Source: Rebecca billardiae RCC1528 (Eukaryota; Protista; Haptophyta). Taken from it: DNA of 64,000 bases. The notes below the pieces were generated by a model. The model was not told where the DNA came from and made no database searches. It saw only the letters and a program-made list of their open reading frames with translations. Made by a program: the position numbers and the translations under genes. This document shows, in pieces, positions 1 to 64,000 of this stretch. The stretch is taken from assembly GCA_965240325.2 (NCBI GenBank), contig OZ251222.1, positions 1,984,001 to 2,048,000 of the forward strand. The letters are read 5' to 3'. The first letter of the stretch is position 1. Every line of letters begins with the position of its first letter.

Positions 1-32
1 CGCGCGGAGGCGGCTTGGCAAGGAGGGCCCTT

Positions 33-1910
33 CGTATCAGTGATACAGGCAGATACAGTGATACAGTGATACAGCAGGTGGCCTGGTAGTCCGGGTGGTG
101 GCAGTCTGCCGTCTGGAGTCTGGGCGTGTGCCGGCGAGTGCCGGCGGCAGCAGAGTTGAGCAGTCCGGGCGCGGACAGGGACGATTGCGGCGGCCTGAAC
201 AGGGAGTTCCCGGCCCCGACGGTGGTGAAGTTGGCTCGCCTGCGTGCCGCGGATGATCAGTCAACGGTGAGCAAGACGGGGGGGGGCGGGGCGGGGGGCG
301 ACACGGCACGAGGCCCTGACGGCCGAGCTGGCTGGCGAGCCGTTGTGCGCCGCAGCATACGCAGCGCCGCACGCGCGCTGCCGGCGAGGGCACGGGCGGT
401 GATCAGACACGGCGGCGGCCAGCAGGCACGGTGCCGGCTCTCGCCTGCGCGCTCGGCCCGCAGGGCGCGTGCCAGTCAGTCATTGGCGCGGCAGCCGGCG
501 GCGGCTGCGACGTGCCGTCAGCGGCCGCCGCGGGCGTGCGTGGCGACAACTGCAGCGATGCCTGGCTGTCGCGGTGCGGCTCGCAGAACAGCGCACGGGC
601 GCCACGTCTCCATCACGCCACGGCTCCAGCGCGCCCTGACGCGGCCCGGCACTCACGCCCACACGAGCTGCGAAGACGCGCGCCTTGCCATCGCGCGAGA
701 GTGGGGGTCGTCGGGCCCGGCCGCGAATCGCCGGCGGCCGTTTTGAAACCCGCTGCCGCTGTATCACTGTATCACTGTACCATCGGCGACGGCTTCATGG
801 GCGGTGACAGTTGGCGGGCGTCAATCTCGCCTGCCTGAGCTGTGTGCGTCTCTTATTCTTAGTAAACTGTATCTGCCTGTATCACTGATACGGGGGGGCT
901 CCTCCCGGCCGCGCCGCCGCGCCGCGCCGCCGTCCACCCGGACTGCCGCCACCCGGACTACAGGCCACCTGTATCACTGTATCACTGTATCTGCCTGTAT
1001 CACTGATACGGGGGGGCTCCTCCGGCCTCCCGGCCCGCGCCGCCGCGCCGCGCCGCCGTCCACCCGGACTGCCGCCACCCGGACTACAGGCCACCTGTAT
1101 CACTGTATCACTGTATCTGCCTGTATCACTGATACGGGGGGGCTCCTCCGCCGGCCGCGCCGCCGCGCCGCGCCGCCGTCCACCCGGACTGCCGCCACCC
1201 GGACTACAGGCCACCTGTATCACTGTATCACTGTATCTGCCTGTATCACTGATACGGCAGGGGCTCTGCCGAGGAGCCCCCCTGTATCAGTGATACAGGC
1301 AAATACAGTGATACAGTGATACAGGTGGCCTGTAGTCCGGGTGGCGGCAGTCCGGGTGGACGGCGGCGCGGCGCGGCGGCGCGGCCGGGAGGAGCCCGGC
1401 CCCCGTATCAGTGATACAGGCAGATACAGTGATACAGTGATACAGGTTGAGGTGGCCTGTAGTCCGGGTGGCGGCAGTCCGGGTGGACGGCGGCGCGGGC
1501 CGCGGCGCGGCGGCGCGGCCGGGAGGAGCCCCCCCGTATCAGTGATACAGGCAAATACAGTGATACAGTGATACGGGTGGCCTGTAGTCCGGGTGGCGGC
1601 AGTCCGGGCGGGCGGCTGCCGGCGCGTGCTGCGCGGCGGCGTGGCCGGGACGGGAGCCCCCCGTATCAGTGATACAGGCGAATACAGTGATACAGTGATA
1701 CAGGTGGCCTGTAGTCCGGATTAGGCGGTAGTCCGGGCGGCGGGCGGCGCGCTGACGTATGGACACGGTGCCGCGGCGGCTGGGGCTGTGCAGCCTGTCG
1801 GCTCAGGGCCCTGTATCAGCCGGCATTGATACACAGCTGGGGCTGTATCAGGTGGCATTGATACACAGCCGGGCTGTATCAGCTGGTGTTGGTGCCCACT
1901 GATACAGCCC
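33..1910. repeat. Head-to-head inverted array of ~120-130 bp units containing (TGATACAG)n and the palindrome GTATCA-N-TGATAC; foldback/TE-subterminal-like or satellite
   Basis: Forward units at ~867-969, 970-1095, 1096-1215 and a partial at 1216-1256. Reverse units at ~1282-1403, 1404-1534, 1535-1661 and 1662-1740. Isolated copies at 33-110 (reverse) and 757-785 (forward). Degenerate CTGTATCAG..TGATAC units at 1811-1910. Confidence 0.9.
830..871 (+). repeat. 42-bp dispersed element, copy 1
   Basis: CCTGCCTGAGCTGTGTGCGTCTCTTATTCTTAGTAAACTGTA; exact reverse complement at 37754-37795. Confidence 0.9.
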
Positions 1911-2042
1911 AAGATGAGTATTGTCTAAGGGGGATCAGACGTGTGCCGCCGGCCAACCAGCGCTCGCGGACGGCTGCGCTTCTCGGAAACTACAGATTCT
2001 GGCAAAACTCGGGGGGCACGCCTGTCGCGCCCTTAGCTAGCA

Positions 2043-2696
2043 TCTCACATCTGCATCATGATTGAGACATGATCATCGCACTGTGACATGGCGGGCATCT
2101 GTGGCACGCGATTGACGACTTGGATTTCCTCAGAGGACTCCTGATTGCTTAGATTCGGAGTGATGGACTTAGTGGAGTTGGTCATTCAGCTAGACATTCA
2201 GAACAGTTCACTGTCAGTTGGACGCCGTCAGCATACCGCCCGTCGGCGGATCCAGCTATATGATTAATATGATGACTATTTAAATGAGCAGCGATATCCT
2301 AAGGCAGGATATGATGACGAACGCCATGCGTAGTCTGTATTCCGCGCCAATTTCCATCGCAGCCGGAGTCTCACATCTGCATCATGATTGAGACATGATC
2401 ATCGCACTGTGACATGGCGGGCATCTGTGGCACGCGATTGACGACTTGGATTCCCTCAGAGGACTCCTGATTGCTTAGATTCGGAGTGATGGACTTAGTG
2501 GAGTTGGTCATTCAGCTAGACATTCAGAACAGTTCACCGTCAGTACTCAGTTGGACGCCGTCAGCATACCGCCCGTCGGCGGATCCAGCTATATGATTAA
2601 TGACTATTTAAATGAGCAGCGATATCCTAAGGCAGGATATGATGACGAACGCCATGCGTAGTCTATATTCCGCGCCAATTTCCATCGCAGCCGGAG
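2043..2696. repeat. Direct tandem duplication, two ~326-328 bp copies
   Basis: Copy 1 is 2043-2368 and copy 2 is 2369-2696 (TCTCACATCTGCATCATG...GCAGCCGGAG). They differ by a few substitutions and two small indels. Confidence 0.95.
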
Positions 2697-3208
2697 TCTG
2701 TCGGCGTCGGCGAACTCGGCGGCGCCGGGCCGCCCGCGGCGCGGTCTAGTGACCGAGACTCCGCGTCACCGAGTGATGTTGTCTACATCACTCTGACTCT
2801 CTGAATGAGAAGTGACGGAGAGCCTGTCTGTCTTCGGAGTTAGCGCGCTATTTAGACGACTCTGACTTCAGCTAGTGAGTATTATAATGATAATAATAAA
2901 TTATAATAACGACCGACGTCGGACGACACCGAATGCCGATCAGCGGGGCTGGCCAGGGTAGGGCTGGAGGCTTCGGCCGCCAGCCTGATCACCCGGAGCC
3001 CGTTAAAATTTATAAAGGGGATCGAATTTTAAAACTCCGGTCTCCGTGGCACGGAAGTACTCACTCAGTATATATACTAGAATGAGAATGACTGAATTGT
3101 CACGCAGCTGCGATATTCCGTTATAGGCGTTAGGATTCGCACACCGCCGGGCGCATGCACTCATGCAGAGACATTGGAGTGGCTGCTGCTCGCGAGCCTG
3201 GCGCAGCC

Positions 3209-4264
3209 CTAACCAGCAGCAACCATGGCGTCTGCGTCCGCAAGGGTCGGCATGGGTGGCGGCGGGAGATTCGGTGGAAGCATGCTTTCGTGGTACCTGC
3301 GCACGCTCTTGGACAGGCTGGACGCCGCCGGCTGCGCGCCCTCGATGTCGTCCACACGATTTGTCCGCTTCGATGGCATTTTGTCAGGGTAGTGCCGATT
3401 GCCCGGGTCCACGTACGGCCCGGAGGCGCGCCACACCGGCGGAGGATTGCACTTCGTGTCGTGCTGCGCGCCGAAGATGTCGTCCACGCGATTCGTCTCC
3501 CGCGTGGCGAACATGCCATACTTCTTGTGGAAGGCGTCGGCAAAGCACTTGTCAATGTCGTCGGTGCGCAGCGCGTAGAATTCGCCCGGTGCGCGTGGGT
3601 ACGCCCGGCCCGGCACGGGCATGCGGGTGGCGACGGGTGGCATCGGCTTCCCACCCACGCTGATGTACGTCGGCTCGAGTGGGTTTGTGCCGCGCGGGCC
3701 GGTGCTGCGCCACTTCTCGCGCTCGTTTGACACGTCGCGCATGTCTGGCGGCTGCGGCCGCGTCCCGGATGACGAGTAGAAGCGCTGGTGCCACGTGCCG
3801 CTGTTGACGTCGCGGTAGTCGAGCGAATGCGTGTCGCGTGTCTTACTCGCGCTGCGGGACCGCCTTTCTGGAGGCGGCATCGTCCACTGCTTCTCACGCG
3901 TCGACATGGCTTCTGTGATCGAGCGCGGGCCGATGTTCTCCGCGTACCGGTAGGATGGCAGCGTGTATGCCGGCTGCAGGGGGTCGACCTTCCTGTTGGC
4001 GCTCAGCCAGTGGCCACCGCTCTTAGAGCCCTGCATGTGCGGGCAAGGGATGCGTGGCATGCGACAGGGGTGAGGAGGCTGGGAGGGAGCCAGCCGCTGC
4101 ATGGTGGTGCGCGGGTAATGGGTGCGCACCTGGACGTCAGAGTAATCCCACGGGCGGTTGTCGTTTTTGCGTACGCGAGCGACGGTTGAGGCCGGTGACG
4201 CGCCGGCGATGTCCGATACTGCAAGCGGATCGCGCGGCTTGTCGTAAAACTTGCCGCCGTACAT
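3209..4264 (-). CDS. Hypothetical 351-aa protein with internal DI-x-GA and (N/D)PL-x-P-x-Y repeats
   Basis: Single ORF with protein-like composition. Repeats LAVSDIAGASP, RVDDIFGAQH, RVDDIEGAQP, VDPLQPAY and TNPLEPTY. Confidence 0.7.
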   Translation of the reverse strand: MYGGKFYDKPRDPLAVSDIAGASPASTVARVRKNDNRPWDYSDVQVRTHYPRTTMQRLAPSQPPHPCRMPRIPCPHMQGSKSGGHWLSANRKVDPLQPAYTLPSYRYAENIGPRSITEAMSTREKQWTMPPPERRSRSASKTRDTHSLDYRDVNSGTWHQRFYSSSGTRPQPPDMRDVSNEREKWRSTGPRGTNPLEPTYISVGGKPMPPVATRMPVPGRAYPRAPGEFYALRTDDIDKCFADAFHKKYGMFATRETNRVDDIFGAQHDTKCNPPPVWRASGPYVDPGNRHYPDKMPSKRTNRVDDIEGAQPAASSLSKSVRRYHESMLPPNLPPPPMPTLADADAMVAAG

Positions 4265-4409
4265 GGCTGGGGCGTGGGAGCACGCAGGCGCACGAAGTCG
4301 TTACGCGGTCACTTGCGATGGTTTCTTGCTCACCGGCTTCTGACCAAGCAAGTTTGGCCGCCATCGCCCTTTATTCCGCAGCCTGTGCGCGACGAAACCC
4401 TCTGACGCG

Positions 4410-4442
4410 TGGCCATTACGGCCAATTAGTCCGGCCAATTGG
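4410..4442. promoter_or_regulatory. Two CCAAT boxes in a ~210-bp divergent intergenic region
   Basis: GGCCAATTAGTCCGGCCAATTGG lies between divergent ATGs at 4264(-) and 4475(+). Confidence 0.35.
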
Positions 4443-4474
4443 ATTTCGAGCGGGTGCCGCAACGATCGCGGACG

Positions 4475-5365
4475 ATGACGCGTCTTTCACGGTGGCTCGT
4501 CTGGGCGGCGCTGTGCACATTGGGAGATGGCGTGCACTTGCCGCGCCCGGGGGTCTGCCGAACGGCGCGTTGCAGCCGCGCGATGCTCTCTGGCGCCGCT
4601 GGCCCGCGTTCCGTGAGCGCGCTCGGCGCCGGCCTGCACGCGCGGCTCGAGGTGGCACACGCGCGCGCCCTGAGCGTACCTTGCCCGTTCTGGCGGCGTC
4701 GCTTCACGGACGGCGTGGAAGCTCTGCAGCAGGTCGTCTCATTCGTCTGGTCGCGGCACAAGTCGCTACCTCTCGGCCTCGCCCGCCCCTCCAACGCCCC
4801 CGCCAAGCGCGATGGCCTCACGCTGGCAGAGCTGGCGTCTGTGCTGGAGACGGACTTTGGCGTGCGTCGCGCGTACGTGACGGGCCGGCTGACTCGGGCG
4901 GTGTACGCGGAGGACTGCTTCTTCGACGGTCCCGATCCCGACATGCCCGTGCGAGGCGTGCGCAAGTACTGCCTCGCCGTCTCCGGCTTGTTTGACGCGC
5001 CGTCATCGGCATGCACGCTGGCGGGCGCACCACTCGTCGACGAGGCGGCTGGCGCGATCATTTGCCACTGGAGACTGTCGGGACGGCTGCACCTGCCGTG
5101 GCGGCCGGCGTTCAAGCCGTACCTCGGGTATACGACGTACACCGTCGACCCGGCGACCGGTCTGATCTCCACGGCCGTCGAGGCGTGGAGTGTGCACCCG
5201 GCTGCAGCATTCCTGAGCGTTCTTGCGCCAGCGCTGGTCCGCATGGTGCCAAGCGCACCCGAGGTGGGCTCGCTCGACGAGTGGCTGCGGGCATGGGAGG
5301 AGGCCGGCGCTGCACGTCCCCCGCATTTGGGCACTGCGTGGTCGTCGCTGCGCGAGTTGCTGTGA
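4475..5365 (+). CDS. DUF2358 / SnoaL-like (NTF2-fold) protein, probably with a signal or bipartite plastid-targeting peptide
   Basis: Motifs YVTGRLTRAVYAEDCFFDGPDP and WRLSGRLHLPWRP..YTTYTVD are typical of DUF2358. Hydrophobic N-terminus MTRLSRWLVWAALCTLG. Confidence 0.75.
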   Translation: MTRLSRWLVWAALCTLGDGVHLPRPGVCRTARCSRAMLSGAAGPRSVSALGAGLHARLEVAHARALSVPCPFWRRRFTDGVEALQQVVSFVWSRHKSLPLGLARPSNAPAKRDGLTLAELASVLETDFGVRRAYVTGRLTRAVYAEDCFFDGPDPDMPVRGVRKYCLAVSGLFDAPSSACTLAGAPLVDEAAGAIICHWRLSGRLHLPWRPAFKPYLGYTTYTVDPATGLISTAVEAWSVHPAAAFLSVLAPALVRMVPSAPEVGSLDEWLRAWEEAGAARPPHLGTAWSSLRELL

Positions 5366-5792
5366 CGAGCTGCCTTGCCGCCGCTCATCTGCAGGCTGAT
5401 GATCCATCACTGAGAATCATGTGACACCCGCTGCAGCTGCGGACCCCATGCCCTGGGGGGCTTGGGGCCGGGAGGCGGACGCCGGACGAGCCGGAGGCCC
5501 GGAGCTGGCACTACGGCCACGGCCACGGCCTGGCGGGGCGTGCTGCGGCACAGCCCCGCCATCTTTGAAAAGGTGGCAGGCCGTGCACTCAGCCGCGTGG
5601 CGTGTCGTCACTACAATCCCGGATCAGGTCGGGCGGTGAATCGGATGATGCCGGCCGCGCCGCCACTCCCAGTCCCACTGTCGCGGGCAACGGCATTTTG
5701 CCTTTTGGCAGCCTGGGGGCCATGGGCATGGGCTGGGCCTGGCCCTGGGCCTGGGGCCCTGGGGGGCGCTCGAACTGCCGCCAACTGAGTAG

Positions 5793-5802
5793 TATGTGTA
5801 TA

Positions 5803-5837
<35 letters not shown>

Positions 5838-5856
5838 GTATATGTATATACATATA
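5793..5856. repeat. Imperfect (TA)n microsatellite
   Basis: Direct reading. Confidence 0.95.
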
Positions 5857-6003
5857 CCGTACTAACGCTACTATGTCTAATCAGTACTGACTGACAGACT
5901 GACAGTGACCGTACTCGGTACTGTCTACTGACTGTCTAGTGAGTAGTGTCTGAGTAACTAGTGAATAGTGATGAATATGATCGGTCATCCGGATCGGATA
6001 TGA

Positions 6004-6006
<3 letters not shown>

Positions 6007-6052
<46 letters not shown>
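6007..6052. repeat. (AT)n microsatellite
   Basis: Direct reading. Confidence 0.95.
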
Positions 6053-6058
<6 letters not shown>

Positions 6059-6224
6059 TAATGAGTGAATGAATATAGTAGTAGTTTTACTGTACTCTAC
6101 TTACTGCCGCCGCTGGCACCGCTGCACGGCCTCTTCGGACTGAATCATCGCTTGCCTAGGTGGGAGTATGGCAACTGCCACTGGGCCTGGCGGCAGACTG
6201 AGACGGCTGACGGGTGTCAGGTGA

Positions 6225-7985
6225 TCAGCCAATGCGGCTGAGCGTGACCTCGATGATGTCGATGACAGCGCGGGTGGTGCCGAACACGGTCGTGAGCGCG
6301 CAGAAGACTGCGCACACGACATTAACCGGGACCAGCCAGCGCGGCAGCCGGAGCTCGCCCATGCTGTGCAGCTTGAGCGAGAAGACAAAGGGCGTCCCTG
6401 CCATGACCGCCTGGCACATTGCCCCGAGCAGCGCGATGAGCAAGTCCAGCCGAGGCAACGCGAGGACGACGAGCGCGCACATGGTCGTCGTGAGCGCGCG
6501 CGTGCGCACAAACGCGTGCAGCTGCCGCGCGCGCGAGAACCTGCCTCGCGGCGCCGCGGCGCCCTCGAGGTCGTCGCTCGCAGCGGCTGGTGCTGGCACG
6601 CTGCTGCTGCTGCTGCCGCCCACGCCGCTGGATGAGCCGTGGTGTGCTGCCGGCGGCGCGGACCGGTTCTCGATCACCTCGAGGGCGGGCTGCAGCTGCA
6701 GCGGGAAGGTCAGCAGCACCGCGGACGCAACAACCGTGTTCACCGCCCCGAACAGGTGCCCCGCGTGGTGGCGCCTCTCGAGGAAGGCTGTGATGGAGCC
6801 CGAGCGCACCTCGGGGAATGCGACGGCGCACGCCGCGCCAAGGGCGCCAAACATGCACGAGAGGCTGACGTTGGCGGCCACGAGCACCGGCGTGAAGTCG
6901 TCGCGCGACGCATCCGCCCACTCGCCCTCAAACGCCGACTCTGACGTCACCGTGCCTGTCGGCCTGTGCCCGTCATCCGCAGCGGCGCCAGCCGCCGCCG
7001 CAGGCCAGGCAGTCGGCTGAGCTGCGCCGTCGGCGCCCTCGGGCTGCACGCTGGCCGGAGCGGCCTCGAAGCTAAGGGCGGCGCCGCGCGGTGGTGACGC
7101 GTCGCGTGCGCCCTGCGCGGGCCCCGCGCCGTCCAGGCCGGCGGCCTGCGCGTCTTCGGGCGCTGGCGAGGCCGAGGCGATGGCATGGCTGGGGCCAGGC
7201 GGCGGCCCAGGCGGAGCAAGGGCGGCGCCGTGTGCGCCCATTGCCATGAGCTCGACCGCGCCCTCGCGCTCAGCCGACAGCTTCTCCACGCCCGCGCGCG
7301 CATCGAGCACCCTGGTCGCCGTCTCCACCGGCAGCACGAGCGCGATCCCCTCGTACGCATAGAAGAGCGCGCCGAGGCAGAGCGCCACGTCGCCTGCGCT
7401 GTCCGGCCAAAGCGCGCTGCCCGACGCATGCTGCCCGTTTGTGATCTCGTGGAGCGCGGCACCGACGGCCGTGGCGCACGCCAAGAACATGAGCGTGTTC
7501 GCCACCATCGACAGGGGCGTCAGCGCGTGGATGCTCGGGATCATCGAGAAGAGCAGCGCGAGCACATACACGGGCAGCACACAGAGCGCGAAGGGCATCG
7601 ACGGCCGCGCCGCGCGCAGATTTGTGGCCACCAGCGCGATGAAGACGCAGCACACGCCGAGCTGCTGGGCCACGATCAGTGCGTCTATGAACCGGGCACC
7701 CGCCGCGCCAAAGGTCGCCCGTCCGACGTCGGTGAAGGTGACAACGCGCGGACTGTTCAGCCGCCGCTTGCACCAGACGAGCAGCGACATGCTGTACGTG
7801 CCCTGAATGGTGATGATCGCGAGCAGCACCAGTCCGACGAAGGGGCCAACACGCGCGAACGCGGCCGGGAGCGCGAGGCATCCTGGCCCGAAGTTCCCCT
7901 TGACAATGTGCGCAAAGGCTTCGAAGCGATTCGTCGTCGAGCGGTGCACGCCGCCCCGCGACATCGTTGATCGCGGCTCGTGCAT
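6225..7985 (-). CDS. Amino acid/auxin permease (AAAP, Aa_trans; SLC36/PAT-like) transporter
   Basis: Motifs AFAHIVKGNFGPGCLALPAAF, QQLGVCCVF, FYAYEGIALVLPVE and LTFPLQLQP, plus multiple TM helices. Confidence 0.9.
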   Translation of the reverse strand: MHEPRSTMSRGGVHRSTTNRFEAFAHIVKGNFGPGCLALPAAFARVGPFVGLVLLAIITIQGTYSMSLLVWCKRRLNSPRVVTFTDVGRATFGAAGARFIDALIVAQQLGVCCVFIALVATNLRAARPSMPFALCVLPVYVLALLFSMIPSIHALTPLSMVANTLMFLACATAVGAALHEITNGQHASGSALWPDSAGDVALCLGALFYAYEGIALVLPVETATRVLDARAGVEKLSAEREGAVELMAMGAHGAALAPPGPPPGPSHAIASASPAPEDAQAAGLDGAGPAQGARDASPPRGAALSFEAAPASVQPEGADGAAQPTAWPAAAAGAAADDGHRPTGTVTSESAFEGEWADASRDDFTPVLVAANVSLSCMFGALGAACAVAFPEVRSGSITAFLERRHHAGHLFGAVNTVVASAVLLTFPLQLQPALEVIENRSAPPAAHHGSSSGVGGSSSSSVPAPAAASDDLEGAAAPRGRFSRARQLHAFVRTRALTTTMCALVVLALPRLDLLIALLGAMCQAVMAGTPFVFSLKLHSMGELRLPRWLVPVNVVCAVFCALTTVFGTTRAVIDIIEVTLSRIG

Positions 7986-8362
7986 CCGCTGCCGCTACTT
8001 AAACCAATATGTCGTGCCAAAAATGCCAGCTAGTTTTTTTTTCCAGCCCGCTCTCCCTCATTTTTCATGATGTTGTTGTCGGCGGCGGCGGCTGGGTCTC
8101 ACAGTGACTCGAGTGAGTACTGACGGCAACAACTGGCAACAAGTGCACGGTGCGCACCGACGCAGGTCCGGCGGGCGTAGGTGTCCTCGGCTAGCTCTGG
8201 CAGTGCGCAGCAGTACTTTCGGAATCGCTGACCGGTAACTAGTGCGGCGCGCGACGCACGCCAACACGGGCCTCGTGTCGATCGTGACACCGACGAGTGA
8301 CGACGATTGTCGATCGACGGGTCGGCCGCCTCACGCGAGTAGTGGCAACCACTGACGACGGA

Positions 8363-9900
8363 TCAGACCTCGTCGCGCATGATGGCTTCACGCAGCTCGC
8401 GCGTCAAGTGGTTCATGTACAGCACGTTGTGCAGCGAGCCGAGCGTCGTGTACAGCGGCTCGTGCTGCTTGAAGAGGTGGTGCAGGTACGCGCGTGAGAA
8501 CGGGATCGTCTCCATCTCCGGGTCGATCGGCCGGTGGTCGTCCGCAAACTTCTCCAGCTTGATCTTGAGCGTGCCGGCGCGCGTCATGAGCGTCCCGTGG
8601 CGGCCGAGCCGCGTCGGGTTGCACGAGTCGAACGTGTCCACGCCGAGCGGCACCGCCTCGCGCACCGACTCCTCGTCCGCGATGCCGAGCAGGTGGTTGG
8701 GCTTGTCCGCGGGCAGCAGCGGCATCAGATACCGCAGCAGCTCGAACATCTCCAAGCGGTCCTTGCCCAGCGAGCCGCCGACGGCGAAGCCGTCGAAGGG
8801 GAGCGACGCGAGGTACTCGATGGAGAGGCGCCGAAGCTCGCGGTCCGTCCCGCCGTGCACCACGCCGTACATCGCCTGCTGCCTCGGGTCCTGCAGGTGG
8901 CGGCGCAGCGAGCGCGCCATCCAGCGGTGTGAGAGCCACACGCTCTGCCGCAGCCGCTCCTCCGAGATGTGGTACGGCGGCAGCTCGTCGAGCGGGATGA
9001 TGATGTCCGAGCCGAAGGCCTTCTGCGCGTCGACGGTCGACTCGGGCGAGAGGAAGATCTCGCGGTGGTCCAGGTACGAGCGGAAGCGCACGCCGTGCTC
9101 GGAGACGGACAGGACGGTGCCACGGCCCGTCTCCGAGTCCTGGTTGCGCTTGCGGCGCGACTTGAGCTCGCGGCCCTCCTCCTCCGCGCACGCGTTGGCG
9201 AGGGAGAAGACCTGGAAGCCGCCCGAGTCGGTGATGATCGGCATCGTCTGCGGGTGGCTCATGAACTTGTGCAGCCCGCCCGCGCGCGCCACCACCTCCG
9301 GCCCCGGGTGCACCAGCAGGTGGTACGTGTTGCAGAACATGAGCTGCACGCCCGCCTCCTGCGCCTGCTGGCTCGTCAGGCCCTTGAGCGCGCCGTTGGT
9401 GCCGACGGGCACGAAGCACGGGGTGTCGATGACGCCGTGCGGCGTCACGATCCGGCCCACGCGCGCGCGCGAGCCCGGCTTGCGAGACGCGTGCACGAGC
9501 TCGAAGCGGAAGAAGTCGCGCGGCGCGTACGGTGGGAACGCGGACGGCGGCGGCGGCGGCGTCATCGGGTCGAAGGTGAGCGCGCGCTGCCGCTTGCGCT
9601 GCTTGCGCTCGTCAGGGCTCACGTAGTACTCGCCCGTCAGTTGCAGGTGCTGCGTCGAGGGGCAGAGGCGCGGGAGGCGCCGCAGGCATGCGCGTGAGTC
9701 ACAGCGGCGAGGCCTTCAGTCGGAGCGCGCGCGCACACCTCTTGCTTGAGCCTGAGCAGCTCGCGCAGCGCAGCAGCTGCTTGCTTCGCCTCGTCTTCAC
9801 CGCTTGCCTTCGCATCCCGCACGCGCTGGGCCTGCGCGCCGATCCGTGCGATGCAATCATCCACCTGCGCCTTCCAGTCCCAGGAGGCACCGGCCGCCAT
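8363..9900 (-). CDS. tgt: Queuine tRNA-ribosyltransferase (TGT, bacterial/chlamydial-like) with N-terminal WHEP domain; exons 9900-9739 and 9649-8363
   Basis: Motifs NTYHL, TDSGGFQVFSL, VHGG, GGSLG, HLLG, DTFDS and SRAYLHHL. An 89-nt GT-AG intron (9650-9738) joins ..ELLRLKQE to HLQLTGEYY, completing a WHEP helix-turn-helix. Confidence 0.9.
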
Positions 9901-10045
9901 GTCTTTTATTCGCGCGCTGAGTCACGTGTCGAGCGCGACGATGAACAATTGCCGGAATTCATTTTCGGTGCGCTTATTATATATATATTTAACGACGTGG
10001 CAGCATCGGACAAGCGTCAGGCTCAGAGTGCAACAGACACATAGA

Positions 10046-10540
10046 ATGCGTCCGCGCCTTCCGTCCAGGTCAGACAGTGCGCCACCCGCAGCCCTGCCCC
10101 CCTACGGGAGCGGGGCCGGGATGGAGCACCGCCTCGGCCTGGGGCACGCGGCGGCGACGGCAGATGCCGCCGCGGCCGAGCGCCTTCCGGAGCACTTGGA
10201 TGAGGGTGAGGTCGTAGTCGATGTCGCCGCCCGCCGACCTAGCGGCGAGCAGCTCCGGCAAGCGGCAGCCGCGGCTGTCGCCCCCGTGCGCCCGCGTGGG
10301 CGCCTGGATGAGGATGAGGTCGTAGTACGCGTCGCCGCGCGCCGGCCAAGCGGCGCGCAGCTGCAGAAGAGGGGCTTGGAGAGTGAGCGCGCCGCCTAGC
10401 GCGCTCTGGGCGATGAAGCAGATGAGGTGGTAGTCGATGTCGCAGCCCAGCCCGCCGGCGGGCTGCTGCAGATGCAGTGCTTGATGCTGGGAAACCTGGC
10501 CCCTGGGCGCGTCACACCCCGCACCCCCTGCCCCACCTAG
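10046..10540 (+). pseudogene. Possible degenerate ORF with three DE(x)EVVV repeats interrupted by an in-frame TAG
   Basis: Three ~60-bp repeats at ~10196, ~10304 and ~10411. The third continues in frame after the stop at 10397-10399. Confidence 0.3.
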
Positions 10541-11444
10541 GGTGGAGCGAAGGGCACGGAGGAGGCCAGCGCCAAGGGCCAGATGGGTGCAGCGGCGTCC
10601 ACCTGCTGCATCGCCCCCCGAGGCGATGCAGCCGGCGGCCGGCTGGAGAAAGAGGGTGCCAGTGCCTATCCCGGACCCGCTGCGTGTGGTTGATCTCCGC
10701 GTGCACGTGCCAGCGCAGAGCAGTCGAATCGAACGTCGCGGGGTCAGCTGGCGACCCGCGCGCTCGGCCCGCCCGCCGCGAGACACTCCTGGCGGTGCCC
10801 CACCGAGTCCCCGGGAAGGGGGAGCCGGCCGAGGGCCCGTCGGCCGCCGAAGCGACCGGCTGAGCCGGGACAACCTGAAGGGCGCGTGGGGAAAGGCGGC
10901 ATGCCTCGTCGCAGGTCCGTGCCCAGTTGCTGTTGGCAATGAACGGTGGCAGAACCCGGCCCCACGCGCACGCATCCATGGAGGCTCGCAGGCAGGCAGG
11001 CCGAGCGCGCTGGCCGCGCTCGTGCCGCCACCCACGCCGCGTCCGACTGGCTCTGCGAGGGCCAGCGCGTGCGCACGAAGGGAGGAAGAAGTGGTCGTAG
11101 AGGTCGTAGAACTAGTCGTAGTCATGTCGCAGCCAAGCAGGAGTGCCGCGAGGCCGACGAGCGCGCAGGAGATTGCCGAAGATGAGCATGGGGGAGCACC
11201 ACAGGCATGCGGCCCCCGCCCCACCAGCCCCGTGTGCTTCGCACCCGGGGCCAGCGAGCGGGGCGGGGGCCGCGTCGGCGGGCACCATCGCGACGTCGCC
11301 AAGGCGATATATATATGGGCTAAAATGGCTAAATCACCCCGTGGCCGTGGCCCGTCGCCTTCGGGCTCGGCCCTTCGGTTGGCGGTAGCGCAGACTCGGG
11401 CAGGCAGTGTGCATCGAAGCATGGCCTACGGCGTGACTATCGCC

Positions 11445-12976
11445 TCAGCATTGGCGGTGGTTTGCCGGGACCGGAGCCGTCGCGAAAGCGTGCGCCACGA
11501 GATCGGCTACCTCCGGATGCCTCGGCACGAAGTGGTCGCTCACGTAGGAGCACGTGGGGTGGACGAGCCAGCCCTCGGTGCGCGCGTGCGCAAACGCCGC
11601 CTTGGCGAGAGTCGCCGCGTGGCCCTGCCGCCGGTGCGCGCGCGGTGTGCCCGAATGCCACAGCTCCATCACCGTCACGCTTGCCTTGCCGACCCGCCGC
11701 TTCCCCAGCTTGTAGCACAGCTCGGACTCGGAGCCATCTCCATGCGCGAGCACGAAGCGGCGCGTGCGCACGTCGTGCTCGGGCGCGGCGGCGCGCGGCG
11801 CCAAACTGTGGTCCGCACGTGCGGCCGCGGCCGCTGGCGCGAGGGGTGGCGCAGCCTCTGCCGAGCCTGTTGGGCTGGCGTCGGGCACGACCGCGTCCTC
11901 GCGCTCGCTCGCGGACGGCGCGGCCTCCTGCCCGGCCACGCCCGCGCCGTCGAGACGCGCGCCCTCCGCGTCGTCACTCAGCGGCGCGCCGGAGGCTGAA
12001 GCCCAGGGCTCGCGGTGCGCGCGCTTGGTCGGCGGCGCCTCCGCACTCGTCGTCCACGCGAGCGGGGGCGGCGCGGCGACGGCGGCGGGAGTCGGAGGCG
12101 CCTCGCTCCCCTCGCGTGACGGCGTGCTCTCGATCGCCATCGACGCCAGCTCGACCGGCGCGGGCAGCCCGGGCGGCCCAGCGCTGTTGACGCCCTCCCC
12201 ATCGCTTGGGGCCTCGGCCACCGGTGGCGCAGCCGCGGCGGCGCCGGCGTGCACGCGTGCGCGCTTGTGCGAGGCGTGCGGTGGCGCGTGCGCCAACGCT
12301 CCGCCCGCCGCGCGGCGCGGCAGCGCCATGTGCAGGATCTCGTCCAGGCAGACGCGGCCGTAGCAGAAGGAGCGCCCCCCCTTCTCCTTGCGCTGCAGCG
12401 CGCGCGCAAACGCCTGCATCGAGCGCAGCAGCGCCGCCTCCTCGAAGAGCCAGAGCGAGCGGATCATCTTGGCGAGGCGCACGTCCCACTGCGTCCAGCC
12501 CATGCCGTCCTCGCGCGGCTCGACGCGCGTCGCGCGCTCCGCGTCCCAGCCCCACGCGCGCGCGCAGAGGGTGACGGCCTCCCGGTAGCCAGACAGCCAC
12601 TCCTGGTCGGCTCGGAGCTTGGCCACGTCGGCCTCGCAGCGCACGTTGAACTGCGGATGGGAGCCGTCGTCGATGGGGAACATCCACCAGTCGAAGTGGT
12701 CGTTGTGGATCTTGTCCCACTTTGCCTGCGCAGCCGCCGCGCACCGCGCGCCGGCGCGTGCGCGTGCCACGGGCTGTGAGCGATCTGGAGCCCGTCGCAG
12801 CCAACTCGCCGCGCGCGCGCGGGCGCGTGCAGGCTGCGCCGACTGACCTCGGCGGCGTGCTTGCGGAAGATGCTGAGATGCTTGCGCTGCTTGGCTTTGA
12901 AGGCCTCGGTCCGCAGAGGCTCCAGCGGGCGCCGGGGCGCCGCGCGCTCCCACAGAGGCGGGCGAACGACGACCAT
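11445..12976 (-). CDS. Two-domain protein: N-terminal HFDWWMFP (OGFr/DUF1810-like) domain plus C-terminal YjdJ/NATD1-like GNAT domain; exons 12976-12848 and 12725-11445
   Basis: A 122-nt GT-AG intron (12726-12847) keeps the frame. The C-terminus MELWHSGTPRAHRRQGHAATLAKAAFAHARTEGWLVHPTCSYV matches the Acetyltransf_CG pattern. Confidence 0.7.
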
Positions 12977-13132
12977 CGTGAAGCGCTCGCGAGTGACGGT
13001 TGACTCCAGCGCGCACCAGGGAGCACGCTCGCCAAGTCCCCTGCTCCGCTGAGCGACCAAGCCTGGCTGGCTGGCTGCGCCGGCGTGCAAGAAAGCCTGC
13101 ACGTGGCCCGTGGCGCATCACGGACGGGCGCG

Positions 13133-14392
13133 ATGGGCGGAAAGAAGCGCTCCGCGCGCGCCCTGCTCTCGAGCGGCAGTGTGCCGTCGCAGAGCCCATT
13201 CGAGTACATGCACGCGCGTCAGAAGCACAGCGTCCTCGGCCGGCGCGTGAAGGGCACCTCGGTCAACGTCGCGCAGGCGCGCGCGCGCGGGATGGAGAAC
13301 CGGCAGCGCACGCTCGCGCCCGAGCTCGAGCGCGAGGGGCGGACGAGCGTCTTCCGCGACGAGCGGTTCGGCGAGCAGGACGGCGGGATGGAGCTCGACG
13401 ACAAGATGCTCGGCCGGTACATGCTCGCCAAGCGCGCCAAGACGTCCGGCCGCAAGAGCCGGTTCACGCTCGGCGACGACGACGGCGATGCTGACGCGGA
13501 CGCGGCCCTGACGCACCTGGGACAGCGGCTCGGCGACGACAACATGCGCGAATGGGACGCGCCAGACGACGACGAGGAGGAGGACCGCGAGCGATCGCTC
13601 GGCTCCGCCGCGTACGTGCGCGCGCTCAACTTTGGCGGCGGCGACTCGGCCGCGGGCGCGGACGACGGCTCGCAGCAGCCGCCAAAGAGCCGGCAGGAGG
13701 TGATGGACGAGATCATCGCCAAGTCCAAGTTCCACCGCGCGGAGCGCGCGAAGGCCAAGCTCGAGCAGACCGACACGATCGCCCGCCTCGACGCCGACTT
13801 TGGCGACATTCGCGCGCTCCTCTCCGCCCACATGGCGCCGACGGCGCGCGAGCAGCGCGAGCAGTCGACGGCGCGCGCGACCGCTGCGGCCGCGGAGCGG
13901 GCGGCGGAGGCGGCGGCGGCGGGGGGCGAGGAGGCGGTGTCAAAGGCGACCGTGCGCACACTGCCGCCCAAGCAGCGCCCGCAGGCTGCGAGCCAGCCGC
14001 CCGCGCGCGCGGCCGCGGACGACGACGCGGCCGCGCGCTCGGCCGCGCCGCCCGCCGGCCCGGCGCCCGAGCCGAGCCGCGCGCCGCGCGCATCGGCAGA
14101 CAAGTACGACGACTTTGAGCAACTCTCGCGCGAGCTCGGGCTGCAGTCGCGGGCTCGGCCGGCCGAGCGGCTCCGCTCCGAGGCGGAGAAGCTCGAGGCG
14201 GAGGCCGAGCGCCTCTCGCGACTCGAGGCGGAGCGGCGCGCGCGCATGCGCGGCGAGGGCGGCGCGGACGGCGCCGCGCTCGGTGCCGTCGGGTCGGCCG
14301 GCCGGGCGCTGACCGACGACGATCTCGAGGTGAACTACGTTCTCGAGGGCGAGGGCGAGGGCGAGGAGGCCGACGACGACGGCGACGATGAA

Positions 14393-14437
<45 letters not shown>

Positions 14438-16194
14438 GACGACGACGAGCTGGACGAGGACGAGCCGCGCCCGCTGCCGCGCTCTGCCGAGGAGGCTGCG
14501 GACGCACCGCCCACGCGCGCTGCCGCCGCCGCCGCGGCCGAGACGGCGGAGGCGCGCGCTGCGGGCGAGGGCGCGGGCGCGGACGAGCTTCCCTACACGC
14601 CGCGCGCGCCGAGCACCGCCGCCGAGCTCGACGCCCTCCTCGCGCTCGCGCGCGGCTCCGCGCCGCGCGAGCAGCTGCTGCTGAACCGCGTACTCGCCAC
14701 GCACCACGTCAAGCTGTCTGTTGACAATCGGCCGAGGATGGCGGCCCTCTTCTCGCTGCTGCTCGGCCGGTTCAGCGCGCTGGCGGGCGCGCCGCCCGTG
14801 CCGCTGCGCTCGCTCGACGCGATGTGCGCGCCGCTCTTCACGCTGTGCCAGATGATGCCGATGGTCGCCTCGGAGCGCGCCAAGGCTGTTGTTGCTGAGC
14901 TGGGCGCGGCCGTGCAGCGGCGGGCGCGGCGCGAGGCGAGGCGCGACGCGGCGGCGCGGGCGGGGCCGGCGGGATGCACGGCGCTCACGCCGGCTGAGCT
15001 GCTGCTCGTCAAGCTGCTCGCCCTCCTGTACCCCGTGAGCGACCGCCGCCACCCCGTCTGCACGCCGTGCACGCTGCTGCTCGGCGCGGGCTGCGCCGCG
15101 CTCGGCCGCGCGCGCGCTCGCACGCTCGAGACGCCACTGCTCGCGCTGGCTCACGCGGCCCTGCTGCTCCACTACTGCGCGGCCGAGGGCGCGGAGCGCG
15201 TCGCGCCCGAGCTGGCGCCGTGCGTCGTGCGCGCGGCGCGCGGGCTCGCGCGCGCCGCGCGCGCGCGCGCACGCCTCGCAGCCCACGCCGGCCACGCGCC
15301 AGCGCGCCGCAGGGCCCTGTCCGATCATCTCGCTGACGGCCTGCGCGACGCGCGCGCGGCGAATGTCGAGGGGGCGTCGGCCGACGAGGGCGGCGCGCTC
15401 GGCGTGCTGCTGGACGGCGCCGAGGCGTTCGCCGCGCTCGCGACCGAGCTGCGTGGCGCGTACGCCGAGAGCGCCGCCGCGCCCGAGCTGCTCGGCGGGC
15501 TGGCCACGGCCGCGGCCGCGCTCGCGGCTTCGCTCGCGCAGCTCGGCGGCGGCGCGGCGGCGCGCGCGGCGACGCGCGTTGGCGGCGCCGCCGATGCGCT
15601 GTCGTCCGCACTCGCGAGCGCCGCGGCCGCCCGGCGGCCGCTCGCGCTGCACCGGCGCGCGCCGGTGCCGCTGCGCCTGCTCGAGCCGCAGTTCGACGAG
15701 AAGCTCGACCTCGACCACCCCGCCCGCGGCCTCGGTCCCGAGGAGGCGGCCGAGCTCAAGGCGGGCGCCCGACACGATCCGGACGCGGAGCGGGAGCTGC
15801 GCGCGCGCGCGCGGCTGCGGCGCGAGCACAAGGCCGAGCAGAAGGCGGCGGCGAGGGAGCTGCGCAAGGACGCGGCGTTCGTCGCCGGGCGCCGGCGCGA
15901 GCAGAAGGCCAAGCTCGACGCCGAGCTCGACGCCTCGCAGCGCCGGGTGCGCGCCCCGCCGTGCCCCGCGCTCGGTTGGCCAGCCCGTCCGCGCGCTGCC
16001 ACTGCGACCGGTGCCGCGTCCGCTGCGCGCCGGGCGCGCGGGCTCGCGCCCAGCCCCGCTCACTCTGACCCGCGCTGCGGCGTGCGTGCCCCCGTGGGTC
16101 CCGTGTGCAGGCCCGCGCGATCCTCGAGGACCAGGAGTCCGGCTTCAAGACGATGCTGCAGGACAGGAAGAAAGCGCTCAAGGCGAAGCTCTGA
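13133..16194 (+). CDS. NOP14: Nucleolar protein 14 (SSU processome); exons 13133-15946 and 16111-16194
   Basis: Motifs SPFE..KHSVLG, FRDERFGE, LTHLGQ, KSRQEVMDEIIAKSK, YPVSDRRHPV and ARELRKDAAF. 164-nt intron GTGCG..CAG at 15947-16110. Confidence 0.92.
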
Positions 16195-16965
16195 GCGCAA
16201 CCGAGCGGCGCGCGCGCGGCGCCGCAGCGCGGAGCAGGTGCGGGCGCGCTTCGCTCGCGCCTGCGCGCGCGCCAAGCGCACCTCGTGTGCCGCACGGGGG
16301 AAAGGGGGAGGCGGCGCCAGCTCTGCAGCAGCGGGCACGCACGCCGGCGCGCCGTAGACCATGGCCGCGCCCGGCACAGCCGCTGCTGCGACAGCACGCA
16401 CGGCGAGTCGAGAGCACGCACACGGGCGCTGGGGCCCCGGCAAGGCGCTCGCACCGCGGGCCGCTGCGCCGGGGGATGCCACGAACACACGAGCTTGCCT
16501 CCTTCGGGAGCGGGGCGGTCGGCGCCCATGGTCGTAGCCTGTCACTCGCACGAGAAGGTGCACGGCTCTCCACGCTCGTGCGCACGAGCCCTCGCTCGTC
16601 GCGGCCTGTCTACACACCGCGGCCACGGAGTCGTGGGGTCCGCGGCTGCATGCAGGCCCACACCATTGCGCGCGGCCGCGCGCGCGCGCCGCTGCTGCGC
16701 GGTCTGCCCATCTCGCATCCGCCGGTCGGCGCCCAGCTCGCTCCTGACACAGCCGACGATGGCCCGTGCCCGCGCCGCAGGCTAGGCCGACTTCGCTTGC
16801 GACGCATGCAGCTCGTGCCGCGCTGATGATCATGATTGGGCCGACTGCTCGCCAGGCTGTGTGACGTGGGCGCCGGCGCATGGTTCAGGTTGGCGACGGC
16901 CGCCTGATGATCGGTACTCTCAAGTTCTGCTGTACAGCCTGTCGCAGGCTGCACTGTTATAAGTA

Positions 16966-16992
16966 TAGAGAGAGAGAGAGAGAGAGAGAGAG
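16966..16992. repeat. (GA)n microsatellite
   Basis: Direct reading. Confidence 0.9.
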
Positions 16993-17339
16993 TGACTGGT
17001 GACTGCTGATCGGATGCCGCATCGATCATCAGCATATCATCATTACCAAAGAATGGACTCAGGGACGAGGGTGATGACTATTATTGACGTCGTCAGACCA
17101 CGGGACCGGCGACTCCCGAAACCGTCGGATGTTTGCATGACTACGACCGCCGGGCGCGCTGTCCGGGCAGTCACAATGCTGTGCCACCTCCGCGAACAGT
17201 TGCAACTCACCGCAAGCACGGTCTGCTGCGCAGTCCTCATCTCTCAGGTGTGTCACTGGAATCCGTGAAGTAGCCGAGCGAGTCGTCACCATCACTGCAA
17301 AATAATAAATAGGGGGTTGGGGCTCGCGTCGAGCAAGTC

Positions 17340-17915
17340 TCAGCCGCGCGCGAAGGCGAAGAACGGATCGACAGCACACGGGATGCCGCCATTCACGACC
17401 GCCTTGCCCAGACGTGCCTCCTCGGCAGACACCTCGCGCTCGCCGGCCTTCGACCACCACATCGCAGCTTGCACAAAGTCTTGCTGCACGCCAAACCCGT
17501 TGGCGTAGCAGTTCCCCAGGCCCGTCTGCGCGACGCTCACCCCTTGGTTTGCCGCAAGCTGCCACCACCTGAAAGCCTCTGACCAGTCGCGCTGGGCGAC
17601 GCCGCGCCCGTTTGCGTAGCAGTTGCCAAGCCCCGCCTGCGCGAGGGCGACGTTGGATGCGGCGGCCTGCCTGAGCCAGCGCACCCCCTCGGCATCGTCC
17701 CGCTCGACCCCTTCCCCGTTCAGGTAAGATACGCCAAGGTCGTACGCACCTTGCGGGTCACCGCGCATGGCGGCCTCCCGAAACTGCTGTGCTGCCGCCA
17801 CGAGCTCCTCGCGCGATACGTACTCGCGCACGATATTGATGACTATCGGCCCATCGTCACCATCGTCACCACTCTCGTCGTCGCTTAATCCAGATTTCGA
17901 CGGCGGCGCCCACAT
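17340..17915 (-). CDS. Sel1-like repeat protein
   Basis: Repeats AYDLGVSYLNGEGVERD, AQAGLGNCYANGRGVAQ and AQTGLGNCYANGFGVQQD. Confidence 0.9.
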   Translation of the reverse strand: MWAPPSKSGLSDDESGDDGDDGPIVINIVREYVSREELVAAAQQFREAAMRGDPQGAYDLGVSYLNGEGVERDDAEGVRWLRQAAASNVALAQAGLGNCYANGRGVAQRDWSEAFRWWQLAANQGVSVAQTGLGNCYANGFGVQQDFVQAAMWWSKAGEREVSAEEARLGKAVVNGGIPCAVDPFFAFARG

Positions 17916-18663
17916 GGCCGTGAGCTCACGTCCGCGACTGCGCGGCTGAAAGCGGCTCCCGCCTTTCCTCCTCTACCCGTCTACGACAGAAACGCGCGAT
18001 GGTTTTCCATCGGATCACGATTTCCCCGGCAGCTTCGGAAGCTGTCACGTCGTTGTTCTCCCGCCCGAATTCTGAAATCTCCCTGTGTGCGACAGCCGCG
18101 TGTCGCGTAAGCGCGGGCGCGCCCGCCCAACCAGCGAGCAGAAGAAGATTGCCAGAAGATCTCAAAACGACGCGCGGAAAAAATCGGCCCCACAGCTACC
18201 GCATTAAATACGATTCGGGGCCCGATCGACCGTGGCCATGGGTATGATACACGTCGGCGTGACTTGAATCAAGGCGGCACCGCTGCGCCCACAGCAGCGG
18301 CGGCCGCGCCGCCAGCGTGCCGCGCAGAGGGCGAGCTACAGGCGCGTCGTTTGGTTCGCCCGCGCCGCGGCCGGCGCGGCCCTGCCCCTCCAGCGGCGAC
18401 CCGTCGCGCTGGCGCCCCCGGCTCCCCCACCCTCCCCAGCCCGCGGACGCGCCGTACATCCGCGTCGTCGCCGAGTGCGTGTCGGGCGCACATATCGCCG
18501 CCGCCCGCCTGCTCGTCGACCGCATGACGAAGAACCCACCACCATCCGGCGAGGGTCGGCCTCACCGATGGCGCTGCTGCCCGCAGCACGCATGCTGCCC
18601 GGGCGCGTGGCCCCTCCGACACCCGCTGCCTGTCAAGCGCGCTCGTCGCAGCGCCCAGCCCGC

Positions 18664-19555
<892 letters not shown>

Positions 19556-19922
19556 TCATTCGTGTCCCGTTCCACAAACCCGACTTGTTCACACATCGAT
19601 CGCAACTCTTCCTTCCGCGAGCGGGGCGCGGCGGGCCAAGGAGGCGGCGAAAGCACCGCTTGGAACGGGTGGCTCGAAGACCAGTCCGGATGACGCGCGG
19701 AGAGTGTGACGCCCGTCGCGGTGCGGTGACGTGCGTTGCAAGACATGACCACATCAAAAAAAGAAACCAGAAAATGTTCAGCACATTTTCTGCGCTGGGT
19801 GGACTTTTTCTCGATCTCGCCTGCCACAAAATCGCTGATTGGATGACAGTGACAGCCATGGCTGGACTTGTGGCCAATGGGGCCGCAGTAGATAGGCGCA
19901 CTTCCCAGCAAACTGCAACCCC

Positions 19923-21845
19923 ATGCGCGCCACCTTCACGTCCAACGCCCCCACAAAGCCGTCGCGGCGGCGCAGTGCGCTGCGCGCCGCGCTGGCGTTT
20001 GGGGTGGTCGGCATCCTCGGCATATACGCGACCGCCACGCTGATCACGTACACACTGCTCGCCGCCAGCGCCGACGACGCGCGCGGCTCAGCGGACGGTG
20101 CTGCCATGAGCGACAGCTTCGCCGCAGCGGCAGCGGAGGACACCCACGCACGCGTGCTTTTCACCGGCGTCAGGCCCGCCGAACCCATCGCTCCTGAGCC
20201 GTCTGCCCCCGAGCGGCGGCACGCGCCCGCCTCCAGCACGGCGTCGCGCGTCTCGGCGGCCGCCGCATCGGCCGCAACGGCCGCAGCGGCGCCAACGCCG
20301 CAGCCTCGACCGGAGCACGCAGCATCGGATGCATGCGTCGACGAGGAGCGCGCGTGCAGGAGGTGGGCGCGTGATGGCGAGTGCGAGCTCAACCCGGGCT
20401 TCATGCGCCGCGCGTGCCGCCGCGCGTGCTACGCCTGCGAGTCGCCCGAGTGCCACGACGTCGACCCGTCGTGCGCCGTGTGGGGCGCTGCCGAGTGCGA
20501 CGCCAATCCTGGCTTCATGCTCAAGTCGTGCCCGTTCACGTGCGGCACGTGCGGCTTCACGGTGGACGAGCGGTGCGCGCGGCTGGCCGACGACCCGCCC
20601 GCCATCCGCGCCGGCGAGATCGACGCGCTCTTCCGCCGCCTCAGCGCGCCCGGCTCGCCGCATCGAACGCGAATCCTCTCGTCAGACCCTTGGTGCGTGC
20701 CGCGCGCCGGCTGCGCGCCACCTGCGCCCGCGCCGCCGCGCCCGGATCGCCGCGCGGTGCGGGCTCACGCGCTCTCGCCCGCGCGTGACCTGGCGCGCCC
20801 CGCACGCCTTCCCCTTCCCGCGCGCGCAGGGTGCTCGCCTTCGACGACTTCCTCAGCGACGACGAGGTCGAGGCGATCGTGGCGAAGGGTGGGCACAATT
20901 TTGAGCGCTCGCTCGCGGGCGACGGTGTCACGCCGGTGCGCACGAGCTCGACCTCGTGGTGCAACGTGGATTCGTGCCTCCGCGACCCGACCGTGCAGCG
21001 CGTGCGCGAGCGCATCTCCGAGATGCTCGGCATCCCGTGGCAGAACGCCGAGCACCTGCAAATATTGCGGTGAGCGCGGCCGCGCGCGCGCGCGCCCAGA
21101 TAATATGCGTCGTCTTCGTCCGTGCGCGCCGCGCGCACTGCCGCCCGCTCACACGCCTGGCGGCGCGCGCGTGGCTCGCGCGCGCACGCGCGCACAGCTA
21201 CGACCCCGGCCAGTTCTACAAGCCGCACCAGTACGCGCACGCAGCGCCCGCTCAGCCTTTCCCGCGCGCGTGCGCTTGCTCACTCGCACCGCACGCACGC
21301 GCGCGCGCGCGCCTACCTCGCCCCTCGCGCCACCAGCGACCAGAACGCTTTGGCCGAGTCGTCGTGGGGCGTGCGTCTGGTGCGCGCGCGGCGTGCGAGG
21401 GCTCGCGCGTCCCTTGTGCGCGCCCGTGGCCGCGCGCACGCGGCGGCGCGCCCTCACCCGCCCCCTGCCCGCGCACGCCCCGTGCTTCTTGCCCGCCCGG
21501 CTGTCCGCGCGCCGTCCGTGCGGTGCGCCTCAGTTCACGTTCTACATGTATCTGTCTGACGTGGAGGACGGTGGGCAGACGCGCTTCAACAACCTCGGCA
21601 TCGAGATGCAGCCGCGGCGGGGCAGCGCCGTGCTCTGGCCCAGCGTGCTCGACGCGGACCCCGACCTCACCGACAACCGCACCTTCCACGAGGCGGTCCC
21701 GCCACGGAGCGGGCAGAAGCTCGGCGCCAACTTTTGGATCCACCAGCACCGCTTCCAGGAGTACCACGCGCGCGGCTGCGACAACAAGCGCTACTTCCAC
21801 CCGCACCACCGCCGCACGCGCCGGCCGGTGCAAGCCGACCCGTAG
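19923..21845 (+). CDS. P4H: Prolyl 4-hydroxylase with N-terminal signal anchor and two ShKT domains; exons 19923-20692, 20830-21069, 21198-21230, 21337-21379 and 21534-21845
   Basis: ShK motifs CRRWARDGECELNPGFMRRACRRAC and CDANPGFMLKSCPFTCGTC. Catalytic core RTSSTSW, EHLQILRYDPGQFYKPHHD, FYMYLSDVEDGGQTRF, FHEAVP and KLGANFWIH, assembled with four GT-AG introns. Confidence 0.9.
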   Translation: MRATFTSNAPTKPSRRRSALRAALAFGVVGILGIYATATLITYTLLAASADDARGSADGAAMSDSFAAAAAEDTHARVLFTGVRPAEPIAPEPSAPERRHAPASSTASRVSAAAASAATAAAAPTPQPRPEHAASDACVDEERACRRWARDGECELNPGFMRRACRRACYACESPECHDVDPSCAVWGAAECDANPGFMLKSCPFTCGTCGFTVDERCARLADDPPAIRAGEIDALFRRLSAPGSPHRTRILSSDPWCVPRAGCAPPAPAPPRPDRRAVRAHALSPARDLARPARLPLPARAGCSPSTTSSATTRSRRSWRRVGTILSARSRATVSRRCARARPRGATWIRASATRPCSACASASPRCSASRGRTPSTCKYCGERGRARARPDNMRRLRPCAPRALPPAHTPGGARVARARTRAQLRPRPVLQAAPVRARSARSAFPARVRLLTRTARTRARAPTSPLAPPATRTLWPSRRGACVWCARGVRGLARPLCAPVAARTRRRALTRPLPAHAPCFLPARLSARRPCGAPQFTFYMYLSDVEDGGQTRFNNLGIEMQPRRGSAVLWPSVLDADPDLTDNRTFHEAVPPRSGQKLGANFWIHQHRFQEYHARGCDNKRYFHPHHRRTRRPVQADP

Positions 21846-22608
21846 ATCGAGATCGGAGGCGGGCGAACGGGTCGACCGCCGCCCGCCGCGCCGATCGTGC
21901 GTTCTGACCAGTCGACAGCAACCACGGGCCCGGTGCCGCCTGCTTAATATTGATAACTGTCCGTTGACGAATGCCGCCGACGGCGTCGCGCCGGAGTCCG
22001 GAGCCCGCGGTCGCGGCCGGGCCGGCGCCGTCGTCGCCGAGAGACTGCCGGCCGCCGCGGAGGGTGGGTCGCCACCGTCCCGGGGGCGCGGGGCCCGTCG
22101 GCGGCCGCCCGGCGGCGGCGTCGGCGCCGGGGCGCCGGCTGGCTGGCGGGCAGGCGGCCTGCGCGGAGCAGTGCTAGTGATGCTACTACGGCTGCTCCGC
22201 GCTGTTACTACTGTTTCCTGGTCGCCACAGCATGAGACTCACATAATCGGCGCGGGCCCAGCGCACGGCACGCAGCGGCTCTGCGGCTCCCGCCGGGGAC
22301 CTCGGGCACGTGATACGTGCCCGCGGCGGCCCGCCGGACGCGTGGGCTGTTGCCAGCCAGGCCGCCTCAACGGTAACTCACGGTGGCGGTCCACGTCAGT
22401 GTGTCAGTGACTCCACGCGGACCGTGAGAGTACGGACGCAGACTGATGACAGCGGTGTGAGCGGAGTGATGAACACCAGCTCCGAGCTCGCCAGCTCGGA
22501 GCTCCCACTCGCTCCGCGGCCGCCATTGTGACCGTGTTCGTGAGTGAGACAGACAGACAGTGAGTGAGTCGCGACTCGCGACCGATTGACACCGATCCGG
22601 TTTGGAAT

Positions 22609-22659
22609 AAGTTGCGACTCGCGAGGATCCAAAGTTTGGATCCTCGCGAGTCGCGACTT
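22609..22659. repeat. Near-perfect 51-bp palindrome just upstream of the carrier start codon
   Basis: GCGACTCGCGAGGATCCAAA-G-TTTGGATCCTCGCGAGTCGC (22614-22654), extended by AAGTT/GACTT with one mismatch. Confidence 0.9.
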
Positions 22660-22670
22660 GTGAAATCACA

Positions 22671-23570
22671 ATGGCGGCCGCTGAGCGAGTTGCTCTGGAG
22701 GTCCTCGCCTCTGGCGCGGCTTGCTGTGTCGCAGATGGCATCTTCAATCCGCTCGAGACGATGAAAGTCAAGCTCCAGGTGCAGCAGAACCAGTACTACG
22801 CCGGCATGTACGACGTGGCTGCACGCACCATCGCCGAGGATGGCCTGATCCATGGCTTGTGGCTGCCGGGCCTGCTTGCGACGACCATGCGGGCGTTCAC
22901 GTACACTGGCGCCCGGATCGGGCTGTACCCAAGCGTGAAGCGTGCCCTCGTAGGAGACTCCACGCCCTTGCTGGTGCACAAGGTCGCTTCGGGCGCGCTG
23001 ACGGGCGGCGTGGCGAGCGCAGTCTTCGCCCCGATCGACCTCGTGCGAACGCGCATGCAGGCGGATGCAGGCACGCTGAGCTCAGACGGCCGGACGCTCG
23101 CCACTGGCCTCAGGCGAGGCCTCCCGCCGCGCCACGCGTCAACGCTCGGCGCATTCGCCGACATCGTGCGCAACGAAGGCGGACTCAGCGCTCTGTGGCG
23201 CGGGGCGCACTTCAGTGTTGCTCGGGCGGCCGTGCTCTCCGGTGCGCAGCTCTCCAGCTACGACACACTCAAGTCAGAGCTCAAGCGGCATCTCGGCCTT
23301 GCCGAGGGCCCCCCACTCCATGTCGCGTGCTCATTGGCCTCCGGTCTCATCGCACAGACCGCCGTGCAGCCAGTGGACACGCTGCGCTCTCGTGCCTTCG
23401 CTTCAAGCGGAGGCCTCGATCTCAGACTGCGAGTGCTCTTCGCGGGTGGCCTGGGAGGCTTGTACCGCGGGCTCTATCCCGCGTGCTGCCGACAGGCGCC
23501 AGTGATGCTCGTTCAGATGCCCATCGTCGAGCAACTCCGGCGCTTGCTTGGTCTCGAGGCCTTCCAGTAG
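22671..23570 (+). CDS. Mitochondrial carrier (SLC25; UCP/dicarboxylate-carrier-like)
   Basis: Three PxDxx(K/R) signature variants (NPLETMKVKLQ, APIDLVRTRMQ, QPVDTLRSR), plus RIGLY and AQLSSYD. Confidence 0.92.
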   Translation: MAAAERVALEVLASGAACCVADGIFNPLETMKVKLQVQQNQYYAGMYDVAARTIAEDGLIHGLWLPGLLATTMRAFTYTGARIGLYPSVKRALVGDSTPLLVHKVASGALTGGVASAVFAPIDLVRTRMQADAGTLSSDGRTLATGLRRGLPPRHASTLGAFADIVRNEGGLSALWRGAHFSVARAAVLSGAQLSSYDTLKSELKRHLGLAEGPPLHVACSLASGLIAQTAVQPVDTLRSRAFASSGGLDLRLRVLFAGGLGGLYRGLYPACCRQAPVMLVQMPIVEQLRRLLGLEAFQ

Positions 23571-23759
23571 GCAGTCATCGCAGCCTCATCGATCCTGGGA
23601 GTGGCATCGACGGCGGCGGCTCAGGTTACAGGGACACTACTCGGAATCAAGTTCCCGATTGGAACCAGCGGGCCGACCCGGACTCATTCTGTTTAACGAC
23701 TACATAGGTAGGACGACGCGGGTCTCCTGATTCGTACTCATGATGTCTGTCAATAAGTG

Positions 23760-23871
<112 letters not shown>

Positions 23872-24434
23872 ACTGCTCGCCGGACCGCCGAGCTGCCGAG
23901 CCGTGCCGCTCAGGAGGCGCGGTCAGATTTGACACTTGACTATGACTTGAGGTAACGAACTACGGCCGCTACGGCGGACTACTTACTGACGATATACTAC
24001 GAGTACGCGACGACTACTGCTACTAAGGACTACGAGTAGTCACTGCGCCGAGTACCACGCGGCGCCTGGGCCGCGGCAGGGCCGCGTCAGGACCGTCAGC
24101 CGGGCTTTGCCCTTAGGGCTAGGCCCGGCAGCAGATTCCTGAGTTATTCTTCGAGTTCCGGCGGGGCGGCGCATCTGCAAGCCTTATCCGTTATCGCGAT
24201 ATCTGATGATGCTGGCAGTCGTCGGAGACTAGGGCGCCGTGCAAAGCAGACGCCGCCGATGATCGTCCAGTGGGTCTGTGATGGGAGCAGGGACGAGCCC
24301 TCCGGCTTGGCCTCCGTCGGCGTCGCGCAGCCGGCTTAATTAGTAAACTGTGGCTTACTGCTCCAGAATATTGTCAGATGGGGGTAAATCACGATCCGAA
24401 AACGTGACGCGAATACGTAAAGTACGATCGCATC

Positions 24435-26240
24435 ATGATGGGGGACGACGCAGCCTGGAGCGCCGAGGCCGAGCACGCCGAGCGCGCGGTGGTGGACGCG
24501 CATCGAGGCGACGGTACGCCCCACGCGGCTCATGCATTGGCTGAACGCATCGCACGCATCGCCACGCGCTCGCGCACCCGCGGCGGACAGCCCGCGGAGG
24601 CGGCGCACCTCGTGCGCGCCGCGCGGCTGGCTCTCGCCGACCACGGCTGCGCAGAGTGCGCACTGTGCATCGCCGAGCGTTTGTCGAAGGCCATGGCGCG
24701 CCGTGGCGCGGCCGACGTTCTCCCCACGCTGCGTGCGCTCGCGCGCGGGGCGCCCCAGCCCGGGCACCTCGGCGCAGCGGCCGTCCTGCGCGGGTCGCTC
24801 GCGCTTGACGAGGCGTTCTGGCGTCTGCACTACGCGCAGCTGCTGGACGCGGGGAGCCGCGGCGCGTCCGAGCCGTCGCCGTCGCCGCTGGCGTACTACT
24901 GCGCCGTCTGGGAGCCGCCGGCCCAGGCGCTCCGCCGCATCGAGCAGCACCTTCGCCAGCATGCCGACAGCTGTGGGACCGAGCGCCGTGCCGGCGCCGA
25001 CCCGGTGCGGCCGTGTGGCGACGAGCCCGACGGTGGCGGCCGCAGCACGTGGCACTCGGCGCTTGCGATGCGCGACTTCTACGCGCGGCTGGCCGTGCGC
25101 GTGCCTTCGGGCCGCGCGCGCGCCGCCGACGCCCTCGCCGCCTCCCCCGTCGACGCGTGCCCGCTGAGCGCCCTTGCCCTCGGCACGGGCGCTGACACGC
25201 TGCGCCTCCTCGTGGACAGCGACCTCGCGCGCGCGCTCGGCGCGGAGGCGGAGGCGGCGCGCGGCGGGGCGAGCGGGAGAGAGCCGGCGGCGGGCTCGAA
25301 GAAGCGCAGGCGGCGCGACGACGAGCGCGCGCACGCCTTGCCGCTCGCCCACCCGCTCGTGCGCGCGTGGCGCGACGCGTGCCGCCGCTGGGCATGTCAC
25401 CTGTACGCGTATGCGGCACCCTCGTCGGCGCGTGCGCTCGCCCTTGTGAAGCGGCACGCGCCCGTCGCGGAGATGGGCGCGGGCACGGGGTACTGGGCGT
25501 GCGCGCTCGCGCGGGCGGGCGTCAAAGTGCGCGCCTTCGACATCGCTCCGACGCTGCCGCCCAGCCTCGAGCCGGCAGCTGCGCGCGCGCCCGGCGTCCG
25601 CGCGCCGGCGGCCGGCCGGAGCGGTGGCGGCAGCGCGCGGGCCAATGACTTCCACGGCCATGCGCCCGCGTGGGCGCGAGTGCGCGCGGCGGGGCCGTCA
25701 GAGCTCGCGCGGCTCGCCGACGGCGTCAGTCTCCTGCTCTGCTACCCGCCGCCGCGCTCGCCGATGGCGGCCGAGAGCGTCGCCGCCTTCCGCGGCCGCC
25801 ACGTCCTGCTCGCCGGCGAGTGGCTAGGCGACACGGCGGACGGCGCGCTGCACGCGGCGCTGTGCGCGCGCTTCGAGCTCGTCGAGCGCTGCGCGCTGCT
25901 GCAGTGGGCGGATACGGCGATGGAGCTGCTCGTGTGGCGCCGTCGCGACCCGCCCGCCGGCGCGTCGGCCGCCGCCGCCGAGGTGCGCCTCGCGAGCGGC
26001 GGCGTGCTCGCATGCGATGCGTGCGGCGCCTCGTCGGCGGCGCTCCGGCGCTGCGCACACTGCCGGGCGGCCGTCTTCTGCAGCCGCGCGTGCGAGCGGC
26101 GCGAGGCCGCGGCGCACACCTTCGCGCACCGCTGCCGCGGCGTGGAGCTCCCGCGCGAGCTCGACTTCGACTCCGCGTACGACTACCGGCCGGGCTGGCT
26201 GAGCAGTGTGGACGATGCTGACCGGACATCGTCACCGTAG
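24435..26240 (+). CDS. Class I SAM-methyltransferase-like protein with C-terminal MYND zinc finger
   Basis: SAM motif VAEMGAGTGYWA and LLLCYPPP. MYND pattern CDACG..LRRCAHCRAAVFCSRAC..H..C. Confidence 0.75.
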   Translation: MMGDDAAWSAEAEHAERAVVDAHRGDGTPHAAHALAERIARIATRSRTRGGQPAEAAHLVRAARLALADHGCAECALCIAERLSKAMARRGAADVLPTLRALARGAPQPGHLGAAAVLRGSLALDEAFWRLHYAQLLDAGSRGASEPSPSPLAYYCAVWEPPAQALRRIEQHLRQHADSCGTERRAGADPVRPCGDEPDGGGRSTWHSALAMRDFYARLAVRVPSGRARAADALAASPVDACPLSALALGTGADTLRLLVDSDLARALGAEAEAARGGASGREPAAGSKKRRRRDDERAHALPLAHPLVRAWRDACRRWACHLYAYAAPSSARALALVKRHAPVAEMGAGTGYWACALARAGVKVRAFDIAPTLPPSLEPAAARAPGVRAPAAGRSGGGSARANDFHGHAPAWARVRAAGPSELARLADGVSLLLCYPPPRSPMAAESVAAFRGRHVLLAGEWLGDTADGALHAALCARFELVERCALLQWADTAMELLVWRRRDPPAGASAAAAEVRLASGGVLACDACGASSAALRRCAHCRAAVFCSRACERREAAAHTFAHRCRGVELPRELDFDSAYDYRPGWLSSVDDADRTSSP

Positions 26241-26465
26241 CCGTCGAGTCGACTCGTCGTCGACTCGTCGAGCCGTCGTCGCCGACGCCCGCGACGACGG
26301 AGATAGATATGACGATATGGCCGGCGCGGAATCATGCGTCGTCGTAATTCGTATAGCAGCTATATATATCTAGCGCGACGAGCGACTACGAAGACGATCA
26401 CTATTTATAATGATTAGATGGTGCCCGCGCGCATCCAGGGCGGCACGGGCTCATGCCTCATCGCC

Positions 26466-28457
26466 CTACTCGTCCTCATCGGATTGCTGCTCGTCCTCCT
26501 CGACGTGAAGCGATGCGCTCTTGTCCGTGCGCACAAACGGCAGCAGCTCCGCGAGCGTCGCGCTGTCGGCCCCCTGCCCGGGCGATGCCGATGGCAGCAC
26601 GCGGCGCGCGCCCGGCGCCCCCACAGGGGCGCGCTGCCACAGCGGACGGCGCACGACGACGCGTGGGAAAGAGCTCACGAGGTCGTACGCTTGGGGCGCA
26701 TCCTCCTCACACTCGCAGGCGCTCTCGACCCATTCGAAGACGGAGTGCACCGGGGTGGAGGGGAGCCAGGCGCGCGCGATGCGCCGGCCGGTGCTCAGTC
26801 GCACCGTCAAGCGCACGGCACCCTCCTCTGCCGCGCCCGGCTCAGCTGGGAGCGCCGCCGCACGGGCCGCCGCAGCCGCGCGCCTGTCCGCCCACCAGCT
26901 GGGGGGCGGCGCGGCGGCAGTGTCGTCTGTCTGCCCCGCACGCGCGCCTCGAGCGGCACTTGCGCCCGCGGGCGCGGCGGCCCGGCGTGCATCCGTGCCA
27001 GGCCCACCCGGCGCGCCGGCGAGCACGTCCACGCCGCCATCACCCGCCGCCACCGCCTGATCATGGGCCAGCGCGGCGGCGAGCGCGGCATCTTGCTCGG
27101 CAATCAGAGCGAGCCGCTCCGCGCGCACGCGCGCCTCGCGCTCCTGCGCGCCCTCCTGCGGCGAGGGCGGCGGCCTGGCGCGGAAGAGCGCCCAGGCAGC
27201 GCGCAGCGCCTCGCAGCCGCGCGCAGGCCCGCCTGGCACCCCCTGCGCAGCCCGCAGCGCGTCGCGCAGCGCGCGGACGGCCGCGCTGGGCGCCGAGTGC
27301 GCGCTGTGCAGCAGCAGCCGCTCGGCGGCGCGCTCGCCCCACACGAGCAGCAGGGCGGGGCTTTGCACGGCGTATTCGTCGCGCACGAAGAGAGCGTCCT
27401 CGGAGCCCTCGTCGAGGCGCACGGCGCTCACGCCCGGCCCGCGCTCTGCCTGGGCGGCGGCGGCGGCGGGCGCGTGCTCGGCGCCTCCGCCCTCGCAGCC
27501 CGCGCCCAGCAAGACCTCCGCCAGCCTGGGGAGAACCGAGCGCAGCAGCGTGAGCGAGCGGCTGTCCGTGCCCTCCAGCACGACGAGGAGCACGCCGGGG
27601 TCGAGCACGCGCCACCGCTCGAGCGCGGCGTCGAGCCCGCCCCGTGCGAACGCGCTCGCCCAGTGCGCGCCGGCCGCGGGCCGTGCGGCCTCCGGCGCAG
27701 GGGCGGGCGCCAGGCTGCGCAGGAACGCCTGCCGGGCGGTGCGAGGGTGTGGCGGCGGTGCCGGGCGCGGAGGTCGGGGCTGCGCCCCGGCCGCGGCCCC
27801 GGGTGCTGGCGCGGCTGGAGCCGGACGCACCCTCGCAAGGACGCCATCGAGAAAGGCCGCCCGTGCCGTGCGGCGTGTCCCGCTGACGGGCTCGTGCTCA
27901 CCGCGGTCGTCGTTGGTGCCCCCGGAGCTGTCGTGGGGTTCGTCGCCGCAGCGAGTCGGGAGGCGTCGTAGCAAGGGGCCAGCCTGCGCCTGGCGCCGTC
28001 CAGAAGAGGTGGCTCTTGCAGGGGTGCCACCTGAGCCGCTGCTTCCAGCTTCAGGTGCCGCCGTCGGTGCAGGGCGCGCAGCCATCGCCTGCGGCGGATC
28101 GCGCCGGCCGCTAGCACCGCCGAGCTTTATGCCGGTCGTCCATCTCTGCACGAGCCGCTGCACAGCAAGCATCGCCCACAGCACGCACGCCGCACCCGCA
28201 CCGAGGTGCACGAATCGTGGCAGCCTGAAGATTTTGCCGCCGCCGCGCTCGAGTTGCACCGGCGGCTGCTTCTGGGCCGCGCGCGGTTGCGCGGGCGGGA
28301 CTGGTGCATCCGGCGTGCGCGTTGCACCTCTGGGGGCAAGCACGCCCGTTTGCGCCGACCCCTGTGTCGGGGCGTGCTCCCCAACCTGAGCTGCCGCGCT
28401 GACGTCCTGCTGGATGGCTGACAAGAGCAGGAGGACGATGCCGAAGGCAGGCGCCAT
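26466..28457 (-). CDS. Membrane UBX-domain protein (signal peptide, TM, UAS-like domain, coiled coil, UBX)
   Basis: N-terminus MAPAFGIVLLLLSA; TM GAACVLWAMLAV; LIAEQDAALAAALAHDQ; UBX VRLTVRLSTGRRIARAW..VFEWV..YDLVSSFPR. Confidence 0.75.
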   Translation of the reverse strand: MAPAFGIVLLLLSAIQQDVSAAAQVGEHAPTQGSAQTGVLAPRGATRTPDAPVPPAQPRAAQKQPPVQLERGGGKIFRLPRFVHLGAGAACVLWAMLAVQRLVQRWTTGIKLGGASGRRDPPQAMAARPAPTAAPEAGSSGSGGTPARATSSGRRQAQAGPLLRRLPTRCGDEPHDSSGGTNDDRGEHEPVSGTRRTARAAFLDGVLARVRPAPAAPAPGAAAGAQPRPPRPAPPPHPRTARQAFLRSLAPAPAPEAARPAAGAHWASAFARGGLDAALERWRVLDPGVLLVVLEGTDSRSLTLLRSVLPRLAEVLLGAGCEGGGAEHAPAAAAAQAERGPGVSAVRLDEGSEDALFVRDEYAVQSPALLLVWGERAAERLLLHSAHSAPSAAVRALRDALRAAQGVPGGPARGCEALRAAWALFRARPPPSPQEGAQEREARVRAERLALIAEQDAALAAALAHDQAVAAGDGGVDVLAGAPGGPGTDARRAAAPAGASAARGARAGQTDDTAAAPPPSWWADRRAAAAARAAALPAEPGAAEEGAVRLTVRLSTGRRIARAWLPSTPVHSVFEWVESACECEEDAPQAYDLVSSFPRVVVRRPLWQRAPVGAPGARRVLPSASPGQGADSATLAELLPFVRTDKSASLHVEEDEQQSDEDE

Positions 28458-28555
28458 CGTGATGCTTCTTGCTGAAGTGCTCCGGTTGCTGGTGGTCCGC
28501 CGCCGGAACTGGGTGATGCAGCTGGATTGCAGGAATCGAAACGGCTGCGCCGGAA

Positions 28556-29242
28556 ATGCTGCGCGTTCGCGCCCACCACGGCCGCGAGGTCGCCTGGATC
28601 TCGCTGTCGCCGGCGAGCACGGTGGGTGACCTGATTCGCGCCTGTCCAGAGGGCACGACATCAGTCGTTCACCGTGGAAGACGCCTCGGAGCGCGCGAAG
28701 TGGACATTGCGCTCGCTCATCTGCTTTGTGCGTCGGGCAGCGCGCCGCCGGCGGTGCTCTGCCTGCGCGAGGCGACACGCTCCGTCCCCGACGGCGAGCA
28801 GCCTCATCTCACGTGTGTCGTGAGGCAATGGGACGGCCGACTCTCACCACCGCTCAGCGTCGCGGCCCATGCGCCCGCAGCGGAGCTCAAGCGAATGGCC
28901 TGCCGCCACTTTGCGCTCGACGAGGGCGCGTGTGCGCTCGCACTCGAGGAGGCGGGCGAGCTGCTCGTCGATGCGCTGGGACTGGGAGAGCAGGGCGTGC
29001 AGAAGGCTTCGTCACTTCTGCTTGTTCCGAACCTGCTCGACGACGAGGCCTACTCGCGGTTCGTCGCGCCCAGCCCATCCCTGATTGGCGAATATGTCGA
29101 CGCGGTCGCCAAGCGAGCTCGTCAGATGTCTCGTCAGACGCACGCGGGGTCACGGTGTGAAGGGGCGCGCAGCAAAGCACGCATCATCCGCCTCACTTCC
29201 ACGGCGAGCTCGAGTGGTCGATGGAGCGCGAAGTTGAGATGA
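28556..29242 (+). CDS. Small protein with two ubiquitin-like domains
   Basis: STVGDLI..VVHRGRRL and VRQWDGR..AELKRMAC..GELLVDALGLGEQGVQKASSLLLV resemble beta-grasp UBL folds. Confidence 0.6.
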   Translation: MLRVRAHHGREVAWISLSPASTVGDLIRACPEGTTSVVHRGRRLGAREVDIALAHLLCASGSAPPAVLCLREATRSVPDGEQPHLTCVVRQWDGRLSPPLSVAAHAPAAELKRMACRHFALDEGACALALEEAGELLVDALGLGEQGVQKASSLLLVPNLLDDEAYSRFVAPSPSLIGEYVDAVAKRARQMSRQTHAGSRCEGARSKARIIRLTSTASSSGRWSAKLR

Positions 29243-29864
29243 TCCTGGCGGCGCCGCCGTCACGCGTGATACGCGACGAGGTCATGCATCGTAACCGCCT
29301 GCTGATGATTGAACTGCTTACTGCGGCCTGCGACTACGCGGACTAGGTCTAGGCGGCCGTCTGCTTACTGCTAGTGCTACGCGCTGATGTCGACAGCGTG
29401 AGTAGTCAGAGCAGTATAACATGGCGTCCACTGCTACTTAGCTTATAGGTGTCTCTGAGCACGGCCGGTACCGTAGTCATCACGTCAGTCCGCGTCGGTC
29501 TGCGACCGCTGCGTGTCACTGTCAGACCGTGATCCCGTGTCAACTCAGAGTAATATATATAAACTCAGTCAGTAGCGTGAGTCCGTACAGTAGTGACCCA
29601 AATAACTCCTTAGGCCGGACTCAGGCTCAGCTGAGTCAGCGCATGCGTCTCAATGACAATGTCTCATTCATGGTAACTCATCATCGGGCGGACATATGAT
29701 ATGACATATCGGTCTGCTGCTGACGACTACTCACTACTGTCTACTCTCGCAGATGACGATACTGCTGCCTGTCGATACTGCGCGGCATCAATATATCGCG
29801 CGATGACGACTACATTTCTGACGCGGTCTCATGTCTGACGAATGAACTCCGACTAGGTCTAGGC

Positions 29865-32787
29865 CTAGGAAGGCTGCGAGGCTGCGCCGCCGCCACCGCG
29901 GCCGTGCCCGTAGATGCCAAAGTTGGGCGCGCGCCCGCTCGCGGCCGCACGGCGCAGCTCGATGGCGCGCATGCGCGCGGGCACGCGCCAGTACACCATC
30001 GGCAGGTACTTGGGCGGCGACGCGTCGAGCACGGGGCGCGTCTCGTCGAGCTCGAGCGCCACCGGCGTGGGCGAGCCGGCGGCCGAGAAGTAGATGTGCC
30101 GGAAGGTCGGGTGGGCGAGCAGCTCGGAGAGGGGCAGCCGCGCGGCGGCGGAGGCGATGTGCATGAGCGGCCGCTCGGGCATCGGCGGGGGCACGCCGCG
30201 CGTGAGCCCGCCCGGCAGAGCGCGGAAGGGCGGGAGGCGCAGCAGCCCTGCGCGCGAGACTCGGCTGCTGCCCGTCGGCCGCACCTCGCTCACCAGCGCG
30301 ACGACGCTCTCGCGCGCCTCGGGCGGCAGGCTCGCGCTCGGCGGTAGCGGCTCGGCGAGCTCGGGCTGAGCGAGGCACGGGCTGGGCTGCAGCGCGACGC
30401 TCGCGAGCGCGCGCGCGCCCGTCGGCGCGTCCGGCGCGTGCGGCGCGCGCGCGCGCGCGCGCTCCGCCACGGCCGCCGGGCGCGCCACCAGCCAGCCGGA
30501 CGCGTCGAGCAGCCCGCTCGGGAACGCGGCGGCCGCGCTCGGCGTGGGCCACAGCTGCAGCCTGTCGCGGTCGTAGACGCGCCGCTTGTCTGGCAGCGAC
30601 CAGGGCACGCTGCTCGCGAGCGGCCCTTTACGCACGGTGGGCGCGAGGGCGGCGCCGCGGGGCCCGTGCTTCTTCGCGGCGTGCGCCGCCGCCGTGCTCG
30701 CGCCCGGCTCGGCGGCCGCGCCCGTCGTCGAGACCGGCTCGAGCCAGACGCCCTCCTTGGCGGCATCGCGCTCGAGCACCCAGGCCATGTGGCACCGCTT
30801 GGCGTGCTTGCGCACGCCGTCCGTTGAGGCGTAGATTTTGCAGCAGCCTGCGCCGCGCGCGCGCCGCGCGGCGCCACGCGCGCCGCGCGCCGCGCGTGAG
30901 GAGCGCGTGGGCGCGCGCCGACACCTCGGCCGCGCGCGCGCGCGGTGCGCATCCGCGTGCTTTCTTCTGTGCGACGCACCGGGGTAGGCGCACACGCGCG
31001 AGCCGACAGCGAAGAGCTCGTTCACGCGCTCCTGCGTCATGTCCTCCGCGGGGCCATCGGCGTCGGCGCCCTCGGCTTCGTCCTCGCCCTCGCCCTCGCC
31101 CTCGCCCTCCTCCGACTCGTCCTCGTCGCTCTCGTCCTCCTCGCCCGACTCGGTCTCGGCCTCGCTCTCGCCGCCCTCGCTGTCGCTGTCCGCGCCCAGG
31201 CGGCGGTGGTGGCCCGACGCTGAGTGGAAGCGGCCGTCCTCGCGCTCGTGCCTCTTGTGGGCCGCGCCTAAGACGCGCCCACGCTTCGACGGCTTGGGCG
31301 GCTTGGGCACGATGTGCTCGGCGAAGTCGGGGAAGCGCTCGAGGAACGCGCCCAGGTTGATCCGCATCGGCGCGCGCCGCCCCGAGACGACCTTGCCCGT
31401 GGTCGTGTCCACGACGGGCACACGCTCGTAGCGCGAGCTGAGCGTTGCGACCTCCGCCGAGGTGCGGCGTGCGAGGCCGACGTTGTCGCGGTCGCTGAGG
31501 TCGCCCTTCGCGGCCTTGGCGGCGGCGATCGCGGTGGCCGTGGTCGAGTCGTCGAGCGCCGAGCCGCGCGGCATGATGCCGCCGAACGCGCGGTAGTTCA
31601 TCGCCGCTCGCTCGCGCTTGCGACCAACGGTCCCCTGCGCCACGCGCCGCGCCTCCCGCGCGGCCGCGCGATCAGCGTTCAGTCGCTTGCCGCCTTCCTC
31701 GTCGCCGTCGGACGAGTCGGTCTCGGAGGAGTCGCTCGTCGAGTCGCCCGCGCGGCTCCGCCGAGCCGCGGGGTTGGAGACGGCCGTTGTCGTCAGGGCG
31801 CGCGGCATACCCTGCGCGGGGCCAGGGCGCGCGAGCGCACGCGCACGCGCGCGCGTGTGAGGACAGTGGGGTCGGGCGGCGCGAGGGCGGCGCGCCGGGC
31901 GCGCGTGCGAGCGCGCGTGCGCAGCGTCCGGCGCGCACCCGCCACGGCGCCTTGCCCTGGCGCTTCTCGGTGATCTCGGGGAAGATGTGCGGCCCCGCGT
32001 GCTTGTCGTGCAGCGTGCACCCCGGCAGGCCGCACGGCTTGCCGTGCCGCCGCCGCAGCTCTTCGTAGCGCTCCACCTCGGCGCGCGGCGGCGAGCGGAT
32101 CAGGTCGCGGATCTTGCCCTCGAAGTGGGGCGCCCAGATGAGCTCGGGATCGGCGTGGGCGCCGCGCGTGGGCGGCACCTCGTCCTCCAGCTCCGTCGCG
32201 GGCGCGCCCGTCCACGGCGGCACGAACACCTGGTACTCCGGGCCGACGCGCGTCAGCTCCGTGTCACCCGGCTCCTCGCCCAGCGCGGCGCGCGCCGCGT
32301 GCTCCTCGTCTTCCACCGTGTGGTGCGCGTGGGCGGGCACGTAGTTGATGCCGTAGCGGTGCTTGTTCGGCGAGAGCATCCACTCGGCGACGTCAGCCCC
32401 CGCTCCCGGCGCCCGGCTCGGCGTCACCTGCACCGAGTGCGGCGCACCGCCCGCTGCTGCGCGCACCGGCGAGAGCGGCGCGGCACCGGCGCCATCGACG
32501 TCCATCGCGTCGTCAAGGGAGCCCGCAGGCGCTGCGCCGTCGCCATGAGCCGGTGCGCGGTCCTTCCCCGCCGACGGCGAGGCCTCGGTGCCGCCCTCCG
32601 GCTTGGGGGCCCACTCGAGCGCCCAGGCCGACTCGCTGCCGAGCTTGGTCCAGCACCGCAGCCCGTCATCGAAAAGAAGCTCCACCTGCACGCCGCGTGA
32701 GCCGACGATCACGGCGGGGCGCATGCCCTTGGCGTCGCGGCGCCATACGCGCACGCGCGAGCCCACGGGAGCCCACTCGTCGGCCAT
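29865..32787 (-). CDS. Putative chromatin/transcription regulator (Tudor-like, ELM2-like, Cys/His knuckle, acidic tract, C2H2 finger); exons 32787-31939, 31811-30980 and 30847-29865
   Basis: Motifs VGSRVRVW, TRVGPEYQVFVPPW and CGLPGCTLHDKHAGPH. Removing the GTGCG..CAG introns at 31812-31938 and 30848-30979 gives CAYPGCCKIYASTDGVRKHAKRCH. Confidence 0.75.
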
Positions 32788-33089
32788 GGCGAGGCCGCGC
32801 GGCAAGCGCCGTCGATGTGGGCAAGAGAGAGGGCTGGGCCGGGGTGCCTGCCTTGCGGAGTTGCGCGGCGCTTTCAGCTTCGCGCGGCACCCCAAGCTGG
32901 TCAGGAGTCCGGGGTCCGACGTACGGCGGAAGCTTGGCCGCCTCGGCGTTGTTCCCGGACTCCTTCCTTTACGCCGGCCCGGGCGGACGGCGCTGGCCAC
33001 GACGACGACGACGACGACGACGAGTTCGCCTTGAGCACTTGTCGATGATTGTGTGCCGCTCCCCGACGGCCGTGTTCCCGTCCAGCGCC

Positions 33090-35441
33090 ATGCGCCTCCG
33101 CTTGGCTGTCGCAGTCGCGAGCCTGGCTGCCTTCGCAGCGACGAGGGGTGCTGGGGCGTCGATGGCGCCGTACCGGCTCGTGGACGTCGCGCTCCTGCCG
33201 TCGTCGATCCGCGGGGCGGAGCGCTCGTTCGAGGCTTCGGCCGCCGCGCTGAATGCAGAGTACATGAAGAGCATCGACACCGAGCGGCTGCTCATCGGGT
33301 TTCGGCGCAACGCGGGCCTCGACTGGCACGGGCGCAACGGCTCGGCGCAGCCGTACCACGGCTGGTGCGGCTGGCACTGCATGTGGCTGGGCCACCTGCT
33401 CTCCGGCCTCGCGCATGGCGCGGCGACGACGCGCGACAACTGGCTGCGTGCCAAGGCGATCTACCTCGTGCGCGCGCTGCGCGAGGCGCAGGTGGCGTAC
33501 GCCGCGCTCGACCCGGAGCACGCCGGCTGGCTCGGCACCAAGCCCGCGGCCGAGACCCTCGGGCTGCTGCAGTACGCCAACTTCTCGAGCGCGTTTGTCT
33601 ACGGCGCGCACAAGCTGCTGCAGGGCCTGCTGGACGTGGCGGACGAGCTGCCGACCGAGGCTGAGCTCGGCGCATCGGGCGCGCGCCCGCGCGGCAGCCG
33701 CTCAGCGCCGCCGCCGGCAGCGGCAGCGGCGTCGGCGGCGCCGGCCGGCGACGGCGAAGACGTGCGCGCGCTCGCGCTCCGCATGGCGTCGGAGTGGTGC
33801 GACGCCGCGCACCGCGCGCTCGCGCCGCTCATCGCCTCGCGCGGCTGGGGCTGGTGGTCCGCGGTGTTCACCAACCCGGGGAACGCGGGGAGCGGGTACG
33901 ACTTTGGCGGCATCTACGACGCGCTGGTGCGCGTGCACGCCCACACCCGCCAGCCCCGCCACCTCGAGCTCGCGCTCTACTTCTGCAACTGGCCGTTCTT
34001 CGACGCGCTGCTCGGCGCGCGCGGCGCGCACGCGGCCGCAGAGGTGCTCCACCACCGGCACGCGAACGCGCACGTGCCCGTCGCCGTCGGGTACGCGCGC
34101 GCGTGGCACGCCGCGCGGAACGGCACGCAGCTGCGCGCCGCGCTCGCCTTCTGGCGCGCACTCGCGCCCGTCACCTTCGCCACCGGCTCCTCCTCCGTCG
34201 ACGAGCACTGGGCGTTCCCCGGGCAGATGGGCCACTCGGTGCAGACGCTGTACAACGCGACGAGCGGCGGCGCGATCAACTCGCGCGGCTTCCACACGCA
34301 GGAGACGTGCGTGAGCGTGAACACGCTCAAGCTCGCGTGGCTGCTGCTCGGCGCCGAGCCTGACGAGCTCGCGCTCGCGGACGCGGCCGAGCGGCTCGTT
34401 CAGAACGGCGTGCTCGGCACGCAGCACCCGGGCACGCCCGGTGTGTACGCGTACCTCACGCCGCTCGGGGCGGGCGTCACGCGCGCCAAGTGGGACTGGT
34501 GGGGCTGGGGCAAGCCCTTCGGCTCGTTCTGGTGCTGCTACGGCACGGCGGTCGAGGCGTTCGCCAGGCTGGCCGACGGCATCTTCTGGCACACCGACGC
34601 GGACGCTGCACGCGGCGCCGGGGACAGCGCGGCTGAGCGGCGCGGCGGGGCGCGCGCGCAGCTGCACCGTGTCTCGCTCGCGCGGTACACGCCTGCGCTG
34701 CTCACCCTGCGCGGGCGCGGGGCGCACGGCGCGCGCGAGGCGACGCTGCGGCTGGACGCGTGGCTCGCGCCTGACGCGCGCGCCCTCGAGGTCGAGCTCA
34801 GCGCCTCCTCCGACTCGACCTCGGACGTCGAGCTGCGGCTGCGGCTGCGAGTCCCGGGGTGGTCGGAAAGCGCGGAGGTGCGCCCGTCGGCCGCGAGCGC
34901 GCCGCACGCATCGTCGGGCGCGTGCTCGCTCAAGCGCGCGAGCTGGTGCGAGCTCGCGCCCGTGCGCATCGCGCCGGGCGCGCGCGACGCCGTCGTCGCG
35001 CGCGCGCGCTTCGGCATGGGCGCGCACGTCGAGCACATCGCCGACACACGCCCCGAGTTTGCGTCCGTCTTCTGGCTGCTGTGGGGGCCTTGGGTGCTCG
35101 TCGGCCTCACGGCCGGCGACAACCGCATCGAGGCCGAGCCGGCCGAGGTGCAGCGCTGGCTGCGTCTCCTCGGGCCTGGCGACGACGCCGGGGCGCAGCA
35201 GGCTGGCCTCGTGCCCGTGGCCGTGGGCCGTGCTCTGCGCTTCGTCGCGCCCGGCGCGGACGGTCGGCAGCTGGCGATCGTGCCACTCAACCGCGTCGTC
35301 AACGAGACGTACACAGCGACCTTCAACATCACGCTGGCACCAGTCTCAGCTGCGTGGCCTGTGGCAGGCTCATCGACCTCGCAGCCATCAGACTCCCCAT
35401 TGCCACACTCGTCGCCGCAGCCTGACGCAGTGACGCAGTGA
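33090..35441 (+). CDS. Secreted DUF1680-type glycoside hydrolase (GH127/GH146; beta-L-arabinofuranosidase-like)
   Basis: Signal peptide MRLRLAVAVASLAAFAA. Motifs GHLLSGLA, HKLLQGLLD, HANAHVP, TQETCVSVNTLKL, NGVLGTQ and SFWCCYGTAVEAFARL (Cys-Cys zinc/nucleophile motif), and LRVPGW. Confidence 0.88.
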   Translation: MRLRLAVAVASLAAFAATRGAGASMAPYRLVDVALLPSSIRGAERSFEASAAALNAEYMKSIDTERLLIGFRRNAGLDWHGRNGSAQPYHGWCGWHCMWLGHLLSGLAHGAATTRDNWLRAKAIYLVRALREAQVAYAALDPEHAGWLGTKPAAETLGLLQYANFSSAFVYGAHKLLQGLLDVADELPTEAELGASGARPRGSRSAPPPAAAAASAAPAGDGEDVRALALRMASEWCDAAHRALAPLIASRGWGWWSAVFTNPGNAGSGYDFGGIYDALVRVHAHTRQPRHLELALYFCNWPFFDALLGARGAHAAAEVLHHRHANAHVPVAVGYARAWHAARNGTQLRAALAFWRALAPVTFATGSSSVDEHWAFPGQMGHSVQTLYNATSGGAINSRGFHTQETCVSVNTLKLAWLLLGAEPDELALADAAERLVQNGVLGTQHPGTPGVYAYLTPLGAGVTRAKWDWWGWGKPFGSFWCCYGTAVEAFARLADGIFWHTDADAARGAGDSAAERRGGARAQLHRVSLARYTPALLTLRGRGAHGAREATLRLDAWLAPDARALEVELSASSDSTSDVELRLRLRVPGWSESAEVRPSAASAPHASSGACSLKRASWCELAPVRIAPGARDAVVARARFGMGAHVEHIADTRPEFASVFWLLWGPWVLVGLTAGDNRIEAEPAEVQRWLRLLGPGDDAGAQQAGLVPVAVGRALRFVAPGADGRQLAIVPLNRVVNETYTATFNITLAPVSAAWPVAGSSTSQPSDSPLPHSSPQPDAVTQ

Positions 35442-36448
35442 CGTGGTCACGGCGTCACGCCAAGGGCGGCCTCGCCCTCGCGGCCCCCTCGCCCGTCGGG
35501 CCTGCCTTTCGGGCTTTCGGTCACCCATGATGATCGACAATGATGGATGAGAGTATGGTCTTTGGAGCGCTCGTTGGAACTTGAGCGGGGGGTGGAACTT
35601 GAGGGCACCGCTCCGGGGCGGACTTTCCGACCCCACTCCGCGACTCCCGCAGCGAAGTGCCCCATCTCGGCGGGGCTGGCACGGTCGGCACACGCTCCTG
35701 AGCGCTCGCTTCGCGGTGCGGCAGGCCTTGGGCAGCCCAGACAGACATGCCGCGACCGAATTACCGGGCCATGCGCGCACCACACCCGTGCCACATGTGA
35801 CATGGCCTGCGCGCTGGACGACTGAGAGGCAACGCCGAACCACTGCATTCCACTGCCCCGCATGCACCCCGAGTCACCTTCAGAGGGCGTCGACGAGCGC
35901 AGAGCGGGTGCGTGGGAGTTCGAGCAACTCGTGTACCTTCTTGCAAGCACCAGCGGCGAGGTCGCAAGCCGAAGCTTGACCAGCCGTGGAACTTGAGCTG
36001 GTCGGCAGCAAAACCACCGTTTAACCCGGATCAAGTTAGCAGCGTGCGAGGAGGAGGCGCGGTGCGCGTCCGCGGCTGGCGAGAGGCGTCCGGGCCGTGC
36101 CGTTCTCGCCCGCGCCCGCGCGCTTCCCGCCGCCGCGGGCCCCGTGTACGCCCGTCGTCGCCCTCGCCGCGCGGGCGCCAAACCGCCTACACTGACGAGC
36201 TGTCGTGGTATCACACACGCACTACTACCACCCGTTCCACGAAGGGCGATTAGTGTGAACACGTCCGGGAGCTGATACGGTCGTGACACGACCGTATCAG
36301 CGCCCGGACCACAGTGGGAGCACGCGGGGGGCCGCGGCCGTTGAGAAGGGGCGGGGGCGGGCGGGCGACGTCGACGTCGCGGGGGTCCACGCGCTCTGCT
36401 GTCGAGGAGTTGCTGTTTGCGCCGCGCGCCGCGCTGGCGAGGCGGCAG

Positions 36449-37375
36449 GGACCCATGCGCGCCTTCGAACCCCCGGCGACCGCGCGCGCATCGGCTTCCT
36501 CCGCCTGCGAGTCGCCCGCGACCGCGCCCGCCGCCCGCTGGGAGTGGGTTGACCGCGCCCGAGCCTGCTCGCCGCCGAGCGCAGGGATGAGTTGAGCGCG
36601 GCGCGAGGCGGCGATCGTGGTCGGGCGATCGCATGTGCCCATATGGGCCCCATCTGCCACGGCGCGACCGCTTCAGCATGCGTATGTGACCCCACTTGTC
36701 ATGGTTGTCACATGTCGGGTAGCAGGTGAGCACTGTCAGCCAGCGTGTCCGCGCGCGCCGCACCTGAGCAGGGCCAGACGGGTCGGAAACACGTCACAGT
36801 TGGCATCAGGGCATGCCGATTGCCGTGTATTGCCCAGCGTGGGCCACCAAGGGCATGCCCTTCACTGCACTGCCAGCTCGCAACGTGCGTCAATGCTGAC
36901 GGCAACTCTGGTTGCCAGAAGAACTTGCTTGAGTTCTCGTCGCGAACACGGCATCAGCAGACGCCACATGACTACAGATGCGGACCACTCGTGCCACCCA
37001 GTATGCGTAGTGCAGACATCACGAGACGCCACGGAGCGGCATCCGACCCGCAGAGCCCTGCGCGCGCGCGCGCGGACACGCTGGCTGACAGTGCTCACCT
37101 GCTACCCGACATGAGACAACCATGACAAGTGGGGTCACATACGCATGCTGAAGCGGTCGCGCCGTGGCAGATGGGGCCCATGTGGGCGCATGCGATCGCC
37201 CGACCACGATCGCCGCCTCGCGCCGCGCTCAACTCATCCCTGCGCTCGGCGGCGAGCAGGCTCGGGCGCGGTCAACCCACTCCCAGCGGGCGGCGGGCGC
37301 GGTCGCGGGCGACTCGCAGGCGGAGGAAGCCGATGCGCGCGCGGTCGCCGGGGGTTCGAAGGCGCGCATGGGTCC
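36449..37375. repeat. Long inverted repeat with 310-bp arms (36449-36758 and 37066-37375) and a 307-bp spacer
   Basis: The arms are ungapped reverse complements with 3 mismatches seen. Degenerate extension to ~36418/37405, and an outer 14-bp inverted pair at 36228-36241 / 37510-37523. Confidence 0.95.
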
Positions 37376-37753
37376 AGGCCACCCCGCCAGCCCGGCGCGC
37401 GGCGCCCAAGTCACGTTTCTCTCGGGCCGCACGTCGGCCACGCGCCACTTGATCGCCATCCTGCCGCCACCAGCCGCTGTGCGGGGCGCCTGGCGGCGGA
37501 ACAACACCCCGTGGAACGGGTGGCTCCATACCCCTGAACTTATTAATTAATACTGAATGAATACTGTTACGGGAAAGGATGGATGCCGCATCATGTAAAA
37601 GTCTCGTACTGTATCATGTTCCCAGTTCCATATTCATCGCTGTATTCATTAGCATCCATTGTTGATCAGCGCAGGCATTCTATTTATTGGCGGTGGTGAT
37701 TGTTGAGGGGCTGAGGGCTTGACAGTGAGGCATTGTTGAGCCGGCGGCATTTG

Positions 37754-37795
37754 TACAGTTTACTAAGAATAAGAGACGCACACAGCTCAGGCAGG
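37754..37795 (-). repeat. 42-bp dispersed element, copy 2
   Basis: Exact reverse complement of 830-871. Confidence 0.9.
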
Positions 37796-37881
37796 TAGCA
37801 CTCTGATGAATAGTGGCAGATGTGATTCCCAGCGGTTCCCGCCACGATCGCCCGCGCCCCGCCCATCCTTGGCCTCGCACC

Positions 37882-40800
37882 ATGCCTGCCCTCGTGGGTT
37901 TGGGGGGCGTCCTAACGCTCGTCGTGGCGGCGCCGCACCCGGGCCTGCTGCTGCGCGGGAGCTGCGCGGGTGGAATCCTGCAGATCGCGTCAGGCAGCCA
38001 GCACACCTGCGTCGTCTACGACACTGGCCTGGCGAGATGGTGCGTACCACGTCACTGCGTGCGCGGCTGTGCGCGCACCCCATGTGTTGCCAAGAGGGCT
38101 GGTTGGCTCGTTGCGATTCGGCCCCGCTCAGCCCATTGCGTCTGCGCGCGCCACTGACGCACGAGCTACGCGGCGACCCCCCGCGCGGCGAGCAGCTTCG
38201 GCTTGGGCAGCGCAGGTCAGCTCGGCTACGACGCAGCCGATGACCTCGGCGACGACGAGAACGAGGTTGGCCCTGGCCTTGCCTACCTCACCATGCCCAC
38301 GGCCACCACGATCTCATCCCTGTCGGCCGGCGGGCTACACACGTGCGCGGTGCTCTCGGACGCAACAATTCGATGGTGCGTGCCGCGTGCCAACCACCGC
38401 GAGCCGCTCGTGTGCGGAGCAGCTGGATCTGATGGAGCACGCTCACGCTGGGTGCGCTCCGCGCGCGCGCTGCGCCGGCGGACCGCCCTCCCCCTCGCCA
38501 CAGCTGGGGCTCGAACGCGAAGGGCCAGCTCGGGACGGGAGATACCATCAGCGCCGGTGATGGCAGCGGTCGCGCTATGGGCAACACGCTGCCCGCGGTC
38601 AACCTGAATGGCTCCGCCACGCCGCTCACTGTGCGCTGTGGGAAGGAGCACACGTGTGCGCTCACCACAATCTCGTCCGTGCTCGGCGTGCAGTGCTGGG
38701 GCAAGGCGACCAAGGGCGAGCTGGGGTACGAGGATGTGGCCGTCCGCTCTACGCCCGGGCCCCACCTCGACTTTGGCACTGGGCTGACCGTCAGCACTCT
38801 CAGCTCGCACCTCGGCGAACACAACTGCGTGCTCTTCACTGACGGCTCTGTCAAGTGGTGCGGCGCAGCGCACAGGCGCGCCCCACGAGCGACCAGCGCG
38901 GTGCGACGCGTGACGAGGCGCCTGGCGCGCGCCCCCGTCGTTCACGCGCTCGCGCGCCGCGTGGCGCGCGCGCCCCACACCCGCGCAGCTGGGGCGAGAA
39001 CAACGCCGGCCAGCTGGGCACATCCGACGTGATTTCATACGGTGATGTGGGATCCACGATGGGGGACAACCTGCCCGCGGCCCTGCCTGCCGGCTCGGCC
39101 GTGGAGGTGGAGGTGGGCAAGGAGCACACGTGCGCGCGCTTGAGCGCCGGCGGGCTGAAGTGCTGGGGCAAGGGCGGGCAAGGGCGGCTGGGCAGCGGCG
39201 ATACGCCGGGCACGCTCAGCGACCCGTCCACAGCGGTGGTGTTCGATCTCGGCGCGAGCTACAGCGCAACAGCGATCCAGATGGGCAATCAGCACAGCTG
39301 CGCGCTGCTCACAGCCGGCGCCGTGAAGTGGTGCGTGGCACGCGCGCCCGCTACCCTGCTGACCAGCGGGGCGTGCGTACGCTGCGTGCGCGGACGGTGC
39401 CATCGCGCGCGCCTGCGGCACCATCAGCGCCACCGTGCGGCGTGCGTCCGCACACGGCGCGCGCCGGCCCTCGGTCGTGCTCACCGCCGCTCGTGACGCC
39501 CCGGCCTGCGCGACCGGCTGTGCTGCGCGCGCTCGCGCGACGCTCCGCGACATTCGCGGCGGTGCCGCGGCTCACCTGCGCAGCTGGGGCTCCGCGGCCA
39601 GTGGCCAGATCGGCACCGGCGACAGCGATGACCGCGGCAGCAGCTCGGGCGAGATGGGAGACGCACTGAAGCCCATCCGGCTCGGCACCGGCCGGAGCGG
39701 GCTGCTCATCAGCACCGGGCTCCTGTTCACCTGCGTCGCGACGGACGACGACGACGTCCGATGGTGCGCGCGCGCCTCCGCCGCCGTGCGCGCGCCGCGC
39801 CCTGCACGCCGGGAGACGGCCGCCCGCCCGCGCGTGCCTCTAGCCGGAGCGTGGCCGCGCGCCGCCTGCGTTGGTGGCTGCAGTTGCGCGCGAGCAGCCT
39901 CTGCGTGCAGCGTGCGCCAGGGAAATGCGCGGCGAGCCACCCTAGAGTGTGTGCTCAGCAGCAGCGGGCGCCATCTTCGCAACTGACGGCCTCCCACACA
40001 CGCGCGCTGCTTGCCCGCCGCGCGGCAATCTCTCGACCTGACCCGCGCCCGCGCGCGCAGCTTCGGCGATCCGGCCAAAGGAGCGCTCGGCACCGGAGAT
40101 GCCGAGACGCGCGGGGACGACGACGAGACCATGGGGAATGCTCTACCTGCCATCGGGTTGGCGCCACCGCCGTCCCCGCCCTCGCCGCCACCGAGCCCGC
40201 CGCCCTCACCACCGCCGAGCCCGCCGCCGAGTCCACCGCCAAGTCCACCGCCGCCGAGCCCGCCGCCATCTCCGCCGCCGTCGCCCCCGCCTTCACCACC
40301 GCCGAGCCCTCCACCGTCGCCACCGCCGAGCCCACCGCCGAGCCCGCCGCCGTCGCCGCCGCCGAGCCCGCCGCCGAGCCCGCCGCCATCGCCGCCTCCG
40401 TCGCCGCCTCCGCCGAGCCCGCCGCCTTCGCCACCACCGTCGCCGCCACCAAGCCCGCCACCCAGCCCGCCACCCTCGCCGCCACCGAGCCCGCCACCCT
40501 CGCCGCCACCCTCGCCACCGCCATCGCCTCCGCCAAGCCCGCCGCCCTCGCCACCGCCGAGCCCGCCGCCTCCGAGCCCGCCGCCAAGCCCGCCGCCATC
40601 ACCGCCGCCGAGCCCGCCGCCAAGCCCGCCGCCCTCGCCACCGCCGAGCCCGCCGCCAAGCCCGCCGCCGAGCCCGCCGCCCTCGCCACCGCCGAGCCCG
40701 CCGCCGAGCCCACCGCCAAGTCCACCGCCGCCGAGCCCACCACCATCTCCGCCGCCGTCGCCCCCGCCTTCACCACCGCCGAGCCCTCCACCGTCGCCAC

Positions 40801-43800
40801 CGCCGAGCCCACCGCCGAGCCCGCCGCCGTCGCCGCCGCCGAGCCCGCCGCCGAGCCCGCCGCCATCGCCGCCTCCGTCGCCGCCTCCGCCGAGCCCGCC
40901 GCCTTCGCCACCACCGTCGCCGCCACCAAGCCCGCCACCCTCGCCACCACCCTCGCCGCCACCCTCGCCGCCGCCAAGCCCGCCACCCTCGCCCCCGCCG
41001 TCGCCGCCACCGCCCAGCCCACCACCATCGCCGCCACCGTCGCCGCCGCCAAGCCCGCCGCCAAGCCCGCCGCCATCACCACCGCCGAGCCCGCCGCCCT
41101 CGCCACCGCCGAGCCCGCCGCCTCCGAGCCCGCCGCCAAGCCCGCCGCCATCACCGCCGCCGAGCCTGCCGCCGAGCCCGCCACCCTCGCCACCGCCGAG
41201 CCCGCCGCCGAGCCCGCCGCCGAGCCCGCCGCCCTCGCCACCGCCGAGCCCGCCGCCAAGCCCGCCGCCGAGCCCGCCGCCCTCGCCACCGCCGAGCCCG
41301 CCGCCGAGCCCACCGCCAAGTCCACCGCCGCCGAGCCCGCCACCATCTCCGCCGCCGTCGCCCCCGCCTTCACCCCCGCCGAGCCCTCCACCGTCACCGC
41401 CGCCGAGCCCACCGCCGAGCCCGCCGCCGTCGCCACCGCCAAGCCCGCCGCCAAGCCCGCCGCCAAGCCCACCGCCGTCGCCGCCTCCGCCGAGCCCGCC
41501 GCCTTCGCCACCACCGTCGCCGCCACCAAGCCCGCCACCCAGCCCGCCACCCTCGCCGCCACCGAGCCCGCCACCCTCGCCGCCACCCTCGCCACCGCCA
41601 TCGCCTCCGCCAAGCCCGCCGCCCTCGCCACCGCCGAGCCCGCCGCCTCCGAGCCCGCCGCCAAGCCCGCCGCCATCACCGCCGCCGAGCCCGCCGCCGA
41701 GCCCGCCGCCCTCGCCACCGCCGAGCCCGCCGCCAAGCCCGCCGCCGAGCCCGCCGCCCTCGCCACCGCCGAGCCCGCCGCCGAGCCCACCGCCAAGTCC
41801 ACCGCCGCCGAGCCCACCACCATCTCCGCCGCCGTCGCCCCCGCCTTCACCACCGCCGAGCCCTCCACCGTCGCCACCGCCGAGCCCACCGCCGAGCCCG
41901 CCGCCGTCGCCGCCGCCGAGCCCGCCGCCGAGCCCGCCGCCATCGCCGCCTCCGTCGCCGCCTCCGCCGAGCCCGCCGCCTTCGCCACCACCGTCGCCGC
42001 CACCAAGCCCGCCACCCTCGCCACCACCCTCGCCGCCACCCTCGCCGCCGCCAAGCCCGCCACCCTCGCCCCCGCCGTCGCCGCCACCGCCCAGCCCACC
42101 ACCATCGCCGCCACCGTCGCCGCCGCCAAGCCCGCCGCCAAGCCCGCCGCCATCACCACCGCCGAGCCCGCCGCCCTCGCCACCGCCGAGCCCGCCGCCT
42201 CCGAGCCCGCCGCCAAGCCCGCCGCCATCACCGCCGCCGAGCCTGCCGCCGAGCCCGCCACCCTCGCCACCGCCGAGCCCGCCGCCGAGCCCGCCGCCGA
42301 GCCCGCCGCCCTCGCCACCGCCGAGCCCGCCGCCAAGCCCGCCGCCGAGCCCGCCGCCCTCGCCACCGCCGAGCCCGCCGCCGAGCCCACCGCCAAGTCC
42401 ACCGCCGCCGAGCCCGCCACCATCTCCGCCGCCGTCGCCCCCGCCTTCACCCCCGCCGAGCCCTCCACCGTCACCGCCGCCGAGCCCACCGCCGAGCCCG
42501 CCGCCGTCGCCACCGCCAAGCCCGCCGCCAAGCCCGCCGCCAAGCCCACCGCCGTCGCCGCCTCCGCCGAGCCCGCCGCCTTCGCCACCACCGTCGCCGC
42601 CACCAAGCCCGCCACCCAGCCCGCCACCCTCGCCGCCACCGAGCCCGCCACCCTCGCCGCCACCCTCGCCACCGCCATCGCCTCCGCCAAGCCCGCCGCC
42701 CTCGCCGCCGCCGAGCCCACCGCCTCCGAGCCCGCCGCCAGGCCCGCCGCCATCACCGCCGCCGAGCCCGCCGCCGAGCCCGCCGCCCTCGCCACCGCCG
42801 AGCCCGCCGCCGAGCCCGCCGCCGAGCCCGCCGCCCTCGCCACCACCGAGCCCGCCGCCGAGCCCACCGCCAAGTCCACCGCCGCCGCACCCGCCACCAT
42901 CTCCACCGCCGTCGCCCCCGCCTTCACCCCCGCCGAGCCCTCCACCGTCGCCGCCGCCGAGCCCACCGCCGAGCCCGCCGCCGTCGCCGCCGCCGAGCCC
43001 GCCGCCGAGCCCGCCGCCATCGCCGCCTCCGTCGCCGCCTCCGCCGAGCCCGCCGCCGTCGCCACCACCGTCACCGCCGCCGAGCCCGCCACCCAGCCCG
43101 CCGCCCTCGCCGCCACCGAGCCCGCCACCCTCGCCGCCACCCTCGCCACCGCCATCGCCTCCGCCAAGCCCGCCGCCCTCGCCACCGCCGAGCCCGCCGC
43201 CTCCGAGCCCGCCGCCAAGCCCGCCGCCATCACCGCCGCCGAGCCCGCCGCCGAGCCCGCCGCCCTCGCCACCGCCGAGCCCGCCGCCAAGCCCGCCGCC
43301 GAGCCCGCCGCCCTCGCCACCGCCGAGCCCGCCGCCGAGCCCACCGCCAAGTCCACCGCCGCCGAGCCCGCCACCATCTCCGCCGCCGTCGCCCCCGCCT
43401 TCACCACCGCCGAGCCCTCCACCGTCGCCGCCGCCGAGCCCACCGCCGAGCCCGCCGCCGTCGCCGCCGCCGAGCCCGCCGCCGAGCCCGCCGCCATCGC
43501 CGCCTCCGTCGCCGCCTCCGCCGAGCCCGCCGCCGTCGCCACCACCGTCGCCGCCGCCGAGCCCGCCACCCAGCCCGCCACCCTCGCCGCCACCGAGCCC
43601 GCCACCCTCGCCGCCACCCTCGCCACCGCCATCGCCTCCGCCAAGCCCGCCGCCCTCGCCACCGCCGAGCCCGCCGCCTCCGAGCCCGCCGCCAAGCCCG
43701 CCGCCAAGCCCGCCGCCGAGCCCGCCGCCAAGCCCGCCGCCCTCGCCACCGCCGAGCCCGCCGCCGAGCCCACCGCCAAGTCCACCGCCGCCGAGCCCGC

Positions 43801-46800
43801 CACCATCTCCGCCGCCGTCGCCCCCGCCTTCACCACCGCCGAGCCCTCCACCGTCGCCGCCGCCGAGCCCACCGCCGAGCCCGCCGCCGTCGCCGCCGCC
43901 GAGCCCGCCGCCGAGCCCGCCGCCATCGCCGCCTCCGTCGCCGCCTCCGCCGAGCCCGCCGCCGTCGCCACCACCGTCACCGCCACCGAGCCCGCCACCC
44001 AGCCCGCCGCCCTCGCCGCCACCGAGCCCGCCACCCTCGCCGCCACCCTCGCCACCGCCATCGCCTCCGCCAAGCCCGCCGCCCTCGCCACCGCCGAGCC
44101 CGCCGCCTCCGAGCCCGCCGCCAAGCCCGCCGCCAAGCCCGCCGCCGAGCCCGCCGCCAAGCCCGCCGCCCTCGCCACCGCCGAGCCCGCCGCCAAGCCC
44201 GCCGCCAAGTCCACCGCCGCCGAGCCCGCCACCATCTCCGCCGCCGAGCCCGCCGCCCTCACCACCGCCGAGCCCGCCGCCGTCGCCGCCACCAAGCCCG
44301 CCACCCTTGCCACCACCATCACCACCGCCATCGCCACCTCCAAGCCCACCACCCTCGCCGCCGCCGTCGCCACCTCCTCCGAGCCCGCCGCCATCGCCGC
44401 CGCCATCGCCGCCGCCGAGTCCTCCGCCGAGCCCACCACCGAGCCCGCCACCATCACCGCCGCCGTCGCCCCCGCCGAGCCCTCCTCCGCCGTCGCCGCC
44501 GCCATCGCCACCACCTAGCCCGCCGCCGAGCCCGCCGCCGAGCCTGCCTCCATCGCCGCCGCCGAGCCCGCCGCCATCGCCGCCGCCATCGCCGCCGCCA
44601 CCAAGCCCGCCGCCTTCGCCACCGCCGTCGCCACCGCCGAGCCCGCCGCCAAGCCCTCCACCGAGCCCGCCACCATCACCACCGCCGTCACCCCCGCCAA
44701 GTCCACCACCTTCGCCACCGCCCAGCCCGCCGCCCAGCCCGCCACCTCCCTCACCGCCGCCCTCACCACCACCAAGCCCGCCGCCAAGCCCGCCGCCGTC
44801 ACCGCCGCCAAGCCCGCCACCCTCCCCTCCGCCCAGCCCCCCGCCGAGCCCCCCGCCGCCTTCTCCTCCGCCCTCGCCCCCACCATCGCCGCCGCCATCA
44901 CCACCACCGTCACCACCGCCGAGCCCGCCGCCGAGCCCTCCGCCCTCGCCCCCACCCTCGCCGCCGCCCTTGCCGCCGCCCGTACCGCCGCCAAGCCCAC
45001 CACCGAGCCCGCCACCACCGAGTCCACCACCCTCACCGCCACCATCGCCACCACCAAGCCCCCCGCCGTCACCGCCGCCGCCATCGCCGCCGCCATCGCC
45101 ACCGCCCTCGCCACCGCCGTCACCCCCACCCTCGCCGCCACCCTCGCCACCACCCTCACCGCCTCCCAGTCCACCGCCCTCACCTCCGCCTCGCCCGCCA
45201 CCGAGCCCGCCGCCATCTCCACCGCCGTCGCCGCCACCGGGCCCGCCACCGTCGCCGCCGCCGCGCCCGCCGCCATCACCACCACCGAGCCCACCGCCGA
45301 GCCCGCCGCCAAGCCCACCACCGTCGCCACCGCCGAGCCCACCGCCATCACCACCACCGAGCCCGCCGCCGAGCCCGCCGCCAAGCCCGCCGCCGTCGCC
45401 GCCACCAAGCCCGCCGCCGAGCCCGCCGCCGAGCCCGCCGCCGTCGCCGCCGCCGAGTCCACCACCAAGCCCACCACCGAGCCCACCACCGAGCCCGCCG
45501 CCGTCGCCGCCGCCCAGCCCGCCTCCCAGCCCGCCGCCGAGTCCGCCGCCTTCGCCACCACCGAGCCCGCCGCCGTCGCCGCCGCCGAGCCCGCCGCCGA
45601 GCCCGCCACCGAGCCCGCCGCCGTCGCCGCCGCCGAGTCTACCACCAAGCCCACCACCGAGCCCGCCACCGAGCCCGCCGCCGTCGCCACCGCCCAGCCC
45701 GCCGCCGAGCCCACCACCATCACCACCGCCGAGCCCACCACCATCACCACCACCGAGCCCACCGCCAAGCCCGCCGCCAAGCCCACCACCGTCGCCACCG
45801 CCTAGTCCGCCACCGAGCCCGCCGCCGTCGCCGCCGCCGAGCCCACCGCCATCACCACCACCGAGCCCACCGCCGAGCCCACCGCCAAGCCCGCCGCCGT
45901 CGCCGCCGCCAAGCCCACCGCCATCACCACCACCGAGCCCACCGCCGCGTCCACCGCCCAGCCCGCCACCCAGCCCACCACCCAGCCCACCGCCGAGCCC
46001 GCCGCCGTCGCCGCCGCCAAGCCCACCGCCATCACCACCACCGAGCCCACCGCCAAGCCCGCCGCCAAGCCCACCACCGTCGCCACCGCCAAGCCCGCCA
46101 CCGAGCCCGCCGCCCTCGCCACCGCCAAGCCCGCCGCCAAGCCCGCCGCCAAGCCCACCGCCGTCGCCGCCGCCCAGCCCGCCACCCAGCCCACCACCCA
46201 GCCCACCGCCGAGCCCGCCGCCGTCTCCGCCGCCAAGCCCACCGCCATCACCACCACCGAGCCCACCGCCGAGTCCGCCGCCCAGCCCGCCGCCATCGCC
46301 GCCACCAAGCCCACCGCCATCACCACCACCGAGCCCACCGCCGAGCCCGCCGCCCTCGCCACCGCCAAGCCCGCCACCAAGCCCGCCGCCAAGCCCACCG
46401 CCGTCGCCGCCGCCCAGCCCGCCACCCAGCCCACCACCCAGCCCACCGCCGAGCCCGCCGCCGTCGCCGCCGCCAAGCCCACCGCCATCACCACCACCGA
46501 GCCCACCGCCGAGTCCGCCGCCCAGCCCGCCGCCATCGCCGCCACCAAGCCCGCCGCCAAGCCCACCGCCAAGCCCACCGCCGTCGCCGCCGCCCAGCCC
46601 GCCACCCAGCCCACCACCCAGCCCACCGCCGAGTCCGCCGCCGTCGCCGCCGCCAAGCCCGCCGCCATCACCACCACCAAGCCCACCGCCGAGCCCGCCG
46701 CCCTCGCCACCGCCAAGCCCGCCACCGAGCCCGCCACCAAGCCCGCCGCCGAGCCCGCCGCCGTCGCCGCCGCCGAGCCCGCCACCCAGCCCGCCGCCGA

Positions 46801-49800
46801 GTCCGCCGCCGTCGCCACCACCGAGCCCGCCGCCGTCGCCGCCACCAAGCCCACCGCCATCACCACCACCGAGCCCGCCACCGTCGCCGCCGCCAAGCCC
46901 GCCGCCGTCGCCACCACCGAGCCCGCCGCCGTCGCCACCGCCGAGCCCACCGCCGAGCCCACCGCCCAGCCCGCCGCCGTCGCCGCCGCCAAGCCCGCCG
47001 CCAAGCCCACCGCCAAGCCCACCGCCGTCGCCGCCGCCCAGCCCGCCACCGAGCCCACCACCCAGCCCACCGCCGAGCCCGCCGCCGTCGCCGCCGCCCA
47101 GCCCACCGCCATCACCACCACCGAGCCCACCGCCGAGCCCGCCACCCAGCCCGCCGCCAAGCCCGCCGCCGTCGCCGCCACCCAGCCCGCCACCGAGCCC
47201 GCCACCGTCGCCACCGCCAAGCCCGCCACCGAGCCCGCCACCAAGCCCGCCGCCGAGCCCGCCACCCAGCCCACCGCCCAGCCCACCGCCATCACCACCA
47301 CCGAGCCCACCGCCGAGCCCGCCGCCCAGCCCGCCGCCAAGCCCGCCGCCGTCGCCGCCACCCAGCCCGCCACCGAGCCCGCCACCGTCGCCACCGCCGA
47401 GCCCACCGCCGAGCCCACCGCCGTCGCCGCCGCCCAGCCCGCCACCCAGCCCACCGCCGAGTCCGCCGCCGTCGCCACCACCGAGCCCGCCGCCGTCGCC
47501 ACCGCCGAGCCCACCGCCGAGCCCACCGCCCAGCCCGCCGCCGTCGCCGCCGCCAAGCCCGCCGCCAAGCCCACCGCCGAGTCCGCCACCGTCGCCGCCA
47601 CCGAGCCCGCCGCCGTCGCCGCCGCCAAGCCCACCGCCATCACCACCACCGAGCCCGCCGCCGTCGCCGCCGCCAAGCCCGCCGCCAAGCCCACCGCCAA
47701 GCCCACCGCCGTCGCCGCCGCCCAGCCCGCCACCCAGCCCACCACCCAGCCCACCGCCGAGTCCGCCGCCGTCGCCACCACCGAGCCCGCCGCCGTCGCC
47801 ACCGCCGAGCCCACCGCCGAGCCCACCGCCCAGCCCGCCGCCGTCGCCGCCGCCAAGCCCGCCGCCAAGCCCACCGCCAAGCCCACCACCGTCGCCGCCG
47901 CCCAGCCCGCCACCGAGCCCACCACCCAGCCCACCGCCGAGCCCGCCGCCGTCGCCGCCGCCCAGCCCACCGCCATCACCACCACCGAGCCCACCGCCGA
48001 GCCCGCCGCCCAGCCCGCCGCCAAGCCCGCCGCCGTCGCCGCCACCCAGCCCGCCACCGAGCCCGCCACCGTCGCCACCGCCGAGCCCACCGCCGAGCCC
48101 ACCGCCGTCGCCGCCGCCCAGCCCGCCGCCCAGCCCACCGCCCAGCCCGCCGCCTTCGCCACCACCGAGCCCGCCGCCGTCGCCACCACCGAGCCCACCG
48201 CCGAGCCCACCACCGAGCCCGCCGCCTTCGCCACCGCCGAGGCCGCCGCCATCGCCACCACCAAGCCCACCACCGAGCCCGCCGCCGTCGCCACCGCCCT
48301 CACCACCGCCGAGCCCACCGCCAAGCCCGCCGCCATCTCCACCGCCGAGTCCACCGCCGAGCCCGCCGCCGTCGCCGCCGCCAAGCCCACCGCCATCGCC
48401 ACCACCGAGCCCACCGCCGAGCCCGCCGCCAAGCCCGCCGCCAAGCCCGCCGCCGTCGCCACCACCAAGCCCACCTCCGAGCCCGCCGCCGAGCCCGCCG
48501 CCGTCGCCACCGCCAAGCCCACCGCCGAGCCCGCCACCAAGCCCGCCGCCGTCGCCGCCGCCAAGCCCGCCACCAAGTCCGCCACCCAGCCCACCCCCAA
48601 GCCCACCACCCAGCCCGCCGCCATCACCGCCACCGAGCCCACCGCCCGACCCGCCGCCTTCGCTGCGCCCACGCCCGCCACCAAACCCGCCTCCGTCGCC
48701 GCCTCCCAGCCCACCGCCCTCACCGCCGCCCCCAAGCTTGCCACCTTTGCTGCCGCCGCCTTCGCCGCCGAGCAATCCTCCGCGCCACCCAGCCCCGCCG
48801 CCGCCGCCGCCCTCGACGCCGCCACACCCACCACCGCCGCCGCGCACAGCGCCGTTCCCACCGCCCTCTCCGCCGTCGCTGCCACCAAGTGCCCCGCCAA
48901 CCAACCCGCCACTGCCGCTGCCGAGTTCGCCGTCGCGGCCTCCGCCGACCTCACCGCCTCCTCCTCCGCCGCGCCCGCCGCCGAGCCCGCCGCCTCCGCC
49001 GCGCACCGAGCCGCTCCCGCCAACCCTGCCGCCGCAGTCGCCGCCGCACGGACCGCCGCCGTCGCCGCCGCAACCGCCGCCGTCACCTGTGCCGTCGACG
49101 CCGAAGTCCGCGCCGCCACCGCCGCCGTCCTCGCCGCCGCCGCCGCCGCCGCTGCTGCGCGCGCTCGTCATCGGCCTCTTCCCGACCGCGCTCGCGCTGC
49201 CGCCGCCGCCGCCGTCGCCCTCGTCGGCGCGTGCTCGCGCGCTGAGCGTGAGTGGTGGCGGTGGCGCTGCGCCAGCGCTCACGCTGCTCGGCCGCGGGTT
49301 CGGCGGCGCGGTCGGGCTGCTGGGCGGCGCGCTGTGCACGCTGCACCCCGCGGGCTCAGACTCGGACGGCGCGATCGCGTCGGCCGGCGCCGACGCCGCC
49401 CTGCTCCGCCTCAACGCGAGCGCCCTGTCAGACGACTCAGTCACGTGCCAACTGCAGCCGGGCGCGGCGCCGCTCGGGCGCGGGCTGGGCGCAGGCCGGT
49501 ACAGCGTGGGTCTGTGGCTGGAGGGCGGCGCGCTGCCCGTGCCCTCGCTCTTCGGCCCGCCGTCCGTGCGGCTGTACGACTTCGACGCCGAGGTGGCCGT
49601 CACCGCCGTGCGTCCGCCCCTCGGCCCGCTGGGCGGCGGCACGGTGGTCACGCTCGAGGGGCGCGGCTTTGAGCTGGCGGCGGGCGCTGAGGAGGGCGCT
49701 GCGGGCGTGGGCGCGGGGGGCGGCGCTGCCGGCGCGCTGTGCTGCGTCGCGCCCGCGCTGTACGGCGACGCGTGCGTCTCGAACGCCACGCTGCTGCGCC

Positions 49801-52800
49801 CGCTCAACGGCACGAGCCGCGCGCGCTGCGTCACGCCGCCTTGGAACGGCAGCGTGACGTCGGTGGCGCTCGCGCTCGGCCGCGTGTCGAGCGCGGGCGG
49901 CGAGGGCGGCGGCGGCGGCGGCTTTGGCGGCGGTGCGCTCTGGGCTGCGCAGCGCACCACCACCGCTGGCGCGCCGCCTCTGTTCGAGTTGTACGACGAG
50001 TCTCAGCTGCGCGTCCTCCGCGTCACGCCCGAGCGCGGCCCAGCGCGCGTGGCCACCGTGCTCTCTGTGGGCGGCGCGGGCGCGCTGCTCGGAGGGGCAC
50101 ACGTGCGCTTCGCGTTTGGCTCGGCGCTCGCGCGGCCGCCGCTGGTCGTGTCAGTTGGCAGCGGCACCGTGCTGCAGCACGCCTCGTACGCGCGCGCCGA
50201 CGGCGGCGGCGCGGCCGGCGGCGGCGTGCGCGCGCAGCTGTTGGTCTCGCTCAACGGGCAGCAGTTCGCGCCGCGAACGCCGGACGGGCCGGGCGCCGTG
50301 TACTTTGAGTTTGACGAGGCGGCACACGCGCCCGACCTCGAGAGCGCGCACTTCGACGCGGCCAGCGGCGCGGCGCTGCTGCTGCGCTTCGACGCGCAGC
50401 CGACCGACCGCGCGGGGATGGGCGGCGGCCTCGGGCCGTGCGCGCCGCTGCTCGACGACGAGACGCTCGCGCTGCTGCGCGGCGACGCGCCGCCCTCCGA
50501 GCCGCCGCCGCGCTGCCGCTGGCGTGACGACTCGACCCTCGAGGCGCGGCTCGGCGCGGGCACGCGCGCCGCGCCCGGCATGCGCGTCGGCGTGCGCGCG
50601 GGCGCGGTGCGGCCCGCGGCGTGCGCGTGGGCCGCGTGCGCGCCAGACGCGGCGGCGGGCAACGACGCCGCGTCCGTGCTCGTCGACCCCGACGCGCCGT
50701 GCGGCGACGCGGCGCCGTGCCCGACGCCCGTCGCGCGGCTGCGCGCGCCGTCGACCATCTCGGCGTGCGCCAACGAGAGCGTCGTCCTCGACGGCGCCGC
50801 GTCGAGCGCCGGCGGCGTGGGCGCGCCTGCCTTCAGCTGGGCGGTGGACGTGACCGCGTCGGGCGCGGGCGCGGCGCGCGCGGGCGCGGCGCTGCGCGCG
50901 CTGCCGCCCACCGCCTCGCTCGCGCGGCTTGACGGCCTCCCCGCCGCCACGTCCGCCCGCGGGTTCGTCGTCGCGCTGCGCGTCACTTCCTTCCTCGGCG
51001 CGAGATCGGATCTGGCGTGGGCGGAGGTGCGGCGCGCGGCGCAGCCGAGCCCGAGCGTGGGCATCGACGGCGCGCCCGCGAGCGCGGTGCGCGCGGCGGC
51101 GGCGCTCACGCTGAGCGCGCGCGTGCACGCGCTCGCGCCGTGCTGGCCGGCGGAGCGCTCGCGCCGCGTCAGCTTCCGCTGGCGCCTCGTCGGCGTGACG
51201 CGACTCGACGACGGCGGCGGCGCGGACGGCGGCGCGCCCGCGCTGCCCGACGTGGCCGCGCTCGGCGCCGGCCCGGTGCTGCGGCTGCCCGGCCACACGC
51301 TCAGCCCCGGGCACGCGTACACGCTCGAGCTGGGCGCGGCGATGGCGGACGAGCCGAGCGCGTCGGCCAGCGCGACCGCCACCATCCTCGTGCGACCGGC
51401 GGAGCCGCCTTCCGCCGTGCTGGGCGCGCGCTCGGTGCGTGTGGGCGAGCGTGAGCCGGTAGTCGCGGACGCGTCGGGCAGCTTCGACCCGAGCACGGGC
51501 GAGGCCGCCGCCCTCGCGTTCGAGTGGTCGCTGCGCGACGCGGCGAGCGGCGCGGCGCTGCCGCTGCCGCCCAACGCGACCGCCTCCGGAAGCGGCGGCG
51601 GCGGCGGCGACACCGGCGGCGGCGCCGTGCTTCGGCTCCCGGCCGGCTGGCTGGGCGCAGGTGTGTACACGGTGCGTGTCAGCGTCTCGCTGCAGCCGCC
51701 GGCTGCGCGCGCGGGCGGTGCGAGCGCGAGCATGGAGGTGGAGGTGGTGGCGGACGCCTCCTCGCCGCCCGCCGTGACCCTCGCGCCGCTGCCGTTCGGC
51801 GGCGGCGGCGTCAATCCCACGTGGCGCCTCCCCTCCGAGCGGCTCTACATCAGCGCGCGCTCGCCGCTCGACACGGCCGCGTATGCTTACGCGTGGCGCG
51901 CGCTCGAGCCCGCGCCCGGCGGCGGCGGCGAGCTGGTGCCCTCGGCGCTGTGGCTGGGCGACGCGGTACGCACGACGGTCTCGGGCGCCTCAGGCCCCAC
52001 GCTCGCCTTCCGCAGCGGCGCGCTCGCGCCGGGCGCGCAGTACATCTTCGAGCTGAGCGTGCGGCGCGTGACGGATGCGACGGACGCGCCCGCAGGCGTG
52101 GCGCGCGTGGCCGTGCGCGTGAGCAGCCCGCCGCACGGCGGCAGGCTGGCGGTGTGGCCGAGCGCCGCCACGACGGCCGGCGCCGAGGAGCTGGCCGGCG
52201 GCAGCAGCCGCGGCGAGAACCTTGTCCTCGCCGTCGGCTTGGGCGAGGGCGTCGAGCTGGCCGCGCTCGGCTGGACCGTCGGCGGCGGCGGCGGCGGCGG
52301 TGCGGAGGACGAGCTGCCGCTCAGCTACGCGTTCGAGTACTCACGTGAGTACGGGTACTCACATGAGTACGACCCGGCCGGGTACGGCGCGCCCAACGGC
52401 AGCGCGGCGGCGGGCGCGGCGGGCGCGGTGCCGCTGAGCGCCTTCGCCGCGGACAGCCCGACGCTCAGCGCCGTGCTGCTGCCGCCTGGCGCGCTGCGCC
52501 TCAGCGTGCGCGTGGTGAGCGCGGGCGGCGCGGAGGCGAGCGCGGCCGCGGCGCTCGAGGTGGCGGCGCCGCCGCGCGCGGCGCTGGACGAGGCGGCGCT
52601 CGACGCGCTGGTGGGGAGCGCGCGCGACGCGCTCGAGCGCGCGGACGCGCCCGCCGCGCTCCGGCTCGTCACCGCCCTCGCGCAGCTCGACGCCGCCGCG
52701 CCGCCGCCGACGCGCGCGCTGCTCGAGCTGACGCGCGCCGCGGGCGCGCTCCTGCCGCCGGTGGCCGAGTCGCGCGCGCAGCCACGCCGCCGCGCTCGCC

Positions 52801-55800
52801 GCGGTGGCGGAGGCGCGCGCGGGCGCGGCTCTCGACTGGGACGGCGTGGCGCAGGCGGAGACGGTCGAGCAGGCCGCCGCGCTCGCGCGCGCCGCGCTCG
52901 CCGCCGGCGCGGGCATCGACGGCCCAACCGCTGAGGCGCTCGTCCGCGCGGCCGACCGGGCGCTGCTCGCCAACGCGACGCGCGGCGTGGGTGTTCCCGA
53001 CTCGGTGGCGGTGGGCCTCGCGACGCTGGAGCTGGCGACGACGCTGACGCGCGCGCTGCTGGCGGGGGCCGTGCCCGGCGAGCCCGCCGTGCAGCTCACC
53101 GGCGTCGCGCTCAGCCTCGCCGCCGCGCGCGTGCACCCGGCCACCCTAGAAGCCTTGGCCGACGCCGCGGCGGGCGCGGCGGCGGCGGAGCGCTCGGCTT
53201 GGCTGGAGCTGGGTGGCGCGGCGGGCGCGGTGCGCGTGCCGGCCTCGGCGCTCGCCGCGCAGCACGGCGCATTGCTCAGCGCGGGCGCCGACGGCGCGGT
53301 CGACGTCGTGCTCTCCGCGATCGTCACGCGCGAGATCGACGTCGAGATGGCGCTGCGCAACGCGACGGCGCGGCCGGGCGGCGGCTCGGCGGCCGAGGCG
53401 GCGCTCGCGGCGGCCGCGCGCGAGCGCGGCGGCGGCGTGGCGACGGCTGTGCTCTCGGCGTCGCTGTATGCGCCGGGCGCGCCGGCGTCGCTGTCGGTGC
53501 GCGGGCTGGCCGAGCCGGTGCTGCTGCAGCTGCCCCCGCTCCTCGGCAGCGCGGCCATCCCCGGACTCGCCGACGGCCGCGTCGGCTGCCGCTTCCTCGA
53601 CGAGGGTGCGCGCGCGTGGCGCGCTGACGGCTGCGCGGCGGTCGACGCCCCACCGGGCCGCGATGCAAACTCTCTGTACTGCGCGTGCGACCACCTCACC
53701 ACGTTCGCCGGGCTCGGGCTGCCCGCCTCCGAGGCGGAGGCGGCGGCGGACGCCGAGGCCGTGCGCGTGAACACCTTTGGCGCTGATGCCGCGGCGGCGG
53801 TCCTTCTCAAGCCGGGCGCGAGCGCGCGTGACAACCCGACCGTTTTCCGGCTGGTCTATTTGCTCGCCGGGGCGAACGGCCTGGCGCTGGGGGTGGCGCT
53901 GCTCGCGGACCGGCGCGCGCGCGCGGAGTACGAGCGGTGGCATGCGTCCGAGCTGAAGACGGCCGGGATGCTCCCGCCGAGCACGAGCGCGCGCGGCGGC
54001 GGCGGCGGCTCGATGTGCAGCGCATTGTCCACCACCGCCTCCTCCGCCTCCTCCTCCGCCTCTTGCGCGAGTGCGAGCAGCGGCCGCGGCGGCGGCGGCG
54101 CGAGCGTGGGCGACGGCTGCGTGCTCGCGTGCGCGCCGCTTTGCCCGCACCCCGCCGCGGGGGAGCCGAGCACGGTGGAGGTGGTGCGGCAGCGGAAGCG
54201 GCAGGCGGAGGCGCGGCAGAGAGAGGCGGACGCGGAGGCGGCTGCCGAGGCCGCGGCCGCGGCCGAGGCCGAGGCCGACGCCCCCGCCGGCCCGGGCGCG
54301 CACGCGGGCATCCCTCGCAGCCGCGCGCTCAGCCGCCGCCTCGTCTCGGCGCGCGCCGGCGCCAGCAGGGCGCTGCCTCCCCGCGACTCGCTCCGATCCG
54401 CCGCGTCGAGCGAAGCCGGGGCCGAGGCCACGGACGACGCCGACGCGGCCGCGCGGCCGCGCCGCGCCGTCGTCACTTCCACGGGCGCAGCGGAGGCGGC
54501 CAGGCTGCGCGCGCGCGCCGCGGCGCGCGCCGCGGCGCGCGCCCGGCGCGCGCGCGCGCTCGCCTTCGTGCAGCGCGTGGCGGACGAGCACCCGCTGCTG
54601 CTGCTGCTCTTCGCGCCGGCGGCGCGCGGCGTGCGCAAGGCGGAGCTGGTGCAGAGCCTCTTCAGCATGGCCGCCCTGCAGCTCGCCATCGAGTGCTTGC
54701 TGTATGACGCGGGCGCGGACGGCGGCGGCGGGCGCGCGCTCACCGTTGCGCTGTATGCGCTGCTGGGCGCGGCGATCGCGGCGCCCGCGCTCTTCGGCTG
54801 CCGCGCCGCGTGGGCGCTCGCGCACGTGGCCGAGGCGCTCAGCCCGCCGCAGCGGCTGTTCAGTGCACTCAGCGCCGCGCTCGAAGGACGGCTGCGCCTC
54901 GCGGCCGGCGGGCGCGCCGCGCGGCTAAGTGCCATCGTGGAGTCGGCGAGCGAGCTCGCCGGCATCCGCGGCGCGGTGTTGGTTGAGCTCGCGGAGGAGG
55001 AGGAGGGGGGGGAGGGCGGCGGCGCTGCACGCGTCGGAGCGGGCGCGCCGGCCGCGGCGCAGCTCGGCGCGGGGCACTCGGGCGGCGCTCCGCGTCGCTG
55101 GAAGCAACTGGCCGCGGCCGTGAACGACCCTGGCAGCTGCGGCGCGCCGCTGGGCCGCGCGGGGATGATACTGCTCGGCCGTACGCAGCCGGAGGCGGCG
55201 CTCGGCGCCGCGCACCCACTCCCACGCGGCGGCAGCTCTCCGTCCGCGCACGAGCCGGAAGGCTTGGCGCGTGGCTCGGAGCGGTGCGCGCCAGCCGACG
55301 CAGGCGCAGGCCGCGTGATGCCCGTGCGCGGCGGGCCCACGCGAGACTTTGCGCCCGCCGCCCGCTCCGCGGAGGCCGAGGCCGAGCGCGCCACGGCTGG
55401 CGGCGGCGGCGGAGAGTTGGAGCGCACGGCGCGTCGCGGCACGTCTGCGCGCCCTCCGCTCTCCGCGGGCACGGGCGTCGCGCTGAGCGGCTCCAGCATC
55501 GTCGCACCCTTGCAGCGGCCGCGCAGCGCGCTCGCCCAGCTTATCGCCGCTGCCGAGGGTGAGAGGAAGGCGCGCTCGGAGGAGGAGGAGGAGGAGGAGG
55601 AGCGGGCCTGCGAGGGTGGCTGCGAGGGTGCGGGCCTGCGGCGCCCGCCGAGCGCGGCATCGCGCGAGCTGAGCCGCGCCGGCACCGGCGCCGCCGCTGG
55701 CTGCGAGCGCACGCGCCCGCGGAGCGCTGGCGCGGGCCCAGCGGCCGCGGCCGCGCGCGCGCTCCTGTCACCGCGCCGCGCGCCCCGGCTGAGTGACGAG

Positions 55801-57939
55801 GGCTCGGCCAGCGGGGCCGGGCTCACGCCGGGAGGCACGCCGCCGCCCGCGTCGCCGCCGCCCTCGCCACCGCCGCCGCGCCGCAGCTGCCGCATGCCGC
55901 CGCCGCCGCGGCCCGTGGAGACCACCAGCATCACTGCCGCTGCGCCGCCCAACAGCGGCTCGGCGCGCCGCACGGCGGGTCGGCTGCAGCCACCGCCTGC
56001 GCCGCACACGGGCGCGCAGGGCAAGGCGCCACCCTGCCGTGCTGCCGCGCCGGGCACGGCGCGCGCCGCGCCGCGCCGCGCGCCGCTGCCTCCGCCCACG
56101 TCGGTTTCTCTGGGCAGCGCGCAGTACGTGCCGCCTGCGCGCACAGCGTGGGCGACCAGCGCTGCGGCCAGCGCGCACGCGGCCGCATCCGCAGACCGGG
56201 AGGTCGCTCGCGCCGCGGCGGCGGCCGTGGCGCCGGCGGCGGCGGCGGCGGCGGCTCCGCCGGACGCGGGCCGGTCCTCGGACGCGCCGCCGCGCCTCAC
56301 GCGGCCAAGCACCGCCTCACCACGCGTCGGCGTCGGCGGCGGTGGCGGGAGCAAGCACGGGGGCAAGGGGGCGGAGGATGGTTCGGCTGCTCGGCCGCCG
56401 ACCGCTCCGCTGCCCAGTGCGCCCGCGGCCGCGCCAGCGCCGACTGCCGAGCAGGAGCAGCCGCCGGCGCGCGCCCTGGCAGCCACGCCGGCGGCGGCGC
56501 CGCCGCCGGCGACTCGCCCCGCGGAGCCGGGCGCGAGCCCGCCGCCCGCCGCGCGCCGCGCGCAATGCACAGCGCCAAGTGCGAGCGCACTCGCGCTCGC
56601 GCTCGCCGGCCGAGGCCCAGGCTCGGAGGCGTCGGGCCACAGCTCTCCGACAGGCTGCGACTCGTGTGCACCCGACGCCGCGGCCAAGCCCGAGGCACCG
56701 CCGCTGCCGCCGCGCGCCGCTCCCATCCTGAGCAGCGGCCTCGTGAGCGCGCGCTGCACGCGCCAGGAGTGGAGTCTAGAGCCGCGCGCCCGCACGCCGC
56801 CCGCGCACGGCGCCGAGCGCGGGGCGCACGCGAACGCGGACGCGCCGCTCGCCCTAGCGGCGACGGCGGCGGTGGCGGCGGCGGCGGCAGCTCCGCCCGC
56901 CGCGGTCAGCGCGAGTGCAGCGCCGCCGCACGCCGAGCCGGCTTTGGCGGCGCCCGCGGCGCTGGACACGGCACCACCTACTACGGCGACGCCCGTCGTG
57001 CGCGCGCAGCCGGCTGCCCAGTGGCCACCGGCCTCGGCCGCGCAAGCCCCGGCGGCATCGGAGCCCGCGGCGACGCCGCCGGCCGCGCTACCGCCGCAGC
57101 AGCACGACGCCACTGCCAGGAGCATGGCGCTGCCGTCAGCCTCGCCGTCCACCGCGGCGGCCTGGCCCGCCGCCACGAGCGTGACGGCGCGCCGGTTTGG
57201 CAACATCCGCGCGGCGCGCCGCGGCGCGGGTGTGCCGCACGCCTCCGCCGCGCGCTCGCCGCCGCCTCGCGCCGCCGCCTCCTCCTCCTCGCGCCGCTCG
57301 CGCCCGCCCGAGCTGACCGACCTCGAGCTGCTCGCGCTGCGCACGCTCATCCGGCTCTTCGAGTCGAACGGCGACGGCTGGCTCGGGCTGAGCGCGCTGC
57401 GGCTCCTGATGATCGAACTGGGCGACCCGATGACGACGCTCGAGCTGCGCCGGCTGCTGCGCGCCATCGGCGCGAGCAGCGGTGCGCGCGCGCCACGCGT
57501 GGTGGCGGACGAGCTGCACGTGGACCGCGACGCGCTCTGCGTGTGGTTTGCCAAGGCCAAGGCGGCGCACACGCGCGCAGAGCTCGCGCGCAAGCGCGCG
57601 CAGCGGGGCGCGCAGCACGTGCGCCCCGCGCTCGTGTGGGCGGCCATGCTGGGCAGCTTTGGCGGGCTGTGCGCGCTGGCCATCGTGTACGGCTCCGTGT
57701 TTGGCGAGGAGCGCACCGCGGCGATGGTCTCCTCATGGGGCCTCTCCCTCGCCGCGTCCCTCACCGTGCAGGACGGCCCGATCATGGCGCTGGGCAGCTG
57801 CTGCGGCGCCCTGCTGCGTCGCGCCCCCGCTGCCAGGGCGCGCCGTGCGGACTGCTACTGCTGCACGAGGCTAGGCATGGCGCTGCTGCGGGCAGCAGGG
57901 CAAGCGCTCGGCGCATGCCGGTTTCTCTTCCTCGGCTGA
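37882..57939 (+). CDS. Giant polycystin-1/REJ-like surface receptor (RCC1 propeller, (SP3)n stalk, IPT/REJ-like domains, GPS, multi-TM, EF-hand-like); exons 37882-38039, 38196-38375, 38504-38857, 38989-39330, 39584-39763 and 40061-57939, with an apparent frameshift at ~52770-52785
   Basis: Seven HTC..C(W/F)G..GQLG-type repeats after splicing; SPPP array; VTAVRPPLGPLGGGTVVTLEGRGF (IPT); DASGSFDP..FEWS and PPHGGRLAVWP..LPLSYAF (REJ-like); CRFLDE..W..DGC..CACDHLTTFA (GPS); hydrophobic helices; LFESNGDGWLGLSAL. Confidence 0.85.
40164..49220 (+). repeat. Coding (Ser-Pro-Pro-Pro)n minisatellite, 12-bp base unit with higher-order repeats
   Basis: Regular SPPP/SPPPP to ~48650, then degenerate Pro-rich sequence. 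Confidence 0.97.
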
Positions 57940-58174
57940 AACAGCAGGAGAGACATCATCAGAAGTAGCCGCGAGTTCTTAGCGCGCGACGACGACGCCG
58001 AGATGTCGTGGCGTTATGGCCCGCGGTGCAGGGCGGAGCGCGCAGCGTGGAGCCCGCCGGCACGGCTCCCGCCATTTCTCGTCCCCGCCGGCCAACGGGT
58101 TCGCCTGATCATTTTCCGGTGGAAATCGTCCGGAAATCTGCGGCCTGCGGGGGAGGGCAGCGGACAACGCATGG

Positions 58175-59697
58175 ATGGACACCTCAGTCCCGGCCGGCGC
58201 TGTGTGGGCCCGCGCGTTCGTCACCTCCGAGCTGTGCGTGCTGCCCGCATATGCGCGCTTGCTCGAGCTGCATCGTCCGGCCAAGAAGGCAGGTCATCGC
58301 TTGCGGCACCTCTGCGCGGTCTGGTGGGATGCCCGGTCCAAGATCGACGACACGTGGCCGACATGGGCGCACACGCTCGCTGGCGTTCAGGCGCACCCTG
58401 ATTTGCTCTCGGACAACGTCCGTGCGCTGTACCAGCGCCTGGGCGCGGACGGGCCGCTGCTGCGCAAGCAGCTGTGCGGCGAGTACGCGCAGCGCTGGGT
58501 GTACTACGGCCGTGGCCAGCCGCTGCTGCGCGTGGCCTCTGCGTGCCCCAGCCGCCGGCGGCGGCTGGGCGTGCGCGCGATGGGGTGGAGAACGAGCCGC
58601 CCGGCGCGCAGCCCCAACTCATCTCGCCGGCTGGTGGCGACGCCTGCGACACCGAGCACGCGCGAGCGGCGGCACGGACTCTCGTCCTCCTGCCGGCGGA
58701 TCCCTTTGCTCCGGCGGCCGCCGTCGACAGTCCGCCGGGCACGCCGGGCGCGCCGCCGCTCGACGGCGCTGGCGTGGAGCTCTCGGCGCGCCCTCAGCGG
58801 CGCCAACCCGACGCCCAGCCTAGTCGTCGCCCGCTCTCCGCACGCTTGCGCGAGCAGGCTCGCCTCCGGAGTGTGGCCGAGAGGCTATCGGCCATCCAAA
58901 AACGGCACGCCGCGGCGAGCGCGTGCCGAGAGAAGGCAGCCGACGCGGCCGCGTCGGCGGAAACGGCGGAAAAGGCCGCAGCTGCTCGGCGGGCTGCTCG
59001 GCGGCGCGCCGCCGCCTTCGCGTCGTGGCGGCCTGCCGACGTGGACGCATGGCTTCGGGGCGCGGATTCAGCCACGGCGTGCGGCCCGCGCGCGCGGGAG
59101 CGGGCGCGCGCGCGCGCGCGCGCGCGGGCGCCGCGGCGCGCGAGCACGCAGACCGTGCTCGGCGCGTTTGGCGGCGAAGGCGTCGTGGTGGACCTGCGCG
59201 TGTGGGAGTCGCCGTGCAGCCGCCGGCGCGCGTGCTTCATGATCGGGGCGTCGCTTCCGCCGCCGTCTCCGCGCGCGCGCGCCAGCGCGCCGACGCGTGT
59301 GGCGCTGCGCCGCGCCGGCGTCATCGGCAGCTCCAGCTCCTCAACCGGGCGCGTCGTGCTGCTCGACGAGTACGGCGTGGTCGCGCACACGATGTACGGT
59401 GGCGGGCGGCTCCACCTGCACTTCAAGCCCGAGCTCCGGCGCAAGGCCGTGAGCGCCGGCACGGACCTGTGGCTGGCGGCAGCCGTGATGGGGTACCGAC
59501 GCCCCGCTTCCATCGCGCGGCTGCTCCGCACCAAGCCCGTGCGCGCACGCACGCGCGAGTGGTTCTGCGCAGCGGACACGCCGGACACGCGCTTGGCCTT
59601 GGCGCGGCCGGTGCGCGTGCTCGAGCTCGGCGTGCCGCCACCCGTCACCGAGTACTGGACGCGGCACATGCGCATGCAACTGGACGGGCCTTATTAA
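58175..59697 (+). CDS. Hypothetical protein; structure uncertain (apparent frameshift at ~58530, possible intron 59077-59151)
   Basis: Protein-like sequence in the frame of ORF 58175 up to ~QPLL, then in the frame of ORF 58474 to the stop at 59697. No family recognised. Confidence 0.5.
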
Positions 59698-60106
59698 TCC
59701 ATCGTCAGCTGTTCCAGTGTCCTGCCCGGCCCCCGGGGCTGCCGATCGACCCGAGTTCATCAGCATTAAATTATTTAATAATAAGAAGTTCCAGCCGAAT
59801 AATAAGTATTAAGTTAATAAACTAATAAAGTTACCAGCCGGTCGTATTCGTAACACGTGTGACCGATCGGGTCAGATCGCGACGTCCTTGAATGCGATCA
59901 TCCGAGCAGGAAGACCAGCGGCGGGTGCGGATGACCGGATGGGCATGGCCAACACGGATCGCGGACAGTCATCGAGTGCGGTCGCCAGGATGCGCCCGCG
60001 TGCATCGCCTTCGACGCGGGGCGTCCAACCGTGCTCGCCGTGGCGCCGCGGGCGCACGCCCAGCTTGGCAGCGCCAGTGGCGGCGGCCGTTCATCACACG
60101 CCTGTC

Positions 60107-62057
60107 TCAGATGAGCATCAGCACCGGGTTCTCGACGTACTTCTTGAACGCCTGCAGCCACTGCGCGCCGACCGAGCCGTCGATGACGCGGTGGTCGGAC
60201 GAGAGCGTGACCGTCATGAACGACTTCTCCTTGAAACCGCCCTGCGCACGTGCACGTGGCGCGCGCGTGCGCGCGGGCGGGCGCGCGGCGTGGGCGTTGT
60301 GTGTGCGCGGCTTTCGCACGGCCGCTCACACACAGCACGCGCAGAGGGGAGCGGCGCGGCGCGGAGATGCGGGCCGGCGGGAGCGCGCACCTTGCCGTCG
60401 GAGACGACGCCCTTCTGCGCGCCGCCCACGGCGAGGATGCACGTCTGCGGCTGGTTGATGATCGCCGTGAAGTGCTTGATCCCAAACATGCCAAGGTTGG
60501 AGATTGTGAATGTGCCGCCCTGGAACTCCTCGGGCAGGAGCTTGTTGTCGCGCGCGCGCGCCGCGAGCTCCTGCGCGGCGGTGGGCGCGGGCGGCGGCGG
60601 GCGTGAGCGGCGGCGCGCTCGGGGCGCGCGCCCCGCGCGGCCCGTGCGCGCGCGCGACTGCTTCGCACCTTCGCCTCGGCGGCGATGGCGGAGAGGTTCT
60701 TCGCGTGAGCACTCTTGATGATCGGGGTGATCAGCCCCTTCTCCGTCGCGACGGCGACCGAGATGTCGGCGTGGTTGTACACGCGGACGAAGTCGTCCAT
60801 CCACGCGGAGTTGGCCATGGGCACGTCCACGCACGCCTTCGCCGCCGCCTTGATGATGAAGTCGTTCACCGAAATCTTCGCCTCCTTCTCCACGCCGTCG
60901 TTCACGGTGGCGCGTAGCCTCACGAGCTCGTCCAGCCCGCAGTCCATCGTCAGGTAGTAGTGCGGCACGTCGCGCTTCGAGTCGGTGAGCCGCTTGGCGA
61001 TGACCTTGCGGATGTTGTTGTTCGGGAGGTCCTCGAACTCGGCGCCCTCGACGCCGCCCATGCCCGGCTTTGCGCCGGCCGTCGCCGCCGCCGCCTCCAC
61101 GTCCGCCGCGATCACGCGGCCGCCCGGTCCCGTGCCACTCACAGACGACAGCTCGACGCCCGCCGACGCAGCCATGCGCCGGGCGAGCGGGCTCGCCGGG
61201 GCGCGCGCACCCGGCGCGGCTGTCCGCGCGGGCGCGGCCGGCGCCGGCGCAGCGCCGCCGGCCGGCGGCGGCGGCGGCGGAGACGGCGGCGGCGGCGGGG
61301 CGGCGGCGGCGGCCGGGGCCTCGGCTGCCGGCGCCGCTGGCGCCGCCTCGGCGACGTAGTCCTTGAACGCGGCCACGTCGCCCGCGCTCTCCACGAGGAC
61401 AGCGACCGGCTGCGCGCAGTCCGAGCGCCGGGCCGGCCGCGCAGTGCGTGGCGCGGCACGATGGCGGGGTGTGAGCTCGAGGGCACATGCGCGCGCGCGC
61501 GCGTGGACGGCCGCAATGGAGCGCATACGCATGCGCGCGCGCGAGAGCGTGCGCACCGTCCCCACAGCCAGGTCGCTCGCGCCCTCGGGCACGAGGAGCT
61601 TCGCTACCACCCCATCGTCAAGCACCTCGAAGTCAACCGTGGCCTTGTCAGTCTCCACCTGCGCAATCGTGTCGCCTGCGTTCACCGATTCGCCCTCCTT
61701 CTTGATCCACTGTGCGATGTTGCCGCTCGTCATGGTGGGCGAGAGGGCGGGCATGGTGAGCACCGTGTGCGTCGGGAGCGACAAGCATCGCCAGCCTCCC
61801 ACGGCGCTTGGCCGAAGGAATCCAGCTGGCAGCGCCGTGGCATGCCTGCGCGCGCGCCGGCGCATAGAACAGGCGTACGCGTCGTGACATGAGCCCGGCA
61901 CGGTGGTTCAGGGCGCGCAGGAGTCGCGGCGCGAGGCCGACGGGATCGTCCGGTCCAGTGCGCGCATCGCGAAGGGGGCGGGCGCGCACAGTCGGGCGCT
62001 TGCTCTGCCCGCACTGCTCGCAGCAGCGCGGCTCGCCGCGCGAAGCACGAGCGCCAT
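60107..62057 (-). CDS. DLAT: Mitochondrial pyruvate dehydrogenase E2 (dihydrolipoyllysine acetyltransferase); exons 62057-61990, 61845-61557, 61409-60669, 60570-60391 and 60241-60107
   Basis: Lipoyl domain [15 protein letters not shown]; E3-binding [15 protein letters not shown]; catalytic [13 protein letters not shown] and DHRVIDG. Four GTGCG..CAG introns and an Arg/Ala-rich presequence. Confidence 0.93.
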
Positions 62058-62435
62058 CGCCGAAAGGATCCTCCGCGGCTTCCGCGCGCCGACGTCGGGT
62101 CCGCGAGATCGAGACTGTCCGGGGACGAGATGCCGCCGCTTTGGCGACTCAGCCGCTAAGGTGCCTCGGTCTGAGGTCGGTGCCGTGCCCGCTCGAGCCA
62201 GCGCCGACGGCTCCGCAGCCCAGCAGCTCTCGAGCTCGCGCAACTGCGCTGGCGAGCGGCGAGGGTGCACACCTGCGCACCAGCTCAGCAAAAACCTGAC
62301 GATCGAGAAAAAGCGCAGCAATGTATTCCCGAAAAGAAGCCACGGCACACGCGCCCTGCACGCAGCGTTTGAAGGCCCATCGCGTCATCCGCGTTGCGGG
62401 TGACCGCGGCGCATTTCGGGTCGAGCGGCGCGCGC

Positions 62436-64000
62436 ATGGGGTCGGGCGCTGGCGTGATCACGCGTCTCGCGCTCGCAGTGACGGTCGTCGCGACGGCGTC
62501 CGACGACGTGGCCCACTCTCACCCCGACGCGCGCGCGACGCACGATCTCCACGCGGAGCTCACCGCGCAGCTGCTGCACTTCCACCGCGTGCGTGCGCAG
62601 CCAGCGCGCGCCGACGTGCATGCCGACGCTGCGTCACTCGCGCACACGGACTACTTGTGGCATCGATACGCGGCGCACCACCCGGCGCTCGATCCGCGCG
62701 ATGCGCGCGCGCGCGCTGCCTTCTTCCACAGCGCGCGACGCATTGTGGAGCTCGACGCGAGCGACGCGGCGGGCGCGAGGTACGGCTTCACGCACCTCGC
62801 CGCTCTCGACGCGGAGGGGTTTGCGGCGCGTCTCGCGAGCTGGCGGCCGCTGCCGCTGCACCACCCGGCCAACAACGCCAGCGCGCTCCCGCGCCTCGCC
62901 GCGCGCGCGCCGCGCGGCGCGCTCGATCGCGTGGGCGGGCTCGTGGGCGCGGGCAGCGTGCCCGCCTCGTTCGACTGGTTCGGGCGTGGCGTGCTCACGC
63001 CGGTGAAGGACCAGCGCGACTGTGGCGCGTGCTGGTCCTTCACGACGGTGCAGACCATCGAGTCCGCCGCGGCCGTGATGGGCGGAGCGCTCGCGCCGCT
63101 CTCGGCGCAGCAGCTGCTCGACTGTGACACGTCTTGGAACCAGGGCTGCGTCGGCGGCAACGTCGCGGCGGCGGTGGGCTACCTGCGCAAGTTCGGCTCG
63201 ATGCGCGCGGACGACTACCCGTACCACAACGCGGACGGCGAGCTGTGCCAGTACGTGCCCGAGCTCGTCGCGCTGCGCGTGGGCGAGCTGATCCGCATCC
63301 CGCCCGGCTCGGAGCTCCAGCTGCAGCACGCGCTGCTGCAGTACGGGCCCCTGGCCGTCTCGGTCGACGCGTCCGGCTGGCAGCACTACACGGGCGGGAT
63401 CATCTCGGCGTGCGGCGACGGCGGCGTGAACCACGCGGTGCAGCTCGTGGGCTGGGGCACGGCGAGCGGCGGCGTGGACTACTGGAACATCCGCAACAGC
63501 TGGTCCACGGCGTGGGGCGAGCTCGGGTACGCGCGCATGCTGCGCGGCGTCGGGTGCAACGGCATCGTGGATGAGCCTGCGTACACGTTCGCCATCATGG
63601 GGCAGGAGTGCGTCGCGCTCGACTGCGGCCGCTGCGTGGCGGACACGCAGCGCTGCGGCTGGTGCGCGGGCGCGATGCGCTGCTACGAACGCGCCGCCGG
63701 CGAGGCGATGTGCGCGCGCGGCTGGCTCGACGCCAAGTGTCCGCCCACGCCCACGGTGCCGTCCGCGCTGCACGCGCTCACGTGCGGCCTCGCCGCGGCC
63801 GAGGCGACCGGCCAGCCGCCCGCCTACTTCAGCCTCCGCCTCGACCGCACCGACTGGCGGAACGGCACGGCCTGCCTGCTCGGCTTCGAGATGAACGTGC
63901 TGCAGGCACTCGGCGTGCTGCTCGCCGCGCTCACGCTGCTGTGCTGGGGCGTGCAGTCGCTGTGCGCGCTGTGCTGGCGGCCGCGCTCGCGCCGGCCGTC
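62436..64000 (+). CDS. Papain-family (C1A) cysteine protease with prodomain, C-terminal Cys-rich PSI-like domain and TM helix; 3' truncated by the window
   Basis: Open frame from ATG 62436 (absent from the ORF track because it has no stop). Motifs FDW..VLTPVKDQRDCGACWSF, NHAVQLVGWG and YWNIRNSWSTAWGELGY, then CGRCVADTQRCGWC and VLQALGVLLAALTLLCWGV. Confidence 0.9.
   Translation, partial: MGSGAGVITRLALAVTVVATASDDVAHSHPDARATHDLHAELTAQLLHFHRVRAQPARADVHADAASLAHTDYLWHRYAAHHPALDPRDARARAAFFHSARRIVELDASDAAGARYGFTHLAALDAEGFAARLASWRPLPLHHPANNASALPRLAARAPRGALDRVGGLVGAGSVPASFDWFGRGVLTPVKDQRDCGACWSFTTVQTIESAAAVMGGALAPLSAQQLLDCDTSWNQGCVGGNVAAAVGYLRKFGSMRADDYPYHNADGELCQYVPELVALRVGELIRIPPGSELQLQHALLQYGPLAVSVDASGWQHYTGGIISACGDGGVNHAVQLVGWGTASGGVDYWNIRNSWSTAWGELGYARMLRGVGCNGIVDEPAYTFAIMGQECVALDCGRCVADTQRCGWCAGAMRCYERAAGEAMCARGWLDAKCPPTPTVPSALHALTCGLAAAEATGQPPAYFSLRLDRTDWRNGTACLLGFEMNVLQALGVLLAALTLLCWGVQSLCALCWRPRSRRP

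What the first reader, a model, noticed from the sequence alone, without database searches (positions are those of the whole stretch)
37882..57939. ~6,360-aa polycystin-1-like receptor with an RCC1 propeller on a micron-scale extensin stalk
Seen: a hydrophobic N-terminus, 7 RCC1-type repeats, ~3,000 Pro/Ser residues, IPT and REJ-like beta domains, an intact GPS motif (H-L|T at 53692-53700), about 5 TM helices, a large loop and an EF-hand-like motif. Known: GPS/GAIN autoproteolysis and REJ define polycystin-1 and adhesion-GPCR-type receptors. Polyproline II rises about 0.31 nm per residue, so the stalk could reach roughly 0.9 um. Inference: a cleavable, long-range adhesion or mechanosensing antenna (prey, mate, substrate or virus contact) combining a plant-like HRGP rod with animal-like polycystin signalling. 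I do not recognise this architecture as described.
Basis: partly seen in the sequence, partly recalled or inferred. Interest (0 to 1): 0.9.

Follow-up and report, generated by a model that had tools for sequence, protein, structure and literature searches.

The report
Giant stalked polycystin-1-like surface protein
A very GC-rich haptophyte alga (Pavlovales) has one gene for a surface protein of about 6,360 residues: a seven-bladed propeller head on a Ser-Pro-Pro-Pro rod of about 3,000 residues, anchored by the channel-less front half of a polycystin-1-type receptor. That combination is not described in the papers I could search, and nothing shows yet that the gene is expressed.

Summary
Window 37882-57939 (+) reads as one gene:
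- a hydrophobic N-terminus;
- seven RCC1 repeats in six exons, with five introns at the same Cys codon;
- about 2,990 residues of SP3 (671 units);
- a TIG-like region and a REJ domain (Pfam E 6e-20);
- a GAIN domain with intact C-x-C-x-H-L|T-x-F (H-L-T at 53692-53700), whose model matches adhesion-GPCR GAIN structures (Foldseek E 5e-9);
- four clear and one marginal transmembrane (TM) helix.

A model of the family's 5-TM base matches TM1-5 of human polycystin-1 best (Z 16.5, 8z6b_A). PLAT and the channel half (TM6-11) are absent.

Caveats:
- The frame breaks by +1 at 52770-52785 in a CG run. Homologues are collinear across it, so it is either an assembly or allelic indel or a null allele.
- The EF-hand pair and IQ-like motif of the paralogues are degenerate in this copy.
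- The 0.9 um length is an upper bound that assumes a glycosylated polyproline II (PPII) rod.
- No sequencing run was listed, so there is no RNA evidence.

Relatives are Pavlovales 'REJ/EF-hand domain-containing' proteins (41% identity or less). In Pavlovales sp. CCMP2436 a Pro-rich run abuts such a gene in frame.

The scan noted the same layout before at ten or more other loci of this genome, with RCC1, LRR or lectin heads. Design precedents are Chlamydomonas MST3 and the sexual agglutinins. Verdict: new variant of a known kind.

The parts
37882..38039 (+). Exon 1: start codon, hydrophobic signal-like N-terminus, first strand(s) of the propeller
   Evidence: first ATG after an upstream stop; low-GC spacer at 37401-37900 just upstream
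38040..40060 (+). Exons 2-5 (38196-38375, 38504-38857, 38989-39330, 39584-39763) and five introns (38040-38195, 38376-38503, 38858-38988, 39331-39583, 39764-40060). All introns read GTGCG...CAG and are phase 2 inside the Cys codon of C[WF]G
   Evidence: spliced product in frame, 7 repeats; Pfam RCC1 and RCC1_2; UVR8 and HERC hits
40061..40181 (+). Start of exon 6: seventh RCC1 repeat (CFGDPAKGALGTGD...), running straight into the Pro array
40182..49142 (+). Ser-Pro3 array, about 2,990 residues. The regular part is 40185-48658 (period 12 nt, 698 copies); a degenerate Pro-rich tail runs to about 49140
   Evidence: DNA is only about 70% identical at lag 12 (mixed AGC/TCG/TCA and CCG/CCA codons); longest exact internal repeat is 1007 bp (40623 vs 41700)
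49599..49865 (+). TIG/IPT-like domain (weak), inside a beta-rich region of about 650 residues (about 49.3-51.2 kb) that is collinear with the 2-4 TIG domains of homologues
   Evidence: Pfam TIG E 0.006; homologues TIG E 1e-12 to 1e-28; collinear phmmer/tblastn alignments
51282..52169 (+). REJ domain
   Evidence: Pfam PF02010 E 5.7e-20, 71.8 bits; 251 homologues, 30 with E<=1e-30
52770..52785 (+). Frame break: downstream codons are shifted +1, inside tcgcgcgcgcagccac
   Evidence: P0004 residues 3-1117 align in the upstream frame to 52865 and 1133-1878 in the downstream frame from 52741
52804..53720 (+). GAIN domain (helical subdomain A plus beta subdomain B). GPS motif at 53587-53709; cleavage-site triad H-L|T at 53692-53700
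   Evidence: Pfam GPS 23.8 bits; invariant C262, G276, C293, H297, L298, T299 in 17 sequences; model pLDDT 75 and pTM 0.68; Foldseek top hits are the GAIN domains of BAI3, CELSR1, latrophilin, CD97, GPR110, GPR126 and GPR56; profile against PDB gives adhesion-GPCR GAIN, best E 6e-11
53851..54801 (+). TM1 (53851-53907), low-complexity cytosolic loop 1, TM2 (about 54646-54702), TM3 (54736-54801)
   Evidence: conserved EH.LL...RAE.VQ...IECLLY and PAL blocks
54802..57309 (+). Ala/Pro/Arg-rich cytosolic loop 2, about 835 residues. GC3 (G+C at third codon positions) is 0.82-0.89; unrecognised introns cannot be excluded
57310..57423 (+). Vestigial EF-hand pair
   Evidence: alignment A2; no Pfam EF-hand hit, whereas homologues give EF-hand_7 at E 1e-9 to 3e-11
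57628..57939 (+). TM4 (57628-57702), marginal TM5 (about 57721-57798), short tail and stop codon (57937-57939)
   Evidence: hhalign of this block to Ptychodera polycystin-1-like, probability 88%

Best explanation
This is one nuclear gene of a pavlovophyte haptophyte. It encodes a type-I-oriented surface protein of about 6,360 residues, built as head, rod and base.

Head: a seven-bladed RCC1-like beta-propeller with two conserved Cys per blade, presumably the ligand-binding tip.

Rod: about 2,990 residues of Ser-Pro3 without Tyr or Cys. If it is hydroxylated and O-glycosylated as in green-algal HRGPs, it forms a free, non-crosslinked polyproline-II filament of up to about 0.9 um.

Base: TIG-like domains, a REJ module, a GAIN domain with an intact autoproteolysis site, and a 5-TM bundle of the polycystin-1 TM1-5 type. 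PLAT and the TM6-11 channel-like half are missing.

Most likely mode of action (inferred): the protein is cut at H-L|T in the secretory pathway. The huge N-terminal fragment stays held non-covalently in the GAIN domain. The cell then carries a long fibril whose propeller tip binds a partner far from the membrane, and whose GAIN joint is a force-sensitive release or signalling point. The post-cleavage peptide T-x-FAG..VPTS...VNT is conserved across the family.

In paralogues, the cytosolic loops carry an IQ-like motif and an EF-hand pair, which points to Ca2+/calmodulin coupling. In this copy both are degenerate, so I lean slightly towards adhesion or structural tethering (about 55:45) over signalling.

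Shown by sequence or predicted fold: domain content and order, gene continuity, the GAIN fold, the PC1-type TM1-5 fold of the family, and a family restricted so far mostly to Pavlovales. Inferred: secretion, hydroxylation and glycosylation, rod length, cleavage, location and function.
For: One gene:
- Spliced RCC1 exons with five identical-phase GTGCG..CAG introns.
- Blade 7, the SP3 array and TIG-REJ lie in one ORF.
- Homologues P0004, P0151 and P0002 are collinear from TIG to the C-terminal TMs, across the frame break.
- GC3 is above 0.9 in the coding frames, and there is no internal low-GC spacer.

Domains:
- Pfam RCC1, REJ and GPS above their cut-offs.
- UVR8 and HERC hits.
- GAIN model and Foldseek hits, and the profile search against the PDB.

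Base:
- Conserved five-TM topology in 10 homologues.
- VIA-align rank 1 is polycystin-1 in 8z6b_A: Z 16.5, rmsd 3.9 A, 193 residues, PC1 3063-3610. The next rows are EF-hands at Z 11.7 or below.
- hhalign probability 88%, E 3e-6, to Ptychodera polycystin-1-like.

The array is not a collapsed perfect repeat: about 70% DNA identity between units, and two Ser codon families.

Stalk plus REJ base in another species: in Pavlovales sp. CCMP2436 a Pro-rich run abuts the annotated REJ protein in frame.

Long free PPII rods are physically plausible: the 429-residue N-terminus of MST3 measures about 146 nm (PMC11015965). Haptophytes have an ExAD-like GT47 (PMC5371791). A GH127 beta-L-arabinofuranosidase-like gene lies 2.4 kb upstream.
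Against: - The reading frame is broken at 52770-52785 in the assembly. I could not check reads, because no run was listed.
- No RNA or protein evidence of any kind.
- In DNA of about 80% GC, long ORFs stay open by chance, so the open 1,711-codon tail is weak evidence of function.
- EF-hands and the IQ motif are degenerate and TM5 is weakly hydrophobic in this copy.
- The N-terminus lacks a charged n-region.
- The 5-TM model is of a homologue (P0039), has a mean pLDDT of only 64.5 and rests on 9 sequences. Helical bundles can reach a Z of about 14 by chance (notes).
- Prolyl hydroxylation and arabinosylation in pavlovophytes are not shown.
- A 1007-bp exact repeat inside the array leaves its exact length open.
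Confidence: 0.6

Rival explanations
1. Same architecture, but this copy is a pseudogene or a null allele. The +1 frame break is real, translation ends at 52934 after an Arg-rich out-of-frame tail, and the product, if any, is a secreted head-rod-REJ protein with no GAIN or membrane anchor. The degenerate EF-hand, IQ motif and TM5 would be early decay.
For: Frame break in the assembly. Cytosolic motifs conserved in paralogues are lost here, and TM5 is marginal. Neighbouring sequence agrees 99.6-100% with independent Logan contigs, so the assembly is generally accurate. The scan notes many paralogues in this genome, so losing one copy would be tolerable.
Against: GC3 stays at 0.9 or above in the downstream frame. 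All GPS invariants, the four GPS cysteines, the post-cleavage peptide and the TM2, TM3 and TM4 signature blocks are intact. The break lies in a (CG)n run, where slippage or consensus errors are likely. The organism shows haplotype indels, so an intact allele may exist.
Confidence: 0.2
2. A purely structural one-gene hair or coat fibril. The rod is the functional part, for example a fine non-tubular flagellar hair or surface fibril of pavlovophytes. The PC1-type base is only an anchor and the head only a cap, with no signalling, analogous to the mastigoneme axial protein MST3.
For: The MST3 precedent for a poly-Hyp rod anchored by a polycystin-type membrane domain. Ca2+-sensing motifs are lost in this copy. 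There is no Tyr for wall cross-linking, which fits a free filament. An earlier scan follow-up proposed the same reading at another locus (s1-371904).
Against: The elaborate conserved REJ-GAIN module and the conserved tethered peptide are more than an anchor needs. According to unchecked scan notes, heads differ between paralogues (RCC1, LRR, lectin), which suggests recognition. No localisation data exist.
Confidence: 0.3
3. Gene-model artefact: two or three neighbouring genes (a secreted RCC1-SP3 glycoprotein, a REJ protein and a GPS-TM protein) are read as one because stop codons are rare at 80% GC.
For: All three + frames and the minus frames stay open across the array. The frame changes at 52.77 kb. 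There are no RNA data.
Against: No start, stop or low-GC spacer lies between the parts. The array keeps blade 7 and TIG-REJ in the same frame over 9 kb. Homologues carry TIG-REJ-GPS-5TM-EF in one protein and are collinear across the break. The CCMP2436 locus shows a Pro run fused in frame to REJ.
Confidence: 0.05
4. The array length, and therefore the 'micron scale', is an assembly artefact: the true array is much shorter or longer.
For: A 1007-bp exact internal repeat and higher-order units of 159, 477 and 600 nt. Only 20-46% of 21-51-mers are unique. The CCMP2436 assembly has gaps in its Pro run.
Against: Units are only about 70% identical at the DNA level, and 70% of 151-mers are unique, which is easy for long reads. 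The frame is preserved across the array. Unchecked scan notes list other loci with arrays of 2,500-2,950 aa.
Confidence: 0.1

Closest known systems
Polycystin-1 / PKD1 family, including sea-urchin REJ proteins (SpREJ1-10; PMC1934368)
   Same: A REJ module followed by GAIN/GPS immediately before TM1. The topology is TM1, cytosolic loop, TM2-3 hairpin, long cytosolic loop, TM4-5 hairpin. The predicted fold of the family's TM bundle matches PC1 residues 3063-3610. Heads are variable binding domains. SpREJs show that TM number varies from 1 to 11 within the family.
   Different: No PLAT domain in loop 1 and no TM6-11 channel-like half. No PKD (Ig-like) repeats, C-type lectin or LRR. Instead there is an RCC1 propeller and a Ser-Pro3 rod of about 3,000 residues. 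Paralogues carry an IQ-like motif and EF-hands in the loops. The organism is a haptophyte, not an animal.
Chlamydomonas mastigoneme axial protein MST3, and the cohort of poly-Pro proteins with an incomplete PKD domain (Dai et al. 2024, PMC11015965)
   Same: A single giant polypeptide whose glycosylated poly(hydroxy)proline PPII helix spans hundreds of nm outside the cell and is anchored by a polycystin-type membrane domain. The N-terminus is distal.
   Different: The MST3 anchor is a PKD2-like channel domain lacking S1, completed by SIP and joined to PKD2. Here the anchor is the PC1-type REJ-GAIN-TM1-5 half. MST3 has no REJ or GPS (0 occurrences in the paper) and no propeller head, and it is sheathed by MST1. 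No sequence relationship was found.
Chlamydomonas sexual agglutinins (cane-shaped flagellar HRGPs; PMC2113723)
   Same: A globular recognition head held outward on a long fibrous HRGP shaft, with the other end at the flagellar membrane. They are used for cell-cell adhesion.
   Different: As far as I recall, agglutinins are extrinsic proteins with no transmembrane, REJ or GAIN base. They are shorter (a few hundred nm), from a different lineage, and share no homology tested here.
Adhesion GPCRs
   Same: The GAIN domain fold and GPS motif (top structural and profile hits). A large adhesive N-terminal fragment. The tethered-peptide logic.
   Different: No 7-TM secretin-like domain. The membrane part is PC1-like.
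Plant and green-algal extensins
   Same: Ser-Pro3-4 repeats in a huge tandem array.
   Different: No Tyr-containing cross-link motifs. The array is not a wall protein but is fused to a receptor-type membrane base. Hydroxylation and arabinosylation are unproven in haptophytes.

Membership tests
PKD1 / polycystin-1 family | REJ module | tested here: met
   Pfam PF02010 E 5.7e-20, 71.8 bits against a cut-off of 25; homologues E 1e-39 to 1e-45
PKD1 / polycystin-1 family | GAIN domain with a GPS motif directly before TM1 | tested here: met
   Pfam GPS 23.8 against 22.5; invariant C..C.C.HLT.F; model matches GAIN structures at E 5.5e-9; TM1 starts 55 residues after the GPS
PKD1 / polycystin-1 family | PLAT/LH2 domain in the first cytosolic loop | tested here: not met
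   No PLAT hit in the window ORF or in P0151, P0002 or P0004. Loop 1 is low-complexity Ala/Ser/Arg
PKD1 / polycystin-1 family | N-terminal TM1-5 bundle | tested here: met
   Family model (P0039; the window sequence is in the alignment): VIA-align rank 1 is 8z6b_A polycystin-1, Z 16.5, 193 residues, PC1 3063-3610; hhalign 88% for TM4-5. Caveats: mean pLDDT 64.5, and TM5 is marginal in the window copy
PKD1 / polycystin-1 family | TM6-11 channel-like (PKD2-homologous) half | tested here: not met
   The protein ends 47 codons after TM5 (stop codon at 57937-57939). There is no PKD_channel hit, and downstream ORFs have no Pfam hit
Adhesion GPCR | 7-TM class B2 domain after GAIN | tested here: not met
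   Five TM helices with long loops; no 7tm_2 hit
RCC1-like beta-propeller | Seven tandem RCC1 repeats | tested here: met
   Seven C[WF]G...G[QEA]LG units of 54-64 residues; Pfam RCC1, RCC1_2 and RLD; UVR8 E 2e-17. The propeller fold itself was not modelled, because the spliced sequence has no reference
Extensin-type HRGP | Ser-Pro3-5 repeats | tested here: met
   671 SP3 and 35 SP4 units
Extensin-type HRGP | Tyr cross-linking motifs (YXY / VYK) | tested here: not met
   No Tyr in 2,987 residues
Extensin-type HRGP | Hyp formation and Hyp-O-arabinosylation / Ser-O-galactosylation | not testable with these tools
   Circumstantial only: an ExAD-like GT47 in haptophytes (PMC5371791) and a GH127-like neighbour gene
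MST3-type mastigoneme axial protein | PKD2-like pore domain lacking S1, completed by SIP | tested here: not met
   No PKD channel domain. The membrane part matches PC1 TM1-5 instead
EF-hand Ca2+-binding protein | Canonical 12-residue loop with an acidic residue at positions 1 and 12 | tested here: not met
   Loop 1 is ESNGDGWLGLSA (Ala at position 12). Loop 2 is disrupted by an insertion. No Pfam hit, although paralogues hit strongly

The most novel reading that the evidence does not exclude
Pavlovophyte algae carry a multigene repertoire of single-polypeptide, micron-long 'antenna' receptors. Interchangeable recognition heads (RCC1 propeller, LRR, lectin arrays) sit on glycosylated polyproline rods. 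Each is plugged into an autoproteolytic REJ-GAIN joint and a channel-less polycystin-1 TM1-5 base with Ca2+/calmodulin-sensing loops. Contact or drag at the tip, up to about 1 um from the cell, would be turned into shedding or intracellular signalling. That would be an ancient, non-animal use of the polycystin-1 front half as a stand-alone mechanosensory or adhesion module.
Probability: 0.3. Interest if true: 0.85.

Novelty: new variant of a known kind. Interest (0 to 1): 0.62.

Why it matters
If expressed as read, this would be among the longest rod-like single polypeptides known.

It would show that the REJ-GAIN-TM1-5 'front half' of polycystin-1 exists as an independent module outside animals. 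That bears on what this half does in human PC1, where its role is still debated.

It would extend the head, HRGP rod and polycystin-type anchor design, so far shown only for the Chlamydomonas mastigoneme, to a distant lineage with a different anchor. That suggests convergent or very old use of polyproline rods as molecular spacers.

It also shows that public annotations of pavlovophyte genomes truncate these genes, so the family is invisible in protein databases.

Practically, it gives candidate genes for the flagellar hairs or surface fibrils of haptophytes, and a natural system for studying force-dependent GAIN dissociation.

Tried and rejected
1. The search for homologous proteins on the TIG-REJ region (length class 2.4-7.5 kaa) and on the GAIN-TM region gave nothing. 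This is word-index blindness in Ala/Pro-rich sequence, because the exhaustive phmmer search then found 251 relatives.
2. The look-up of sequencing runs on 50000-56000 listed none. Read laying was therefore not used, and neither the frame break nor the array length could be checked in reads. Logan runs ERR14847148 and ERR14847151 do hold this genome, but the reads tool did not offer them, so I did not try them there.
3. My first guess was a green alga (volvocine HRGP). I rejected it: the best relatives and the Nop14 neighbour are from Pavlovales.
4. Is this Diacronema lutheri NIVA-4/92 itself? Unlikely. None of 7 neighbour proteins is in NCBI, two are exact only in Logan, and no D. lutheri Nop14 came up.
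5. A short intron at the frame break is rejected: the only GT..AG pair spans 21 nt.
6. Foldseek on the 5-TM model gave only EF-hand hits, and so did the sequence profile against the PDB. The PC1 match appeared only with the exhaustive structural aligner.
7. D. lutheri paralogue P0048 has no upstream Pro array, so not all family members are stalked. None of the top 40 database homologues has a giant Pro array.
8. ORFs downstream at 58.0-59.8 kb have no Pfam hit and look like a separate small gene, not further exons.
9. The protein-atlas search was busy.
10. The propeller could not be modelled, because the spliced sequence has no reference and I did not paste it.

Full report
**What is there**

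The window is very GC-rich (0.65-0.84). On the + strand, a 4,307-codon ORF (40011-52934) is followed by a 1,711-codon ORF in another frame (52804-57939).

G+C at third codon positions (GC3) marks the coding frame. It is 0.9-0.98 in the first frame from 49.2 to 52.8 kb. In the second frame it is 0.9-0.95 from 52.5 to about 55 kb and again from 57.0 to 57.9 kb, and 0.82-0.89 in between.

Upstream, RCC1-type repeats lie in three alternating frames. They join cleanly through five introns: 38040-38195, 38376-38503, 38858-38988, 39331-39583 and 39764-40060. Every intron begins GTGCG, ends CAG and splits the Cys codon of the repeat's C[WF]G motif after its second base.

The spliced head is 436 residues. 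It starts with a hydrophobic N-terminus (MPALVGLGGVLTLVVAAP) at the first ATG after an upstream stop, followed by seven repeats of 54-64 residues with two conserved Cys each. Pfam RCC1 (E 5.8e-10) and RCC1_2 (E 2.6e-9) pass their cut-offs. Exon 4 alone hits UVR8 (E 2e-17) and the HERC1/2 RCC1-like domains among solved structures.

**The rod**

The seventh repeat runs without interruption into LAPPPSPPSPPPS... The next roughly 2,990 residues are 2,222 Pro and 710 Ser, arranged as 671 SP3 and 35 SP4 units. There is no Tyr and no Cys, and only about 55 other residues.

At the DNA level it is a 12-nt tandem array (40185-48658, 698 copies) with only about 70% matches. Ser uses AGC, TCG and TCA; Pro uses CCG, CCA, CCC and CCT. 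Higher-order units of 159, 477 and 600 nt are about 80% alike. It is therefore not a collapsed perfect repeat.

The longest exact internal repeat is 1,007 bp (40623 vs 41700), and 70% of 151-mers are unique. Long reads would resolve it, but its exact length is unverified.

The array keeps blade 7 and the downstream TIG-REJ domains in the same frame. The long minus-strand ORFs across it are mirror artefacts of its composition.

At 0.31 nm per residue the array would span about 0.93 um. That figure is realistic only for a hydroxylated, glycosylated PPII helix. The 429-residue free PPII N-terminus of Chlamydomonas MST3 measures about 146 nm against a theoretical 133 nm (PMC11015965), so the per-residue rise has experimental support in green algae. 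For haptophytes I found only indirect hints: an ExAD-like GT47 (PMC5371791) and, 2.4 kb upstream in this window, a GH127 beta-L-arabinofuranosidase-like gene.

**The ectodomain base**

After the rod come a beta-rich region with one weak TIG hit (E 0.006) and a REJ domain (E 5.7e-20).

An exhaustive phmmer search with this 1,190-residue piece found 251 relatives, 30 of them at E<=1e-30. The best (34-42% identity) are:
- Diacronema lutheri KAG8459354.1 and KAG8462819.1 ('EF-hand domain-containing protein');
- D. lutheri KAG8461221.1;
- Pavlovales sp. CCMP2436 KAJ1635852.1 and KAJ1633484.1 ('REJ domain-containing protein');
- unnamed ENA and Logan proteins.

Remote hits include Mantamonas, the cryptophyte Hanusia, and Ptychodera polycystin-1-like. 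Pfam on three full-length homologues gives TIG (2-4 copies), REJ, GPS and a C-terminal EF-hand pair.

**The frame break**

The two big ORFs overlap at 52804-52934. tblastn shows P0004 residues 3-1117 aligned in the first frame up to 52865, and residues 1133-1878 in the second frame from 52741. P0151 and P0002 behave alike.

Read against the homologues, the text switches frame inside tcgcgcgcgcagccac (52770-52785) with no residues missing. No plausible intron exists there. It is an indel in a (CG)n run, and one of three things:
- a consensus error;
- an allelic variant, since the organism shows haplotype indels against independent Logan contigs;
- a real inactivating mutation.

No sequencing run was listed for this stretch, so I could not decide.

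**GAIN/GPS**

Pfam GPS passes its cut-off (23.8 against 22.5 bits).

In a 17-sequence family alignment, C262, G276, C293, H297, L298 and T299 are invariant and F301 nearly so. The window copy has all four GPS cysteines.

An AlphaFold2 model of 52804-53940 (pLDDT 75, pTM 0.68) shows a helical subdomain, a beta sandwich and a TM helix. Its top Foldseek hits are all GAIN domains: BAI3 (4dlo, E 5.5e-9), CELSR1, latrophilin, CD97, GPR110, GPR126 and GPR56. The family profile hits the same proteins by sequence, with a best E of 6e-11.

Cleavage itself is inferred.

**The membrane base**

Ten homologues and the window share one topology:
- TM1 about 52 residues after the GPS;
- a cytosolic loop;
- a TM2-TM3 hairpin;
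- a long loop with the EF-hands near its end;
- a TM4-TM5 hairpin at the C-terminus.

This is the topology of polycystin-1 TM1-5.

A model of the compact homologue P0039 (the alignment includes the window sequence; pLDDT 64.5, with TM helices at about 75-90) gave only EF-hand hits with Foldseek. The exhaustive VIA-align search ranked polycystin-1 of the PC1/PC2 complex first: 8z6b_A, Z 16.5, rmsd 3.9 A, 193 residues, model 39-503 against PC1 3063-3610. The next rows were EF-hands at Z 11.7 or below.

As I recall the UniProt annotation of human PC1, residues 3063-3610 hold TM1 to TM5. Independently, hhalign aligns the family's TM4-5 block to Ptychodera polycystin-1-like about 600 residues after its GPS (probability 88%, E 3e-6).

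There is no PLAT domain and no TM6-11 channel half, and the protein stops 47 codons after TM5. So the base is the front half of a polycystin-1, not a full one.

**This copy against its paralogues**

The family alignment shows an IQ-like motif (..IQR..RG...RR) in loop 1 and two canonical EF-hand loops in loop 2. In the window copy:
- the IQ motif is gone;
- EF loop 1 reads ESNGDGWLGLSA, with Ala at the Ca2+-chelating position 12;
- EF loop 2 carries an insertion;
- TM5 is only weakly hydrophobic;
- loop 2 is an Ala/Pro/Arg-rich stretch of about 835 residues with lower GC3, where unrecognised introns are possible.

The membrane signature blocks (EH.LL, RAE.VQ, IECLLY, PAL, SWG) are kept.

**One gene?**

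Low-GC, intergenic-like DNA (below 0.60) occurs at 37401-37900 and next at 59701-60000, with none inside. After the stop at 57939 there is about 0.6-1 kb of lower-GC sequence, then what looks like a separate small + strand gene with no Pfam hit. Together with ORF continuity and homologue collinearity, separate genes are unlikely.

**Organism and family context**

Neighbour genes in the window are TGT, Nop14, a BRK-domain protein, a GH127-like protein and a papain-like protease. Nop14 is closest to Pavlovales sp. CCMP2436 (56%).

Two neighbour proteins exist exactly only in Logan assemblies of runs ERR14847148 and ERR14847151, whose contigs match the window at 99.6-100%. The D. lutheri genome has 73% GC (PMC8379373), like this window. 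However, none of the looked-up proteins carries a D. lutheri accession. The source is therefore a pavlovophyte that is not in the annotated public set.

In the public CCMP2436 assembly, the annotated REJ protein KAJ1635852.1 starts inside a longer ORF. A Pro-rich run abuts its first Met in frame. A further SPPP-type run of about 370 residues lies just upstream, behind an assembly gap. The stalk-on-REJ design is thus not peculiar to this genome, and annotation hides it. D. lutheri P0048 has no such array, and none of the top 40 database homologues has a giant one.

Earlier notes of this scan report the same layout at ten or more other loci of this genome, with RCC1, LRR, lectin or FG-GAP/kringle heads. 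Three were followed up. These notes are unchecked, and I could not read those loci. If they are right, this gene is one member of a head-swapping family.

**Interpretation**

The architecture is shown by sequence and predicted fold. Its use is inferred.

I commit to a surface fibril with a binding propeller at its tip and a GAIN joint at its foot. The joint would be cleaved but held together, so that tension sheds the N-terminal fragment and/or exposes the conserved T-x-FAG..VPTS..VNT peptide, as in polycystin-1 and adhesion GPCRs (PMC9171645 and PMC11458180, listed).

Because the Ca2+/calmodulin motifs are degenerate here, adhesion or structural tethering is slightly more likely than signalling for this copy. 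The main rival is that the copy is a null allele or pseudogene.

**Comparison with known systems**

The gene is a member of the REJ/GPS (PKD1) superfamily by REJ, GAIN and TM1-5. It fails the PLAT and channel-half criteria.

It works like MST3 (a rod on a polycystin-type anchor) and like the Chlamydomonas agglutinins (a head on an HRGP shaft; PMC2113723), but it is homologous to neither in the parts tested.

Full-text searches for REJ/GPS in haptophytes and for HRGPs in haptophytes found no description of such proteins. I rate it a new variant of a known kind.

**Housekeeping**

Noticed in passing
window 33045-35438 (+): A 798-aa ORF with a GH127 beta-L-arabinofuranosidase catalytic domain (Pfam E 4e-42) lies 2.4 kb upstream of the giant SP3 gene. 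As I recall, GH127 enzymes of the HypBA1 type act on Hyp-linked beta-L-arabinofuranosides of extensins, so this may be a functional neighbour or plain coincidence.
   Followed up: partly
alignment A2 (family); window 54000-54600 and 57310-57423: Paralogues carry an IQ-like motif (IQRxxRGxxxRR) in cytosolic loop 1 and two canonical EF-hands in loop 2. This suggests Ca2+/calmodulin control of a PC1-type TM1-5 base. Both are degenerate in the window copy.
   Followed up: partly
L002:7100-10400 (Pavlovales sp. CCMP2436, MU631364.1): The annotated REJ protein KAJ1635852.1 begins inside a longer ORF, and a Pro-rich run abuts its Met in frame. A further SPPP-type run of about 370 aa, and a small repeated domain (VDGPALACKLAVFL...), lie upstream between assembly gaps (N runs at 8157-8166 and 9507-9791). 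The public gene model is truncated.
   Followed up: partly
window 40623-41629 vs 41700-42706: A 1007-bp exact direct duplication inside the SP3 array, so a recent internal expansion. The array also has higher-order units of 159, 477 and 600 nt in its first half and purer SP3 in its second half.
   Followed up: partly
window 23934-23944, 24184-24190, 28371-28479: An independent Logan contig (ERR14847148) differs from the window by 11-bp and 7-bp intergenic indels and a few SNPs, while a contig from ERR14847151 is identical. This points to haplotype or strain variation in the source organism.
   Followed up: partly
window 39572-49963 (-) and other minus-strand ORFs of 400-3,463 codons: Very long antisense ORFs across the array and the REJ region are by-products of about 80% GC and CCG periodicity, not genes.
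   Followed up: yes
window ~58474-59697 (+): A probable separate small gene downstream: a coiled-coil-like Ala/Arg-rich stretch, then a C-terminal part ending ...TEYWTRHMRMQLDGPY. It has no Pfam hit.
   Followed up: partly
window 8366-9565 (-), 13133-16354 (+), 29868-31808 (-), 62436-63998 (+): Neighbour genes: queuine tRNA-ribosyltransferase (TGT, E 9e-107, on the minus strand), Nop14 (E 1e-146), a BRK-domain protein, and a papain-family protease.
   Followed up: partly
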